64,000 nt of DNA from a virus (IMGVR_UViG_3300050821_010764:80801-144800), one strand, 5' to 3'. Positions 1-64,000 are shown, counted from the first letter of the stretch. The notes: generated by a model from the sequence alone, not told the origin. Numbers and translations are program-made.

Positions 1-2862
1 GATCCAAAGGCTAATATCAAGCATATTATTGCTGCCGCTAACACCCTTAATACTTATGTCGAGAACAAACAAAAGGAACTCGACAAGCTAGCAGACTTGA
101 CTTACTCAGCTACTTTGACTGTAAATGACCCTCAAGGACATGAAGGTGGAAATAGCACACAAGTTACAGTCAATGCGACGGACCTTGCTAAATTCAAAGA
201 AGACGTCGAGGCAGCTTTTCAGAAATTGAGTGAAATTAAAAATTCTGGAAAAGATACTACTAATGATACGGCATCTAATCAAGAGCTAGGTACTGTGATA
301 CCAGCCGCTGATTCTGGATTGGCTCCCCCACACGCAAGATATGCATCCGCTGAAGTAGGGGTGGATCCTATTGCTGAACTTCATGAGGTTACTAGAACCA
401 TTGAAGCCAAGCTGAGCCAAATGAAACAAAGCTTGGACAAGTTAGCAAACACTTCTACTACAAACAAACAAGAGGAAAATATGTCTGGATCAAATGAAAC
501 TGTAAAAAAGGGTTATTACCAAGGCGCCGGTGGCGTTAATGAGCCTACCCCTGGTCAGGCAAAATATCCAAAGGATCCTCTTCAAGAGCATCTCCGTGAA
601 AAAGAGGATAAACAAATGGTGGGTCAACCTCCATTTCCAGATGTAGGACCAGTCGATGGTATGCATCCATCCCCAGAATCTGCTGACCAGTCTAATGAGT
701 TAGAGCGTAAAAAGATGCTTGCTCGTGCTGAGTCTGAAGAGAGAGCCCAACGTCGTCAAGCGATTGTTGATTTAGCTAAGAGAACTATTGAAAACAAAAA
801 AACCGCTTGGTTTCAAAATGGTGATGGCAACAACCCAGGAACCCCAACTCCAGGTAAACCAAAATACCCAGTTGATAAACTAGAGTATGTACTTCGTGAA
901 CACGAAGATAAGCAGATGGTTGGACAGAAGCCTTTCCCAGGTGTTGGTCCAGTTGATGGTCTTCATCCATCTCCACAATCCGCTGACACCTCTGATGAGT
1001 TAAAGCGTAAGGAAATGCTACGTAGAGCTGGTTTAATAGCCAGATTCGTTCGTGCTTCCAATAATGATGGTACTGCCAATCTAGGTAATAGTGCTTGGGA
1101 AGTTTATCTTGGTGACAAGCTACTTCTTACTGCCTCTGTCAATGAACTATCTGGTGGACGTGCTGAAGTATTACATGACAGCATTGCAACCCGTGAATTC
1201 GGTGGCAAACTAATTGAGAAGATTAAGACTCATGGTGCAGACAAGATTCGCTCCTTAGTAAAGAGTGGACAACCAGCTCCAGGCGGTGCTCCTCCAGCTC
1301 CAGGCGGTGACGCAGGCGCTCCACCAGCAGGTGGCGATGCCGGTCCTCCAGCCGAAGATACTGGTAAATCCGGTGATCCAAAAGATCAAGCTCTTGCATT
1401 AGCAGAGAAGGGTGTCGAGCTTAGCTCCGACCTTAACGAAGCAGTCAAGGCTATGGTCGGTGAGAAATCCGAAATGGGCGATATGGAAGGCGGACCAGCA
1501 GCAGCTCCAGAAATGGGTGCTTCAGCCTCCTTTAGTACACAAACACTCAACAATTTGAGGAAGGAACTTAATGGCGCGCTAACTCACGCTATGCAAGAAT
1601 CCATTGCTTCCATTAACGATCATGTTGAAGAACTTAATATGATTTCTGGATTATATGATAAGGGCGCAGTAACTGACTCTAACCAAGAGTTCGTTGGCTC
1701 TATCGTTGAAGATGCACTAAGCGAAGCCAAGACTGCAATTGCAGATGGTTTCAAATTGATGAGCGCATTTGTGAAGTACGCCCGTGGTACTACTGCCATC
1801 GTCAAGCGTGCAGAAATCGAGGCAGAACTAGAGGCATTAGCTGAGGGAGAGACTATGACAGGCGAACAAGACGCCAACAATGGCGATGATTTAATGGCTA
1901 TGATCAGCGATACCAATTCAGATTTGGATGCTATCCATGGTCTTATGGCAGATGACAACGCTCATGCCGGCGAAGAGCCACATGACGAGGCACTAGAGGG
2001 CTTACTAGACATGCCAGCAGATGATGCAAATGATCTTAAAGCCGGTGATTTGAAGCCAGAAACTATGCTAGACCCAGCAATGATGTCTCATGCATCTTTT
2101 GATACCAAAGAAGGTCGTCAAGCAATGAGAGCCAAGCTAGCCGCTGACGCTCTTGGCAAGCAAGACGACGGAGAAATCTCCGATATGTCTAAGCAAAAGT
2201 TTAGCGACATGCTAGACCAAGCTGACAAGCTTACTGATGGTCAAACTGACTTGGATACCAAGCCATCTGACAATCTAGGATATGTTGAAACTCTTCCAGA
2301 AGTTAACAAGGCTATGATGGATCTTGCAAAAGCTCCACCAAAGGTCCGTAAGGAAGCAGAAGCTATCCATAACCTAATCTCTGAAGGCAAGCTTCACCCA
2401 TCCGACCTAGACGCTCTAGTAGCAGAAGGTTTGGATAAGGATGCAGTAGCTTACTACAAGAAGTACTGGGCTCAGACTGAAGGTGGCGGAGAATTCGCCA
2501 GTGAATTGGTCAAGGAGCACGTCAAGGCAGACCTTGAGGCAGAACTTAACAAGTACAGAGTAAAGCTAGGACGTTCTTACGAACTAGCATATGACATGGT
2601 TGACCGTGGTTTGTGTCACCACGACAGAAACGCAGTTTCTGCCCAGGTAGATGAAATCATGAAGTTCAATGACGAGTCTTTCGATTCTCTAAAGAGAGTT
2701 GTTGCAAGACACCCAGTAACCAACCTTCGTAAGGAAGGTGGAAGAATGCCACAAGTTGGTATGATCGGTTCTGGTGACCTAAGCACCACACCACAGTCTG
2801 ATGGTGATATGTTTGCACAATTGTCGGCAGCATTTTCTAAGACTTCCAAGAGAAGTTTCTAA
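1..2862 (+). CDS. Prohead protease C-terminal end fused to scaffolding protein (5'-truncated by window edge)
   Basis: Frame is open from base 1 (DPKANIKHIIAAANTL...), so the TTG at 97 is not the true start; 'DPKANIKHII' resembles the (A)DPxA element at the end of herpes/HK97-type prohead protease domains; remainder is acidic, helical, low-complexity; lies upstream of the capsid genes. Confidence 0.7.
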   Translation, partial: DPKANIKHIIAAANTLNTYVENKQKELDKLADLTYSATLTVNDPQGHEGGNSTQVTVNATDLAKFKEDVEAAFQKLSEIKNSGKDTTNDTASNQELGTVIPAADSGLAPPHARYASAEVGVDPIAELHEVTRTIEAKLSQMKQSLDKLANTSTTNKQEENMSGSNETVKKGYYQGAGGVNEPTPGQAKYPKDPLQEHLREKEDKQMVGQPPFPDVGPVDGMHPSPESADQSNELERKKMLARAESEERAQRRQAIVDLAKRTIENKKTAWFQNGDGNNPGTPTPGKPKYPVDKLEYVLREHEDKQMVGQKPFPGVGPVDGLHPSPQSADTSDELKRKEMLRRAGLIARFVRASNNDGTANLGNSAWEVYLGDKLLLTASVNELSGGRAEVLHDSIATREFGGKLIEKIKTHGADKIRSLVKSGQPAPGGAPPAPGGDAGAPPAGGDAGPPAEDTGKSGDPKDQALALAEKGVELSSDLNEAVKAMVGEKSEMGDMEGGPAAAPEMGASASFSTQTLNNLRKELNGALTHAMQESIASINDHVEELNMISGLYDKGAVTDSNQEFVGSIVEDALSEAKTAIADGFKLMSAFVKYARGTTAIVKRAEIEAELEALAEGETMTGEQDANNGDDLMAMISDTNSDLDAIHGLMADDNAHAGEEPHDEALEGLLDMPADDANDLKAGDLKPETMLDPAMMSHASFDTKEGRQAMRAKLAADALGKQDDGEISDMSKQKFSDMLDQADKLTDGQTDLDTKPSDNLGYVETLPEVNKAMMDLAKAPPKVRKEAEAIHNLISEGKLHPSDLDALVAEGLDKDAVAYYKKYWAQTEGGGEFASELVKEHVKADLEAELNKYRVKLGRSYELAYDMVDRGLCHHDRNAVSAQVDEIMKFNDESFDSLKRVVARHPVTNLRKEGGRMPQVGMIGSGDLSTTPQSDGDMFAQLSAAFSKTSKRSF
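481..2862 (+). CDS. Nested in-frame scaffold isoform (internal start MSGSNETVKK)
   Basis: AGAGGAAAAT-ATG Shine-Dalgarno context at 471-483 in frame with the long ORF. Confidence 0.5.
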   Translation: MSGSNETVKKGYYQGAGGVNEPTPGQAKYPKDPLQEHLREKEDKQMVGQPPFPDVGPVDGMHPSPESADQSNELERKKMLARAESEERAQRRQAIVDLAKRTIENKKTAWFQNGDGNNPGTPTPGKPKYPVDKLEYVLREHEDKQMVGQKPFPGVGPVDGLHPSPQSADTSDELKRKEMLRRAGLIARFVRASNNDGTANLGNSAWEVYLGDKLLLTASVNELSGGRAEVLHDSIATREFGGKLIEKIKTHGADKIRSLVKSGQPAPGGAPPAPGGDAGAPPAGGDAGPPAEDTGKSGDPKDQALALAEKGVELSSDLNEAVKAMVGEKSEMGDMEGGPAAAPEMGASASFSTQTLNNLRKELNGALTHAMQESIASINDHVEELNMISGLYDKGAVTDSNQEFVGSIVEDALSEAKTAIADGFKLMSAFVKYARGTTAIVKRAEIEAELEALAEGETMTGEQDANNGDDLMAMISDTNSDLDAIHGLMADDNAHAGEEPHDEALEGLLDMPADDANDLKAGDLKPETMLDPAMMSHASFDTKEGRQAMRAKLAADALGKQDDGEISDMSKQKFSDMLDQADKLTDGQTDLDTKPSDNLGYVETLPEVNKAMMDLAKAPPKVRKEAEAIHNLISEGKLHPSDLDALVAEGLDKDAVAYYKKYWAQTEGGGEFASELVKEHVKADLEAELNKYRVKLGRSYELAYDMVDRGLCHHDRNAVSAQVDEIMKFNDESFDSLKRVVARHPVTNLRKEGGRMPQVGMIGSGDLSTTPQSDGDMFAQLSAAFSKTSKRSF
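514..1029 (+). repeat. Two ~72-74 aa protein repeats (PTPG..KYP.D..LRE.EDKQMVGQ.PFP.VGPVDG.HPSP.SAD.S.EL.RK.ML.RA)
   Basis: Copies at 514-729 and 808-1029 visible in the translation. Confidence 0.9.
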
Positions 2863-2888
2863 GAACTAAACAACTAATAGAGGATACT

Positions 2889-3773
2889 ATGACTAATAAA
2901 AGTGTATCAGATTTTGTCGCTGCAACCATGGATGCAGTACTAAAGAGCGCAGAGCACAAGGCTTTGTTCGGCACCCAATACAAATATGCTTCGGATGAAA
3001 ACGATGCAAAGTGTTCAAAGTGTGGCAAGGATGCTTGCTCATGCGGTGACACCGGTATGGCAGATGACAATGAAGCAAAAAAGAAGATGCCACCTTGGCT
3101 AAAAGATAAGAGTGACTCTGCTAGTGCGGACGATCAAGATGCCAAGAAAAAGAAAGACTCTTCTGGTGATTCTTCCAGTGCTTGGGATGACAACGATGCT
3201 CGTAAGAAGAAGGATTCTTCCTCTTCCAGCAGCGATTCAGCCAGCGCTTGGGATGACAATGACGCCCGTAAAAAGAAGGACTCCTCTGGTGATTCTTCTA
3301 GTGCAGATGATAACGATGCTCGCAAAAAGAAGGAAGAATCTTCTAGCTCCAGCGATTCTTCTAGCGCAGATGATTTGGAAACTTCCGCAGCATTTGATGT
3401 TGCTATCGACAGCCTATTGACTGCTTCCGCAGCTCTTGACTCTGTCGGTATGGAAAAGTCTTCTGCATTCAGTTTGAAGCTTGCTTCTTTGGTTGTTGAA
3501 GCCAAGAAGAAGGACAAGGATTCTAAGAAGAGCAAGAGCGATTCTAACGATGCTAAGGATAAAGCCAAGGCAAAGAAAGAAAAAGAGCTAGCCGCCGAAA
3601 AGAAGAAGAAAGAAAAAGAGAAGGCTGATGCTCAATCCGCTAAGGATAAGGCTGCCAAGGAAAAAGAGAAGGAAAAGGCTAAAGCAAAAGCAGATAAAGA
3701 CAAGGCTGATGCTCAAGCTGCTAAAGATAAAGCTTCCAAAGAGAAGGCAAAATCATCTTCTTCTAAGAAGTAA
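2889..3773 (+). CDS. Highly charged low-complexity head/core protein (CxxC-x4-CxC, DDNDA-KKK-Ser repeats, Lys/Ala-rich tail)
   Basis: GAGGA RBS; 294 aa ORF directly after scaffold; composition. Confidence 0.6.
   Translation: MTNKSVSDFVAATMDAVLKSAEHKALFGTQYKYASDENDAKCSKCGKDACSCGDTGMADDNEAKKKMPPWLKDKSDSASADDQDAKKKKDSSGDSSSAWDDNDARKKKDSSSSSSDSASAWDDNDARKKKDSSGDSSSADDNDARKKKEESSSSSDSSSADDLETSAAFDVAIDSLLTASAALDSVGMEKSSAFSLKLASLVVEAKKKDKDSKKSKSDSNDAKDKAKAKKEKELAAEKKKKEKEKADAQSAKDKAAKEKEKEKAKAKADKDKADAQAAKDKASKEKAKSSSSKK
3058..3375 (+). repeat. Coding tandem repeat, about six units of (A/W)DD(N/Q)(D/E)A(R/K)KKK(D/E)S-Ser run
   Basis: Imperfect ~55-63 bp units, in frame. Confidence 0.85.
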
Positions 3774-3796
3774 TTAACTTCCAATAAGAGGATATC

Positions 3797-4024
3797 ATGT
3801 TTAAAACAGCCAGTTTCGAAGAAGAGATCTATCGTTCAATGGAAAAGAAATTGGTGTCAAACCAATTAGAAGAGAAGCATGGATTTACTAGGCTAGCTCA
3901 AGCTGCCGACTATCTTAATGCTGCCGCTGAAATTTTTGATCAAGCTGGTATGACCGAACAATCTGAAGAAGTAACAGAGGTCTTGCAGGGATTGGCTCAA
4001 CAGCTATCCGGCAAGACTTCTTAA
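3797..4024 (+). CDS. Small putative head protein, paralogue of 4036-4461
   Basis: GAGGA RBS; shares FE(E/D)..M...L and A.DYL.AAAEIF...GMT with the next ORF. Confidence 0.7.
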   Translation: MFKTASFEEEIYRSMEKKLVSNQLEEKHGFTRLAQAADYLNAAAEIFDQAGMTEQSEEVTEVLQGLAQQLSGKTS

Positions 4025-4035
4025 TTTGAGGAACC

Positions 4036-4461
4036 ATGATCAAGAAAAGCGTTTTCGAAGATGATTTAATTGCCGGGATGCAGAGAGAACTGCAAGCTCA
4101 TGATAAAAAACAAGGTATGCAAAACCTTGATAAGGCAGTGGACTATCTTCAAGCTGCGGCAGAAATTTTCGAAGAGACTGGCATGACAGCTAAAGCCGAC
4201 CAAGTATTGAAAATTCTACTTAAAATTGGTCAAGAAAAAACCCCTCCTCATCCAAAGAATCCTGCTAATGTCAGTGATAGACATACTAAAGGATTAACCT
4301 CTGAAAAGATGGTAGCTAATCTAAAAGACCATGGTTCTATGTTTAATATGGTAGATGATGGTGCAGCTGATGACCTACTTAATATTGATATAGATGACAA
4401 AGGGTTAGAGGTTGCCGAGGGCGAAAACTCCTACGAGAAAACCTTTGAGGATAGTGACTAA
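4036..4461 (+). CDS. Putative head protein, paralogue of 3797-4024
   Basis: GAGGA RBS; AVDYLQAAAEIFEETGMT motif. Confidence 0.7.
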   Translation: MIKKSVFEDDLIAGMQRELQAHDKKQGMQNLDKAVDYLQAAAEIFEETGMTAKADQVLKILLKIGQEKTPPHPKNPANVSDRHTKGLTSEKMVANLKDHGSMFNMVDDGAADDLLNIDIDDKGLEVAEGENSYEKTFEDSD

Positions 4462-4501
4462 TTGTTATATACTGAGTAGGTATAGTTAGAAAAAGGCATC
4501 C

Positions 4502-5191
4502 ATGCTCAGACTAGTACAAGTAGGTAATACACTTCCAGCCAGTTTTATCGTTGATCCATCCGCTGAATTTCAGCCTGGACAGATTGCTGAATTAACCGTT
4601 ATCGGCAACCAAGTGATGGCAACCGTTAGTAACGGTACTGCCCCTATTGGTGTCATTGACGATATCAAAACCAAAGCATTTACTAACGTCTCTTGGAACG
4701 AAGTTGTTATCGTCCCAGCCGTAGGTGTTCCGGGTCCGGGCGGCACATTAGTTACTCCGGTTGATATCAAATCAGAATTAAAGAAACCTAATATCATTCC
4801 ATCCAGTTTCAACTCTACCGTTAACGTAGTGTTGAATCCAAATAATGGTGTTATTACTTTCGTAGCTGGTACCTCTTTGAATTTCGATTTAATGGGTACT
4901 GGACAACCAAATGCCATTAGAACTATTGTTAATTATACTTATCAAGTAGCTAATATTCCTGGTGATGATAGTACTCAAGGCTCTGGTAGAATGACCGTTT
5001 GGTTTAACAGAATGTTTTTCCAGACTGATCAATATGAGACTAATCAACAGTATCCTGTCAGAGCTAATTTGTATGTTAGTGAGGTAGGATTTTTGACGAC
5101 TAGAAGACCTAGCGCTATTCATCCGGCAGTGGCAATGGTAACGGCACCACCTACTCCTATGAATCCGATGATCGAAGTTCTTTGGTTTTAA
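4502..5191 (+). CDS. Capsid decoration/cement-like protein (paralogue of 11825-12541)
   Basis: Beta-rich; MLRLVQVG..GQIAEL / GSGRMTVW matches MSLKLLQPG..GEIVTL / GSGKVTCW. Confidence 0.55.
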   Translation: MLRLVQVGNTLPASFIVDPSAEFQPGQIAELTVIGNQVMATVSNGTAPIGVIDDIKTKAFTNVSWNEVVIVPAVGVPGPGGTLVTPVDIKSELKKPNIIPSSFNSTVNVVLNPNNGVITFVAGTSLNFDLMGTGQPNAIRTIVNYTYQVANIPGDDSTQGSGRMTVWFNRMFFQTDQYETNQQYPVRANLYVSEVGFLTTRRPSAIHPAVAMVTAPPTPMNPMIEVLWF

Positions 5192-5281
5192 ACCCTCAAT
5201 ATTACTGCATATCCTTTTATTTAGAGAGAAGCTTTCTATATTCCAGCATATTATAGACGAATCTATCGATAGAGGATAAAA

Positions 5282-6544
5282 ATGACTTTTAAACACGTGA
5301 AATTTGAGGATTCTGCGGTAATGCGCTCCCTGGAAAAGGTAGCCTCCCAAAAAGGTTTGGTTAAGTCCGATCCTCTCAAGAAAACCGCATCCAAACAAAC
5401 TGATTTGTTTCCTACTACCAATTTGACGGAGAACATCCTCAAGTTGTGCGAAGGTTTGAGACATCAAGGTTTCAACAAGTATGCCGATGAACTAGAAGAT
5501 AAATTCGTCGTTTACAAGCAAGCTGCGGCTGCTACTCTTTATGAAACCTCGCCTGAAGAAGGAAAAGATTTAGTAGATGCCGCTCATCCAAAGGGTAGCC
5601 ATCATCTTGAGGGTCTTGATAGCGATGAAGCTGTCATTGAGACCATTTTGGACCAACACCTAAAGGATACTAAGGTAGTAGAGAAAAAACCAACTGGCAA
5701 ATTGTCATCTTCTCGTGATATTTTAAGAGCTGTCAAATTTGTTTTAGCTCAAGAAGTAACGGAAGAGCAACTAATCCCAGTACGTGCTGAGAGAGCCATC
5801 GAGCAATTAAAATCTGTTCTTGGCATACTTGGTCAGTCTCGTACTACTATTTTGAACAAGATGAATACTACCACCCTGGCTAAATCTTTTGATACCAACT
5901 ACAATGAGATTGCTAATGTAGTTAACGCTCTCACTCCAGAGACCATTAGCATTAAAAGTATTGACAGTGTTATTGGAGATTTAGGTGACATCCAAAACTC
6001 TATTGATTTCTTCAACTGGAAAGATTTAGGAGTTCTGATTCCAGGAATTGGATTTGCTTCATTGCTACAACATGTCGGTGATTTTACTGACATGGCTACG
6101 GGAGATTGGGATCAAGCCCTAAGAGATAAAATGACCGGCTTCGTAAATAAAGCTAAGGCTGCGGCGAAAAAAGCCCGTGCTTTTATGCGTGGTGAAGCTG
6201 ATGCCGAAGTAAAAGAAATGGCAGCCAAGAAAAATGCACCACTTACCATTCCAACTGTTGAAATAAAGGCAGGACCATTAAGTTCGTATTTTGGTCAAAT
6301 TGCAAAATTAAAGACTCAGCTCAATACTTGGAAAGCGTTCCGTTCAATTTCCCAGAATCCAGAAGCAATGAAATGGATTGCAGAAGAGATTGCTGCTCTT
6401 GATGATATTGATAAAAGATATGACGCTCTACCAGAAGATCAAGAAGCCGGCGCTGCTAGTGAAATGGGCAAAGAAGTAAACGAAGAGGCTCAAAATATTA
6501 ATCAGTTCCAAGCAGACTGGGTTAGTGCTAAACCTAGTGCCTAA
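5282..6544 (+). CDS. Putative internal head/ejection protein with hydrophobic segment
   Basis: GAGGA RBS; DAAHP motif shared with 10468; LGVLIPGIGFASLL hydrophobic stretch; helical C-terminal half. Confidence 0.5.
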   Translation: MTFKHVKFEDSAVMRSLEKVASQKGLVKSDPLKKTASKQTDLFPTTNLTENILKLCEGLRHQGFNKYADELEDKFVVYKQAAAATLYETSPEEGKDLVDAAHPKGSHHLEGLDSDEAVIETILDQHLKDTKVVEKKPTGKLSSSRDILRAVKFVLAQEVTEEQLIPVRAERAIEQLKSVLGILGQSRTTILNKMNTTTLAKSFDTNYNEIANVVNALTPETISIKSIDSVIGDLGDIQNSIDFFNWKDLGVLIPGIGFASLLQHVGDFTDMATGDWDQALRDKMTGFVNKAKAAAKKARAFMRGEADAEVKEMAAKKNAPLTIPTVEIKAGPLSSYFGQIAKLKTQLNTWKAFRSISQNPEAMKWIAEEIAALDDIDKRYDALPEDQEAGAASEMGKEVNEEAQNINQFQADWVSAKPSA

Positions 6545-6554
6545 GGGTAAAGAT

Positions 6555-7820
6555 ATGTCAAAATCATCCGCCAAAGAAATATTGGACTATATTGAAAAGT
6601 ATGGTCGAGGCAGACCACCTCCGAAGCCGGGGGCAGGTTATGTGGCGTCCCCTACACCAGCACCATCTACTAAAGCTCCAGCGGGTGCAACGCATGCTCC
6701 TCCAAAACCTGGACAACATGTGCCATCTGGTGGCGGATCTGCAAGTAGTCCTGCGATCAAAGACATGCAAGAAAAGCTAGTTGGTTTATCTAAGTTAGTT
6801 TTATCTCAGCTTAATATTGAAAACATCGCTAAACAAGATGATTTGCGTCAAGCTGGCGAAGCCGCTCATCGAGATTCGTTCGGAGATTTCGTCGTTAAAA
6901 ACTATCTAAGACCTGCGGGTGGCGGAGCCCAAGAGTTTGATCCAAGTGAAAGGGTAACTGATGTTGCCAAAAAGCAACCTTCTACACCAACCAGAATGTA
7001 TTCTATCATGAATACCATGTCAAGAATTGGCGGACCAAAAGCTGAATTTAAACCAGATGGTGTCTGGGGACCAAGAACTAATCAAGCTCTTCATAATACA
7101 AAAGCCTTTGCAGAAGCCATGCTAAAATTATCCAAAGACTTTGAGACGCCAGTTAAGTCATATACTTTATCTGACCTAAAAAACTTCGCACTTCCAGATA
7201 AAGAAACTGACCTATCGCCACAAGATCGTGCTAAGTCAGCTTCAGTATTGGCTCAGCACATTCGAGCTATTACTAACATGTTTCATGAAATCAAAGAAAA
7301 CATTTTAGAGAATCCTCAGCATCAAGCCTCTATTGAGGGTGATACTCCATATGCTGTTATTGGAAAAGGCAAGGAAAAGCCAGGCGCCAAACCAGAACAA
7401 GCTCCTCAACCACTTACACCACAAGCTATTGCCTCCTTACAAACTAGATTTAAAGATGGTTTTCCAATCTTGTTTACTGATCCACAAACAAACAAAGGTA
7501 AAACCGTACTAGTTTTTGTGCAAGATTTAGTTAGCCCAGATGCATTTCAAGGATGGATGTATAAGCAACAAACAAATCAAGATCCGGCTAAAATTATAGA
7601 ACAAGTTAAAGATAGATTGGCTGGACGTCCAATTAAGCCACTACCAAGAAGATATGAAGACACTCTTTCTCCAACTGATAGAGAGCAATTTTTCAAGAGA
7701 AATCCAGACCTAAAAAAACAATACAATAAAGAAGTGGCAGAAGAAGCAGCAGATCAAGCAAAACAAGAACAAGGAATGGCACAACAAAGGACAGAAATGT
7801 CTGGGAAAGCTGGAGCATAA
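6555..7820 (+). CDS. Putative internal virion protein with peptidoglycan-binding-like motif
   Basis: ATG at 6555 after AAGGG; Pro-rich linker; DGVWGPRTNQAL resembles the DG-x-x-G-x-x-T motif of PG_binding_1. Confidence 0.5.
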   Translation: MSKSSAKEILDYIEKYGRGRPPPKPGAGYVASPTPAPSTKAPAGATHAPPKPGQHVPSGGGSASSPAIKDMQEKLVGLSKLVLSQLNIENIAKQDDLRQAGEAAHRDSFGDFVVKNYLRPAGGGAQEFDPSERVTDVAKKQPSTPTRMYSIMNTMSRIGGPKAEFKPDGVWGPRTNQALHNTKAFAEAMLKLSKDFETPVKSYTLSDLKNFALPDKETDLSPQDRAKSASVLAQHIRAITNMFHEIKENILENPQHQASIEGDTPYAVIGKGKEKPGAKPEQAPQPLTPQAIASLQTRFKDGFPILFTDPQTNKGKTVLVFVQDLVSPDAFQGWMYKQQTNQDPAKIIEQVKDRLAGRPIKPLPRRYEDTLSPTDREQFFKRNPDLKKQYNKEVAEEAADQAKQEQGMAQQRTEMSGKAGA

Positions 7821-7822
7821 CG

Positions 7823-9346
7823 ATGTCTTTTATTTATGATGACTCAAATCTTATTAGCGATCTGATCAAAAGTGGTTTGGATTTTGAATCCAAATTCACT
7901 AAGGAGGGTCAAGCTACGGCTGCTGCTAATTCAGATTTTCAGAACATCACTACTGTATTGGACAACCTTCAAAAAGCAATGCCTTCGCCAGCCGGTGCTA
8001 CTCCAGCAGCAGCTCCCGGAGATGAGGCAGATCCTAATGCTCTTCCAGAAATTTCACATGTTGGTGCTGGCAAACCTGGATCACAGGATCCTAAACTTAC
8101 CAGTGCCAATTTAGAGGGCTTAGGTGCATTAGCAAGTTGGGCAGCGGGCAATGCTATTACTGTAGATGGAAAGCGTATAGCCTTTTCTTCAAACGAAGTG
8201 CAGGACGCCCCAGGAGAAGATTATCAACTATATAGGCTTGAGCCGAATGCTGGTTTATTAGAGGTCGGTGATAGGTCTGTCGTTAAGCAGGGGTTCTACA
8301 TCAATAAAGATTTATTGGTAAAATTCATTACGTGGAGACTGGCTGTTCTATCTCAAAAACCAAACATGGTAGAAAAAGTACAGTTAGGTAAATTGATTGC
8401 CGATGCTAATAGACTCCTGGGTACTAAAATTAGTCCAGAGTATAAAGCTCCAGAAGCAACCCTGTCACCAAATACACTTATTGATGAACTACCTGGTGTT
8501 ATCGATGGGAATAACCCAATGAATAATGGTGCTAAGCAACTATTTTTCAAGGACATCCAGTCTGACACCGCACTTAATGCATGGCTCAAGAATGCGCCAA
8601 TGACATTTATGAAAACCAAAGACAAAGACGTTCCCGCATATCCGCCCAGCAATGAGTTTGATATGTGTGTTATCGTTAAAGTTCTATGGACCAGAGCTAA
8701 TGTCTGGTCTACTCGTGCACCAAGTGATGCAGAGAAAAAGAAGTTTGTTGTTTATAAGCGTCAAATGGAAAAGCTAGCTCCAACTATTACCGGTGCCAAT
8801 GGCAAAGCTTGTCAATTAGCTGGGGCGACTCCGCAACCAGGTGCTCAGCCAAATCAAGTTAATGCTCCCGCTATTGCGCAAGCCATCAGCACTCTGCCAT
8901 TTAACATTAGAGATATCAATTTCAACAGAATTAAGAAATTCTTTGAAGTCGTTAAACCTCTCATGGAAAATGTACCAAACAACGAAGCCGCCATGGCACA
9001 CATGACTAATGTGGAAGAAACATTGATACCACAAGCTTTCAATTTGCTAGCTGTTAAAGATGGTATCATCCCATTGGGCGAAAGAGTTCATCAATTTGCA
9101 GGCAGACTAAGCAATCAACAAGAGCCGGGCAAACAAGTATTTCCATTGATCTCAGCTTTAGATAGAATTCTAGATGAGACTCGTGCAGTAGTGGAGGCTT
9201 TCTGGTCCGCTTATGGCGACAAGGTCAATTCTGGTCAACAGGCTCAGATTCTGGGTCAAATCGGCAGAAACCCAAATGACAGCTCTATCTATAGTAGAAA
9301 TGCGGACGCCCTTGAAACCTTAAGAACCTCTGGAACTGTAACCTAA
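7823..9346 (+). CDS. Hypothetical virion (inner head) protein
   Basis: 507 aa ORF tightly packed in head operon; FTKEG/Q motif near N-terminus. Confidence 0.5.
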   Translation: MSFIYDDSNLISDLIKSGLDFESKFTKEGQATAAANSDFQNITTVLDNLQKAMPSPAGATPAAAPGDEADPNALPEISHVGAGKPGSQDPKLTSANLEGLGALASWAAGNAITVDGKRIAFSSNEVQDAPGEDYQLYRLEPNAGLLEVGDRSVVKQGFYINKDLLVKFITWRLAVLSQKPNMVEKVQLGKLIADANRLLGTKISPEYKAPEATLSPNTLIDELPGVIDGNNPMNNGAKQLFFKDIQSDTALNAWLKNAPMTFMKTKDKDVPAYPPSNEFDMCVIVKVLWTRANVWSTRAPSDAEKKKFVVYKRQMEKLAPTITGANGKACQLAGATPQPGAQPNQVNAPAIAQAISTLPFNIRDINFNRIKKFFEVVKPLMENVPNNEAAMAHMTNVEETLIPQAFNLLAVKDGIIPLGERVHQFAGRLSNQQEPGKQVFPLISALDRILDETRAVVEAFWSAYGDKVNSGQQAQILGQIGRNPNDSSIYSRNADALETLRTSGTVT

Positions 9347-10417
9347 ATGACCCTAACCAATAGTGAAATCAAACTATATAATGATATCCTGATAGCAGAA
9401 ATTATCCTATCAGATACCAATGGTTTGTCTAAAACGGCACAAGAGGGTGTCGCTTCACAATTGATTAGTAAAGTTCATAGTTACGTTAGTAACAACATTA
9501 ATCCAGAAGATAAAACTGGCAGTTTACTTAACATGCTGGCTCCAGGTGCCATTACCGTTCTTTTTAGAGCATTAGGTTTGGGTTGGTTAGGATTTTTGTT
9601 TGGTATCGCTATGAGGGTATTTCATATTGACGTTGCCAGTATTATTGAATCTATTTGGAATTCTTTGAAAAGTGAATTGAGTGGCGGGAAGCAAATGACT
9701 TCTGCTCAAGTAGATAATATCGTCAATAGTGCAGTAGAAACTCATACTAAACCAGCTACCCAAGAAGAGGCTGAAAAAGCCTCTCAAACTTATCAACTAC
9801 AATCGGTTAATTTTCGAGATGCTAAGATGTTGAAACTAGCATTAGCAGATTATGCTTTGTTAGAGTGCGGCATTATTAAACAGTCTGGAATTTTAGACAT
9901 TTTCAGTTCTCAAAAAACAAAGACAGCCTCTATTTTGTCTAGGGTGCTCAGTCTATTTTTCAAGGTGGCTTTAGCCTCTGCTGCTGCCATGGTAGCCGGA
10001 GATGTCATCAACAAATTTTTAGGAAGACCTAATGCGCTGGATGACACCATGCAACATGGTAAGCCGGTGGGTGAACAAGCTACCGCTCCTGCGGTTATTT
10101 CTAAGCAGACCAAGTTTAAGGTTAGTCCATCTTATCATGATACTCCTAAGGGAGGTAATTGGATAGAAAATGTTTCTAATACTAAAGAAGGTATTCAGGA
10201 TATGTTAACTAGATTTACCAAAGAAGTATATCCAGATACCGGTAGTATGGATGGTGTTATTAGAAGTACGGCTGGATTTCAAGCCATTGTAGATAATATT
10301 CTATGGCACAATCATACTTCTGCTGGCGGACCTATTGTTTTTATTCCGCCCATGTTTAGTTCTAAAAAAATGTTGGTTGACCACTTCATCGACGACGTGG
10401 CGGAAAAAGCTCCCTAA
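9347..10417 (+). CDS. Putative membrane-associating internal virion protein
   Basis: Hydrophobic segments MLAPGAITVLFRALGLGWLGFLFGIAM and VLSLFFKVALASAAAMVAG. Confidence 0.5.
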   Translation: MTLTNSEIKLYNDILIAEIILSDTNGLSKTAQEGVASQLISKVHSYVSNNINPEDKTGSLLNMLAPGAITVLFRALGLGWLGFLFGIAMRVFHIDVASIIESIWNSLKSELSGGKQMTSAQVDNIVNSAVETHTKPATQEEAEKASQTYQLQSVNFRDAKMLKLALADYALLECGIIKQSGILDIFSSQKTKTASILSRVLSLFFKVALASAAAMVAGDVINKFLGRPNALDDTMQHGKPVGEQATAPAVISKQTKFKVSPSYHDTPKGGNWIENVSNTKEGIQDMLTRFTKEVYPDTGSMDGVIRSTAGFQAIVDNILWHNHTSAGGPIVFIPPMFSSKKMLVDHFIDDVAEKAP

Positions 10418-10467
10418 TCAGGTGATATGAGAGCATATAATTACACTTTCCATATGGTGAGAATATA

Positions 10468-11715
10468 ATGAGCAGAAGCGAAATTTTTGATGCATTTGTC
10501 AAAATAGCCCAAGAAAAGGGCATGATCTCCAATGATTCCAGCGACTCCAAAAAGAAGCTAGAACAGACAGGTCGTGCAGACTCTTTGGATATTTCTGCCA
10601 TTGAGGCTTTATATGGTGTGAAACCTAATACACCTAAGGGTTCTGATTATAAAGACAATATTATGGAAGCTGCCCATCCAAACTCGGTAGTGGTAGCACC
10701 ATCTTACGACAAGCTTAACGGTCTAGTCGAGAACAATATCGAAAGACAGAACATCATTCTTCACATTGTTCAAAAGACTCCAGACGGATTGCAGACTCAA
10801 CGTAAATATGCGGAACAAGAATTGCTTCTGTCTTTGGTACGTATCGGTAATGATCTAGATAATCGTGATGAAGATCAATTGCGTGTATTGGCAGATTCTT
10901 GCCTATTACAACTAAAAAAAAACTCTGAAGGCTTCAAGAAAGAAGCTATCGGTCCATTAGCTATTGCCTTAATTGCAGCCGCTGTTATTGGTGCAATTTA
11001 TGCGCATCAACATTTAGCAGATGCTAATCATGGAATGATGCAAGCAACGCAAAATTTACAATCAACTCTTAGTAAGTTTGCAAGTAGCAGTGTAGATTGG
11101 GGTGTAGGTCATGAATATGATCAAGATCTTAAATCAGATGTTCAAGGATTAAAAGACAGAATCGATTTGTTTTCTCAAACATATCAATCATTGGAAGCTA
11201 TTATCAGAGAACTAGAAAGACCAAAGGATGCAACTGAGTTAAAGCAGATTGCTGCTCAACCAGAATCACAACAAGTGGTAGCTGCATACAATAAATTGTA
11301 TGAGCTAATCACGAATATGTCTGCCTATATGGATAAGATTGAGACTGATTTTAAGTCAGAGTTCTATAAGACTCGTCACACTAAAGATACGGGAGTTCTA
11401 ACCAAAGGTTTAGAATGGGCTCATTTAGAGGGCGGAACTACTTCTTTGTTTGCCGATCCTTTCCAAGACGTAATGAATGCCATTCCTCCATTCAAAGAAA
11501 ACGTTAAATCGCTTCTTGATATGTTGAAGGAAGCTAAATCCAGAGAAGCTAAGGCGCGTGCCGAATTACTAGCCGCTCAATCTAAGGCTAAAGAAGAATA
11601 TGGCAGTGGCGCTACTACCAGTTGGGATGATAAATCCCATGAAAAAGAGCCAGAATCTCATGTTCGTAAGCTAGAAGAGGACTTAAAGGGTCTTATTCCG
11701 GCTGGGATGAGATAA
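10468..11715 (+). CDS. Putative internal virion protein with one TM helix and coiled-coil
   Basis: EAAHP motif shared with 5282; IGPLAIALIAAAVIGAIYA TM segment directly after FKKEA. Confidence 0.55.
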   Translation: MSRSEIFDAFVKIAQEKGMISNDSSDSKKKLEQTGRADSLDISAIEALYGVKPNTPKGSDYKDNIMEAAHPNSVVVAPSYDKLNGLVENNIERQNIILHIVQKTPDGLQTQRKYAEQELLLSLVRIGNDLDNRDEDQLRVLADSCLLQLKKNSEGFKKEAIGPLAIALIAAAVIGAIYAHQHLADANHGMMQATQNLQSTLSKFASSSVDWGVGHEYDQDLKSDVQGLKDRIDLFSQTYQSLEAIIRELERPKDATELKQIAAQPESQQVVAAYNKLYELITNMSAYMDKIETDFKSEFYKTRHTKDTGVLTKGLEWAHLEGGTTSLFADPFQDVMNAIPPFKENVKSLLDMLKEAKSREAKARAELLAAQSKAKEEYGSGATTSWDDKSHEKEPESHVRKLEEDLKGLIPAGMR

Positions 11716-11824
11716 TTTTTATCAAAATCTGGTAATAACAGAATATGCTTTGTAGATTTAGTAAGAAAAAGTGTAAGTAACTTATCGCAGACAAGGTCTC
11801 GATATTATAATTTAGGAAACTAAA

Positions 11825-12541
11825 ATGTCTTTAAAACTATTGCAACCAGGCGTCCAACCACTAGGTCAATTTGACGGTTATGACTCCGATTTCTTGACTC
11901 TTAAGGGCGGTGAGATTGTTACACTCATTTCCGTTCCAGTGCCAGGCACTGATCACGCAGCTGCTGACTCTTTTGACGGATACGTCAACCCAGGTAGCGT
12001 GCAAAAACGTCCAGTTGTGACTCGTAACGTCGCAACCACCAAGCGTCCTTTGATGCTTTCTGATGATGGTATTACTGGCTACGGTACTCTATTCGGAGCC
12101 GTTGTTGGTGGAACTGTTGGTCAGCAAGTAAATGGACCAACCACCTTTACTGGTGCGCTTCTAGGACCTCACACTGCAACTGGTTCTGGCAAGGTAACTT
12201 GCTGGGAAAAGCCAGGTCTATATGCCGTCTCTCTTGATGCATGTGACACTGATGCAGTAACTGGTTTGCAACCAACCAACACCACTCTTGATGTTGGCGC
12301 TGCTTTGACCTTCGTTCCTGCTCTAGCCCTTGGTGGTCAATTGACTCCAGTGGGTAGCACCGCAGCCGCAGGTAACACTGTTGTTGTTGCTCGTCTAGTC
12401 GACTTCGAAACCAACGGATCTTTGGTAACCACTCCAAACAGACTAGTTGCCGCTCTAAACAGCCCATCTGGTTTGGTCAGCTCTGTCGGTCCTCGTCAGT
12501 TCGCCTTCGCAACCTTCTACTTCAACCCACCAGTTGCCTAA
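11825..12541 (+). CDS. Capsid decoration/stabilising protein
   Basis: Immediately upstream of MCP; AGGA RBS; Gly/Thr/Val beta-rich. Confidence 0.65.
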   Translation: MSLKLLQPGVQPLGQFDGYDSDFLTLKGGEIVTLISVPVPGTDHAAADSFDGYVNPGSVQKRPVVTRNVATTKRPLMLSDDGITGYGTLFGAVVGGTVGQQVNGPTTFTGALLGPHTATGSGKVTCWEKPGLYAVSLDACDTDAVTGLQPTNTTLDVGAALTFVPALALGGQLTPVGSTAAAGNTVVVARLVDFETNGSLVTTPNRLVAALNSPSGLVSSVGPRQFAFATFYFNPPVA

Positions 12542-12562
12542 GTTAGTTGCTTAAATAATTCA

Positions 12563-12629
12563 AGCGTTTCGTGGATTAACTTTCACAAAACGCTCTATCA
12601 CACGCAAGTGTGTCGCTGGTAAGACTGGC
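12563..12629 (+). promoter_or_regulatory. Structured 5' leader of MCP (three consecutive hairpins)
   Basis: AGCGTTT..AAACGCT (12563-12594), CACAC-GCAA-GTGTG (12599-12612), GCTGGT-AAG-ACTGGC (12615-12629). Confidence 0.5.
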
Positions 12630-12654
12630 AAATAATTCCACTAGGAGACGATTT

Positions 12655-13668
12655 ATGAATATGTTTAGCAACCAAGGCCAAATGAATGCCTCATCCCTTA
12701 AGGATGCACTACAAACTCTTGTTAAGTATGCAGCCGTTCTTGAAGAGAACACTCCATCTAACATGGGTCTTGCAGGACAAACTGCCCTAAGTGATGATAA
12801 GCGCGATGAATTGATTTCTCGCGCTATTATGACTCAAGATGGCAAGATTGCTCTAGCTCAGGCTATGGCAAACCCAATCCGTAGAAACTTGGATTACCAC
12901 GGTATCGCACGTCGTGCCTTGGTCGTTGACCCACTACCACAAGGTGCAATGCCAACTTACGATAGAGATATCGATGTTGCTGCTGTTGTTATCTCAAGCA
13001 ACGGTACTGGTCCAGAGTCCAGAGTATTCGGCGACAGAGTTGTCGTTCCAGAATTCGAAATCTATGCAAACCCAACGGTGAGAATCGCTGAAGTTAAGAG
13101 ACGTAGATTTAACGTAATTGACAGAGCAGTTCAGAAGGCTCGTCAAGAAATCATGGCTCAGGAAGATGCTAACATCTTCGCAGCTCTTGATGCAGCAGCT
13201 TCTGTTGAAAACGTCCTAACCGACATCGCAGATGCAGGTCTTCTAAAGAGAGACCTTGTCGAAATCAAGCAACAAATTGATCGTTGGGACTTAGTTACTA
13301 CTAAGTACTTCATGAACATCAATGAGTTCACTGATATCCTTAAGTGGGGTTCAGGTGGTGGACAAGGCGTAGGCGGCGGAGATTTCGATCCTGTCACTAT
13401 GAGAGAAGTTCTACAAACTGGTCTTTACGCCCACATCTGGGGTACTGACATCATGGTTTCCAAGATCGTTCCACCAGGAACCATCTACGGTGCCGCAGAC
13501 CCTGAGTTCGTTGGTGTTATGCCAATCAGACAGGACATTGAAGTGCTACCAGCAGACGAGCCAAAGCAATTGAAGCTTGGATGGGTAGTTTCCGAGATCA
13601 TCGGTATTGCTATCGTTAACCCACGTGGTTGCGCAGCAGGTCGTAAGTCTGTCGTAATCGGAGCCTAA
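12655..13668 (+). CDS. Major capsid protein (HK97 fold)
   Basis: AGGAG RBS then ATG 12655; ~337 aa; LAQAMANPIRRNLDYHGIARRAL..PLPQG, VVPEFEIYANP.V.I.EVK.RRFNVIDRA, E.IGIAIVNPRG pattern typical of large-phage MCPs; followed by strong terminator. Confidence 0.9.
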   Translation: MNMFSNQGQMNASSLKDALQTLVKYAAVLEENTPSNMGLAGQTALSDDKRDELISRAIMTQDGKIALAQAMANPIRRNLDYHGIARRALVVDPLPQGAMPTYDRDIDVAAVVISSNGTGPESRVFGDRVVVPEFEIYANPTVRIAEVKRRRFNVIDRAVQKARQEIMAQEDANIFAALDAAASVENVLTDIADAGLLKRDLVEIKQQIDRWDLVTTKYFMNINEFTDILKWGSGGGQGVGGGDFDPVTMREVLQTGLYAHIWGTDIMVSKIVPPGTIYGAADPEFVGVMPIRQDIEVLPADEPKQLKLGWVVSEIIGIAIVNPRGCAAGRKSVVIGA

Positions 13669-13691
13669 TAAGCCTGATTGAATAAAGTTCA

Positions 13692-13725
13692 AAATCCCCT
13701 CTTAGCGAAAGCTAAGAGGGGATTT
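13692..13725. terminator. Bidirectional intrinsic terminator between MCP and convergent CCA gene
   Basis: Perfect 15-bp stem AAATCCCCTCTTAGC-GAAA-GCTAAGAGGGGATTT with A/T-rich flanks. Confidence 0.9.
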
Positions 13726-13731
13726 CTATTT

Positions 13732-14973
13732 CTACTGTCCTGCCGCGAAGTCCAGCAAGAAGCTCTTGTTATTGTTGTCCGGATTTCTCAGAATTTCCAA
13801 ATAACAAGCTTCCAAAATGGATTTAATTTGCGGTCCCGGCTTGATGCCGATAACCAGCAAATCGTCTCCATTTAATTGCATTTCGCGCTTGGCGAAGACA
13901 GTTTCGCTAACGTATTTGCCGAACTGCACCCTAGAGTTGATTTCCATAGCCTCAGTCAATCGTATAAATTGGTCAAAGGTATAGTCCCAGGGGTCAGGGG
14001 CATGGTTCTTAATGACCGCCATAAAGCTCTTATAAGCCAAAGGCGTGTCCTTCTTAAGGAATTCATTATACCTGTCCAAAAGGCTCAGTAAGAAAGTGAC
14101 TCTTTTGATTTCTTTATTAGGAAACTTTAAGAATAACAGTTCTGCCTGTACCTGTTCGACTGGGCACATGCCATACATAAATGCCAAGCGAGTTTCTAGT
14201 TCCTCTTGACATTTATCTAAGAAGGGCAAGAAGTGCATATAGACATCTCGGCTACAGAGGAATGGACAAGCCACTGCCAATGCACCCGATTGTTGAAGCA
14301 GTTGAATCCCATACGAAGGATCCTTCGTCATCAAGGTTTTGCACAACTCATCTTGAATACGTTCCTTGGAAACCTTCTTCAAGGTTTCAAGGCTGCTTTT
14401 CATTCCAGTAAAAGTAGGAGATTCCACCGCATAACCAAAACGAGCGGCGAATCGTGCAACTCGCATGATTCGGAGTCCGTCTTCTTGGAATCTAGTTTCT
14501 GGATTTCCAACTGCTCGAATAATTCCTTTGTGTAGGTCTTCTAATCCACCATAAGGATCGACTAAACGATCTGCAATAGGGTCGTAGGCGATAGCGTTGA
14601 TGGTCAAGTCTCGTCTTGCCAAGTCTTGTTCCACATTGAGCACAAAGAAGACTTCTTCTGGACGTCGTCCGTCCTTGTATTCTCCTTCGATGCGAAAGGT
14701 GGTAACTTCGAAATGATTTTCGACACCTGGACCCATCACTACCGTGACAGTTCCGTGCTGCAAACCCGTGGGAATGGTCTTAGGAAATAATCCAATGACT
14801 TCTTGCGGGCTAGCATCCGTGGTAATATCCCAATCCTTGGGGGTTTGACCAAGCAGTAAGTCGCGCACACACCCACCTACGATGAAGGCTTGGTAACCTT
14901 CCGCGCTCAGGACGCGGCACACCTCGAAAGCTTGAGGATTGACGTGTTGTTGCGAAATTTGTACGTTTAGCAT
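13732..14973 (-). CDS. cca: Class II tRNA nucleotidyltransferase (CCA-adding enzyme), no HD domain
   Basis: GGCVRD..DWD (DxD), EVTTFR, DLARRDLTINA, FQEDGLRIMR (EDxxR), SKERI motifs; flexible loop YKDGRRP present. Confidence 0.92.
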   Translation of the reverse strand: MLNVQISQQHVNPQAFEVCRVLSAEGYQAFIVGGCVRDLLLGQTPKDWDITTDASPQEVIGLFPKTIPTGLQHGTVTVVMGPGVENHFEVTTFRIEGEYKDGRRPEEVFFVLNVEQDLARRDLTINAIAYDPIADRLVDPYGGLEDLHKGIIRAVGNPETRFQEDGLRIMRVARFAARFGYAVESPTFTGMKSSLETLKKVSKERIQDELCKTLMTKDPSYGIQLLQQSGALAVACPFLCSRDVYMHFLPFLDKCQEELETRLAFMYGMCPVEQVQAELLFLKFPNKEIKRVTFLLSLLDRYNEFLKKDTPLAYKSFMAVIKNHAPDPWDYTFDQFIRLTEAMEINSRVQFGKYVSETVFAKREMQLNGDDLLVIGIKPGPQIKSILEACYLEILRNPDNNNKSFLLDFAAGQ

Positions 14974-14980
14974 GTCACCG

Positions 14981-15008
14981 AACGTAAATCTTTAAAAATT
15001 GCTGTCAA
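14981..15008 (-). promoter_or_regulatory. Sigma70-type promoter for cca (probably leaderless transcript)
   Basis: TTGACA-N16-TACGTT, 7 nt before ATG; no obvious SD. Confidence 0.65.
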
Positions 15009-15037
15009 GGGTTGCGGATATTTATCCGGGGCAAGTG

Positions 15038-15052
15038 TAATAATACAGCATA
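15038..15052 (+). promoter_or_regulatory. Putative late promoter TAATA-N5-GCATA
   Basis: Example of a motif recurring in >10 intergenic gaps. Confidence 0.55.
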
Positions 15053-15079
15053 ATATTGAACTACACCCGAAAGAAGAGC

Positions 15080-15784
15080 ATGAAACTAGACACCATTTCA
15101 GAGCTATATCAATTAATTTCTAGCGGAACTCAAAATCTTCCAGCTAGAAAACAATCTATTCTGCTAAGAAAAGCGGGTCTTGCTGCTCATGTGTCTGGCA
15201 CAGGTTTTAATAAAGTAGCTTTTGATACCAGACGTATTGATCAAGAAACTGAATATAATCCTCGTCGTGGTTTACAGAATTACAATCGAAGTGAAGCTTT
15301 TCTTTCCGAAGCTATGGGACAAAAACTTATTCATCTATCTAAACTCAAGGGAGTGCTAGATGATTTGAAGCAAGAATTTGGTAAAGAACATGAATGGCAA
15401 GACAGTAATGCTCGTGTTCTTTTATCTACACTTGATCAGGGTATGCGCACTCTTCAAAAAGATGGTGACTACTCCGATGCCCAGCCGTCTCAAGGCAGCA
15501 TTGATTACATTGAAGAGCTATTGCATGTTAGATATAGACTTGGTCTGGATGATTTAACAAGGCTTGGTAAATCTGAATTGAAGAAAGTAATTCTATCTAA
15601 AGATGAAGAGATGACTCGCAAAGATGTTAATCGCGCCTTAGAAATTACTAAGAGTGATGTGGGTTCTCAAACTTATGACACTTTGATGGAAAAGTTGTTC
15701 GGAGGTGTCCGTGCAACTCAAGAAAACCCTGAAGTGGAGAGAACGGTCACGATTACGATCAAAGACAAGTTTGTGGAGAAGTAA
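15080..15784 (+). CDS. Hypothetical protein (possibly head-associated)
   Basis: ATG 15080 after AAGAAGAG; carries LRKAG and FNKVA motifs. Confidence 0.55.
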   Translation: MKLDTISELYQLISSGTQNLPARKQSILLRKAGLAAHVSGTGFNKVAFDTRRIDQETEYNPRRGLQNYNRSEAFLSEAMGQKLIHLSKLKGVLDDLKQEFGKEHEWQDSNARVLLSTLDQGMRTLQKDGDYSDAQPSQGSIDYIEELLHVRYRLGLDDLTRLGKSELKKVILSKDEEMTRKDVNRALEITKSDVGSQTYDTLMEKLFGGVRATQENPEVERTVTITIKDKFVEK

Positions 15785-15787
15785 GTC

Positions 15788-16549
15788 ATGAGTAGCGAGA
15801 GCAATTTTGCATATTCTTTAAAGTACAATACGCACTTTATCGTAAAAAACATTACGGGTTATACCGACGCCCAAATTCTTGCAGAAGAAAATTTGTTTAT
15901 TCCTTTTGAGGTTAGATCTACCCGTAAAGTAATCAATATTTTTCTTTATCCAATTAATCCTGGTGAAACCAGAGATTTATTACAGATTCCCGGAGTTCAA
16001 GAGGAAGACATTAGATCATCTCTTCTTAAGGGTGTACTTAGACACAAGTTTTTATGTGGTGATATTGCTCTAGTCTCTAGTAATATTGATCTTCTTCAGT
16101 TTAGCGATAAGCAACGTGCTTTCTTGCAAAAATTTGGATTTGGCGAAGGTGTTCAGATTGGCTGGGATGAATTGGATGGATACACTCAGGGACAGATCAA
16201 TTCTGGTGGTGACAATGATGATGGATACATCACCGAGAAACAACATAAGACATTAAGAGATCTTATTCATTTCGTTGATCAGGGTCCTGGTGATGGATTT
16301 GCTTCGGGTGCTTTCAAAGAAGATTTGCCGTTGGGCAGTCCCTTTCCAACCTCAATCATTTGGTATTTAGATGTAGGTAAGACTAAAAAATTAGTGGCCA
16401 AAACAATTACTTATGGTATCAATAAATTTCCTATTACTATTCAATGGGATATGTATGATTATGATGGTGTAACTTTGATTCATACGGTCACTGACCATAT
16501 TACTTATAGTACGGCTTTTGAAGCAACTAGAATAAGGACTATTAGCTAA
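15788..16549 (+). CDS. Hypothetical virion protein, first gene of fibre-like array
   Basis: 253 aa; TAATG-coupled to 16549. Confidence 0.5.
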   Translation: MSSESNFAYSLKYNTHFIVKNITGYTDAQILAEENLFIPFEVRSTRKVINIFLYPINPGETRDLLQIPGVQEEDIRSSLLKGVLRHKFLCGDIALVSSNIDLLQFSDKQRAFLQKFGFGEGVQIGWDELDGYTQGQINSGGDNDDGYITEKQHKTLRDLIHFVDQGPGDGFASGAFKEDLPLGSPFPTSIIWYLDVGKTKKLVAKTITYGINKFPITIQWDMYDYDGVTLIHTVTDHITYSTAFEATRIRTIS

Positions 16550-17046
16550 TGTCAACCGATTCACCAGCGGCAATTTTATTTGATGAGCTTGGTAATCCAG
16601 TTGGGGTTATGCTGGATGGTTACGTTTATCGTTTGCAAGTTGAAACCATTATTACTGACACTTCGGGCAATGGTCCAGCCGCTGTCAAACCACCTAATAC
16701 TGCCGCAGTTGCTGCCGACCCGGCTCTAGTAGTAGCTTTTTCTCCCAATAACCCTATTACGGTATCTAGTGCTCGTCCGGCTACTTCTACCACTCATAGC
16801 GTGGTCGGCTCTGCCACCAACGTAGTTCTTTTAGCCTCTAATACTACTCGTTTAGGCGCAACCATCTATAATGATTCTTCTGCTTTATTGTATGTGAAGC
16901 TTGGTGCTACGGCTAGTACAACTGATTTTACTATTAAAATGTTTCCATTAGGTTATTATGAAATTCCGTATGGTTATACTGGTGAAATAGATGGAATTTG
17001 GTCATCAGCTCTTGGTCATGCAAGAATTGATGAACTTACTCCTTAA
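16549..17046 (+). CDS. Fibre/decoration-like protein (shared N-terminal anchor and C-terminal beta domain)
   Basis: MSTDSPAAILFDELGNP N-terminus; LLASN.TR..A.IYN....LY.KLG domain shared with 17106. Confidence 0.6.
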   Translation: MSTDSPAAILFDELGNPVGVMLDGYVYRLQVETIITDTSGNGPAAVKPPNTAAVAADPALVVAFSPNNPITVSSARPATSTTHSVVGSATNVVLLASNTTRLGATIYNDSSALLYVKLGATASTTDFTIKMFPLGYYEIPYGYTGEIDGIWSSALGHARIDELTP

Positions 17047-17105
17047 ACAATGCATAAAATTATATTAATGTAGAAAGATACTTCTAACTTACAAGAGGCA
17101 ATCAT

Positions 17106-18248
17106 ATGTCAGGTGAATCCCCAGCATCAGTTTTATTTAGCTCAGACGGTACAGAATTAGCCGTTGTAAGTGGTAGTGCGATCCCAACTAGTACCAGGGC
17201 ACTATTAATTTCTGGTCAAAATCCAAGCGGTAACGCTACTTATGTACCATCATCTTTACATGGTGCTTTTGGTACTGCCGAGATGTCCAACGATTTCTCG
17301 ATTCAGTCTAACGCTACGTTAATAGCCAGCGGTTCTACTTTAGTCACCGCTAACTATTTCGGTACTCACGAAATTGCATTGATTGTTAACGTTACAGTGG
17401 CTCCAACCGGTACTACTCCAACACTATCATATTCTATTCAGGAAGTTGATCCTGGCAACGGCACTACACTTTATGGTAGCACCGCCTCTACCGGCTCTAT
17501 TACTGGTACCGGTGTGTTTACAGCCATTTTGAATGTGACCACCAGCTCTATGGTCAAGGTTACTTGGACCATTACTGGTACTACGCCAAGCTTCACTGGC
17601 GTTTACGCTACGATCACTACTAAGAACACTCCATCCACTCAGACTATTAACGGAACAGTTACATCAACTAACCCGTCCGTAGGTACTGATGGCGGTGCTT
17701 CTCTTACTTCTGATACTCAGGTTGGTGGTATTGCAACTACAGCTGCTCCAACTTATACCACTGGCACTCTAGATGCGTTGTCTTTGACATTAGGTGGTCA
17801 GTTGCGTATCGATGGTGCTTATCCAAAAGCTACTACTACCGCTAACTCTGCTGATATGATGCAGGTAGGTGGTATCGTTACTACTGCTGCTCCAGCCTAT
17901 ACTACTGGTCAGATTAACGCCCTATCTTTGGATACTGCTGGTAATCTACGTGTTTCGGCAATTACTAATAAGGCAGCAACTTCCGCTGTTACTTCTGTTG
18001 CCGTCACAGCCAGCACTAACACTACTTTGTTGGCTTCTAACGCTAGCAGAATTTTCGCCTCTATATTCAACGGCTCTAACAAGACCATTTACATTAAATT
18101 GGGAACTACTGCCAGCTTAACCAGTTATACAATTCAGTTGTTTACTGGTTCTTATTGGGAAGTTCCAAACGACTACACCGGTAACATTGATGAATTCTCT
18201 CCAGCCGGCGCATCTGGAAACGTTCTTGTAACTGAGCTAACTCCATAA
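17106..18248 (+). CDS. Thr-rich fibre/decoration-like protein
   Basis: GAGG RBS; MSGESPASVLFSSDG; two QVGGI.TTAAP.YTTG repeats; C-terminal domain ending ELTP like 16549. Confidence 0.6.
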   Translation: MSGESPASVLFSSDGTELAVVSGSAIPTSTRALLISGQNPSGNATYVPSSLHGAFGTAEMSNDFSIQSNATLIASGSTLVTANYFGTHEIALIVNVTVAPTGTTPTLSYSIQEVDPGNGTTLYGSTASTGSITGTGVFTAILNVTTSSMVKVTWTITGTTPSFTGVYATITTKNTPSTQTINGTVTSTNPSVGTDGGASLTSDTQVGGIATTAAPTYTTGTLDALSLTLGGQLRIDGAYPKATTTANSADMMQVGGIVTTAAPAYTTGQINALSLDTAGNLRVSAITNKAATSAVTSVAVTASTNTTLLASNASRIFASIFNGSNKTIYIKLGTTASLTSYTIQLFTGSYWEVPNDYTGNIDEFSPAGASGNVLVTELTP

Positions 18249-18274
18249 TCTGATTGATTGGTGGATAAAAATGA

Positions 18275-18308
18275 AAAAGAAGCTTGCTAGAAATAGCAAG
18301 CTTCTTTT
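18275..18308 (+). terminator. Intrinsic terminator
   Basis: 15-bp perfect stem, GAAA loop, T-rich tail. Confidence 0.85.
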
Positions 18309-18344
18309 ATTTTATCTATAATCCAGCATTTAGACGAGGAGAAA

Positions 18345-21317
18345 ATGTCAGGAACAAATCCAGAGTCAGTACTGTATGATATTAATGGAAATCCATTAGC
18401 CGTACAGAGCGGATCAGCAACGCCTACCTCTACTCCAGCTTTAATGATGGCTGGTTCAGATGGTGCTAATTCTAGATTCATCTTAGTTGATGGTTCTGGT
18501 CGCACAGTTGCGGTTGGAGCTGGTGTGGCGGGAACGCCTGCTGGTGGAGTACTGTCTATTCAAGGTATCTCTGGTGGTACAGTCGTTCCTATCAGCGGAA
18601 CCCTTACAGCCAATCAGGGAACCGCTAACACTATAGCTAACTCTTGGCCAATAGAAGTGACCGATGGTACTAATATTTTGGGTACCGCCGCTCATCCAAT
18701 TAGAATAGATCCAACGGGCACAACTATCCAACCAGTCTCAGGAACTGTAGCCGTTACACAAAGTACCTCTCCTTGGGTAGTGGGACAAGCTACCGCTTCT
18801 AGCTTAAATGCTACGGTTGTTGGATTAGGCGGCGCGGGCGCGCCCTCTGGTGGAATTATATCTACTCAAGTTCCAGATACAATAAATTCTGGAACTTTGA
18901 ATGCCTTGAATGCTGTTGTTTCGGTCTCATTAACTGGCAATCATGGCGCTGGTATGCAGTTATTGGCTGGTACTTTGCAAGGCACTATCACTCCTGAAAT
19001 TTCTTATGATGGCGGGACCACCTGGGTCGCCTCCTTTTTTGACGATCCGGTTACGGGAAATAAAGTTGCTACCATAGTTTTCGGAGCTAACAACACTGCT
19101 ACTGCCAGAACTATTGTAGCGCCCGCTGGTGCATCTCATGCTCGTGTTAGAGTTTCTGCTTTCACTTCGGGAACTGCGAATTGTAATATCCGCGCCACCA
19201 CATTAATAGAACCACCAGTTTTGTTTTCGGGCGCTGCTGGAGCAGCTTTACCACCAACTATCGTGCAAATGGGAGGTAATGATGGTAGTAATCTTAGAGC
19301 TATGCTTACAGATGCTTCCGGTCATCCAATCATTGTGGGTCCAGGAGTAGCTGGCACGCCATCTGGTGGAGTGGTAACTATTCAGGGAGTCTCTGGGGGA
19401 ACTGTAGTGCCCGTTAGTGGTACGGTAGCAGTTACACAGAGCACTTCTCCTTGGGCAGATAATATCACTCAGTTTGGTGGAACTAATATTTCTACTGGTA
19501 CTGGAGCTAGTGGAGCTGGTATTCCAAGAGTTACTGTTTCCAATGATTCCAATATTTTGGCAACACAATCTGGTTCTTGGACTGTTACCGATAATCAAGG
19601 AACTCCAAACACACTTGCCAATAAGTGGCCAGTTCAAGTTACGGACGGAACTAATACCATGCCAACTGGCGATGCAGTTGGTAGGGCTATTTTCGAGAAA
19701 ATTACCGATGGTACCAATACAGCTGCCGTCAAGGCGGCTTCCACTGCCGCTGTGGCAACCGATCCATCACTGGTAGTCGGCTTCTCACCTAACTCTCCAT
19801 TGCCAACAGGTGCTAATACTATAGGTATCGTTAATCAAGGCACTGCTGCCTCTCTAGCTAATGCTTGGTCTACCAAAATTACAGATGCTACCAATGGTCC
19901 GGTCGCCGTCAAAGCGGCATCTACCGCTGCCGTTGCTACTGATCCGGCTCTAGTCGTTGCCATTAGTCCTAACAATGTTATCAACGCTGCTGTTTCTGAC
20001 GTAACAGCTACTGGAACTTTAAATGCTCTTAACGCTACTGTTCAACTAGCTATTCAAGGCGAAAATGATGCTGGTATGCAATTAGTAGCCGGTACATTGG
20101 TGGGCACAATAGTGCCGGAAATTTCTATTGATGGTGGTACTACTTGGGCAGCCACCTTTTTCTCAGATCCAACTACTAAAAATAAAGTTTCCAGTATCGT
20201 TTTTGGCTCTAGTAACACCGCTACTACTAGAGCTATTGTTGGTGTTGGTGGCACATCACATGTTCGTGTTAGGGTGTCTGCTTTCACTTCTGGCACTGCT
20301 ACTTGTAATTTGCGTGCTACCGCCATGCAAGATCCGTCTAATATGTATGATAGTTCAGCGGGTGCTGCTCTCCCTCCAACCATTGCTCAGGTAGGAGGTT
20401 CAGTAACCACTGCCTCTCCAACTTATGTAACTGGTACTGCTAACGCCTTATCTTTAGACACATCCGGTCGTCTGCGTGAAGATGTTACCTCTTGGCTAGG
20501 TTCTACAGCTCCCACTGTGGGACAGAAAACCATGGCTAACTCTGTGCCAGTCACCATTGCTTCTGATCAATCTGCTATTCCAGTTTCCATTTCTGCTCCG
20601 GCTGGAGCTAGAGTGGGTCTTGTTCAAGGAATAGTTATCCTGGGTGGAGGTACCGGAGGATCATTGAATGCCATTCGTGCTACCACTTATAATGAACAGA
20701 CTACCAATGCTCAACGTTCCGTTTCTTCTGCTAGTGCCAGCGACACCTCTGCGGGGACGGGCGCCCGACAAATAACTATTACCTATTATGATCAAACTTG
20801 CGCCGGTCCTTTTACTGAAGTGGTTACTATGAATGGTACTACTTCGGTAAATACTGTTAGTACTACAATTTGTTTTATCGAAAAAATACAAGTTACTAGC
20901 GTTGGATCAGGAGGTACTAATGCCGGAGTAATTACATTATTTGTCAGTACTGCGGGCGGTGGAGGAACTATTGGTACTATTGGAACCGGTAACGTCGTAT
21001 CTGGAGTAGGAGATAGACAAACATTGTGGGCTCATCATTATATTGCTACCGGAAAAACTGCTCAGTTGGCAACCCTAGTAATTGGATCAACCAACTCCAG
21101 CGCCTCTAATGCTACTTTCTTAATGAGGTCTAAAGATCCAACAAGTGCTACTAGTTCGGACCTTCAGATCAGCGACTTCTTACCATCCAATATTTCTACG
21201 GTAAGAGCCTTGGGAATTCCTCTTAAAATTGCTGGTCCCGCCCGAATTTTGGTTTTGGGAAACCCAACTGGTAACAACAGCACTTTAGTCGCTTCATTCG
21301 ACTACTCGGAGACATAA
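18345..21317 (+). CDS. Long modular fibre-like virion protein (990 aa)
   Basis: GAGGAG RBS; internal duplications (GTLNALNA..AGMQL.AGTL.GTI.PEIS.DGGTTW; AVKAASTAAVATDP; W...VTDGTN); C-terminal NAQRS domain. Confidence 0.65.
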   Translation: MSGTNPESVLYDINGNPLAVQSGSATPTSTPALMMAGSDGANSRFILVDGSGRTVAVGAGVAGTPAGGVLSIQGISGGTVVPISGTLTANQGTANTIANSWPIEVTDGTNILGTAAHPIRIDPTGTTIQPVSGTVAVTQSTSPWVVGQATASSLNATVVGLGGAGAPSGGIISTQVPDTINSGTLNALNAVVSVSLTGNHGAGMQLLAGTLQGTITPEISYDGGTTWVASFFDDPVTGNKVATIVFGANNTATARTIVAPAGASHARVRVSAFTSGTANCNIRATTLIEPPVLFSGAAGAALPPTIVQMGGNDGSNLRAMLTDASGHPIIVGPGVAGTPSGGVVTIQGVSGGTVVPVSGTVAVTQSTSPWADNITQFGGTNISTGTGASGAGIPRVTVSNDSNILATQSGSWTVTDNQGTPNTLANKWPVQVTDGTNTMPTGDAVGRAIFEKITDGTNTAAVKAASTAAVATDPSLVVGFSPNSPLPTGANTIGIVNQGTAASLANAWSTKITDATNGPVAVKAASTAAVATDPALVVAISPNNVINAAVSDVTATGTLNALNATVQLAIQGENDAGMQLVAGTLVGTIVPEISIDGGTTWAATFFSDPTTKNKVSSIVFGSSNTATTRAIVGVGGTSHVRVRVSAFTSGTATCNLRATAMQDPSNMYDSSAGAALPPTIAQVGGSVTTASPTYVTGTANALSLDTSGRLREDVTSWLGSTAPTVGQKTMANSVPVTIASDQSAIPVSISAPAGARVGLVQGIVILGGGTGGSLNAIRATTYNEQTTNAQRSVSSASASDTSAGTGARQITITYYDQTCAGPFTEVVTMNGTTSVNTVSTTICFIEKIQVTSVGSGGTNAGVITLFVSTAGGGGTIGTIGTGNVVSGVGDRQTLWAHHYIATGKTAQLATLVIGSTNSSASNATFLMRSKDPTSATSSDLQISDFLPSNISTVRALGIPLKIAGPARILVLGNPTGNNSTLVASFDYSET

Positions 21318-21318
21318 A

Positions 21319-22284
21319 ATGCCAGTAACTTTTAGCAATCCCGTTATCTTATCATCTACTTGGACTGTTTTTAAGTCTAGTGCCATCACTGGTAAATCTT
21401 TATTGGTCCAGTATCAAGATGACGGTTCCATCTATACTATTTTTGCCATTGATTTATCAATTGCCTATACGTGTATTATCTGGAAGGGGACCGTACCAGA
21501 TGGTGTAATTAATAGTGGGTATTCACAAGCACAAAATGACACCGACAAAGCAGATTTTGAAAATAACTATAAAGCCCAAGCCAATAAAACTTTAACTCCT
21601 AAAAGCCAGGTAAATCTAGGGTACACTACTTCTGTTGGTAGCGCATTAACTGCTATTCGTGCTACAGCTTATGTTCAACAGACCACTAATGCTCAAAGAT
21701 CTTTAGTATCTAGCAGTGCTTCCGATACGGCAGCAGGTGCGGGTGCACAATCTATTAAAATAACATATTATGATCAAACTTTAGCTGGACCCTTCACTGA
21801 GACTGTTAGTTTGAATGGTATTACTGCCGTTAATACTGTAGGTACCAATATCTGTTTTATAGAAAAGATGGAGTGTACCTCTGTAGGAAATCAACTTTCT
21901 AATGTGGGAACTATTACTTTAACCATATCAACTGGTGGAGCTGGTGGAACTATAGGAACTATTGCGGCGGGTGATGGAATTACTAATTGGTGCCATCACT
22001 ATGTGGCTACCGGTAAAACCATGAATCTTGTTTCTGTCATAGGAACTATTCAAGGACAAAATAGTGGTGCCATGGAAGTCCATCGTACGGTTCCCACTGA
22101 CACAACAAAGACAGAATTAACGATTGCTCCCAAATATAGAATTACCACTAATTCATCTGGAACTTTGAGTTTTAATTCTCCAATTATGGTTGCCGGACCA
22201 GCTTTAGTTTTGGTGTATGGTCGTTCTGACGCATCTACTGGAAATCTAAATTGGTCCGTTGGTATGGGATATTACGAGGCTTAA
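21319..22284 (+). CDS. Virion protein with C-terminal domain paralogous to 18345 and 23256
   Basis: AIRATAY.QQTTNAQRS..DT.AG.GA..I.ITY..WCHHYV.TGKT. Confidence 0.6.
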   Translation: MPVTFSNPVILSSTWTVFKSSAITGKSLLVQYQDDGSIYTIFAIDLSIAYTCIIWKGTVPDGVINSGYSQAQNDTDKADFENNYKAQANKTLTPKSQVNLGYTTSVGSALTAIRATAYVQQTTNAQRSLVSSSASDTAAGAGAQSIKITYYDQTLAGPFTETVSLNGITAVNTVGTNICFIEKMECTSVGNQLSNVGTITLTISTGGAGGTIGTIAAGDGITNWCHHYVATGKTMNLVSVIGTIQGQNSGAMEVHRTVPTDTTKTELTIAPKYRITTNSSGTLSFNSPIMVAGPALVLVYGRSDASTGNLNWSVGMGYYEA

Positions 22285-22285
22285 C

Positions 22286-23245
22286 ATGGCAATTGGCGAT
22301 AGATCAATAGAAAATATAATCATATATGATGAGAACGGTAATCAACTTACTAGTTTTAACTCACCAACTGAAGATATTCCAATTTCTCAGAGTGCCTCAT
22401 GGCTTGATTATGCTTTTAATCAGTCAGATGGTACGTTAGATACTACTCAATTTTGGACCAGCACTGTGGTAGGAACAGGAACGGCTACTCAAGGTAGTGG
22501 TGTTGGAACTTTATCTACTGGTACCACGGCTAATTCCACAGTTTCTTTACAGAGTCCTATTTCTCGTCTTCTGCCGGCGACCACAAATGCATTTCAAGCG
22601 GACGTGCAAACAGGAAATACAGGAGTCGCTAATAACAATCGTTTGTGGGGTGTTTTTGATGCCAATAACGGATATTTTTTCAAGTTAGCAGGTACGACCT
22701 TACAATTCGTAACGCGCAAGGCAACTGTCGATAGTACCACTAACATTACTTTATTTACCTTGGATACTAATTTCCATAGATATAAAATTGTGTACAATGG
22801 TATGGGAGCGGTCGCATCTGTTGATGGAATTGTAGTAGTTACTCTGACAATGAATCCGGCTGCCGTTCTTACCGCCAATGATAACTTACCTATTCGTTTA
22901 GAAAATGACAACTCTGGTGGATTAGCAACCAATCAAACTCTTTTAGTTAGATCGGTCGGAGTAGATGGGCATGGAATATTAGGACGCAGATCAAGATTTG
23001 TTCGTCTGAATGCGGCGGCTACTACAGTAGTAAAAAGAGGTCCGGGAACTTTGCGCAAAATAATGGTTAATAACGGAGCATTAGCAGCCACCGTTACGAT
23101 TACAGATAATACAGCCGCAGGTGGAACCGCTATCGGCGTGATTAATGCTGCTAATCCTGGTTCTTTCATTTATGATTTAGATTTTAACGTCGGTTTAACT
23201 GTAGTTATTGCAGGTACACCCGACATAACCGTTGTATATGAATAA
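22286..23245 (+). CDS. Virion protein with lectin/concanavalin-like beta-sandwich
   Basis: ATG 22286 after GAGG; IIYDENGNQL anchor-like N-terminus; WGVFD..NGYFF..FHRYKI..VDG pattern. Confidence 0.5.
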   Translation: MAIGDRSIENIIIYDENGNQLTSFNSPTEDIPISQSASWLDYAFNQSDGTLDTTQFWTSTVVGTGTATQGSGVGTLSTGTTANSTVSLQSPISRLLPATTNAFQADVQTGNTGVANNNRLWGVFDANNGYFFKLAGTTLQFVTRKATVDSTTNITLFTLDTNFHRYKIVYNGMGAVASVDGIVVVTLTMNPAAVLTANDNLPIRLENDNSGGLATNQTLLVRSVGVDGHGILGRRSRFVRLNAAATTVVKRGPGTLRKIMVNNGALAATVTITDNTAAGGTAIGVINAANPGSFIYDLDFNVGLTVVIAGTPDITVVYE

Positions 23246-23255
23246 GGGGCTGTAA

Positions 23256-23999
23256 ATGAGTATTAGCGATTTACTTTCATTATCACAGCACCTCGAAGTG
23301 CAAAGTGGAACTGTGAGCGGCTATATCGCCACATCTGCTACGACATCAGTGACTGTTCGTGCAACAATTTATACTCCACAAGGCGCTAATGCACAACGTA
23401 GTATTGTATCAACCAATGTTAATGATACGGCAGCGGGAACTGGTGCAAGAACTATTTTGATTACATATTTAAGCACAGACATGGCATCCTATAAAACAGA
23501 CACCGTCACTTTGAATGGGACTACAGCTGTTAACACCAATGCAACAGATATAGCTTTGATTGAAAAAATGACCGTAGCTACTAGTGGAAGTAGTGGAGGC
23601 AATGCTGGAACTATAAATTTTCTTACTGGACTTGCTGGAGCTGGCTCTATCTGGGGCTCTATTGCCACTGGTGATGGTCAAACATTTTGGTGTCATCACT
23701 ATGTGATCACTGGGAAAACGTTCTACATAGCGGCTGTTACCGCCGCTGCGACCGCCACTAATGGACAAGTAAGCATTCTACAGATTGCTAATCCAACATC
23801 CGTCCCCCAGGGACCACAATTACAGGTAGTCTCTACTTATTTACATGGCAATCAAACTACTGCCGGATTTCCTCCTGTAGATAAAGAAATTCAAGCGGCA
23901 AATCCTATTGTGGGACCAGCTATCATATTTCTCAACGAAAGACCGGCAGCTGTTACTGCCTCTACAACTCACGCATCATTTGAATATATTCAATTCTAA
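23256..23999 (+). CDS. Stand-alone paralogue of the NAQRS...WCHHY domain
   Basis: Motif match to 21319 and C-terminus of 18345. Confidence 0.6.
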   Translation: MSISDLLSLSQHLEVQSGTVSGYIATSATTSVTVRATIYTPQGANAQRSIVSTNVNDTAAGTGARTILITYLSTDMASYKTDTVTLNGTTAVNTNATDIALIEKMTVATSGSSGGNAGTINFLTGLAGAGSIWGSIATGDGQTFWCHHYVITGKTFYIAAVTAAATATNGQVSILQIANPTSVPQGPQLQVVSTYLHGNQTTAGFPPVDKEIQAANPIVGPAIIFLNERPAAVTASTTHASFEYIQF

Positions 24000-24005
24000 T
24001 TCTAC

Positions 24006-24020
24006 TAACAATTCAGCATA
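24006..24020 (+). promoter_or_regulatory. Putative late promoter TAACA-N5-GCATA
   Basis: Matches recurrent intergenic motif. Confidence 0.5.
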
Positions 24021-24068
24021 TAGTTGAAATAATAAAGTCGGACGCAAACTTCAACTAAGGGGAAAAGC

Positions 24069-24977
24069 ATGACAGTTACAGCAGTTACCATTCCAACTCC
24101 ACCAAATAGCAATCTAGATCGTGCTATGTTCGTATGGATACCACAGGTGGGTGGAGCAAGTGATCCATTAAGTTCCGACACCAATATGCAGAATCTGCTA
24201 AACTGGTGTACTAACAACGGAATCAACGTACTTTTCTTGGATATCTGGGTTTACTTGGGTGGTGGAAATTTCTCTACTACACACGCACAAACTTTCCAGA
24301 AATTTATTCATTTTGCTCACGCTTCAGGCATTCGTGTTCTAGCACTTGGCGGAAATACTGATTGGGGACACAATCAACAATGGGTTATGGCAAATGTTGT
24401 TAAGAACATTGCCCAATATCAAGCTTACTGCGCAAATAACTCAACTAACACCGAGGGTGGTTTTGATGGTGTTATTCTAGATGCAGAATACTGGACCGTT
24501 AACGGTTACACCTCTACTGAACCAACGGGTATGTGTGATCTTATGAAGGCTATGCGTTCTGTTCTACAACTACCAGTTGGATTCGCTCCAACTCAGTGGT
24601 TGACTGACCCACTTAGTGCGGCATTGTCTTTCACTTATGACGGTTACACTGGTCTAGAGGGATATCATTTGATGAGACACGCAGATTTCTGTGTCATTCA
24701 AGCTTACTCTAACAGTGCTACCACTCAAACTAGCATGTTGCAAAACTGGTTTAACTACGCAAGCCAATCCGGATTCAATCTTGGATTGTACTGTGCCTCT
24801 TTGACTGATACCGGACAAGGAAGCGCTTCTTACTGGACTGGTTCTGCTGGCGCAAAAGCAACTATGGAGACCGCTCACACCACTATCTCTGGTAATTTTA
24901 CTGCTTCGCCTAATACTAATGCAAGTTTTAGAGGTCAAGCTATTGAACAGTATTCTTCTTACAAAAACATGACCTAA
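24069..24977 (+). CDS. TIM-barrel glycoside hydrolase-like protein (GH18-related motif)
   Basis: AH.SGIRVLAL.G and GFDGVILDAEYW resemble GH18 beta-3/beta-4 strands (FDGxDxDxEY). Confidence 0.6.
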   Translation: MTVTAVTIPTPPNSNLDRAMFVWIPQVGGASDPLSSDTNMQNLLNWCTNNGINVLFLDIWVYLGGGNFSTTHAQTFQKFIHFAHASGIRVLALGGNTDWGHNQQWVMANVVKNIAQYQAYCANNSTNTEGGFDGVILDAEYWTVNGYTSTEPTGMCDLMKAMRSVLQLPVGFAPTQWLTDPLSAALSFTYDGYTGLEGYHLMRHADFCVIQAYSNSATTQTSMLQNWFNYASQSGFNLGLYCASLTDTGQGSASYWTGSAGAKATMETAHTTISGNFTASPNTNASFRGQAIEQYSSYKNMT

Positions 24978-24998
24978 TATTTGCTTAATTAGGTAATT

Positions 24999-25036
24999 AG
25001 CGCCTGGCAACGAAAGTTGCTGGGCGTTTCTGTTTT
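24999..25036 (+). terminator. Intrinsic terminator
   Basis: 13-bp stem with G-U pairs, GAAA loop, followed by TCTGTTTT. Confidence 0.8.
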
Positions 25037-25087
25037 CAACCTACTAAATTGATATATGATTAAGGGACATTGTGCAAGTGAGGTTAA

Positions 25088-25948
25088 ATGCGAGCTTTGG
25101 TCTTGTCCGGTGGTGGCAGCAAAGGAGCTTATCAGGCAGGTGCACTCAAATATATTTTGGGTGAGCTGAGTGTTGCCTACGATGTCTTCTGTGGTGTCTC
25201 TGTAGGAGCCATTAATTGTTCTTTTCTATCTATGTTTCATAGTGGTCAAGAGGTTGAATCTGCTAATCTTCTTGCGGAGTTATGGTCTAAACTGGATAAT
25301 TCTAAAATTTACAAGCGTTGGTTTCCATTTGGACGCTGGCATGCTCTCTGGAATAAGAGTTTTTTCGATAGTTCACCATTACACACTATGCTGAAAGGCT
25401 ATTTAGACCTAGATAAAATTAGAGCAAGTGGTAAAAAAGTTAATGTAGGAACCGTTTCTTTAAGTTCAGGTAAGTATACCATCTTCGATCAGTCTTCTGA
25501 CCATTTTATTGAAGCAGTTATTGCTTCGGCATCCTTTCCTGGTATGCTGACACCGGTTAAATTTTTAGGACAGTTGTGGACTGATGGTGGAGTCAAGGAA
25601 ATATCGCCCATTAAAAAGGCAATGGAAATGGGAGCCGATGAAATCGACGTTATTATTACATCTCCTCAGACCAGGGTGAAACATTTCATCGAGAATCCGA
25701 CTACTGTAGATATTTTGAAGCGCTCTATTGACCTATCTACTGATAAAATCATGGCAAATGACATTGAGAAGATTCAAATGCACAATACTTTAGCGCAAGC
25801 AGGGCTGGCGGATTATAAGTACGTAAAACTTAACATTTTACGTCCAGATTACAATCTAATTGAGGATTTGCTAGATTTTAGACCGGAAAAAATCAAAGAG
25901 ATGATGGAAAAGGGCTATAAGGACGCTAAATACAAATACACAATGTAA
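25088..25948 (+). CDS. Patatin-like phospholipase
   Basis: LVLSGGGSKG oxyanion motif, GVSVG nucleophile elbow, ASAS.P, DGG catalytic Asp. Confidence 0.9.
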   Translation: MRALVLSGGGSKGAYQAGALKYILGELSVAYDVFCGVSVGAINCSFLSMFHSGQEVESANLLAELWSKLDNSKIYKRWFPFGRWHALWNKSFFDSSPLHTMLKGYLDLDKIRASGKKVNVGTVSLSSGKYTIFDQSSDHFIEAVIASASFPGMLTPVKFLGQLWTDGGVKEISPIKKAMEMGADEIDVIITSPQTRVKHFIENPTTVDILKRSIDLSTDKIMANDIEKIQMHNTLAQAGLADYKYVKLNILRPDYNLIEDLLDFRPEKIKEMMEKGYKDAKYKYTM

Positions 25949-25978
25949 TAATTCCATATAGTAACAGGAGAATACTCG

Positions 25979-26296
25979 ATGCCTAACTTTGCCGACCCAC
26001 TAGCGCCCATTGACTACGGTTATGACTTCAATTTCTTTAAGAAATACACCTCTTCAGGTGGGTCATACTCAACTGACGCCAATGTGTTAATCAACATGAA
26101 AGCTCCAACCTATACGGTGACTTTTCAATTAGAATCGGGCGGACCAGTTACTTATTCTTTCAATGGTTTGACTGATCATGGTGATATGACTCTAACTTTG
26201 CCAAGTCAGAACCTTATTTTTGAGAATAGGGTAATTTCTAAGATTTGGTTCAAAGGTTCTGGTGTAGTTCGTATCGAGGCATGGGCAATTAGATAA
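25979..26296 (+). CDS. Small beta-rich virion protein
   Basis: AGGAG RBS; 105 aa. Confidence 0.55.
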   Translation: MPNFADPLAPIDYGYDFNFFKKYTSSGGSYSTDANVLINMKAPTYTVTFQLESGGPVTYSFNGLTDHGDMTLTLPSQNLIFENRVISKIWFKGSGVVRIEAWAIR

Positions 26297-26305
26297 GGGG
26301 CAATA

Positions 26306-26662
26306 ATGTCAACAGTATTGTCGCATCAGCCCGGTCAAACGGCAACCATCGTTCAACAAATTCTTAATCTAGATGGTTACAGAGCCGATGGTTATTCTTT
26401 TAGTGGCATTGGTGCACCCATCATAGCTAGAATCATCTATCCCAATTTTATGTTGGCACCTAACTTCCCTCTTATTATGACTAAGTTAGATACCGGCTTG
26501 TATAGTCATTCATTTACATTGCCTAGTGGAGCGGCAGCGGTTGGACTCTACATAGTAGATATTTATTGGTATCATCCTAATACATTAAGTTTGCAACAAG
26601 AGATTGTTCAAATAAATGTAACGGCTCCATTTGGATTATATAGCATTACGGCAGGACCATAA
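26306..26662 (+). CDS. Ig-like protein
   Basis: TGLYSHSFTLP..GLYIVDIYW resembles Ig-fold pattern; similar to N-terminus of 30063. Confidence 0.5.
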   Translation: MSTVLSHQPGQTATIVQQILNLDGYRADGYSFSGIGAPIIARIIYPNFMLAPNFPLIMTKLDTGLYSHSFTLPSGAAAVGLYIVDIYWYHPNTLSLQQEIVQINVTAPFGLYSITAGP

Positions 26663-28104
26663 TGGCTCAAATTCTTCCACCACTCAATCTTGTTCCTAAT
26701 GCCCCAGGGACTCCTGTAGAAGGTCCAACCGGACCTCAGGGACCTGCTGGTCCGCCTGGCGCTCAAGGTCCAGCTGGACCTCCTGGTAGTGGGGGAAACG
26801 GTGGTGTCTTTGTCTATCGAGATTCAGAACCATCTCCATCAGGCAATGTGTTTGCTACTTGGGCAGGAGCTTATGCAGCCGCTCATGCTACAAAACAACC
26901 AGCTACAATCATCATCGATCAATCATTACATGCGTGCGCTATTCCAACTAATGCTGGCAATTTTGATCTCAGTATAATCTCTCTAGCAGCGATTAGTATT
27001 GACAATGGATCTACTCTAAACATCAATGATGGTGTAACATGGAATCAAGGAGTGCTAAAAATTAGTAATGGATTACAAGTCGTTACTCTATTTTCTTCTC
27101 CAACCACTGCACTTATAACACCAGTCAATGGTGTAAATATAATTCTTGAAAACGGTGGATCTCTTTTTGTTGGAAATATGGGACGCATTGTTGATACTGA
27201 TGTTAATGATGCCGGAGTTAATCTTTATGTCGGAAATAATTGCCAAGTAAGGGGACTTGGTGCCAATGGACAAGTCTTATGGGCTAATGGTAATGGTGGT
27301 GACATAGAAATCACTATTGTTGGAACAGAGGGCGTTAACATTGGCAATGATACGGTAGGCGGAACGTCTCGTGCTACCTTGAACATCAATGTTGAAAGTC
27401 TTTCTAGTGGAAATGTCAGTAATAATGTATTTCCTGGTTCTGATACTAACAATCCAGCAGTTTGGCCATTTTATACGGGAAATACTCCTAGATATAATTA
27501 TTACCAATCTACACAGAACTCTTTGCCATTTGTAAGCGGTTCAATCGCAGGACCACCAACTAATCCTTTTGTTCAACTTGGAACTATGCGTTATGATTCT
27601 GGACAAACTCAACCATTCTGGTGGAATGGAACTACATGGTCTACGGTCGCATATGAACCCGACTATCTGATGGCAACTTTAGCTGCTCCACAGACTACAG
27701 GTCTTACCACGGGTGGGCACGTCAATTTTGATACTGTTCTAGCTAATCGAACCAACCAAGCAGGATACTCTTCTAATGGCAGGCTCTTCATTAACTATTT
27801 TGCCGGGTTCACTACCACAATTAAAGTTATTGGAAATCCTGGCTACTGTGATGGAACTATTTTTTATCAGTGGTGGGACCTAACTAATAATGTGGGCATC
27901 GGCAATGTGGCAAGTAATCTTGTCAATGGTGGCATTTGTCCTGATGTGGTAGCTATTTTGCCCAACACTTATAGTAATGTCAGTATTTTTCTTGAATTAC
28001 GACTGAGATTCGTTAGCTCAGCTACCACCATTGGCGCAACCGGACCCGCTGGAACCGTAATTCTACCTTGGGTTACGCTTGAAGCCATTGGAACCTTCCA
28101 ATAA
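26662..28104 (+). CDS. Collagen-repeat fibre protein with beta-rich body
   Basis: Short (G-X-Y) run GPTGPQGPAGPPGAQGPAGPPG; Asn/Gly-rich beta region; TAATG coupling. Confidence 0.65.
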   Translation: MAQILPPLNLVPNAPGTPVEGPTGPQGPAGPPGAQGPAGPPGSGGNGGVFVYRDSEPSPSGNVFATWAGAYAAAHATKQPATIIIDQSLHACAIPTNAGNFDLSIISLAAISIDNGSTLNINDGVTWNQGVLKISNGLQVVTLFSSPTTALITPVNGVNIILENGGSLFVGNMGRIVDTDVNDAGVNLYVGNNCQVRGLGANGQVLWANGNGGDIEITIVGTEGVNIGNDTVGGTSRATLNINVESLSSGNVSNNVFPGSDTNNPAVWPFYTGNTPRYNYYQSTQNSLPFVSGSIAGPPTNPFVQLGTMRYDSGQTQPFWWNGTTWSTVAYEPDYLMATLAAPQTTGLTTGGHVNFDTVLANRTNQAGYSSNGRLFINYFAGFTTTIKVIGNPGYCDGTIFYQWWDLTNNVGIGNVASNLVNGGICPDVVAILPNTYSNVSIFLELRLRFVSSATTIGATGPAGTVILPWVTLEAIGTFQ

Positions 28105-28121
28105 TCTGATATAGTGAGAGC

Positions 28122-28451
28122 ATGAGAAAGAGTAAGCTAATCAAGAACAAATGCGAGATTGAGTCGTGCACCGTCACTGACCCTCAGCTACTAGAATTGC
28201 ATCATATTGTAGAAAGAACCGAAGTCAATACCACTAATAATACTTTTAATTTAGCTATTTTATGTGGTAATTGTCACGCATTAACCCATACAGGAAGATT
28301 GAAGATTATTGGAGTTTATCCATCAACTCAATTACCTAATGGAAGAACCATAATCTACGAATTAGATGGCAAAAGAAATATTGAAGGTATTGATAAGCCC
28401 TATGTTGAGTTTAAGAATAAGTCGTTTAAGTTGTTTGGAGAAAGTAAATGA
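28122..28451 (+). CDS. HNH endonuclease
   Basis: CEIESC..LELHHI..N...NLAILCGNCHALTH. Confidence 0.85.
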   Translation: MRKSKLIKNKCEIESCTVTDPQLLELHHIVERTEVNTTNNTFNLAILCGNCHALTHTGRLKIIGVYPSTQLPNGRTIIYELDGKRNIEGIDKPYVEFKNKSFKLFGESK

Positions 28452-28771
28452 GTAAAAATATTGATAAGTCTTTCCTGCGAGATGTTGGTGGTTCTGTTGA
28501 AAAGATTGATGCCTCTGATCCAAATAATTTAAGTAACAAGGTGCTACAAGAACGAGAAACTCGTAGCAGATTGCTTACACATGCTCGTCAATTGGGGTGT
28601 GAAAGAGAAATGTTATTGCTCTTTGCAAAATATGATAAGTTGTTACGCAATTGTACCAATGAAAAAGAGAGATCGGATATGGCTAAACTAGGAGCCGTAG
28701 ATATGTATAGGCTACTAGGTGGTGGCGGCGAGTTGTACGTTGATGGACAACTTGTTTGTAAAGAAAGCTAA
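28448..28771 (+). CDS. Hypothetical protein
   Basis: GGAG RBS, ATGA overlap. Confidence 0.6.
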   Translation: MSKNIDKSFLRDVGGSVEKIDASDPNNLSNKVLQERETRSRLLTHARQLGCEREMLLLFAKYDKLLRNCTNEKERSDMAKLGAVDMYRLLGGGGELYVDGQLVCKES

Positions 28772-28780
28772 GGAAATACA

Positions 28781-29017
28781 ATGAGTGCTAATGAAAAGTT
28801 TGTTGGTGAAGTGCTATGGTTCGACCCGAAGAGGGGTTTCGGATTTATTGGATGGGAGAAGGATGGAGTCAAGCAAAAAGATTTGTTTGTCCACTTCTCG
28901 GATATCTCTTGTGAAGGATTCAAAACCCTCTACAAGGCTCAAAAGGTGTCCTTCGGTCTTGGCGTTAATGTGCGCGGAGATCCAAAGGCAACCGAAGTCG
29001 AAATCCTGAAGAATTAA
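28781..29017 (+). CDS. csp: Cold-shock domain protein (CspA family)
   Basis: G.V.WF...RGFGFI (RNP1), DLFVHFSDI (RNP2), GFKTL. Confidence 0.92.
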   Translation: MSANEKFVGEVLWFDPKRGFGFIGWEKDGVKQKDLFVHFSDISCEGFKTLYKAQKVSFGLGVNVRGDPKATEVEILKN

Positions 29018-29410
29018 TTACTTCTTGACGATGAAAATTTGAATGATTTGGATTATTAGTGATAATAGTCCGGTTAAGAATAAGACTTGAATCTTGAAGA
29101 TGTCTCTATTGGTTTCTTCTGATTGTTTAATCAGTTTGTCCATTTTAAGATCGTGTTCTATTTGAGTTTTGCGAATATCAGCAACTGATGCTGTAATTTC
29201 TTTATTCTTTTCGTGTAAAGTTTTCTTAACTTCAATGGCGGTTTCGTTAACTTCCATTTGAGTTTTACGAATATCAGTTAATACTTCAATAATTTCTTCA
29301 TTCTGTTCAACAACAGATGTTTCAATCTCAATAGCTTTTTTATTGACTTCTAGAATTAATTCCAGGTCGTGTTTTTTGATATTTTCGTTGGGATTTATCT
29401 TGTCGACCAT
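29018..29410 (-). CDS. Coiled-coil protein with C-terminal TM helix
   Basis: GAGGA RBS; duplicated DIRKTQ; IQVLFLTGLLSLIIQIIQIFIV. Confidence 0.65.
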   Translation of the reverse strand: MVDKINPNENIKKHDLELILEVNKKAIEIETSVVEQNEEIIEVLTDIRKTQMEVNETAIEVKKTLHEKNKEITASVADIRKTQIEHDLKMDKLIKQSEETNRDIFKIQVLFLTGLLSLIIQIIQIFIVKK

Positions 29411-29424
29411 GGTTCCTCATCTGG

Positions 29425-29598
29425 TTATTTCTTTTCGTTCTTCTTTTCTTTCCTGACTTTAATTTTGGTGATAACTTTATCACATTTTTCATTTAACTTT
29501 TCATAATCTTCCAATATTTCTGATTCCACATTCTCTGTTTGTGATGGGATACTAGAAATAACCATTTCAATAGCTGTGCTTAATTGTTTACGTTGCAT
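29425..29598 (-). CDS. Small hypothetical protein (57 aa, MQRKQLSTAIEMVISS...KKNEKK), absent from the ORF track
   Basis: Read manually; fills the gap between two minus-strand genes; AAGGTG upstream. Confidence 0.6.
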   Translation of the reverse strand: MQRKQLSTAIEMVISSIPSQTENVESEILEDYEKLNEKCDKVITKIKVRKEKKNEKK

Positions 29599-29600
29599 GA

Positions 29601-29993
29601 TTACACCTTTGGAGGAAGTGGTTTCGTGTCTAAAACCACAATATCAGCATTTTCTTTGGCGAAATCCTCATCTGATAGATTCAGTTCGTCATAATACTCT
29701 TCTTTAATGCTGAAGGTTGATCTTTCTCTAGTTGGAATGAACGTCTCCCTATCAAAAGGAATATTCATTTTGGTAACTATGGGTGCCATTTGACGCACTG
29801 TAAGTGCGTTTCTTTTGCTAAAAATGGAGCCGGAGGTTTTGGACTTCTCTAACTGTTCCAATGTATAGTCGTAGTGTCTTTTATCCAATAAATTGATAGA
29901 CGAAAGGGCTTTAACTGTCAGATTCAAATCTGCCAGACTAACATTTCGTTTAGAAAAATTGGTAAGCCAAAAGGCAGGTGGTTCTGGTTTCAT
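29601..29993 (-). CDS. Hypothetical protein
   Basis: 130 aa; preceded by GAATA-N5-ACATT on minus strand. Confidence 0.6.
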   Translation of the reverse strand: MKPEPPAFWLTNFSKRNVSLADLNLTVKALSSINLLDKRHYDYTLEQLEKSKTSGSIFSKRNALTVRQMAPIVTKMNIPFDRETFIPTRERSTFSIKEEYYDELNLSDEDFAKENADIVVLDTKPLPPKV

Positions 29994-30033
29994 GTAAGTA
30001 CACTATAATGTGAGCATATTCATAAATTGCCAC

Positions 30034-30048
30034 TAATAATGTAGTATA
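30034..30048 (+). promoter_or_regulatory. Putative late promoter TAATA-N5-GTATA
   Basis: Matches recurrent intergenic motif. Confidence 0.5.
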
Positions 30049-30062
30049 GAAAGAGGAGAATC

Positions 30063-30962
30063 ATGACAATTAAAGCGCGAGGCGAATTAATCGATGTCAC
30101 CGATCAGGTTAATTTAACTGTACAATTTAGAGATACCTCAGGGAACCCGGTGGATACCGACTCCTTCCCTACAATTTCTATTATTCAACCAAGCGGCTTG
30201 GTTGCCTTAGCTCCCACCTCGGCAGGAGTAGCTCGCATCGGCGTTGGCAAATACTCTTTCATTTACACAATTCCTATCAATGGTCCTTATGGCGTTTTCA
30301 ATGATGTCTGGGTTGGATTCATCAATGGATATCGAGTAGAAACCAATTTTGAGTTTATTGTTCTCCATACTCAGACTCCAGGCATCAACACAGACGGATA
30401 CGTTCATCTTGGAGATGATCCAGGTTTTGATTACTCCCAAGCCGCCATCAAGAATATCAATAAGCTATTGAAATCTTTGAAAGCCAGATTGAATAGCTCC
30501 GGTAAAGCTAAATCTACTGACGGATACGGCAATGTTATCTATGTCGACTGCGATATTTTCTCTGTCGACATGCTAGTTACCTTTTTAGCAACTGCTTTGT
30601 GGGATTTTAACCAAGTTCCCTTTTTTACTTTCTTCCAGTTCGATGACGATAGTTTCGTAGAACAATTCGGAGAAATTCTGGTCGAAGGCGCCACATTATA
30701 TGCTTTAGCATCTAAAGCATTGATTGAGCGTGGTCGTGAGTTTCAGGTTACTGATAATGGATTGAATTTCAATCCACCAACCGTCAGCGAATTGATGAAC
30801 ACTCAATATAGCACATTACTTTCTCATTATTGGGAGAAGTTAAAGTTCATCAAGGCAAGCTTGCGTCCAGCTCCAAGAGGCTTGGGTGTCTTCAGCATGA
30901 ACTCCGCTATCAACCCGGCTTTTGCTCGATTGAGACATCTTCGTGCAAGACGTCTTATTTAA
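30063..30962 (+). CDS. Head-tail adaptor/neck protein with N-terminal Ig-like domain
   Basis: GAGGAG RBS; DFNQ.P..T.F..helical domain..TDNG pattern of myophage neck proteins; position. Confidence 0.6.
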   Translation: MTIKARGELIDVTDQVNLTVQFRDTSGNPVDTDSFPTISIIQPSGLVALAPTSAGVARIGVGKYSFIYTIPINGPYGVFNDVWVGFINGYRVETNFEFIVLHTQTPGINTDGYVHLGDDPGFDYSQAAIKNINKLLKSLKARLNSSGKAKSTDGYGNVIYVDCDIFSVDMLVTFLATALWDFNQVPFFTFFQFDDDSFVEQFGEILVEGATLYALASKALIERGREFQVTDNGLNFNPPTVSELMNTQYSTLLSHYWEKLKFIKASLRPAPRGLGVFSMNSAINPAFARLRHLRARRLI

Positions 30963-31536
30963 TTTTCTCAATCGTTACTTGCGATTGTTTATCTAGTAGT
31001 TTATACTTTCCTTGGAAGACTGACAAGAAAGCATCAATAGCTAGTTTAGGTCTATCCAGTAGTTGTGGGGCTAGGCTCCATTGATAGTCATCAAAGGTCA
31101 TGATGCCGCCCGCCCTTAGCAGTCCCCAAGATAAGACGGCATCTTCCAAGACGGCAGCAGCATTATGAGCGCCATCAATGTAGATAAAATCATAAGCTGT
31201 GGTGGGAAGCTTCCTCAAAATGTCCTGAGAATCTCCGCTCATCTTCTGTACTGCATTAGGTCTACCCAATGCAGCTATGTTATGGTCGAAGTTACTCTCC
31301 ATTAAAGATGGATCTAGTTTCAAACCTTGGGCTTGAAATGACCAATTATCAATACAGTCTATGAAACTAGTAGAATGTGTTAATACATTTTGTAATAACC
31401 AAACCGCCGCTCGCCCCTCAAAGGTTCCTATCTCTAGAAAAGTTAGATTGGGTTGATCAATAAATTTTGCTAGGTTCTTTTTCCACTGTGGAATGTGTTG
31501 CGAGAACCAATCTTGGGAAAACTTAAATTCAGGCAT
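30955..31536 (-). CDS. Class I SAM-dependent methyltransferase (Methyltransf_24-like)
   Basis: LEIGTFEG, CIDNW, DFIYIDGAH, GGIMTFDDY. Confidence 0.88.
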   Translation of the reverse strand: MPEFKFSQDWFSQHIPQWKKNLAKFIDQPNLTFLEIGTFEGRAAVWLLQNVLTHSTSFIDCIDNWSFQAQGLKLDPSLMESNFDHNIAALGRPNAVQKMSGDSQDILRKLPTTAYDFIYIDGAHNAAAVLEDAVLSWGLLRAGGIMTFDDYQWSLAPQLLDRPKLAIDAFLSVFQGKYKLLDKQSQVTIEKIK

Positions 31537-32150
31537 TATCTATCTATTTTTCTTCGCTCATAAGAAGGGGTCAGATATTCTTGCGGCGGATTGTTAGCTA
31601 GCTTGCAAAACATTTCAGCTTTCTGTAACAACAAAGAATGTTTTTGTCTCTCTGGACCTTTTAACGGAAAGGTAATGAAAATACGATCATCTCCATGATC
31701 TCCGCCCCATAAAACAAGCTCTTGAACAGAAAATTCTACCGGGTCAATCTTGAAATCATCTATTTCATCATCTGCATACGACAGAGTGATATGCGGTTTA
31801 TAGTCTTTGAAAGTTTTAGAGTATTCTATTTTGCAGTCATCGAACTCTTTAGCTAATTTCTCGTGTAGCTCATGTAATTCAGCTGATTTGACTCTAGCAA
31901 CGACGGCACACTTATCCTCACGTTTGGGAAAGCAAGTGACCTCATCAATTTCTGCTATAAAGGGTTTTACTTTGGAAACTACATCGTAAGTAGCTTCAAG
32001 AGCATGAGCTATTTCAGCAATAGGCCAATTTTCTTCAAAATGCAAAATAGTAATGTGCATATCGGACGGGGCAGTGTTTTTACCCGGCGTTTCAATGCCC
32101 GCTAATAAGCGTCCAGTTTCGTGAGGGATTCTAATTCCTAAAAAAGCCAT
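31536..32150 (-). CDS. 2H phosphoesterase (ThpR/LigT or Acb1-like)
   Basis: Two HxT motifs (MHITI, PHITL) with typical spacing. Confidence 0.85.
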   Translation of the reverse strand: MAFLGIRIPHETGRLLAGIETPGKNTAPSDMHITILHFEENWPIAEIAHALEATYDVVSKVKPFIAEIDEVTCFPKREDKCAVVARVKSAELHELHEKLAKEFDDCKIEYSKTFKDYKPHITLSYADDEIDDFKIDPVEFSVQELVLWGGDHGDDRIFITFPLKGPERQKHSLLLQKAEMFCKLANNPPQEYLTPSYERRKIDR

Positions 32151-32162
32151 GGTTACCTATGT

Positions 32163-32191
32163 ATCTTATATCCGGGCGTGCCCTTTGTCAA
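32163..32191 (-). promoter_or_regulatory. Sigma70-type promoter for 2H/MTase operon
   Basis: TTGACA-N17-TAAGAT, followed by AGGT RBS and ATG. Confidence 0.75.
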
Positions 32192-32224
32192 GATGGTAAA
32201 ATATGACTATTTTCGTATCGTCAT

Positions 32225-32746
32225 ATGGCTTCTAAAAACGATAAACTACCTCTATCCGCAGTTAAGAAACTGCCCTATAAGTCTTTGAATCGTATGATAA
32301 AGAAAATGAGGGAGTATCTTAAACATGATGGCGTGGTCCAAGAAATGTTTAAAGAGTATGGTGTGGATATCGCAGAAATTGACCTGATTCCCATGAAGTT
32401 TGGTAACTTAGATGTCTCTGCCAAAACTGATCATGGAGTTATTACTTTCAATTACAAATTACTAACTGATGGCGACTTTTTCAAGGACTTCTCTTACGGT
32501 GTCCATGAAATGACCCATTGGCTTCAGCAGACTACAGGCGATAAGCCTACGCAAAGTGCTGATGACGGAGAATATCTGGATAATCCATTCGAACAAGAGG
32601 GCTTCCAGAACCAAGTAGAGTATATTGCTAATCAATTTGGCAAAGATGAAGCCGAAAATTATGTGGATGACTTGCTAGATCATCATGATGTCGAAGGCAA
32701 AAAGGAATTTAAAGAAAAGAAAGAGACCTTGATGTCTAAAGTTTGA
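32225..32746 (+). CDS. Zincin-like metallopeptidase
   Basis: VHEMTHWLQ (HExxH) with downstream PFEQEG third-ligand-like Glu. Confidence 0.7.
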   Translation: MASKNDKLPLSAVKKLPYKSLNRMIKKMREYLKHDGVVQEMFKEYGVDIAEIDLIPMKFGNLDVSAKTDHGVITFNYKLLTDGDFFKDFSYGVHEMTHWLQQTTGDKPTQSADDGEYLDNPFEQEGFQNQVEYIANQFGKDEAENYVDDLLDHHDVEGKKEFKEKKETLMSKV

Positions 32747-32754
32747 GTAGAAGC

Positions 32755-32769
32755 TAATAAACTAGAATA
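32755..32769 (+). promoter_or_regulatory. Putative late promoter TAATA-N5-GAATA
   Basis: Ends 5 nt before ATG 32775; no SD. Confidence 0.5.
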
Positions 32770-32774
32770 ATAGT

Positions 32775-34739
32775 ATGGTTTTCTACCCTAATCCATCTAA
32801 TGTCGGAACTAATCAAGTATCTTCGCTTGGTGACGGATACACTATTAATGTTACCTGGTTTCCAGCCGAACATTCTGCTCCGAAAAACAAGATAGCCTAT
32901 CAAATTTACTACTCTATCGTCAAAGAGACTGTCTTTGCCGAAGGACCTAAGCTTGTTTCCATTGATGGCGCCACTTCCGCCAATATCATCGATTTAACTC
33001 CAGGACAAGACTATTTTATTGCGGTTAGACCTGTAGAATACGATCCAACCATTTTTGATTTGACTTTGCTCCCCATTGCTCATGATAATCTAAGGTTTTA
33101 CCCACACAGCATCCTAAGACACGATATGACAGCTGCCGATTTGGTGGTGCCACTTCTAGATGTAGAAGGCTTCCCTGATGCTGGAGTAGTTAAAGTAGGT
33201 GTCGAACTCATTAGATATTTGGCTATTGATCATGTCAATAACAACCTTGTTGTTCCTGCCGGTGGCGGAGGTGCTCAACCAGTTCGATTAGTGGACCAAG
33301 GTGGTGGTAATTTCTTTACCGCCTCTCCTTCCAATGTTGGTCATGGCTCTGTTACTAATTTAACTGCCGTCTCTGGTTCTGGTGGTCCAACTGAAACTTG
33401 GACTATTAAATGTGTTTTCGTGCAAAGAGATATGTCCAACAACCCAATGCCGGGCACTGCTCAGTTTATTGCTATTGGCACCGTCTCTGGTCAAAAATTA
33501 GATGTACACGGTAATCCATTTGTCTGGACTGCCAATGGAATGGTCGTCTCTAACGGTATTTTAAGTTTTTCCATTACTGAAACGGCTCCGCCATTTAGAC
33601 CAGGTGATTTATTCACTATCAAAGTAGCTGGAGCAGTCGCAGGTGCTGCGAGCGGGCGCGGCTATAACAATTCTACTGCCACTCTTCATACAGTGGGCGG
33701 CTCCGATGGACTTAATACTTGGGATCCAACTGTGCCACTATTTACAGTCGGAGAAGACTCCCGTTGGGACCTAATCTATATTTGCCAATCACGTTTCGAG
33801 TATCCTCATTTTCCATTTACCATGGTGGATGGTTATCACCAGGTTGCCAAAGATTTGCTATCCACAGATTTATCCGCAGCTGATGCTGCTAACGTTACTT
33901 TCCCGGCATTCGACTTCGCAGGATATCATAGAACTGATCCAGTACAATTATTGAATGGTACTTGTGTAGGCAGCTACATTGGTGGAGAAATGGGTTGTAT
34001 TGATGGATATGGTAACGTACAAATTCTAAGAGGGTTTTCCTTACAAGATCAAAATACTCAGAGACAAGATGTCTTGCTATCGGTAACTGGTAAGCCAGCT
34101 GTTTTGATTAAGAGGGTGCAGACCGGAATTACTTGTAATTGTTATCTTCCATCTAGCGAGCATCCAGATGATAGATGTCCATTTTGCTATGGTACCAAAT
34201 TTGTTTTCGGTTACGAGCAATATTTTAATCCGCGCCGTTCTGATGGTAGAATTTTGGTTAGACCAGGACCAACCGAAGAAAGTTTAAAACGATATGAAGC
34301 CGGTATGGAGTCAGAGTTTCCATTGGACTTGTGGACACTAACTGTTCCCACTATCAAGATGAGAGATATCATTGTAATGTTTGACCAGGATGACAATGAA
34401 GAGTTTAGATATGAAGTGGCGGGTGTCATTAGAAACAATACCATCAATGGTCTAGATGGTGGTCAACATTTCAAGGTGATTAGAATTAGAAAGTTTGACC
34501 CAGCTTATCAAATCAGAATATTTAGAAATACTGCGGACTTCCCAAGCAAGCTGAATACTAGCATTGGATTCGTTCCTGGTATTCCTCCTCATACTCATGA
34601 GATCGTCATAAATGAGAAGATTATGTCGGTCAATCAAATAAATCAAACTACAGCGGTTTCACAGGGACATAATCATCCAATCGTCAATGGACAGGTTATG
34701 GAAGCGCTAGGGCATACCCACACTATCATCTTGCCGTAA
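32775..34739 (+). CDS. Neck/head-closure protein with FN3 domain, sheath-like insertion domain, Zn-finger and His-rich tail
   Basis: FN3 pattern (W..YQIYY..LTPGQDY.IAVR); C.C..CPFCYGT.FV.GY; WT...P.IK.RD.I..RYEV head-closure-like barrel; HTH/HNH/HTH C-terminus. Confidence 0.6.
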   Translation: MVFYPNPSNVGTNQVSSLGDGYTINVTWFPAEHSAPKNKIAYQIYYSIVKETVFAEGPKLVSIDGATSANIIDLTPGQDYFIAVRPVEYDPTIFDLTLLPIAHDNLRFYPHSILRHDMTAADLVVPLLDVEGFPDAGVVKVGVELIRYLAIDHVNNNLVVPAGGGGAQPVRLVDQGGGNFFTASPSNVGHGSVTNLTAVSGSGGPTETWTIKCVFVQRDMSNNPMPGTAQFIAIGTVSGQKLDVHGNPFVWTANGMVVSNGILSFSITETAPPFRPGDLFTIKVAGAVAGAASGRGYNNSTATLHTVGGSDGLNTWDPTVPLFTVGEDSRWDLIYICQSRFEYPHFPFTMVDGYHQVAKDLLSTDLSAADAANVTFPAFDFAGYHRTDPVQLLNGTCVGSYIGGEMGCIDGYGNVQILRGFSLQDQNTQRQDVLLSVTGKPAVLIKRVQTGITCNCYLPSSEHPDDRCPFCYGTKFVFGYEQYFNPRRSDGRILVRPGPTEESLKRYEAGMESEFPLDLWTLTVPTIKMRDIIVMFDQDDNEEFRYEVAGVIRNNTINGLDGGQHFKVIRIRKFDPAYQIRIFRNTADFPSKLNTSIGFVPGIPPHTHEIVINEKIMSVNQINQTTAVSQGHNHPIVNGQVMEALGHTHTIILP

Positions 34740-34740
34740 G

Positions 34741-34755
34741 TAATAAAGTCACATA
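34741..34755 (+). promoter_or_regulatory. Putative late promoter TAATA-N5-ACATA
   Basis: Matches recurrent intergenic motif. Confidence 0.5.
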
Positions 34756-34779
34756 ATACTAGTAAATTGAGGCACATAT

Positions 34780-36012
34780 ATGAGCGATCCTTTAGTTCCT
34801 AACTTCAAAAAAGGTGTTGGCAGATTAGCCACTGATCGATTTGATTTTGAAGATCATGTCGAAGGGAAGAGATTTAGGCATAAGGCTAACCAAATAGATT
34901 TATTTCCTACTGTTGTAGTTGCTACCGTTCCCCAAACCAATGTTCAAGGTGCTATTGCCGCTCTAGCAGCAGCCGTTGGTACTCCTGTTGTTCCAGACGC
35001 TACCACCTCAGCTAAAGGTATTGTTCAGTTAGCTGGAGATATCGGTGGAACTGCCATCAATGTTATAGTGACTAGAATTCAGGCGAAGCCTATTAGTACA
35101 GTGGTTCCTAATACCAATGATGTATTAACTTGGAACGGATCTACCTGGACACCAGCACCTATTGTTAGCTCATTCATTCCAAATAACGATCTTTCTGGAA
35201 GCAATGTTAGTCAAAATGTTATTGGTTTAACTGGAACTGGAACTAGCCCTAATGCTACTGTTAGCGCTAAATGTGATATCATTAATTTTGCTGCTTCAAC
35301 CATACCATTTATTGAGCAGGCAAGAGCCAGTGCCGGAGATGGTGGTAATTTTACTATTCAAGCACAGGGTGGAAATTTTGCTGATTCTGGACATGGTGGA
35401 AGTCTTATATTGCACGGCGGCGGAGACGGATTTGAATCTCATGTTAATGGTGGTGTTGCCATGTTGTTGGGTGATGGCACTTACATGGTAGAGAGCGTTG
35501 GAGTTGATAATAGCGGTTCTGGAAGTAAAGTTCTTTCTTTGCTTGCTAATAGCGCGATTACTTCTACTCAAATGCCAGCCAACACTGGCAGTAGAGTTAT
35601 TTACATTTCTGACACCGGTATTCCACCAGGTTCTGGTATTCCAGTTGGTGGAACTATTTTGTTTTCAGCTGGCGGCAAATTATCTATAAAACAAGGAGAT
35701 GGTGCCCAATTTGTTATCTCTCCAAATTATTTGCCGACCCGAACTATCACGGGCAACTACGCCATGACCGTAACTGATGTTGTTATTTTAGTGGACACTA
35801 GCTCTCTGTCTATCTCAGTCACTTTACCCGTACCAGAATCAGGCAGAAGAGTTGTTGTTAAGGACTCCAAAGGTTTTGCTGCGACACGTAATATTTCCAT
35901 ACTAAGATTTGGAGTTGAAAAGATTGAAGGATTAGCCGCCACTAAATTAATAACCGCTAACTGGGGATCTGTTACACTTGATTCTGATGGTACGGACTGG
36001 TTCATAGTCTAA
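34780..36012 (+). CDS. Tail fibre-like protein
   Basis: DATTSAKGIVQLAGD fibre repeat; VLTWNGSTW; C-terminal VTLP..GR.VVVKD..SDGTDW domain. Confidence 0.7.
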   Translation: MSDPLVPNFKKGVGRLATDRFDFEDHVEGKRFRHKANQIDLFPTVVVATVPQTNVQGAIAALAAAVGTPVVPDATTSAKGIVQLAGDIGGTAINVIVTRIQAKPISTVVPNTNDVLTWNGSTWTPAPIVSSFIPNNDLSGSNVSQNVIGLTGTGTSPNATVSAKCDIINFAASTIPFIEQARASAGDGGNFTIQAQGGNFADSGHGGSLILHGGGDGFESHVNGGVAMLLGDGTYMVESVGVDNSGSGSKVLSLLANSAITSTQMPANTGSRVIYISDTGIPPGSGIPVGGTILFSAGGKLSIKQGDGAQFVISPNYLPTRTITGNYAMTVTDVVILVDTSSLSISVTLPVPESGRRVVVKDSKGFAATRNISILRFGVEKIEGLAATKLITANWGSVTLDSDGTDWFIV

Positions 36013-36022
36013 AGGAAATTCC

Positions 36023-36847
36023 ATGGGACTATCAAGGCTAAATAAAAAACTCTTCACTTCATCTGGAACTTGGCTCGCACCTGCTGGCATTACTCAAATC
36101 ACAGTATTTGGTATGGGTGCTGGTGGTGGTGGAGGAGGTGGAGGTGGCGGAGGCATTACTAATCCTGGAGGAGGAGGATCTGGTGGTGGTGGAGCTATTC
36201 ACAACGTACAAATTATCACCGTAGTTCCAGGCGTTTCATATGCCATTACTATTGGTGGAGGGGGTGCGTCTGGTAGTGGTGGTACTGGTGGAGGCAATGG
36301 TGGTAATGGTGGAGATGGTGGTGATACTACTTTTGATGGTCTTGCTACATTCTATGGTGCTGGAGGTGGATTTGGTGGTAGAGGAAATTTTGGTGGCAAC
36401 TCTTTCGTTGTAGGTGGGGCTCCCCGTCGTGGGTTATTTCCGGGTTCTGGTGATGGCGCTCCGAGTAATCCGGGTCAAGGTGGTTTTGGTATTACCAGAG
36501 GTTGGTCTGTTGCAAGGGTTGGAGCCCTTCTTCTTAATGGTGGGGCAACGGCTGCTGGTCCTGGTGGTGGTTCTGGTGGTCCAGGTTTTGATGGTACTGA
36601 TTTGGGTGGAGGTGGAGGAGGCGGTGGTGGAGCTAGTACTTGGAATGGAATGCAGGCAGGATTTGGAAATCCTGGTGGACCAGGTTTTCCAATCAATGGT
36701 GGTAGCGGTCAAGTTGGTCCCAGTTTAGGTGCGGGTGGTGGAGGTGGAGGCGGTGGCGGCGGCACCGATTCAGGTCAACCATTGCGTGGTGGTGCCTCAG
36801 GAACAGCTGGCGCTTCGGGCGCGTTAATAATTTTGTGGATAGAGTAA
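36023..36847 (+). CDS. Glycine-rich adhesin-like protein 1
   Basis: FTSSGTW.AP.G, poly-Gly runs, VVPG..Y.I.IG, GDTTFDG, terminal W(I/V)E. Confidence 0.75.
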   Translation: MGLSRLNKKLFTSSGTWLAPAGITQITVFGMGAGGGGGGGGGGGITNPGGGGSGGGGAIHNVQIITVVPGVSYAITIGGGGASGSGGTGGGNGGNGGDGGDTTFDGLATFYGAGGGFGGRGNFGGNSFVVGGAPRRGLFPGSGDGAPSNPGQGGFGITRGWSVARVGALLLNGGATAAGPGGGSGGPGFDGTDLGGGGGGGGGASTWNGMQAGFGNPGGPGFPINGGSGQVGPSLGAGGGGGGGGGGTDSGQPLRGGASGTAGASGALIILWIE

Positions 36848-37669
36848 ATGAGTAGATTAAACACACAAACATTTCTTTCATCTGGAACTTGGACTGCACC
36901 TGCGGGTGTAACCCAAGTTACACTGTTTGGTATTGGTGGCGGCGGCGGTGGTGGTGGCGGAGGAAGTGGAGGAACAGGATCTCCTGGATTGCCTGGTACT
37001 GGTGGTGGTGGAGGTGGCGGAGCCATTCATAGAATACTCACAGTTAATGTTGTTCCAGGAACCGTATATACGATAACTATTGGCGCTGGCGGCGGAGGCG
37101 GGTCAGGTAGTGGAGGTGGCGCTAATGGTGCTCCTGGTGGAGATGCTGGTGATACTACCTTTGATGGTCTTGCTACATTTCGTGGAGCCCAAAGGGGTTC
37201 AGGAGGCGTTGCGGCTACAACTGGTACAACCACTTTTGGTCCTGCTGGACAGCCAGCTAAGTTGGTTTCTTTTGGTGTTGGTCTTGGAGCGCAAGAAAAT
37301 GTTGGTTCGGGTGGTGAAGGAGTTAGTAGAGGTGTAGCAGTTAGCACTTCAGTAGCTAGTGGTAGTGGAACTGCAAACAATGTTGGGGGCGGTGGCGCTT
37401 TTGCTGGTGGTGATGATCAAGCTTTAGGTGGTCAAGGTGGAGGTGGTGGCGGTGCTAGTACTTGGCCAGGCGGAAATGGTGGAACTGGTATTCCTGGAGG
37501 TCCAGGTTACGCTATTAATGGCGGTGGTGGATCTGCTGGACCAGGTATTGCTGGGGGTGGAGGAGGTGGTGGTGGCGGTGGTGGAACTGTTACTGGTCAG
37601 CCGCTACGTTCTGGCAGTAATGGACAAGCTGGTGGCAGTGGCGCATTAACAGTTACGTGGGTAGAATAA
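36848..37669 (+). CDS. Glycine-rich adhesin-like protein 2
   Basis: Paralogue of 36023. Confidence 0.75.
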   Translation: MSRLNTQTFLSSGTWTAPAGVTQVTLFGIGGGGGGGGGGSGGTGSPGLPGTGGGGGGGAIHRILTVNVVPGTVYTITIGAGGGGGSGSGGGANGAPGGDAGDTTFDGLATFRGAQRGSGGVAATTGTTTFGPAGQPAKLVSFGVGLGAQENVGSGGEGVSRGVAVSTSVASGSGTANNVGGGGAFAGGDDQALGGQGGGGGGASTWPGGNGGTGIPGGPGYAINGGGGSAGPGIAGGGGGGGGGGGTVTGQPLRSGSNGQAGGSGALTVTWVE

Positions 37670-38532
37670 TGACTCTTAGTAAATTCAACAAACAACTATT
37701 TACTTCTTCTGGAACTTGGACAGCTCCTTCTGGAGTTACTGTTGTCATTTTACGTGGTATTGGAGGCGGTGGAGGTGGAGCTGGTGGAGGTGGAGGAGAT
37801 ATTAACGTAGCTGGAGAGGGTGGCGGAGGTGGAGGTGGTGCACGACAGAATACGGCAGTGTTAGACGTTATACCGGGAGTTGTTTATTCGGTTAATATTG
37901 GTATTGGTGGAACGGGCGGTTTAGGGGGAGGAACTGGTTCAGTTAGTGCTCCTGGTGGCAATTCTACAGATGGACAGGACACTACCTTTGCAGATCCTAC
38001 TCCGACCACATTAGCAACATTTCGTGGAGCTAGTGCGACATTTGGCGGAGTCAATGCTAATGAAGGAACTATTTCGGCAGTAGGCGGACCGCCAGTAAAA
38101 GGATTATGGCCTTCTGGTTCTACCACTGGTGGTTCAGGTGGTCATCCACATAATACAGGTCAAGGTGGAGATGGTATTGGTAGAGGTAATGCTGGTGTAG
38201 ATTTTCTTCGTTTAGATGGCGCCTCTACTGAAGCTGGCACGGCAGGCGGTCGTGGAGCTTTAGGGACTAACGGTGGTAGAAATGGTGGAGGCTCTGGCGG
38301 AGGTGGTGGTGCGAGCACTTGGGAAGGTGGAACGGCAGGAGCTGGTGGAAATGGAACTCCCGGATTCGGAGCTTCTGGTACTGGTCCATTTACTGGTGGT
38401 GCAGGTACATTAGGTGGTGGCGGAGGTGGGGGCGGTGGTGGCGGTGGAACTATCAATGGACAACCATTGCGTGCAGGACAAGCCGGTGGTAATGGCGGAA
38501 ATGGTGCTTTAGAAATTAGTTGGGTTGAATAA
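37669..38532 (+). CDS. Glycine-rich adhesin-like protein 3
   Basis: Paralogue; TAATG-coupled start MTLSKFNKQLFTSSGTW. Confidence 0.75.
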   Translation: MTLSKFNKQLFTSSGTWTAPSGVTVVILRGIGGGGGGAGGGGGDINVAGEGGGGGGGARQNTAVLDVIPGVVYSVNIGIGGTGGLGGGTGSVSAPGGNSTDGQDTTFADPTPTTLATFRGASATFGGVNANEGTISAVGGPPVKGLWPSGSTTGGSGGHPHNTGQGGDGIGRGNAGVDFLRLDGASTEAGTAGGRGALGTNGGRNGGGSGGGGGASTWEGGTAGAGGNGTPGFGASGTGPFTGGAGTLGGGGGGGGGGGGTINGQPLRAGQAGGNGGNGALEISWVE

Positions 38533-38595
38533 TCTGATTAGGTCGGCATAAAAGCGCAATATACCAATTCTTTTGCATGTCTATAAGGAGTTACT

Positions 38596-39033
38596 ATGGA
38601 TCCGATTCTTCAAACCCTATTAAGTTGGCAGTTTCTTATTTTTGGACTTGCCGTTGCCTCTATTATGTTTGTCTTGAGAAAATTTGTCGAATATCTCATG
38701 GCTAATTGGTCACCTGCATCCAAAGAATCAAAACTTTGGAATGATCTATTAATGCCAATTTTGCCAGTTCTTTTGGGTGCTTTCGGAGCTTTACTGTTTA
38801 AAACATATCCATATCCAGATGGTTTAGTTACTACTGGCGGAAGAGTTATTTTTGGATTAGTAGCAGGTCTTCTATCCACTCTATTTTATAGGGTAATTAA
38901 GGCACTAATGATTCAGAGAATAACTGGTGCACCCACCCCAACTACTACAGCTGGTAATCCAGATGCACCCGTTGATCCAGCAGCAGATGTAAATGATTTA
39001 GCAAATCAAGTAAGACAAACAATCAATAAATGA
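38596..39033 (+). CDS. Holin-like membrane protein (3 TM)
   Basis: AAGGAG RBS; three hydrophobic helices; LPILPVLLGA..GLVAG pattern. Confidence 0.6.
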   Translation: MDPILQTLLSWQFLIFGLAVASIMFVLRKFVEYLMANWSPASKESKLWNDLLMPILPVLLGAFGALLFKTYPYPDGLVTTGGRVIFGLVAGLLSTLFYRVIKALMIQRITGAPTPTTTAGNPDAPVDPAADVNDLANQVRQTINK

Positions 39034-39073
39034 GAATTTCAGTTATATATTTACTGAAATTAGCCGGTGAGAT

Positions 39074-42000
39074 ATGAGCAAATTCCCTTCAGACTTTGAT
39101 GATGACACAACCCTGCCGTTTATAAACGACAATTTGAATGACATTGGTGGAGAAGCCATCAATGCTCTTCGTGATGTCGCATTTGCGCTTGAGCAAAATA
39201 TTGGTTTAGGAGCTGCCGGTACCACTAATTCTATCGCCGATAGACTAGGTGTTTCTATCAATCCTAACGGCACCATCAAAGCCTCTGCTATTGCCAGCTT
39301 AGGACTAGTTACCCTACCTATTCGTCAAGATCAGATTGCTGATGATGCTGAAATCCCAGAATCTAAATTAAGATTAGACCACAGAACCCAAGACCTGTTT
39401 AACTACATCAGAGATTTATCTGGAGACGTTAATCTAGCTTTGGGGTGGATCTCTGTCAGTGGAGTTAAACTAGAACCACATCTGATTGGTGCTATTTATC
39501 GACACACCATGGATCAAATTGATGTGACCGGTGATCCAATTGGTTTTCCTTTCCTAAAAAATAAGTTTAGACAGTTTAGAAATAATCTACAATCTTATAA
39601 TCTAGTTAATGATATCAATAATGAGTTACTAGCTCATCAATGGGCAGATGGTTCTAATTTTACCACTGGAACCGTTGTCACTAACAATGGTTCTTTATTT
39701 TCTGCCAATTACGGACATACCGCTAGTGGTATCTTCCTAAATACCACTAGATTTGTTAATATCCCTCAAATTGCTGACGATTTACAATTGTTTGCTGAGT
39801 TTATTGACGAGTCCAGCATTCTATTGTTGGGCACCAGAATTCAAAATCTATACTCTAATGGTATTTCTAGAGTTTCTAGATCTTCTAGTTTAAGCATCGA
39901 TGGCTATGGACAGTCCATTATTCCAATGACCCCTGCCATTGCTTACTTGAAGAATATTGGATCTAACAGCACTCCATTCGATGATATCGATAGGGGCGAC
40001 GACATTATCGAATTCAAACCATTGGCAGCCGCCAAAACCTCTAAATCTTTTGATGAGCAATTCGCGTTGGTTAAAGTTGGCGATATCATTAGAATCAACT
40101 ATGGCACCATTGAGACCTCTTTTATCATTAAAGAGAAAAAATATATTGCTGCCTCTCAGAAATATCTAGTTAGAATTGCCGGTAAAAACCTATTCTATTC
40201 TCCTATTGCTGTTGCCCGTATTGACCGTCCGCTAGTCAATAACAATAAGTTTGGTGTACTGGCTATTGCTCCTGCCAACAACCAGTTCAATCAGATACCA
40301 AGTCTGGTTGTGGGTAGCCCTCGTGGTGCTCAGGCACTAGGAGTTGGATTTAGCTCTGATGAGTTTAATGAAACTCATTATCTATTGTATCTAGCTTTGT
40401 ATCCAACTGGATCACCTCAAGATGGATATACTATTCTGCCTGGTATCGATGTCACTGGTAACAGAGGACAAACTCCAGGAGCTTATACTCTTGATTCCAT
40501 TGTAGATGCAACCAACGCAGCCCTTAGAAAACCAGGGTTTAATTACCGCTTCATTGCCTTCTCTTATCAAGGCGAGTTTGGTATCATGTTGGCAGATCCT
40601 TACAGTGATACGGCATTCTCAGTGCTCAGTGCGGTGGTTAAACCAGATGGAACTTTTGATGCAGTAGCCACTGGCATAGTATTTCAGAATAATGTTGTAG
40701 ACTTATTTCCAGTCCCACCACATACCGTCGCACCTGACCCTCTTGGATTTGGTCCTTTTGGCGCTAATATTGCCAGCCCTCCATTCATGCTTTCTTATGG
40801 CTCCACAGAAGCCTCTCAGAACCCGACCAGACTATTTGTTCCACTAAAAAGAAACAACTACTATGTCAACGGCGCTGAGAAGGAAAGACTTAATCTACAG
40901 CCAGGACAAGCTTTGGATGGCTATGGTGATGGTTACTGGGTAGGTACTATTCAAGTGCCACTTCCTGTTACAGGCGGTAGAGTAGAAAAAGTTTATCGTG
41001 TAGCTCAAGATCTATCTACTTCTGATTTGAAAATTGGTAAGACACTAGTTGTTCAGTCTTTGGGAGCTGGTAGTCTGTTAGATTTTGGTCGCTTCATCAT
41101 CAAAGATATCAATTTTGGATGTAACCCCGCCAACTTCACTGATATTACGGTGTACGATGCTGTTCATGCACAAGGATTTTCACCAACACCGACTTTAGGA
41201 TCAGACGGTAATCCCGCCAATGTTGCGCTGTATTTTAACTCTGATTCTGTTTCCTTTAATGCAGAAACGGCGACCGATTTCGTAGCTGTATCTCCGTTTA
41301 AGAGACATTTTGAAGTATATATTGATCAATTCAGTAATACCTTTACTCATGAAAGAGGTAGAATGGGTATTAGCGGTAGCAATATCGTTATTGATACTCC
41401 TACTCCAGTAACTCTATATGGTTCTACCCAACCAGCCAAGCTAGACATTATTAAAATTTCTCCAAAGTTAAGAGGATATCAGTTCGGTCCAGTCACTAAG
41501 ATCAATCTCAATATTATTGCTTTTGATTCTGCCAGCGGAATCTACGACGGATACTTATCCTCTTTCGATGGCAGCTTCCATACACACCTTGGTCCGACAA
41601 TCAACGGCAAAAAAGGTGAGGTCACTAGATTCTACGATGAGACTAATATTGATTACATTGATGTGTTGTTTGACATCACCACCATCGTTGGTTCTTTTGC
41701 TTTACAGAACATAGACATTCAACTATTTCCAACTTTGTCGTTGGATGATGAGGTTATGTTAATCGGAACCTGTCAGCTAAACGACACTACTAAATTTGTC
41801 AATCGTGTACGAGATGAAAGACAGTTTGGAAACACTAGTGAAAAAGAACTTAGCACTTCTGCTTTGAATTTCATCGCACTACCAGAAAGACTACTACACT
41901 TCAACGGAGTTATCAGAGGATTTGATATTGTTGATGTAAATGCCGAGGTTATTACATTAACCGGTGGGCAGGCTCTTGTCAATGGTAAATTCCAACTTCT

Positions 42001-45000
42001 CAATAATGAAATTCTCACCATTCCATTTACTAGAGAGTTGTATTTCTCAGTAGACTTCCCAATCAATTGGGCATTGTGTATTAATTCTATTGGTGAATTA
42101 GTCACTATTCCATTAACAGATTTTGATTCTGTTTTGGGCACTCCTAATGATCCTACTAGGCTAGTAGTTCTAAAAAATGTTATTTCTAATACTACCTATA
42201 CGGTGGATTCAACTACATTTGCCAATCTTCTAAATAATAGAAAAGATTTGACCATACTGTATATTGTAGCTTCGACTGTCTCTATGACGCCAACGGTCTC
42301 ACTATCTGTTAAAGATGTAAGAAGATATGTAAATGATCAAGACTCCAATATCCCGGCAGTAGTTACCGATGACAACTCACAGGGTAACTTTAAAAACTTT
42401 GTATCGGCTGCGACATGGATCAAACTAGATAACAAATTTCAAAATACCATTCAAATTAAGGGAAGTCAATTTGCAACTGTAGATCCCGGTTTCTCAGCCG
42501 GTAATAGTGTCAATATCGTAGGTGGTGGAGTTGGAGCCATACTTACTTTTAATACTAATGTAGTGATGTTTAATGTGAATTTCAAAGATTTAGAAATTCA
42601 TTTTCTTGGAAACACGACTCTAACTAATGTTAATTTTGATAACTGTGTAGTTTACAATGGTGGACCATCTCATAATTTCACGGCTACTAACTGTATTCTA
42701 AACAGATGTACTATTACAGTTGATGGAACCGCAACTCTTACTAATGTGTTAATCAATAAATCTACTGCAACTTTCGAGAGCACTATTATTGCAAATACCA
42801 CCAGATTTACTGATAGCATATTAACCTTCCTAATTGGTGGAACTTTTACTAATGTAATCATCGATCCATCTACGATAACGATTGGTGGAACGATTACCAT
42901 CAATTCTTCTGCTACTATTACCGATTCGACTATCCTAGTTACTACCGTCCAAGCTTTTGTAATAAGCAATCTTTTCAGATTTGAAAGAAATCAAGTTACC
43001 TATACGGGAGCCCCAGGTGGAGGATATGACACCACCGATCTAGTTAATGCAGGTGGAGGCATGATTTATGCCAGTGTAGGAGCCAACTTATCAGATGTTA
43101 TTGTCAGAGATAATACATTCACTACGGCTCTGACCGATAGATTCTCCTTTTTCAGTTTGCAACTAACTAGCTTCTCTTCTGTTATTGAAAATATTGATGT
43201 TTCCAAAAACAAGTTTATTTCTACAGCTATGGTAGATGATTTGAGAGCAGTTATCTCAATTGTATCTACTCTGACTGCACCAGCTAGTCCGGGCGCCTAT
43301 CCAAGATCTCCTAAATTAGTCAATGTATTTATTGATGGTAATATGTGCAACGCTAATCAGATGATTGTTGTATCTGTCCAGCGTACTCCGGGCGTGGTTG
43401 CTATCACTGGAGGCATGTTAACTACTACCAGTACAAAGATTTCTAATAACACCTGTGGTACCATTGGATTTATCACGGCAGCAGCTTCCGCTTCCGATTT
43501 CTCTAACGTTACCTCTCCAAATATTGGATTGATACAAGATAAATCAGATCAATTAGTCATCAGTGGTAATGCTTGCAAGTTTATTGCTAATCTTGATTTT
43601 AGAGGCGATTATATTCCATTCAGAAGTACAGCATATCCAGGAAACAATATTGACTTTGTTGCAACTGGTACCGGCGCTTTCAGCATCTACAATAACACTG
43701 TCAATTGGATTCAAGTTGGTTGCAGCGCTTATACTGTGCTAAATGACGGTGGCATCATCACTAGCAATAGAGTGTCTCCCGCTAATCCTGCCTATTTAAA
43801 CAACTTTACCGACGCATTAGTTAGCGGTGTTACACCGGGCAATGTAGGCATTTTGTTAAGAAGAGAATTTAACGGTACTGGCACTACTCGTAGCATTATT
43901 GCCAATAACATAATTGTTCAGAAGAATCTATTTAATACTGTTGGTACCGCCGTTAGCTATTATTATGATGCGGCTTTGGTCTGTTTCAACAGTGCCAATA
44001 TTACTGGCAACTCTATCATTGGCGTAGTCAACACCCTAACTAACCCACTATCTCCGTTCTCTACTATATTGTATTTGGGACCATCAGGTAATATGATTGT
44101 TTCAGGTAATAATTTGGATAGAGCTGGTTTAGGAATTCAATCTTATGTAGCTACAGCGCCTGGTGCGGTCAACCAAGTCTCTGTTACGAATAACATTTTC
44201 GATAGCCAATTTATTGATGTAGCTAATACTATCGAAACGGTGGGGGTTAATATTCCTTCTGCATGGTCATTCCGCAATAATAGAAATCAGATTTTCTATA
44301 AAGAAATATCTTTGGTAGATGACTCTTTTGGTTTAGATGGTCTTTTTGGGGCAGGAGTACAAAACAACTCTTATCCAGCACATACTCAGCTAACTCTTTT
44401 TGCCGACCAAAGAACTGGTGCTGACGGTTTTATTACTGTTTTTAGACAAATTGGTCCGGCTAGCTATACAGAAATAGCTTCTGATCATTTTATTCAAGTA
44501 CAAGATTTCGGTCAAGGCGCAAGCCATACATTTGGCTGGACTAAGCGTGGGGCAATTGATCCTTACTTGCCAGATAATGTTAGAATTTTGAACGCTAGAA
44601 TTGGATATTTTGAAAGTACTTGGAATAGCGTTAATGCTTTGGATTACAATGCCGCCCCTGCTTATAACGTTGCTACTTTAACTATGTTCAGGTACAAAGA
44701 TTCGACAACTTCAAATGATCCTCTCAATGGAGTATTGAATGTTAGAGACCAAATAACGGCTCATGCAGGAAGTTTTGGAAATGATAATTCTGTTTTTGAT
44801 AACGTAGCCGCCTCTCATCATATTACATCTGCTGGTGATGAAACCAATATTAGAACAAATACCGTTATTATCACTGCCGATTTAACTGCTCATGATTTTA
44901 CTACCAATCAAAATTACAGAATAGGTTATTCGTTAGAACAAAACTTTAAAAAAGCAGCTCCCACAGATGGCAACTTCGTCTTTTTTGATTGGTCTCCAAT

Positions 45001-45025
45001 TGTTTTGAAGTGCATTTATCGTTAA
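39074..45025 (+). CDS. Very large tail/baseplate-associated protein with beta-helix (tailspike-like) C-terminal half
   Basis: 1983 aa; N-terminal FP..D..INALRD..ALE...G anchor-like segment; Asn/Ile/Thr repeats (I.GN, I.NN) typical of parallel beta-helices. Confidence 0.65.
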   Translation: MSKFPSDFDDDTTLPFINDNLNDIGGEAINALRDVAFALEQNIGLGAAGTTNSIADRLGVSINPNGTIKASAIASLGLVTLPIRQDQIADDAEIPESKLRLDHRTQDLFNYIRDLSGDVNLALGWISVSGVKLEPHLIGAIYRHTMDQIDVTGDPIGFPFLKNKFRQFRNNLQSYNLVNDINNELLAHQWADGSNFTTGTVVTNNGSLFSANYGHTASGIFLNTTRFVNIPQIADDLQLFAEFIDESSILLLGTRIQNLYSNGISRVSRSSSLSIDGYGQSIIPMTPAIAYLKNIGSNSTPFDDIDRGDDIIEFKPLAAAKTSKSFDEQFALVKVGDIIRINYGTIETSFIIKEKKYIAASQKYLVRIAGKNLFYSPIAVARIDRPLVNNNKFGVLAIAPANNQFNQIPSLVVGSPRGAQALGVGFSSDEFNETHYLLYLALYPTGSPQDGYTILPGIDVTGNRGQTPGAYTLDSIVDATNAALRKPGFNYRFIAFSYQGEFGIMLADPYSDTAFSVLSAVVKPDGTFDAVATGIVFQNNVVDLFPVPPHTVAPDPLGFGPFGANIASPPFMLSYGSTEASQNPTRLFVPLKRNNYYVNGAEKERLNLQPGQALDGYGDGYWVGTIQVPLPVTGGRVEKVYRVAQDLSTSDLKIGKTLVVQSLGAGSLLDFGRFIIKDINFGCNPANFTDITVYDAVHAQGFSPTPTLGSDGNPANVALYFNSDSVSFNAETATDFVAVSPFKRHFEVYIDQFSNTFTHERGRMGISGSNIVIDTPTPVTLYGSTQPAKLDIIKISPKLRGYQFGPVTKINLNIIAFDSASGIYDGYLSSFDGSFHTHLGPTINGKKGEVTRFYDETNIDYIDVLFDITTIVGSFALQNIDIQLFPTLSLDDEVMLIGTCQLNDTTKFVNRVRDERQFGNTSEKELSTSALNFIALPERLLHFNGVIRGFDIVDVNAEVITLTGGQALVNGKFQLLNNEILTIPFTRELYFSVDFPINWALCINSIGELVTIPLTDFDSVLGTPNDPTRLVVLKNVISNTTYTVDSTTFANLLNNRKDLTILYIVASTVSMTPTVSLSVKDVRRYVNDQDSNIPAVVTDDNSQGNFKNFVSAATWIKLDNKFQNTIQIKGSQFATVDPGFSAGNSVNIVGGGVGAILTFNTNVVMFNVNFKDLEIHFLGNTTLTNVNFDNCVVYNGGPSHNFTATNCILNRCTITVDGTATLTNVLINKSTATFESTIIANTTRFTDSILTFLIGGTFTNVIIDPSTITIGGTITINSSATITDSTILVTTVQAFVISNLFRFERNQVTYTGAPGGGYDTTDLVNAGGGMIYASVGANLSDVIVRDNTFTTALTDRFSFFSLQLTSFSSVIENIDVSKNKFISTAMVDDLRAVISIVSTLTAPASPGAYPRSPKLVNVFIDGNMCNANQMIVVSVQRTPGVVAITGGMLTTTSTKISNNTCGTIGFITAAASASDFSNVTSPNIGLIQDKSDQLVISGNACKFIANLDFRGDYIPFRSTAYPGNNIDFVATGTGAFSIYNNTVNWIQVGCSAYTVLNDGGIITSNRVSPANPAYLNNFTDALVSGVTPGNVGILLRREFNGTGTTRSIIANNIIVQKNLFNTVGTAVSYYYDAALVCFNSANITGNSIIGVVNTLTNPLSPFSTILYLGPSGNMIVSGNNLDRAGLGIQSYVATAPGAVNQVSVTNNIFDSQFIDVANTIETVGVNIPSAWSFRNNRNQIFYKEISLVDDSFGLDGLFGAGVQNNSYPAHTQLTLFADQRTGADGFITVFRQIGPASYTEIASDHFIQVQDFGQGASHTFGWTKRGAIDPYLPDNVRILNARIGYFESTWNSVNALDYNAAPAYNVATLTMFRYKDSTTSNDPLNGVLNVRDQITAHAGSFGNDNSVFDNVAASHHITSAGDETNIRTNTVIITADLTAHDFTTNQNYRIGYSLEQNFKKAAPTDGNFVFFDWSPIVLKCIYR

Positions 45026-45033
45026 AGGAAAAA

Positions 45034-45219
45034 ATGAGCTTAGATGACAAATTCTTACTAATAAATCAAAAGTGTTCATGTATTGATCAGCCGCCTCGAT
45101 TAATTGATGGCTATGCTATAGTTAGAGAGCGCTGTTTACAATGTCATGGTAGGGGAGTTAAAACCTCTGAAATTTCATTGGCTGAATTAAAGGCTTGGTT
45201 AGATGGGTATTCTGGATAA
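45034..45219 (+). CDS. Small Cys-rich (Zn-ribbon) protein
   Basis: AAGGA RBS; CSC...CLQCHGRG; TAATG coupling to next gene. Confidence 0.6.
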   Translation: MSLDDKFLLINQKCSCIDQPPRLIDGYAIVRERCLQCHGRGVKTSEISLAELKAWLDGYSG

Positions 45220-46043
45220 TGTCAACCAATAATTTTTTCAAATCTAATTTGATGAATCTACATCACGTTGTTCAGGCGTCGATGTTGGTCTATCCTAAAG
45301 AAATGATTATCTCGGTTCTCAGAGATTTCTTTTCTAAGGACGACTATTATCATTACTCTAAAGATCAATGGGGATTTGCTAATACTACTGATCATACCGA
45401 TTTGCCACCTGGCGCCGACATCCCCGAAGGCGCTATTGGCTCCACAGCTACTTCTAGCATTTTACTGCCCACCAGAGTATTTATCGGAGAGAACTATCGA
45501 TACGATGGAATTTATTATCCTGCCATCTTGGTCAAAAGTGGCGGGGCTCGTTACGTCCCAATTTCCATTAATAGAGAGCAAGAAGGAATTCAATACGAAG
45601 ACTTAATCTTTGAAGATGGCTATGGTAACCAAACTATTGTTCATAAACCAGTTTCTTTTATTACTGCTGGCATATGGGAAGGATCAATTATTGTTGATGT
45701 TTTAACTAGAAGTCTAAGAGCTAGAGACGACTTAGTAGAAGCAATGGGTATGTTCTTTGCGGACATTACTTTTGATACTCTTCATGATGTGGGCATTATA
45801 GTCAAACCGCCTGTTATTGGGGCTGCTTCAGAGGCAGATGATAGAAATGACAAGCTATTTAGGCAAACTCTCACATTAGATATAAGAACTGAGTGGAGAA
45901 GGGAAGTGCCCGTAAGCAACGTCATTGACGCTATCTTCTTCACCGCAACTTTTGAAGATTTATCTAGACCTAGCAGCCCCGTTCCCGCTAATATGACTGT
46001 TAATACCGAAGTTAGCTTGACGGATATGCTACTAAACATGTAA
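45219..46043 (+). CDS. Tail completion/terminator protein
   Basis: YPAILVK..GSI.VDV..RS..ARDDL..RTEWR; directly upstream of sheath. Confidence 0.65.
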   Translation: MSTNNFFKSNLMNLHHVVQASMLVYPKEMIISVLRDFFSKDDYYHYSKDQWGFANTTDHTDLPPGADIPEGAIGSTATSSILLPTRVFIGENYRYDGIYYPAILVKSGGARYVPISINREQEGIQYEDLIFEDGYGNQTIVHKPVSFITAGIWEGSIIVDVLTRSLRARDDLVEAMGMFFADITFDTLHDVGIIVKPPVIGAASEADDRNDKLFRQTLTLDIRTEWRREVPVSNVIDAIFFTATFEDLSRPSSPVPANMTVNTEVSLTDMLLNM

Positions 46044-46184
46044 ATTAGAGAGAATTCGAATGTCTAATTCGAAAAGTTTCAAGGTCAAGGTAAGACAATA
46101 AAATGTGCTAATATATCGCCCCCGATAGGAATATTATTACATTTTAATGATACAATCTACAAAACCGAGTGATAAGGATTCAAT

Positions 46185-49010
46185 ATGGCTAACATACCAG
46201 GCGCAACAAATGTCCTACCAGGAGTTTTTACTGACGTAATTACTCAATCACGTGGAGTATCAGTTCCTGGTGGTTCACGTATAGCCGCTATGATCGGCGA
46301 AGGCTCCACCGATGAAACCCTAGTTTCGCAAGCTGTTGGTGGTGGTCAAGACGGATTAAACCCCAGCTATACTGGAACGACTGGTCGTGACGGCAGACAC
46401 TTTCAACTTCAAAATTTCCCTCTAATTTCCAATAGAACCACCCTCTTCAAGAATGGCATTCCTCTAGTTGGTCTAGAGTCACTTATTGACAGCAATCCCT
46501 TCAGCAACAAATTTGACTATAGAGTCGACATCACCACTGGCAAAGTAGAGCTTCAAAGAGCCCACTTAGTTGACCAGGGCGGAGCCTTTTACTCAGCACT
46601 TTCTACTAACGTCGGTGTCGGTGTTATCAACAACCTAACCCTTGGCGATCCTAATGCTCCACCAGAGACTTGGACAGTTAGATGTGTGTCTGTTCAAAGA
46701 AACCCAATGAACGTACCTATTGCTGGTACCGCCTCTTTCTTAGCCTTCGGATCTATTTCAGGAGCCAAGTTGGATGCCAATGGTAATCCAGTCGTCTGGA
46801 TTGCTAACAACAATATCGTTACCAACGGAGTTTTAAGCTTCTCTATTCAAGAGACTGCCTCTACTCCATTCCGTGAAGGCGATGCTTTCACTATTTTGGT
46901 TGCTAGCGGAGTTTTGGTTCGTAATGATTCTTTGACCGCCAACTATATCCCAGTCCTTAATTTGAATGACCCTGTTCTACTTCAAGGTCTTGGTGCAGTT
47001 GTTCAAAGACACGGTCTTCCAAGCTTAACTAACAATCTTTCTTTGGGCGCTCAATTAGCTTTTGCTAACAACGCACCCGCTCTATTGACCGTTCAAGCTG
47101 CCCCTCCTATCCCAAGAAGAACTTCTTATGTTCTAGATTCTGATGTCAATGCGTTAGCTCCAGATGATGATGAATTCATCTTCCCATTGCCAGTTGGTGT
47201 TACCCCAGATTTCAATTCCAACATTCACTTCTTCGTTAAGAATAACGCTACGAATGTTGAGACCCAAATTCTTCCAAACAAGCTAGCTTACTACTTACTT
47301 GATACGGCTGGACATCCAACTACTCATCAGTTTATTCAGGACAATACTCCTGCTCCAGGTGGTAACTCCTACTTCTATACTGTTAAGCAAAGTCTTGAAG
47401 ACCTAAACTTCGGCGAAGACGGTTACATTGGTAGAAACCTAGCTTTCCACAACCAAGGTGTTTTTAGTACTCCATCAGTAGTTTTCGATTCTAGCTACGT
47501 GGGTAAGGCTCTAAAAATTATTGACAGCAATAACTCTGCTAACCTAGGTGTCTTTCATGTCACTGCCGTAACTGGTGGAAAATTGTACGTGGTCGCAGAT
47601 GGCAGCACTTTCTCTCCATCTGTATTGACTGCAAATCCAGCTTACCTATCTGACTTTGCTAATGAAAGTCCGGTTAATTTCGTCGTCACTAATCCATTAA
47701 CTGGTTTACCAGTTATGAGTGGCTCTGGAACTGACGGTGTCTTGGTTACTTCCGGTCCAGCAACTGGCACTGCAACCCTTCATAGTCCGTCTGTTGACTT
47801 TAGCACAATCCCAGGTATCCTTACCTATAAGCTACAGATCAATGGTTCTGGCATTTCTACTGCCGCATTACCAGATGGTAATAATGGTTTGTATGACATC
47901 ACCCTTGTGACAGGAACTGGTGGTAGCAATACTATCACTCTTCAAAAGGCGATTGTTAACGAAAGCAACCTAGAGTATGAGATTTTGGATCCTTCTGGAA
48001 CCAGCAACTACGTTGTTGTTAACCATAACGTGGTACCAAATGGTTATGCTCTAAGAGTTACCATTGTGGACTCCAGAGATGCAGCCTTCTTCGATGCAGG
48101 TTGGATTACCGCTCTTGCTTCTCTAACAAAAGTTGAATGTGACATCTTGGTTCCGCTTCCAAAGCAAACCATCTCCGTTATCTTCCAGAATGCTCTTAGC
48201 CACTGTTTGAGCATGAGCAACATCAGGAACAAGAAGGAAAGAGTTCTGTTCATCGGAGCCATCAATGGATTGACTCCAGACAACCTAACTGGTGTTAAGC
48301 CAGCCGCCGTTGAAGATATTGGTATCTTAGAAGGTATCCAAGGAGAAACCATTACTGACATTCTTGCCGGTAACGTGGAAGACTTGGCTAACTACTCAGT
48401 GCCAGATGCTTTCGGTAACACCTTCAGAGCAGTCTTCTTCTATCCAGACCAGATTGTAGTTCAAGCAGGAACTGATAACGTCTTGATTGACGGTTTCTAT
48501 CTTGCCGCTGCTGCCGCTGGATTTGAGTCTGCTGATGTTAGAATTGAGAACCCACTTACCAACAAGGTACTTAGTGGCTTTACCATCCTAAGAAACAAGC
48601 AGTTCTCTCCACAAACTCTAGAGGCTCTTGCTACGGCTGGTGTCACCACCCTACAACCTGTTGCAGGTGGAGGAAGAGTTGTGTGGGGTATTACAACTAC
48701 GCAAAGCGGATTCCCAGAAGAGCAAGAAATCTCAATTGTCTTTATCCGTGATAGAGTTGCTAAGACTCTAAGAGCTGGATTTGCCGGCTTCATTGGACAG
48801 GCTGCCGGTCCAAACACTGGTGCCATCTTGAATACACGTGGAGTTATTTTGTTGAACTCTTTGGTATCACAAGGTATCATCACTGCCTACAAAGACTTGG
48901 CAGTTGTACAAGATAGCGTTGATCCAAGACAGTGGGACGTCTCAGTAAGAGTACAGCCAACCTACCCAGTCAACTTCATCTACATCAAGGTAAGTTTGGG
49001 ACAACTATAA
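46185..49010 (+). CDS. Contractile tail sheath protein
   Basis: N-terminal LPGVFT; C-terminal LTNK..GVTTL..VVWGITT..EISIV..FIG..DPRQ.DV.V...PTYPVNFI.I sheath signature. Confidence 0.92.
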   Translation: MANIPGATNVLPGVFTDVITQSRGVSVPGGSRIAAMIGEGSTDETLVSQAVGGGQDGLNPSYTGTTGRDGRHFQLQNFPLISNRTTLFKNGIPLVGLESLIDSNPFSNKFDYRVDITTGKVELQRAHLVDQGGAFYSALSTNVGVGVINNLTLGDPNAPPETWTVRCVSVQRNPMNVPIAGTASFLAFGSISGAKLDANGNPVVWIANNNIVTNGVLSFSIQETASTPFREGDAFTILVASGVLVRNDSLTANYIPVLNLNDPVLLQGLGAVVQRHGLPSLTNNLSLGAQLAFANNAPALLTVQAAPPIPRRTSYVLDSDVNALAPDDDEFIFPLPVGVTPDFNSNIHFFVKNNATNVETQILPNKLAYYLLDTAGHPTTHQFIQDNTPAPGGNSYFYTVKQSLEDLNFGEDGYIGRNLAFHNQGVFSTPSVVFDSSYVGKALKIIDSNNSANLGVFHVTAVTGGKLYVVADGSTFSPSVLTANPAYLSDFANESPVNFVVTNPLTGLPVMSGSGTDGVLVTSGPATGTATLHSPSVDFSTIPGILTYKLQINGSGISTAALPDGNNGLYDITLVTGTGGSNTITLQKAIVNESNLEYEILDPSGTSNYVVVNHNVVPNGYALRVTIVDSRDAAFFDAGWITALASLTKVECDILVPLPKQTISVIFQNALSHCLSMSNIRNKKERVLFIGAINGLTPDNLTGVKPAAVEDIGILEGIQGETITDILAGNVEDLANYSVPDAFGNTFRAVFFYPDQIVVQAGTDNVLIDGFYLAAAAAGFESADVRIENPLTNKVLSGFTILRNKQFSPQTLEALATAGVTTLQPVAGGGRVVWGITTTQSGFPEEQEISIVFIRDRVAKTLRAGFAGFIGQAAGPNTGAILNTRGVILLNSLVSQGIITAYKDLAVVQDSVDPRQWDVSVRVQPTYPVNFIYIKVSLGQL

Positions 49011-49027
49011 TTTCGGGAGAACACTAA

Positions 49028-49711
49028 ATGGCTAATGCACCAAACACAGGCTCTACGTTAACACTACCAAGTGGTATTAACAAGACCTCTACAGGAATTT
49101 CAACTAATATCATCATCATGGTGAATAATACCGCTGTCGGTGCTATTCAGTCGATGGCTATCTCTGAGAAGAGAGGCATCAAGATGATTGATGAAGTTGG
49201 AAACGATGGTCATATTGACTCCGTACCAAACGTTTCTACCAACATCACCGGCTCTTGTCAAAGAGTCAGGTTTGATAAACTAAGAATCACAGAAGCTTTC
49301 AGCCGTGGTTTCGTTCACATTCACTCTCAAGTCTATCCTTTCGATATTGTCATTCTAGACAAGCAGAAGGCAGCCACAGGCAGCCAAATTTCTACCGTCA
49401 TCAAGAACGTATGGATTTCTGGTATTGACTACACTTACCAAGTTAGCGATTGGGTTATTACCGATACTATGACTTGGGAAGCAGAGACTATCTTCTCCAT
49501 CCTTAACAACGGCAACTCTCAACCAGTGGCAGTTGGTGGCGAAAGAGGCGTTACTCACATGGGCTCGGGTCCTAACGGAGTTCTTAACATCAACAGCGGT
49601 GATGGTATTGTTAACATCGAGCAGTTGGTTGATACTGGTGCTGGAGGCAGAAGAGGTTCCTTGGATGCCGCAGGACTTATCGATATTGGCTCTTCTGGAG
49701 ACCTATTCTAA
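49028..49711 (+). CDS. Tail tube protein
   Basis: Follows sheath; VGAIQS..SE.R...I.EVG..PFDI..NVW..Y.Y..WEAE tube pattern. Confidence 0.85.
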   Translation: MANAPNTGSTLTLPSGINKTSTGISTNIIIMVNNTAVGAIQSMAISEKRGIKMIDEVGNDGHIDSVPNVSTNITGSCQRVRFDKLRITEAFSRGFVHIHSQVYPFDIVILDKQKAATGSQISTVIKNVWISGIDYTYQVSDWVITDTMTWEAETIFSILNNGNSQPVAVGGERGVTHMGSGPNGVLNINSGDGIVNIEQLVDTGAGGRRGSLDAAGLIDIGSSGDLF

Positions 49712-49747
49712 TAGAGATCAATATACTATAGCTGCATAAAAGACTAA

Positions 49748-49796
49748 AAATAGCCTGCAACTGATATATAATCATTAGTTGCAGGTTATTTCTTTT
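49748..49796 (+). terminator. Intrinsic terminator after tube gene with TATAAT in its loop
   Basis: 18-bp stem (two G-U), loop ATATAATC, followed by CTTTT. Confidence 0.75.
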
Positions 49797-49808
49797 GTGG
49801 AGTTAAAG

Positions 49809-50495
49809 ATGCCTAAATTTGAGAGTCCGATTGGTAGTAAGAAAATTTCTGGTCAGCCTATGAGGGAATTTGATGTTCCTGATGAAGGTGATGATCAACA
49901 ATATGAAGAGATGACCCCAGTGATGAGGCGGCGCGGTCCTAGCACACATGGTCCACAGCCTCCAGTTGATATTGAGGCTGCTTTAGCTTTTCAAAATAGA
50001 ATACAGTCAGAAAGCGCCCAGGACGTCTCTGACATGGAAAGACAGATTCGTGAGGCTCGTATCGCCAAAAGAACTGGCAAAGAACGTCTAAATGATGGTG
50101 CTAGACGCCGTATTGAAATGTTAGTTGGTATTACTCGACATACTCGTACAGCCACCATAGAAGATAATGTTTATGTTTTGCAAACCCTCAGATCCAAAGA
50201 GATGAGAGATGCCATTACTGCTGCCGCCGAGTTTGATGGAACGGTACAGTCTCCTTTCGAAATCAGAAGACAATTGGTAGCTCGTTCATTAGTTCAAGTG
50301 GCAGGATTACCGGTGGAACAGTTTGTGGGTTCTAATTTATTGGAAGATAGGTTGGTGCTAATTGATGACATGGATGACGCCATGTTGAACAGACTGTATG
50401 ATGAGTATCTGATCATGATTAAGGAAATCAGAGAAAGATACGCTATCAAAACGCCGGAGGATGCCAAAGGGGTTGTTGAAGACCTAAAAAAATAA
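49809..50495 (+). CDS. Tail assembly chaperone (gpG-like)
   Basis: GGAG RBS before ATG 49809; between tube and tape measure; ends in CTA AAA AAA TAA. Confidence 0.75.
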   Translation: MPKFESPIGSKKISGQPMREFDVPDEGDDQQYEEMTPVMRRRGPSTHGPQPPVDIEAALAFQNRIQSESAQDVSDMERQIREARIAKRTGKERLNDGARRRIEMLVGITRHTRTATIEDNVYVLQTLRSKEMRDAITAAAEFDGTVQSPFEIRRQLVARSLVQVAGLPVEQFVGSNLLEDRLVLIDDMDDAMLNRLYDEYLIMIKEIRERYAIKTPEDAKGVVEDLKK

Positions 50496-50857
50496 TATAT
50501 GAACCGGAACATCGTTTTATCTGGGACTTGTGTAAAATCTACAGAATAAAGCCTGATGATCCTTGGTTTGAGGACTTGGACCCGGTTCAAAAGCAATGGA
50601 TGTACGAGAGCTGGTTGGGCGATCAAATTGATGATGCCGAATTAGCTAAAAATCACGCATATCTATTAGCATCTTTCTCTCATCCAGAGGCTGTTCAGCA
50701 GATACTGGGAGAAGGAAATGTTCATGCATCTACCGATGAAGAGTTCGAGGAGTCTAGCAATATTGTAAGGAATATGAATTTGAAGGCTTTGGGTCTACAA
50801 GATAACCCACAGAACACCAGAAAGAGAAAGCGCCAACGTCTAGTTAACAAGGAATGA
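50486..50857 (+). CDS. -1 frameshift extension of chaperone (gpGT-like)
   Basis: A AAA AAA slippery heptamer at 50486-50492; -1 frame open (KIIYEPEHRFIWDLCKIY...) to TGA 50857; no SD for the TTG at 50528. Confidence 0.8.
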   Translation, partial: KKIIYEPEHRFIWDLCKIYRIKPDDPWFEDLDPVQKQWMYESWLGDQIDDAELAKNHAYLLASFSHPEAVQQILGEGNVHASTDEEFEESSNIVRNMNLKALGLQDNPQNTRKRKRQRLVNKE

Positions 50858-50861
50858 ATAA

Positions 50862-53195
50862 ATGGCTGATCCCATCCCACCAGTAGTAAATCCAGATGAT
50901 AATGCCAATCTAGCTGCACAAGCAGATCTAGCTGGTAAAGCGAGCGAAGCTTTAAGTGGATTCACTGTTGTAGCAGGTCAAGCCAAAAATGTCTTTGCTG
51001 ACCTTCAAACTAAAATACAAGGCGTAAGCATTAGTTTCAAGAACAATCAGGAACTAACACAAAATCAAACTCAGGCACTAGGACTACTAACCACTTCTCT
51101 AGTTGGCGCACGAGCCGCTTTTGAAGGGCTAAGTGGAGTAGATACTTCTGGACTAAATACTTTTTCAGGTCAGATTAAAGACTTACAAGACATCATGGCT
51201 AATAGCCCAGCTTATAAGCTGGCTAAAAAGGCACTTGAAGATGTGACGGCAGCAGCCGCTGGATTTGCACCAGCTATTGGTGCCGCTATGATTAAGAAAG
51301 CACAAGAAGAATTCAAGAGCGTTACTAGGGCAGTTTCTGAAACCGCCATCACGATGGCAACCAGTGCGGATAACGCTATGAGATTGCAAAATGCATTTAT
51401 TCAGTTATCAGCCAAGACTGGTAATCTAAATGCAATTTATTCTGCTGCCGGTCCCAATCTAGAGAAAATTAATTTCCTATTACAAAACCAACAAAAAGCA
51501 GTTACTGATGCCGCCACTGCTACCCAATTACCAATTGCTGCTGTAGAAAAATACTATTCTGAATTAGGCTCTATTCCTAAAGCATTAGAAGAAAATGTAA
51601 AGAGTAGTGATGCAGCTAATAGAAATGTTAGTATGTTAACAGCCAGTATTCAATATGCGGCTGGAAGTGGTAGGTCTTATGCTGATGTCATCGCTGATTT
51701 GAAAGTAGCGTTCCAGGACTATAATTTGGTGGGAGAAAAGGCTCTTCAGTTTACTGCTAGAATGGGAGAGCTGTCCAATAAGTTCGGAGTAGAACTATCC
51801 GATGTACAAGGGTCACTAAGAACCACTGCTGAAAATTTTAAGATGTTTGGTAATGAAGCTGAAGGTGCCGCCCGCATGATGAATCAATATTTAGGAGCCC
51901 TGGAAGATACCGGTATTAGCGGACACGTGGCTTTGGGAGTCATTCAAGATATGACTGCGGGTATCAAAGGTATGGGACTAGCTCAGAAGGGATTCTTATC
52001 AGCTCAAACCGGAGGTCCTGGTGGATTGATGGGAGCTTTCCAAATTGAAAAGATGCTTCGTGAAGGTAAGTTAGATGAAGTCATGGATAAGGTCAAACAA
52101 ACTCTTACCAAGCAGTTTGGGCAGATTACCACCTTAGAAGAAGCTTCCAAAAGTCCAGCAGCAGCAGCTCAACTTACTAAACAAATGCTGATGCTAAGAC
52201 AGGGACCATTGGGTGCTATGGCAAAAGATGATCAAAGTGCCATGAGATTGCTAGAAGCCATGAAGGGCGGCGAAGGAAAACGCGCCGTTGGTGATCAGGG
52301 AGCTTTGGGTGGAGCAGTAGTTCAAGATAGCATGAAAGTTGGAGTCGAGCTTCAGAAGAAGTCCGTAACTGAATTGAGTAGAATCCGAGCTGCTATTGAA
52401 GGTGCGCGTGGTCAAGCTTCTATGTCTAATTACGGAGCAGCTCAACAAGCATTTACTGCTGGTACGGGAACCCCTCTTGAGGGAGCTGATTTTAACTCTA
52501 AAATGAGGTTGAACTTATCTGATAATATGATGAAGGGAGCTGTTGCCAGCGGCGATACTACTGCGATGAATAAAAAAGACATTAAATTGAAAGATGTCAA
52601 AGACCGCGCTGGAGTATTTGGCGTTCAAATGGTGGATGATTTCAAATCTCTATTTGATGAACTTTCCCCCGCTCTACAAGGACCAATCAATAAGATAAAA
52701 GACATGATGCAGTCTGGTCAAGCTGGTAAAGTTGACCAAGCCAAAGATGATATGAAAGCAGATATTGCTCGTAGAAAAGCAGAAGTAGAAATTCTACCTC
52801 CAGAACAACAGGCATCAGCTATGGCAGATATTCGCCGCGACGAAGACTTATCTCAAAGAGCAATTGCCGCTATTCCTCCGGCTAGCATGGCTATGCGAGG
52901 ACCAAAAGGATTAGGGGGAGCTAGCGATTTGGGAGTTGCTATTAATGGACCAGGTTTGCCGGCTGGTGAACAAGTAGGTCAAGCAGCATCTCAGGTAGCT
53001 ACTAGGGGTCCTGGGGCAACAGACCGTGCAGCAGGAACGATTGGCAGAACATCTATGATGCCTACTCCGCCAGCCGCGTCAGCAGGAGAATTAACAGTTC
53101 GTGTGGAAGGCATCTGTCTAGATTGCCATCAAAAAGCTTTACAAGGAGCTTCTCAAAGATTGGCATCCTCGCCAGCTTCAGGAATTTCAAAATAA
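50862..53195 (+). CDS. Tape measure protein
   Basis: Follows G/GT; Ala/Gln/Lys-rich helical 777 aa. Confidence 0.75.
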   Translation: MADPIPPVVNPDDNANLAAQADLAGKASEALSGFTVVAGQAKNVFADLQTKIQGVSISFKNNQELTQNQTQALGLLTTSLVGARAAFEGLSGVDTSGLNTFSGQIKDLQDIMANSPAYKLAKKALEDVTAAAAGFAPAIGAAMIKKAQEEFKSVTRAVSETAITMATSADNAMRLQNAFIQLSAKTGNLNAIYSAAGPNLEKINFLLQNQQKAVTDAATATQLPIAAVEKYYSELGSIPKALEENVKSSDAANRNVSMLTASIQYAAGSGRSYADVIADLKVAFQDYNLVGEKALQFTARMGELSNKFGVELSDVQGSLRTTAENFKMFGNEAEGAARMMNQYLGALEDTGISGHVALGVIQDMTAGIKGMGLAQKGFLSAQTGGPGGLMGAFQIEKMLREGKLDEVMDKVKQTLTKQFGQITTLEEASKSPAAAAQLTKQMLMLRQGPLGAMAKDDQSAMRLLEAMKGGEGKRAVGDQGALGGAVVQDSMKVGVELQKKSVTELSRIRAAIEGARGQASMSNYGAAQQAFTAGTGTPLEGADFNSKMRLNLSDNMMKGAVASGDTTAMNKKDIKLKDVKDRAGVFGVQMVDDFKSLFDELSPALQGPINKIKDMMQSGQAGKVDQAKDDMKADIARRKAEVEILPPEQQASAMADIRRDEDLSQRAIAAIPPASMAMRGPKGLGGASDLGVAINGPGLPAGEQVGQAASQVATRGPGATDRAAGTIGRTSMMPTPPAASAGELTVRVEGICLDCHQKALQGASQRLASSPASGISK

Positions 53196-53206
53196 GGGAT
53201 TAAACA

Positions 53207-54097
53207 ATGGGTATTAGTGATATCATCGATGGCGTAAATAAAGCGCAAGATTTTCTGAATGGATCAGCCAATCCATTAACCGGAAGTCAACAAGACCAAT
53301 TCAAGTCCGATGGTTTCTTAGTGCCTTCTACTTTTTCCGCAGATGGCAACGGTCTACCGTTCAGTAAAGTTCCATCTAACAAAGCCGCACAGTTTAAACG
53401 CAATATCATTACTTGGTTCGTTCCAGAATTTGGTATTGTGAGAATGTATGTTAACCCTAATTCTATCAGCTATTCTGATAAGAAGTTGATCACTAAAGAT
53501 AGAACCAAGGGCGGATATACTTTGCAGTATTGGGGAGAAGAACTAACCTCTATTAACATCTCTGGTACTACTGGTAGTTCTGGAATTGAGGGAATTAACG
53601 TTCTTCATGAGATATATAGGGCAGAGCAATATGCATTTGATGGAGTTGGGTTGACCTTGGCAGCTAACAATGCGGCAGCCGATGTTGCCAATAACCTAGT
53701 CAGTGGTGTAGGTGGTGCTCTTGGTAAAGCTGTAGGTGGTTTATTTGGGGCAAGTGACCAAGGCGCAGCAGCAGCTGGAGGAGCTGGCTTACTAGGTGGT
53801 ATATTAGGATTAGATTCTCCTAATAACAGCTTGGCAGCTAAGAACATTCCCTCTTTGGGACAATTAGCTTTTACCGTTGAGATGTATTATAATGGATGGA
53901 TTTATCGAGGATTTTTTGAGAACATGACCGTTAATGAGCGAGCCGATAATTTCCTACTGGAATACCAGATGACATTTACTGCTACTCAAAGAAGAGGATA
54001 CAGGCTCAATTATTTTCCATGGACACGCAGTGCCAAAGATGGTCCAAGTCAGTATGCGTCTCCAAATGCTTTTTCTGGAAATATTACAGGACGATAA
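53207..54097 (+). CDS. Baseplate tube-initiator-like protein
   Basis: MYVNP.SI..K.I...RTKGG...QYWGEEL..I.ISG.TG..Y.GFF tube-like fold; position after TMP. Confidence 0.65.
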   Translation: MGISDIIDGVNKAQDFLNGSANPLTGSQQDQFKSDGFLVPSTFSADGNGLPFSKVPSNKAAQFKRNIITWFVPEFGIVRMYVNPNSISYSDKKLITKDRTKGGYTLQYWGEELTSINISGTTGSSGIEGINVLHEIYRAEQYAFDGVGLTLAANNAAADVANNLVSGVGGALGKAVGGLFGASDQGAAAAGGAGLLGGILGLDSPNNSLAAKNIPSLGQLAFTVEMYYNGWIYRGFFENMTVNERADNFLLEYQMTFTATQRRGYRLNYFPWTRSAKDGPSQYASPNAFSGNITGR

Positions 54098-57000
54098 TGG
54101 GTTTTTTAGGCGACTTAGCAGATCAAATTAATAGTCAGTTTTCTGTGGGCGAAAATACCGTCCATAGTTTAGATGACGTAGAGTCCGGAGCCAAATATGG
54201 CTCTCTGGGTGATTTTGCTAAACATTTTGATCAATCAGCTGAAAGAAGATATGTAGAAGAGGGATATCTGAGGAGAGATCCCTTCAATACTGATCCTAAG
54301 CAGTATGAAATTTTGATGCAAGAACCTAATGCTAGTGTACTGGTTAAAAAGAAGATGTTCTCTTCTATTAATGAAAACTATCGTCCTGATTATATGGACA
54401 AAGACGAGAAACTATACTATAAAGCGATGAAAATCTTGTTTCAAAACAAGTGCGCCCAAGTATCATCTCTAGAGAAGCTTTCTAAAATTCAAAAGATTAC
54501 TTCTACTGTAGGAAGCATATCTGATCAACTGATGCCGGTTATCATTAGTTTGACTGATGATGCGGGTAGTGGATTTAGTTTGGGTGGACCTGGTCTATTT
54601 GGAGGAACCAACTCTAATGGCGAGGTGGGCAGTTTTACTAAGGTCATCGATAGAATTCGTAGGCTATACGCTTTCAATACAACCAATCCACTTACTACTT
54701 GGATCACTGATCCAACTAATTTATTCCAATCCCAGTTTGGACAAGGAACAGGCGTAATTGAGATCACCAACTTTACCAATCTAAGTACTAATGTGGGACT
54801 AGATATCAAAACTCCTGGGTCTTTCAATCTAACTATTCAAGATCCTTATGAGGCTATGTTAATCACTGAATATGATATTGAGAGGGCTATTAGTGATGCC
54901 ACTAACTCCAATTACAATCATAAGATTTTCCAATTTGGTCAACAAGGTGCTGATCAAGTTATTAACGATGCCACTGTTAGACTCAATCAACTAAGAAGTA
55001 ATAGAAAAGCTAGTCCCATCACTTTCAGGGTTAATCCAGATACATTACTAGGCAGAAGAGTAGTAGCTATCATTGATAGGATTGGAACTGAATTACCGTT
55101 CGAATACAACTCTGGATTTCTCGGAATAGGTGGTGGCGTCAAAGTAGCCGCTTCTTATTTATTTCAAACGGGCAACAAGACTTTAGGAGACGTTGCTGGA
55201 TTTGATGGGCTCAATGTTACTCCCGAAAATAGTCTAGGACCAGATAGTAATATCAGAGCTTTAAATCCAGAATCTGAATTTAGTGTTTTTCAAAGATTGG
55301 TAACAGCTATTTTCAGCAAGATGCAGTTAGATGCTAATTCTCGTGGAGCTTTTGTTACTACTAACAAAAATACTAACTACGCTCGTCGAAAACTAAGATT
55401 TCATTTCTCCGGCAAACTAATCATTCAGCCAATGGACACAGTTCATATCTATATGAATTCTAAAAGTCGATATGACAATAAGTTATTAGGTGGATTGAAC
55501 AATATGTTTACTGGTTCTGGAATTCTACAGAATCTTAATAAGACCATTACTGATTTTAAGAATGCGGCAGATACGTTGTTCAATCCTTCTGGTAGCGTTA
55601 ATCTTCAGGCAGAGAAAGCATCCTTTGTAGGTCCCGATTTCCCTAATTTTTTGTGGTCATTGATTAGAAATCAGTTCGTGACAGAGAAAGAGGGTACTCA
55701 TGTTTTTGCCGGCATTGTGCAGGGTGCAGAAGATGCTTGGTCAGACGGCAAATTTACTGTTTCTGTTAGAGGAACTGATAACAGTGCCTATTTTGAAATG
55801 GGCAAAATTAATTTCAAACCAGGTGTAGATGTATTTAACGGCGCCCTATTAGATCCTCTCACACCATTTAAAACCAAGTTTGATACCATTACCAGTAATG
55901 CTAAATCTCAAACACCAGAACTATTAGATGAGAATAAATTCCTATTGGGAGTTAGTTCCGACACTGGATCCCCACTAGTTAAATTCAAATTGGGACCTAA
56001 TGTAGGTCAACCAGTCCGTGGTGATAATTTTATTCAAGATGTTAGCCTAGATAAAAGCTCCAATCAGGTAGGTAAGATATTTTACGCTCCTGATGGATTG
56101 GTCTATAAATGGAAAGAGGGAATCGGTACATTAGTACAGTTTGGAGAATCTATCAATCTTAACGATGCTAATCGAACAGGCAATCCAGCCATTACCAAAG
56201 AGCCATTTGCCGGGCAAGATGTAATGAATGTTATCTCTCTGCTAATTACAGGTCTACCTTACAACTTCGCCAACTACTGGAAAGCTGTTTCTAATTTTGA
56301 TGGATTTCAGAGGGACCCTCAAAGTCAACAAGACTCGGCTTATTCATACTATGATTCATTAAAAAGTGATCTTACTAAAAACAATATCATCTGGGGAAAT
56401 TTTATCCCATTCAAGAATCTATCTATAGATGAGCAATCCTTTGCTAAATCTATGCAAGGACAATTTAGAATCCTACAAAATAACCAAGATTTAAATTCCA
56501 AATTACAAAAACTAGCCGAAGCCCAGCGTAGAGCCAATATGTTTTCTTCCACAGATGCTATTGCGGTGGCTAATAAAGATAAGTTCTCATCTCAATATGA
56601 AAAAGCTAAGTCAATAGTATCAGAATTAACAACTGAAATTAACAGTATTATTTCTAGAATTCAAAAGGATGACCAAAGTAGCAGTGCGTTAGTTCTAACT
56701 GGAGGAGATGTATCTTTTGACTTTAACGAATTCCAAAATGGAACCAATCCCAATAAGCAAATTGCTGACGCTGCCACCAGAAGATTGTTAAGAAGACAAA
56801 TCAATTATCTAACCCGTAGAATGTCATACAATGTCAGGGCGAATGATGATAAGAATCTTTTCATTGTAGATGATTACTACGATAAAGACTATGATATCAT
56901 TGCTTATGAACAGGCGCTAACGGAAGGCATTAAACTCTACAACAATGAATTTACCAGTGTAAAGGATAAAATTATATCAACTTCTGAACTTCTTAATCTA

Positions 57001-59166
57001 GAGGTTTTCTGTGATACCCAAGGTCATGTTAGAGTTAGACCTCCACAGTACAATAGAATGCCTAGCTCTATTTTTTATCGCATGATGTTTTTAAAGAAGT
57101 CTATGGGCGTTCAAATCTTCCCACAATTCTTGGATGATATCTTTGGAGACCAGATCAATACTCTTAAAGAAAGAATTGAAATCATTGAAGATAAAATTAG
57201 ATTAGACTGCGCAGTATTAGGAATTGGAACTGATAAAGATAGCGACCAAACTGCGGATTGGAAGTGTATTGCCTTTATTACTAACTATGGAGCTGCCGAT
57301 GGCAATGGAGAGCCCTTTAGTTTCCTATCTGAGCCTTCCGGTACTATTACTGATTTAATTGCTGCCAAGGACACCTCTAACCCTGACGCTAACCCCGTAG
57401 ATAAGGTTGATCAAAATAGTCGTACATTTACTCAACTACAGAATCAAGCCACCTCTACCAAAAATGTTTTTACAAACTCTGATAGATTCAAAATCATTCT
57501 ACAAGCCCTGACCAATACTAAACTAGATCTAGCGGGATATGGTATACAGGACAAATCAGCTTTTGCCGTTAATAAAAGGATTGATAACCTTATCAATAGA
57601 CTAAGAGTTAAATCTGGTCAGCAAATACCAAAAACATCTTATCTGGTCACTAGTAGTATTCTAGATAACGGAGTAAATATTCCTGCTGGTCAGTCTATCG
57701 ATGTTTTTAAGACTACACAAGAACTAGCAGATAGTATTAGAGATAGACAAAAGGTTGTTAAATTATTATTTGGTGCAGTTAAAAATTCTATTGAAGCCAA
57801 CTCACTAGATGATGATAGTGATACTGGAAATAACCTATTGACTCCTGGCAATTATGGAAACTCTCATACTCCAGAAATCTTTGAGCATATGATTGAAGAT
57901 GAAAGTTATGATGATTATGGACCTGGTTCTGGCTCTAGGTATATTATCAAACGTGCCCAAATCAAAAGCATTAATATTTCGGAGAATCCACCTGATTTTA
58001 CTATGATTGAAGTAAAGGGTCAACTTAGCCCACTTATTCCTAATGCCTCATTGCCTGGTGATTTGAATTCGTTTCCACAAGGTGGCAATGGTCTAGTAAC
58101 AGCTGCTGCGGTAGATTATGATATGTGGAGAAACTATGGATTTAGAGGGCAAGCCCCAATCAACGTTCCATTTTTAAGTGACCCCAACTCTCAGTGTGCT
58201 CCCTATGCCAGCATGATCCTCAGTCGCGCTCGTAGGAATATTTTAAGAGGCACGGTGACCATCTCTGGTAACGAGTACATGCAGCCCGGCGAAGTAGTTT
58301 TCCTACAAGACCGTAACATGCTATTTTATGTTAGCTCGGTCAGACACAATTTTAGTTTTGGTAGCAGCTTTACTACTACTTTAGAATTAACCTATGGACA
58401 TACTCCTGGAGAATATATTCCAACAACTCTGGATGTTATTGGTAAGCTAATTTATAACAACAGAGATATCTCTAGTTTGACAGTACAAAGACAGTCTAGT
58501 TCCGCCTCTGATAGTAATGTGGGCATTGTCATTAGAGATAGAAATGCGACCTCTCAAGTTAATACGGGAAATGTAACCGATCCTATTACTTCTTTCTCAG
58601 CATCTAATGCTCAAAGCATTAACAATATCTTATATACTACAGCGTATATTATTAACTCCAATAACACTAGGGGTAATACTATTCATGCCACATTGGAGCT
58701 TCGAATTTATCATGATAAGAGCAATCCAATAGATTCTAATTTACAAAGTTTCGCTGATTCGGTTAAAGAACTATTAACCAATCCTAATCTTGGACCTAAA
58801 CAACCTCTTAAAGGTAATACTGGTTCCACTAATGCAGCTCTAAACAAGGATGATGTTGATGTTATTCCAGTTGATTTAAGTGATAATTTGGAACACAGAT
58901 CTCCTTCTCAAAAGGCTTATGATGCGGCTAGAAATCAAGTAAACACTTCTGCTAATAATATTGGCGGAGCTTTATTAGATACGTTAGGAAACATTGCCGG
59001 GGCGGCAGTCGGAGTAGCTCAGGCAGTAGGAGATACGGTTAGCAAATCAAATGGAGCAACACACGAACAAGATAAGTTAAGACAGGCTATATTCAAATAC
59101 GTAGTGGACTGCTGGGTCAAGTTTACTCCTGTAGCACCAGCACAAGCCAAGACTAATGGAATCTAA
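54097..59166 (+). CDS. Baseplate hub protein (gp27/VgrG-like) with large insertions
   Basis: TAATG start; HVFAGIV..V.G.D, LEVFCDTQG.VRVRPPQYN, GTVTISGNEY.QPG..FYV.SV.H.F..TTL.LTYG. Confidence 0.65.
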   Translation: MGFLGDLADQINSQFSVGENTVHSLDDVESGAKYGSLGDFAKHFDQSAERRYVEEGYLRRDPFNTDPKQYEILMQEPNASVLVKKKMFSSINENYRPDYMDKDEKLYYKAMKILFQNKCAQVSSLEKLSKIQKITSTVGSISDQLMPVIISLTDDAGSGFSLGGPGLFGGTNSNGEVGSFTKVIDRIRRLYAFNTTNPLTTWITDPTNLFQSQFGQGTGVIEITNFTNLSTNVGLDIKTPGSFNLTIQDPYEAMLITEYDIERAISDATNSNYNHKIFQFGQQGADQVINDATVRLNQLRSNRKASPITFRVNPDTLLGRRVVAIIDRIGTELPFEYNSGFLGIGGGVKVAASYLFQTGNKTLGDVAGFDGLNVTPENSLGPDSNIRALNPESEFSVFQRLVTAIFSKMQLDANSRGAFVTTNKNTNYARRKLRFHFSGKLIIQPMDTVHIYMNSKSRYDNKLLGGLNNMFTGSGILQNLNKTITDFKNAADTLFNPSGSVNLQAEKASFVGPDFPNFLWSLIRNQFVTEKEGTHVFAGIVQGAEDAWSDGKFTVSVRGTDNSAYFEMGKINFKPGVDVFNGALLDPLTPFKTKFDTITSNAKSQTPELLDENKFLLGVSSDTGSPLVKFKLGPNVGQPVRGDNFIQDVSLDKSSNQVGKIFYAPDGLVYKWKEGIGTLVQFGESINLNDANRTGNPAITKEPFAGQDVMNVISLLITGLPYNFANYWKAVSNFDGFQRDPQSQQDSAYSYYDSLKSDLTKNNIIWGNFIPFKNLSIDEQSFAKSMQGQFRILQNNQDLNSKLQKLAEAQRRANMFSSTDAIAVANKDKFSSQYEKAKSIVSELTTEINSIISRIQKDDQSSSALVLTGGDVSFDFNEFQNGTNPNKQIADAATRRLLRRQINYLTRRMSYNVRANDDKNLFIVDDYYDKDYDIIAYEQALTEGIKLYNNEFTSVKDKIISTSELLNLEVFCDTQGHVRVRPPQYNRMPSSIFYRMMFLKKSMGVQIFPQFLDDIFGDQINTLKERIEIIEDKIRLDCAVLGIGTDKDSDQTADWKCIAFITNYGAADGNGEPFSFLSEPSGTITDLIAAKDTSNPDANPVDKVDQNSRTFTQLQNQATSTKNVFTNSDRFKIILQALTNTKLDLAGYGIQDKSAFAVNKRIDNLINRLRVKSGQQIPKTSYLVTSSILDNGVNIPAGQSIDVFKTTQELADSIRDRQKVVKLLFGAVKNSIEANSLDDDSDTGNNLLTPGNYGNSHTPEIFEHMIEDESYDDYGPGSGSRYIIKRAQIKSINISENPPDFTMIEVKGQLSPLIPNASLPGDLNSFPQGGNGLVTAAAVDYDMWRNYGFRGQAPINVPFLSDPNSQCAPYASMILSRARRNILRGTVTISGNEYMQPGEVVFLQDRNMLFYVSSVRHNFSFGSSFTTTLELTYGHTPGEYIPTTLDVIGKLIYNNRDISSLTVQRQSSSASDSNVGIVIRDRNATSQVNTGNVTDPITSFSASNAQSINNILYTTAYIINSNNTRGNTIHATLELRIYHDKSNPIDSNLQSFADSVKELLTNPNLGPKQPLKGNTGSTNAALNKDDVDVIPVDLSDNLEHRSPSQKAYDAARNQVNTSANNIGGALLDTLGNIAGAAVGVAQAVGDTVSKSNGATHEQDKLRQAIFKYVVDCWVKFTPVAPAQAKTNGI

Positions 59167-59168
59167 AT

Positions 59169-61193
59169 ATGCCAAATCCTAATCTATTAAATGAAGAAGT
59201 CGGTCTATTACGACGTGGTTGGATTGATAGCTATGATCCGGTATCCGATACTCTAGACATCAAATTAAATAATGCGCCCATTACTAGTAACAATCCTGCT
59301 ATTAGTGTGCCCGGTCCACATACCATGTTTTACAATAACGGTATGTTCATTGGCACACTGCCAGTTCCAGGAACTCCAGTAGTGGTAGGACAAGGCAGCG
59401 GAGGGCAATACTATTTCGTTTCTTATCTATCTGAAAATCTGACTGTTATTCCTGAATTAGCATTAGGCGAGATGTTAATACAAGCCAATGAAGATACTAA
59501 AATCACTCTTAGTGAGACATTTGATATTAACATTGGTTCTCATGCGAACAGAATTCACATCAATACCTCCAATAACTATATTAGTACCAATTTCTATAAT
59601 GACTATCATTTTACACAGGCAGTTCGTCGTGTAGATGGTGTTATCAAAAGAGATTTGATTCGTAATACTAATTTTGATCAGAATTCTAAATTGGAAGGTG
59701 ACGATTACGATTCAATATTTTATACAGTACCAATGGATCCTCAGGCTAGTCCAACCTCAGTTATTACTGGGTCTACTAAGAATCCTCCCTTCGTAGAGCA
59801 TAGGGAGATGGTGTATGAATTTCAGTATTCATCCAACGTCAATGACGATCTTAGTGAATCTACGCTGTATAGTGATACTGGCACTAAAAATGTAAACTTC
59901 ACTCTTCCTAATCGTAGAACTAGTCGAGCAGATACTCTCAGTCTGACATTGGCTGCTCCTAATTATTTAATAGAAACCGTTAAGGGAACAGTAGTCGATA
60001 TTTTTGGCAACATTTTAGACCTTAATAGAAGACCACTTCCAATTGGTAAAGAAGGTCAAATCACTATTCGTGCCGATAAGAGCAGTGACAAAGTAAAATC
60101 TTTCCTATCCATTAAAGAACTACAGAGAAGAAGTCTAGCCTATCATTTTGAAATCAATGCCAGAAAAGATCTAACCGGAGCTAATGGACAAGTTCAGTTA
60201 CCAGATATTAATTCAAATGATGACTATTCTAGACCTAGAAGTCGTTTCTTTTTAGATATTGACAAAGAAGGTCAATTCAAACTTAACGTGCCAGCCTCCA
60301 GTGAAAAAGGAAATATTCCATTACTAACTAGGTATGAAAACTATTCTACTTTTGGTCCGGATGATAATAACAATCCTAACAAATTCATTGTCAATGAAGA
60401 TGGAACAGATATTGCTTTAGACTCTTTTGCTCAAGGTAAATCTGTGCCCCATGATACCGGTTCCAAAAATGCCGCTGAAAGAGGAGTTATCGATCTAAAA
60501 GATGGTGATGCTAATGGCGCGCCCATTGATCGAATTGTTAGTACCCAGCTATCTCAAAAAACTCATATTAAACATGGTACTGCTTATCATGACATAACAG
60601 ACACTTGTTTCGTTCATCAATCTACAGATTATGTTGGATATCAATTTATTGATCCGCCCACAGTTAATATAAGTGACCTTACTTTTCCTGGAGATATAGT
60701 TAGCACGACTATCAATGTCTCGGGTGATAAAGCCAATGCAGGCGGTCGTAGTGGTTCCATTAATTTTGATGGGTCTATTGAAATGAATATAGGTGCAAAT
60801 ACTATTGACCGACAATCTTTATGGCTGGATACAGCCGGAGGCACAGTAGCCAATCTTGGTAGAGATAAATTAGGTAGAAGTCTACTAGCATCTACGGACG
60901 GGCACTTTTTCTTACAAGTGGGTAATTTCGGCATAGAAGGAGACAGTCGCTTCGGAGAAAACCTTAATGGACTAATAGATAACATTCTAGATATTAGGGT
61001 ATTAGGTACCGGCGGCGATGTTACCGTAATCAGGTGTGATAAAAATGGCATTACTCTTATGACACCGGGCGCTATGAAATTTCATGCGGGTGGAGATGTA
61101 GTTTTCACTTCAGACAGTGATATAAGATTTGAGTGTGAACAAATGACTATACAAGAAAGAGCAGTAATTAGAGTTGCAGGAGGATCAATATGA
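59169..61193 (+). CDS. Baseplate central spike (gp5/gpV-like)
   Basis: N-terminal OB-like (G.I.SYD..LP.PGT.VVV), beta-strand-repeat C-terminus; follows hub. Confidence 0.55.
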   Translation: MPNPNLLNEEVGLLRRGWIDSYDPVSDTLDIKLNNAPITSNNPAISVPGPHTMFYNNGMFIGTLPVPGTPVVVGQGSGGQYYFVSYLSENLTVIPELALGEMLIQANEDTKITLSETFDINIGSHANRIHINTSNNYISTNFYNDYHFTQAVRRVDGVIKRDLIRNTNFDQNSKLEGDDYDSIFYTVPMDPQASPTSVITGSTKNPPFVEHREMVYEFQYSSNVNDDLSESTLYSDTGTKNVNFTLPNRRTSRADTLSLTLAAPNYLIETVKGTVVDIFGNILDLNRRPLPIGKEGQITIRADKSSDKVKSFLSIKELQRRSLAYHFEINARKDLTGANGQVQLPDINSNDDYSRPRSRFFLDIDKEGQFKLNVPASSEKGNIPLLTRYENYSTFGPDDNNNPNKFIVNEDGTDIALDSFAQGKSVPHDTGSKNAAERGVIDLKDGDANGAPIDRIVSTQLSQKTHIKHGTAYHDITDTCFVHQSTDYVGYQFIDPPTVNISDLTFPGDIVSTTINVSGDKANAGGRSGSINFDGSIEMNIGANTIDRQSLWLDTAGGTVANLGRDKLGRSLLASTDGHFFLQVGNFGIEGDSRFGENLNGLIDNILDIRVLGTGGDVTVIRCDKNGITLMTPGAMKFHAGGDVVFTSDSDIRFECEQMTIQERAVIRVAGGSI

Positions 61194-61537
61194 ACCCAGT
61201 TATTTATCGTAAATTAGTGGCACAGGCTGAAGAAGCCAAAGAACAAGGCATGACCAAACTAGCCGAAGGTATTATGGAGGCTATTGGCTCTGAACCTACA
61301 GAAGAACTTCAAGAGTATTCTTATGCACAATTGCAAGACGACGTTCATCGTGACATGTGGAAATTAGCTACGCACGTCATGAAATACTATAATCTTGAAT
61401 ATGCTGACGTAGAAAAATTAGATAAAACTATTCTAGTCTGGGCATCTAAAGTAGTTGCAGATGTAGAAACTACTTTAGGAGTTGATTCGGTGGTAATAGG
61501 TCCATTAGAGCCTAAGGTGCCGGGCGAAGACAAATAA
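61190..61537 (+). CDS. Small helical protein sharing the head-protein GMT motif
   Basis: GGAGG RBS, ATGA overlap; AQAEEAKEQGMTKLAE. Confidence 0.6.
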   Translation: MNPVIYRKLVAQAEEAKEQGMTKLAEGIMEAIGSEPTEELQEYSYAQLQDDVHRDMWKLATHVMKYYNLEYADVEKLDKTILVWASKVVADVETTLGVDSVVIGPLEPKVPGEDK

Positions 61538-61557
61538 CCTGATATATACAGAATATA

Positions 61558-63747
61558 ATGTGTCCTTGTTCGCCAAATGACGTATCGGTAAATGTTCCAG
61601 AAGGTCCGAGTGGTCCAGCCATTCCGGGATTTGGTATTCCTTTTTCCTTATCTTTGCCGAACCTTAACCCATTTCCAGATGGATTTCCAGAAGATCTATT
61701 AGAATTACTTAATACATTACAGCTATTGATTCCGCCTGGAGCACTCAAGCCTCAACTCAATCCAAACTTCGGTAAAGATGTATTTGATGCCATCATGAAA
61801 CTGCTAGATCAGTTCATGCCTTTCTTGATGTTATACAAATTTTTCTTGCCTATCCTAAATCTTATCATCTGTATCATTGAGGTGCTGTGCGCCCTAATGA
61901 ATCCATTTAAACTAATCAGAGCATTAGCTAGATTGTTTAGAACCTGTATTCCAGAATTCTTGAATTTATTTCCTATCTTCGCTTTGATTATTATGATTAT
62001 CTCGTTGCTACTATTAATTTTGGCTTTGATTGAATACATCATTGCTCAGATTCTTAAGTTTATTAACACTATTTTAAGGAACATCAGAGCATTAGCAAAA
62101 GCATTTAAAAGAAATGCAGCTGGAGCGGTCCTCAAGATTGCTAAAAAGCTAGGCGCCTTGCTATGCGTATTTCAAAATCTGTTTGTTCTATTTGCTATTT
62201 TCAACATCATCATTCAAATCATCAAAGATATTCTTCGATTGATTTTTGCCATTCCACCATGTGCAGATGGTGATCCAAGTAATCAGGATGGTTGCTGCAC
62301 TCCAGATGTATGCCCCTCCATTGTTAAAGGCGAGTATACTAGAACTACCGGCTCTTTCAAATATCTAAGTCAGGTGGGAGTACAAACCACTTTGACCTTA
62401 CCGCCTCCTTTTGGTAATTTTACTTTCAATGTTAGAAACGAAAGCTGGCAGTTATACGACATTCAGCAGCCACAACCAGAACAGTTTAGAAATATCTTTG
62501 ATGCGTACGATGTTGTTATCCTGCCAAAACCTACTTTCTTTCCAACTGATTCGGTCTATTCTGCTACCACTGATCCAAAACAAGCACCATACAAGCTTGA
62601 TTTAAGATTGTTCTATAATCCAGCCAGCTGGAGTAGACCCGGAGTCGCTCGCTTCATTAGATTCAAAGATTGTATTATGACTCATGTACCATCTACTAAT
62701 TTGATTGAGGGAGACGGTAGTATACAAAATGTAAATAATGCGGTGGCATTGCTGGCTGGCGGTTTAGGTTACGAGGATAATGGCACCACCATTTTAACTG
62801 GTTTTCTTCCAGATGGAATAACTCCAAGTGCAGCTCAAGCTACCTTAGAAAACTTCATTCATCAGCCCGCTATAAGCGTACCAAATCCAATTCTATCTAT
62901 CAATGATGGTTATGCCTTCTCCAACATGGAGTATACTTTCAAACCAAATATCGCTCCATTGCTAACTAAGAATCTAGTTACTCTTGGATGTGTACCTGAC
63001 ATTGCTATCAATAGAGGATTCATCAACAACATTTTTGCCCCCGACATTGCCATTAAAACCAGATTGCTTGGGGACACTATCAACGGACCTAACTTCCCAA
63101 ACCCAGCCGCTACTCAACAGTGTTTGGCTAATGCCGTCGCGGCACTTCGAGTCAATATGACTGAGCAGGGCGTGGCTGAATTTCAAGCTACCACCAACCT
63201 ATGCTTGAGCGATCTTCGAGATAAAACCAATCAGGCTATTGGTGATGTCATTACTCTTGGTTTTGATCCGTGCAGAAGTTCTTTTGATGTCACTCCTCCG
63301 GTACAATTTACCAGCAAACCTATTATTGTTTCGGTCCATCTTAACGAAAGAAATGGACTGCCATTAACTAATGGAATTTCCGTGGCTACTGCAACCAACT
63401 TAGCAGCTAGAATTAAACCACACGTCACGTTTGGAGATATCACGCCATTCACCTACGACGGTGCTCAGCTATTTACTGCCCAATTGACCAGCCCTATTCC
63501 GGGCACTGGGCAGATTATGGTGTCATTTGATAATCAGACTTTCTGTACCAATACTTTCCCAAGTGATGTATCTTTGCCACCTACTCACACGTTGCAAGCG
63601 ATAGATTACAGATTCGTCTACACTCCAACTGGTTCTACTATCCCAATCTCCCCAACGGGTCCAGAAGACACCGAAGGAACTCAGCCAAGAAGAGATGCCG
63701 GCGACCAGGCTATCGATGGCGGTACTGGTGGCAAGGATGGTGTCTAA
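61558..63747 (+). CDS. Cys-rich protein with long hydrophobic helices and C-terminal beta/Ig-like domains
   Basis: MCPCSP start; several 20-40 aa Ile/Leu/Phe stretches in roughly residues 85-235. Confidence 0.6.
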   Translation: MCPCSPNDVSVNVPEGPSGPAIPGFGIPFSLSLPNLNPFPDGFPEDLLELLNTLQLLIPPGALKPQLNPNFGKDVFDAIMKLLDQFMPFLMLYKFFLPILNLIICIIEVLCALMNPFKLIRALARLFRTCIPEFLNLFPIFALIIMIISLLLLILALIEYIIAQILKFINTILRNIRALAKAFKRNAAGAVLKIAKKLGALLCVFQNLFVLFAIFNIIIQIIKDILRLIFAIPPCADGDPSNQDGCCTPDVCPSIVKGEYTRTTGSFKYLSQVGVQTTLTLPPPFGNFTFNVRNESWQLYDIQQPQPEQFRNIFDAYDVVILPKPTFFPTDSVYSATTDPKQAPYKLDLRLFYNPASWSRPGVARFIRFKDCIMTHVPSTNLIEGDGSIQNVNNAVALLAGGLGYEDNGTTILTGFLPDGITPSAAQATLENFIHQPAISVPNPILSINDGYAFSNMEYTFKPNIAPLLTKNLVTLGCVPDIAINRGFINNIFAPDIAIKTRLLGDTINGPNFPNPAATQQCLANAVAALRVNMTEQGVAEFQATTNLCLSDLRDKTNQAIGDVITLGFDPCRSSFDVTPPVQFTSKPIIVSVHLNERNGLPLTNGISVATATNLAARIKPHVTFGDITPFTYDGAQLFTAQLTSPIPGTGQIMVSFDNQTFCTNTFPSDVSLPPTHTLQAIDYRFVYTPTGSTIPISPTGPEDTEGTQPRRDAGDQAIDGGTGGKDGV

Positions 63748-64000
63748 TGACCATTCCTAACCAAGTTAATTTTCAATCTTCACAAAATTTTGATATCGAT
63801 ATCGATAAGGTTTATTCAGATTTTGTCCAAGAAATCGATGCCAATCGAAGCGTTGCTAACATCCAAGATGCCTTATCAATTTTTCAATTGGATGTCAAAA
63901 CTATTGCTGGGCTGAATAACTTCTTGAAAATTGAAAATTCGCCGCAGGAAAGCAGAATACATTGTTTTTATCGCCTAATTGGTTTCCCGGTAGTTGATAA
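63747..64000 (+). CDS. Partial hypothetical protein (MTIPNQVNFQSSQNFDIDID...), runs off window
   Basis: TAATG-coupled start, frame open to window end. Confidence 0.65.
   Translation, partial: MTIPNQVNFQSSQNFDIDIDKVYSDFVQEIDANRSVANIQDALSIFQLDVKTIAGLNNFLKIENSPQESRIHCFYRLIGFPVVD

Follow-up and report, generated by a model that had tools for sequence, protein, structure and literature searches.

Do the head proteins of a giant phage share a short code that is read by its own prohead protease? The question was raised by a window of 64,000 nt (IMGVR_UViG_3300050821_010764, positions 80801-144800). The original prediction had noticed hydrophobic-x-K-x-[A/G/S] motifs in almost every head-region protein of this window, and all of the motifs it listed were present in the genes named. 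We consider the best explanation to be that the motif is the recognition and cleavage signal of the phage's own prohead protease, which is probable from the sequence patterns described below. Both the cutting and the bond at which it would occur are what we infer from these patterns. In the literature that could be read, we found no published description of a K-x-A code in phages, and no mature N-terminus, fragment size or protease assay for the phage G-like group.

Source and gene order

The window contains the head-assembly genes of an uncultured megaphage of the phage G-like group and belongs to a 144.8-kb fragment, about 34% of the genome. This giant phage is a relative of Bacillus phage G, its closest cultured relative (capsid 54%, portal 35% and protease 33% identical). 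The gene order is shared. In the fragment it runs terminase, portal, five genes, protease-scaffold, head proteins and capsid protein. The protease gene, fused with the scaffold, thus lies between the portal and capsid genes. The phage G module comprises gp14 (portal), gp19 (protease), gp26 (decoration protein) and gp27 (capsid protein). Phage G differs in that its protease is a separate 300-aa gene and its annotated capsid protein has no N-terminal extension. Among about 240 related viral contigs, the capsid protein was more than 89% identical, and the other head proteins were 20-65% identical.

Enrichment of the motif in head proteins

We compared the motif counts with shuffles that preserve the composition of each protein. 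In 13 head proteins, [FLIVMY]-x-K-x-[AGS] occurred 45 times, against 24.4 +/- 4.8 expected (z = 4.3), and none of 2000 shuffles reached this number. There was no excess in 40 tail-side proteins (42 vs 42.8 expected), so the predicted enrichment over both tail genes and shuffled controls was borne out. The count in 100 upstream proteins was 133 vs 117 expected. When all 20 residues were tried at the middle position, K alone was enriched (z = 4.6), and E, R, D and Q were not. Therefore, the excess is not a generic effect of amphipathic helices or composition. The refined motif, [LFIMV]-x-K-x-[AG], was found 36 times in the head proteins (15.8 expected, z = 5.2) and 15 times in the portal-to-phosphatase block (6.5 expected, z = 3.5), without excess in the tail (22 vs 26.3 expected). 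A refined-motif site ending at residues 8-60 was present in 9 of the 13 head proteins, compared with 2.0 expected, and in 2 of the 40 tail proteins.

It might be argued that the motif has no specific function and reflects a Lys/Ala-rich helical composition, the shared ancestry of N-terminal segments and a post hoc pattern. The pattern was indeed defined post hoc on these head proteins, which are rich in Lys (8.2%) and Ala (10.5%), and conservation is lacking in about half of the raw matches. However, the composition-preserving shuffles still left z values of 4.3-5.2, K was the sole enriched middle residue, the equally Lys-rich upstream genes had no excess of the refined motif, and conservation exceeded that of matched control patterns. 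Phage G, the sole independent test, also speaks against it, because its head block lies outside the defining set. The portal-to-scaffold block gp11-gp21 had 17 refined-motif sites vs 7.1 expected (z = 3.8), and gp22-57 had 16 vs 13.2. N-terminal sites were seen in the phage G portal, gp13, gp17 and gp20, and LEKVA and LLKIA follow the protease domain of gp19. On these grounds we regard the lack of a specific function as very improbable. The Lys-specific enrichment confined to head proteins, and its independent occurrence in phage G, both argue for a protease code.

Conservation of the sites

After refinement, the consensus was [LFIMV]-x-K-x-[A>G]. In 22 conserved sites, only the alternate residues P5, P3 and P1 were constrained (K 99%, A 85%, G 14%). 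The Lys was essentially invariant, with R replacing it in 1%. We infer that constraint on alternate residues is the spacing expected of a peptide bound as an extended strand. Ser, which had been proposed as a third option at the last position, occurred in 1% and falls outside the motif. On average, the K sites were retained in 62% of homologues, compared with 37% for matches to the same pattern that have another polar residue (Mann-Whitney test, P = 4e-5). Most of the listed sites were kept in 79-100% of homologues, as expected from the prediction; the lower values were those of IIKQS (78%), MFKTA (75%) and MIKKS (68%). The last two lie at residue 1, which makes them doubtful as cut sites. The motif usually forms a conserved island 14-85 residues from the N-terminus, followed by variable, indel-rich linkers. 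The sites are thus near N-termini or ahead of linkers, in agreement with the proposed position at domain boundaries, and such islands in otherwise divergent families favour cleavage by a protease.

Other matches outside the original list, such as VLKSA, MSKSS, VVKQG, LSKFA and LQKDG, were attributed to chance from the homologue alignments. Fully conserved matches also occurred inside folded domains: protease residues 32-43 (one of them followed by Pro), ILKWG in the capsid protein, LVKIG in the portal, and the terminase. Their location inside a fold makes them implausible as cut sites. Since several perfectly conserved matches thus cannot be cut sites, the motif alone is insufficient.

The protease-scaffold fusion

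The first open reading frame of the window had been called a scaffold. Its larger part is scaffold-like, as proposed, but the frame begins ahead of the window and also encodes the protease. Its features are as follows; the slash sets off what follows the motif.

1..2862, + strand: window part of the protease-scaffold fusion, 1188 aa in full, with its start at contig position 80096 (window -704)
79..93, + strand: LDKLA/D, candidate self-release site, fusion residues 262-266, directly after the protease domain
433..513, + strand: LDKLA/N (433-447) and TVKKG/YYQG (499-513), flanking a conserved internal Met at 481
1255..1269, + strand: LVKSG/Q, fusion residues 654-658, followed by a variable Pro/Ala/Gly-rich linker
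1768..1812, + strand: FVKYA/R and IVKRA/E, fusion residues 825-839
2344..2358, + strand: VRKEA/E, fusion residues 1017-1021, kept in 97% of homologues
2725..2739, + strand: LRKEG/G, fusion residues 1144-1148, ahead of a variable C-terminal tail, kept in 92% of homologues

Residues 1 to about 250 are a prohead protease domain. Phage G gp19, annotated as a head maturation protease, matched fusion residues 34-247 (33% identical, E = 9e-29), and the fusion matched phrog_18299, "head maturation protease", with E = 1.2e-14. No Pfam model matched the protease domain, the HK97-type protease model included, and sequence similarity to T4 gp21 was not detectable. An AF2 model of the protease (pLDDT 72) aligned with T4 gp21 (5jbl) over 131 residues (Z = 8.7, rmsd 3.4) and with herpesvirus proteases at Z = 6-8; these values are moderate, and unrelated MCE barrels reach 6-7. 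D131-H132, S183 and E227 were invariant in 29 homologues; the His and Ser among them are the candidate catalytic residues. According to the model, the N-terminal domain is of the T4 gp21/herpesvirus assemblin fold and a candidate serine protease.

The LDKLA at 79..93 was kept in 80-84% of 55 homologues and is followed by an indel-rich variable stretch. The LDKLA at 433-447 was kept in 68%. The TVKKG site reads K-x-[GA]/Y[YF]QG in all homologues shown, its core conservation being judged by eye; both of these sites precede a YFQGGGGVNEPTPG-type module. Among 61 homologues, LVKSG was kept in 95-98% (with Q at P1' in 59 of 60), FVKYA in 87% and IVKRA in 100%. The predicted scaffold fragments are large, about 100-270 residues, which counts against cleavage.

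Another enzyme might read the motif: a protease of the host, a second one encoded by the phage, or an enzyme that modifies lysines of head proteins. The strict Lys (99%, with R in 1%) would suit a lysine-directed enzyme, and phage G virions contain ClpP and ClpX. However, the 144.8-kb fragment, whose portal-to-tail part was annotated in detail, yielded no enzyme of this kind. In the protease of the module itself, the motif falls precisely on the domain boundary, and the distribution of the motif tracks prohead membership. We thus find a different enzyme quite unlikely. The module encodes a protease, and a conserved motif directly follows the protease domain; both rather favour the phage's own enzyme.

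Sites in other head proteins

The sites in the other head proteins are listed below.

2976..2990, + strand: QYKYA/S, in a K/D/S-rich protein (gene 2889-3773); P5 is not hydrophobic
4216..4230, + strand: LLKIG/Q, at the end of a conserved N-terminal domain (gene 4036-4461)
5330..5524, + strand: LEKVA, LKKTA, FNKYA and VYKQA, all within the N-terminal 81 residues (gene 5282-6544)
6591..6605, + strand: IEKYG/R, residues 13-17 from the Met at 6555 (gene 6525/6555-7820)
7895..7909, + strand: FTKEG/Q (gene 7823-9346)
9425..9439, + strand: LSKTA/Q, in a membrane-helix protein (gene 9347-10417)
10495..10509, + strand: FVKIA/Q (gene 10468-11715, residues 10-14), retained by 100% of 48 homologues
10933..10947, + strand: FKKEA/I, residues 156-160 of gene 10468-11715
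15164..15220, + strand: LRKAG/L and FNKVA/F (gene 15056/15080-15784)

Several of these motifs were far better conserved than their flanks: IEKYG (95% of 20 homologues, flanks 32% identical), FTKEG (79%, flanks 31%), LSKTA (93% of 41, flanks 38%) and FKKEA (94% of 50, flanks 42%). IEKYG is followed by a variable Pro-rich linker, and FTKEG by Q at P1' (18 of 19) and a variable linker. LLKIG, ahead of a long indel region, was kept in 84% of 25 homologues, and LRKAG and FNKVA were kept in 86% and 100% of 50. LEKVA, LKKTA and FNKYA were retained by 80-100% of 15 homologues. Two sites were judged by eye: VYKQA, conserved as Y-K-[QR]-A-Q, and the QYKYA site, which reads Y-K-x-A-[S/A/E], mostly with S, in 12 of 12 homologues shown.

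Capsid, portal and motif-free proteins

12655..13668, + strand: major capsid protein (phrog_2522, E = 1e-77; 54% identical to phage G gp27)
12718..12732, + strand: LVKYA/A, capsid residues 22-26 (numbered from the true start)
4502..5191, + strand: motif-free, beta-rich, Lys-poor (2.2%) protein, 56-93% identical in 69 homologues
11825..12541, + strand: Lys-poor (2.5%) protein without a motif, encoded directly ahead of the capsid gene

The true start of the capsid protein is the Met at 12655 (337 aa) and not the GTG at 12610, because homologues begin there and have 337 aa. LVKYA was kept in 98-100% of 56 homologues. The AF2 model places it in an N-terminal helix that spans residues 15-31 (pLDDT 40-60). 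A disordered stretch (31-43) lies between this helix and the fold, which is modelled with confidence only beyond about residue 45. The annotated start of phage G gp27 is about 16 residues downstream, and the LVKYA segment is missing there. The position of this site outside the modelled fold, in an extension that gp27 lacks, argues for its removal by the protease. Among more distant capsid relatives, however, the homologous N-terminal module has K-x-A in only about 11 of 18 and R in 3, and PaBG has none, which counts against the protease reading. The portal, encoded just upstream of the window, carries MNKSA/Q at residues 80-84. Of the homologues, 94% retain this site. It precedes the part that can be aligned with the phage G portal, and this position also favours cleavage.

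Two proteins had no motif. The product of 4502..5191, an internal negative control, is likely to be an external or decoration protein, and the gene at 11825..12541 stands, by gene order, where phage G has its decoration protein gp26. That these two external-type proteins are motif-free is in line with a code for proteins inside the prohead.

The motif could instead be the conserved end of an uncleaved docking peptide. Its N-terminal amphipathic helix would attach permanently to the scaffold, to the portal or to the inside of the capsid, with the Lys and the small residue as contact residues rather than protease determinants. In the AF2 models, the motifs of the capsid protein and of the protease boundary are helical, which also counts against cleavage, and positions i and i+4 of a helix lie on the same face. 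Genes 5282 and 10468 encode N-terminal segments that are alike beyond the motif, and the capsid N-terminal module with K-Y-A recurs inside another protein of the contig, beside a scaffold-like domain. However, only three alternate positions are constrained while the other helix residues vary freely, and a single docking site fails to explain the many linker-flanked sites of the scaffold and the one directly after the protease domain. Docking without cleavage therefore seems unlikely to us, albeit the most credible of the alternatives. It is also not an exclusive reading, because docking and cutting are combined in T4 (PMC9026906).

Comparison with known systems

Precedents in T4, phiKZ and SPN3US support cleavage by the prohead protease. 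The capsid-targeting peptides of the T4 internal proteins IPI-III end in a gp21 site, with the motif L/I-x-Glu (PMC9026906). T4 gp21 was the best structural match to the present protease. As in T4, a short motif occurs in many head proteins, ends short N-terminal peptides and has several sites in the scaffold, all of which are here predicted. The N-terminal peptides of genes 10468 (14 residues) and 6555 (17 residues), delimited from sequence, fit the 10-20 residues of a T4-type capsid-targeting sequence, and that of the capsid protein (26) is somewhat longer. If the cut were after Lys, the spacing would be that of T4, with a hydrophobic P3, any P2 and a charged P1 (PMC9026906). Unlike T4, the motif has Lys instead of Glu and also requires a small residue at the second position behind this Lys, and the protease is fused to a scaffold of roughly 940 residues.

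The proteases phiKZ gp175 and SPN3US gp245 cut after Glu, at S/A/G-x-Glu and A-x-Glu, with sites mapped by mass spectrometry (PMC10052503). In these phages, likewise giant, many internal, probably ejected head proteins shed N-terminal propeptides at a single short motif, which occurs several times per propeptide (PMC10052503). In contrast to their mapped Glu sites, the Lys-based motif here is predicted.

The HK97 gp4 protease cuts the capsid protein at K103/S104, which shows that Lys at P1 is possible for a capsid maturation protease of a phage (PMC10275583). HK97 differs in that a 102-residue scaffolding domain is removed, from the capsid protein alone. We know of no multi-protein cleavage motif in HK97.

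Herpesvirus assemblin (the pUL26 family) has release and maturation sites of the V/L/I-x-Ala/Ser type. It shares with the present protease the fold class and the in-frame fusion to the scaffold, and it self-cleaves directly after the protease domain, where our candidate motif lies. An Ala at P1 would be a shared feature if the originally predicted register is right. The herpesvirus consensus has no required Lys, and its two sites are in one polyprotein and not in a set of different substrates. The cut register is ambiguous: after Ala/Gly, with a herpesvirus-like P1, or after Lys, with an HK97-like P1, T4-like spacing to a hydrophobic P3, and a small P2'. Enrichment, conservation and the protease fold partly support the idea of a different protease code, but Lys-P3/small-P1 is only one of two registers.

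Proposed mechanism

The motif-bearing proteins that would enter the prohead are the capsid protein, portal, scaffold and at least seven others, with genes at 2889-11715 and 15056-15784. Before cutting, short N-terminal helices ending in the motif may act in capsid targeting or docking, as in T4. Once the prohead is assembled, the protease inside it would free itself from the scaffold at LDKLA and cut the scaffold at about seven more conserved sites. The capsid protein, the portal and the internal, probably ejected proteins would each lose an N-terminal propeptide of roughly 14-85 residues to it. On balance, we lean slightly towards the view that phage G-like megaphages have an assemblin-fold protease with a Lys-dependent specificity undescribed for any phage, and that the motif is a readable code. 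If so, one could tell by sequence alone which proteins enter the head and where trimming takes place, and also which short peptide might bring foreign cargo into the capsid.

Phage G-like megaphages are widespread in environmental metagenomes, with hundreds of contigs of up to 480 kb.

Head gene region and the maturation protease

The 144.8-kb IMG/VR contig containing the window was judged to be about 34% complete and had no nucleotide match among 50,697 phage records. Its capsid protein and gp27 of Bacillus phage G, a 498-kb megaphage that is cultured on Lysinibacillus, share 54% identity, and its portal and protease match phage G gp14 and gp19, respectively. The head genes are ordered as follows.

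Order of the head genes (genes cited by number are named after their start in the window)
Contig 70732-72639: terminase, first in the order
Contig 72716-74599: portal, followed by five genes
Contig 80096 (window -704) to window 2862: protease-scaffold large ORF
Between the large ORF and the decoration-like gene: nine head-region genes
Window 11825: decoration-like gene, immediately before the capsid gene
Window 12610/12655-13668: capsid gene, starting with the Met at 12655
Window 13732-14973, minus strand: tRNA nucleotidyltransferase (phrog_2244, E 1e-69), with the capsid gene on one side and gene 15056 on the other
Gene 15056: followed by fibre and tail genes

No PHROG or Pfam family was matched by the ten proteins from the scaffold to the product of gene 10468.

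The original prediction had postulated a prohead protease and had listed a scaffold. The protease is present and lies partly outside the coordinates then considered, and the supposed scaffold is a protease-scaffold fusion of 1188 residues that starts at window -704. Residues 34-247 of the fusion match phrog_18299 and also gp19 of phage G, the annotated head maturation protease of that phage (PMC12484599). PDB sequence searches with the protease, as a single sequence and then as a profile, gave no meaningful match; thus, structure prediction was needed to show the fold. The AlphaFold model of the domain (29 homologues as input, pLDDT 72) was closest to T4 gp21 (5jbl; Z 8.7, 131 residues aligned, rmsd 3.4), followed by herpesvirus proteases (Z 6-8). 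In the 29-homologue alignment, D131-H132, S183 and E227 are invariant.

Enrichment of a lysine motif in head proteins

The motifs [FLIVMY]-x-K-x-[AGS] that had been listed in the head proteins were all found in the sequence. Compared with shuffles within each protein, the 13 head proteins had 45 occurrences against 24.4 expected (z 4.3), as had been predicted; the 40 tail-side proteins showed no excess (42 against 42.8), and 100 upstream proteins, which are equally Lys-rich, had 133 against 117. When the middle K was swapped for each of the other 19 residues, none was enriched. Generic amphipathic-helix periodicity was rejected, as E, R, D and Q at this position gave no enrichment, and the specificity for K therefore removes the obvious amphipathic-helix artefact. 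The refined motif [LFIMV]-x-K-x-[AG] reached 36 against 15.8 in the head (z 5.2), 15 against 6.5 in the block from the portal to the phosphatase gene, and 22 against 26.3 in the tail. In nine of the 13 head proteins, a site ended at residues 8-60 (2.0 expected). Two Lys-poor, beta-rich proteins resembling external decoration proteins had no motif.

Post hoc choice of the pattern applies to every count except that in phage G, whose proteins played no part in defining the refined motif. In gp11-gp21 of that phage (portal to scaffold), 17 sites were present where 7.1 were expected (z 3.8, P = 0.0015), compared with 16 against 13.2 in gp22-gp57. The portal, gp13, gp17 and gp20 have sites close to their N-termini, that of the portal gp14 being MAKQA at residues 16-20, and gp19 has two more after its protease domain. 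It is unlikely that the motif results purely from chance or composition.

Two other candidates were rejected. K-Y-[AG] was not a sharper core, its 22 occurrences being scattered across the whole contig, and paralogy was not accepted as the source of the motif, the only detectable paralogues being genes 3797 and 4036. Lysine content itself varies strikingly: tail and fibre proteins (window 15788-49010) contain 0.4-3% Lys (0.4-1.0% in genes 36023, 36848 and 37657), uncompensated by Arg, and head and upstream proteins about 8-9%.

Conservation of the sites

Three IMG/VR scans yielded about 240 related loci. Across them, the capsid protein is 89-99% identical, whereas identity falls to 20-65% in the other head proteins, which makes conservation of the motif informative in the latter. 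The expected conservation was borne out: the motif survives as an island within divergent head proteins.

Retention of motif sites in homologues
Gene 10468: FVKIA, 100%
Gene 6555: IEKYG, 95%, with flanks 32% identical
Gene 9347: LSKTA, 93%
Gene 7823: FTKEG, 79%, the next residue being Q in 18/19
Gene 5282: LEKVA, LKKTA and FNKYA, 80-100%
Capsid protein: LVKYA, 98%
Gene 15056: FNKVA, 100%
Portal: MNKSA, 94%
Scaffold: LDKLA, LVKSG, FVKYA, IVKRA, VRKEA and LRKEG, 80-100%

Many sites are followed by a variable linker, often Pro- or Gly-rich. Mean retention in homologues was 62% for K sites and 37% when another polar residue took the place of K in the pattern (P = 4e-5). Among 22 pooled conserved sites, P5 was L, F, I, M or V, P3 was K in 99%, and P1 was A in 85%, G in 14% and S in 1%, with little else constrained; Ser, which had been proposed as a last residue, was thus dropped. 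Perfectly conserved matches also occur inside folded domains (protease 32-43, capsid ILKWG and portal LVKIG), and therefore context matters. The motifs were modelled as helices, and a docking role in which they stay uncleaved is possible.

Homologues showed the true capsid start to be the Met at 12655, which places LVKYA at residues 22-26. In the AlphaFold model, the motif lies in a low-confidence N-terminal helix (15-31), residues 31-43 are disordered, and the fold is confidently predicted from about residue 45 onwards. The annotated phage G gp27 begins at the equivalent of residue 42, with no upstream room for an extension, so the fold does not need the segment, just as it would not need a propeptide. 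Close capsid homologues were too similar to be informative. Among longer-range relatives (50%-cluster search), the 26-residue module retains K-x-A in about 11 of 18 lineages and has R in three; the site is absent from PaBG.

A possible cleavage code

The best reading of the motif, from sequence comparison, is a code for recognition and cleavage by a protease that follows the logic of T4. Proteins would be brought into the prohead by short N-terminal peptides that are later removed, the scaffold would be cut at several places, and the protease would free itself at the site following its own domain. In T4, capsid-targeting sequences terminate in a gp21 site (PMC9026906), and in phiKZ and SPN3US many internal proteins are cut at S/A-x-E (PMC10052503). 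It is also possible that another enzyme reads the motif.

The sequence allows two positions of the scissile bond, each with its own register of the proposed code. Cleavage with Lys at P3 and Ala or Gly at P1, the register of the original prediction, would resemble that at herpesvirus sites, which are of the type V/L/I-x-Ala↓Ser. Cleavage with a hydrophobic P3, Lys at P1 and a small P2' would have exactly the T4 spacing, and HK97 K103/S104 is a precedent for Lys at P1 (PMC10275583). Cuts after Lys would be invisible to standard tryptic proteomics.

Our literature searches found no paper describing a Lys-x-Ala rule for any phage protease. To our knowledge, proteolytic maturation codes are known only for a few phage groups (T4, phiKZ/SPN3US and HK97), and almost all megaphage head proteins are unannotated. 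If verified, the code would make it possible to define from sequence the head cargo of phages that are common worldwide, show how substrate specificity diverged inside the assemblin fold, and supply phage G, the only megaphage in culture, with a packaging tag. The same motif is enriched in phage G, and the prediction is directly testable there.

Other features of the region

Two candidate packaged enzymes are encoded in the interval between portal and protease: a protein that weakly matches SLT lytic transglycosylases (contig 75966-77210, E 1e-3) and a phosphatase of the dual-specificity or tyrosine type (contig 78400-79173, PF13350, E 7e-8). The product of gene 2889-3773 (294 aa, 21% Lys) has DDNDA-RKKK-DSSSSS-type repeats and a CxxC...CxC cluster after a conserved N-terminus, and may be a DNA-condensing internal protein.

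Inserted in the protease domain (residues 193-216, within contig 80096-80900) is a conserved Cys/His cluster, C193, C196, C207 and H209, which looks like a small zinc-binding loop. Inside the fusion ORF, an in-frame ATG at window 481 is preceded by the Shine-Dalgarno-like AAGAGGAAAAT (window 460-483) with a 5-base spacer, and Q-E-E-x-M around this Met is retained in nearly all homologues. Translation from this nested ATG could yield the scaffold alone, an arrangement known from lambda C/Nu3 and herpesvirus UL26/UL26.5. The scaffold also carries two copies of a Y-[YF]-Q-G-G-G-G-V-N-E-P-T-P-G module (window 499-560 and 793-860), each directly after K-x-[A/G]. The module is found again in an unrelated protein of 364 aa, encoded upstream of the terminase (contig 67792-68886), where it lies at the extreme N-terminus (MGNKRA-YFQGGGG).

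In another clade of the capsid family, made up of distant relatives (P0141, P0146, P0149, P0164 and others), a different N-terminus is conserved: M-[DN]-R-Y-x-I-x-L-G-K, with a poly-Pro/Lys linker after it. This may represent another kind of propeptide or cleavage signal. Upstream of the window, a 258-aa protein (contig 51577-52353; locus L005:10577-11353) nearly duplicates the N-terminal module of the capsid protein (SLKEALQTLKKYA; capsid counterpart, SLKDALQTLVKYA). The domain that comes next shares 35% identity with scaffold residues 1039-1142. The protein may be a second one of the scaffold type, or one that mimics the capsid protein.
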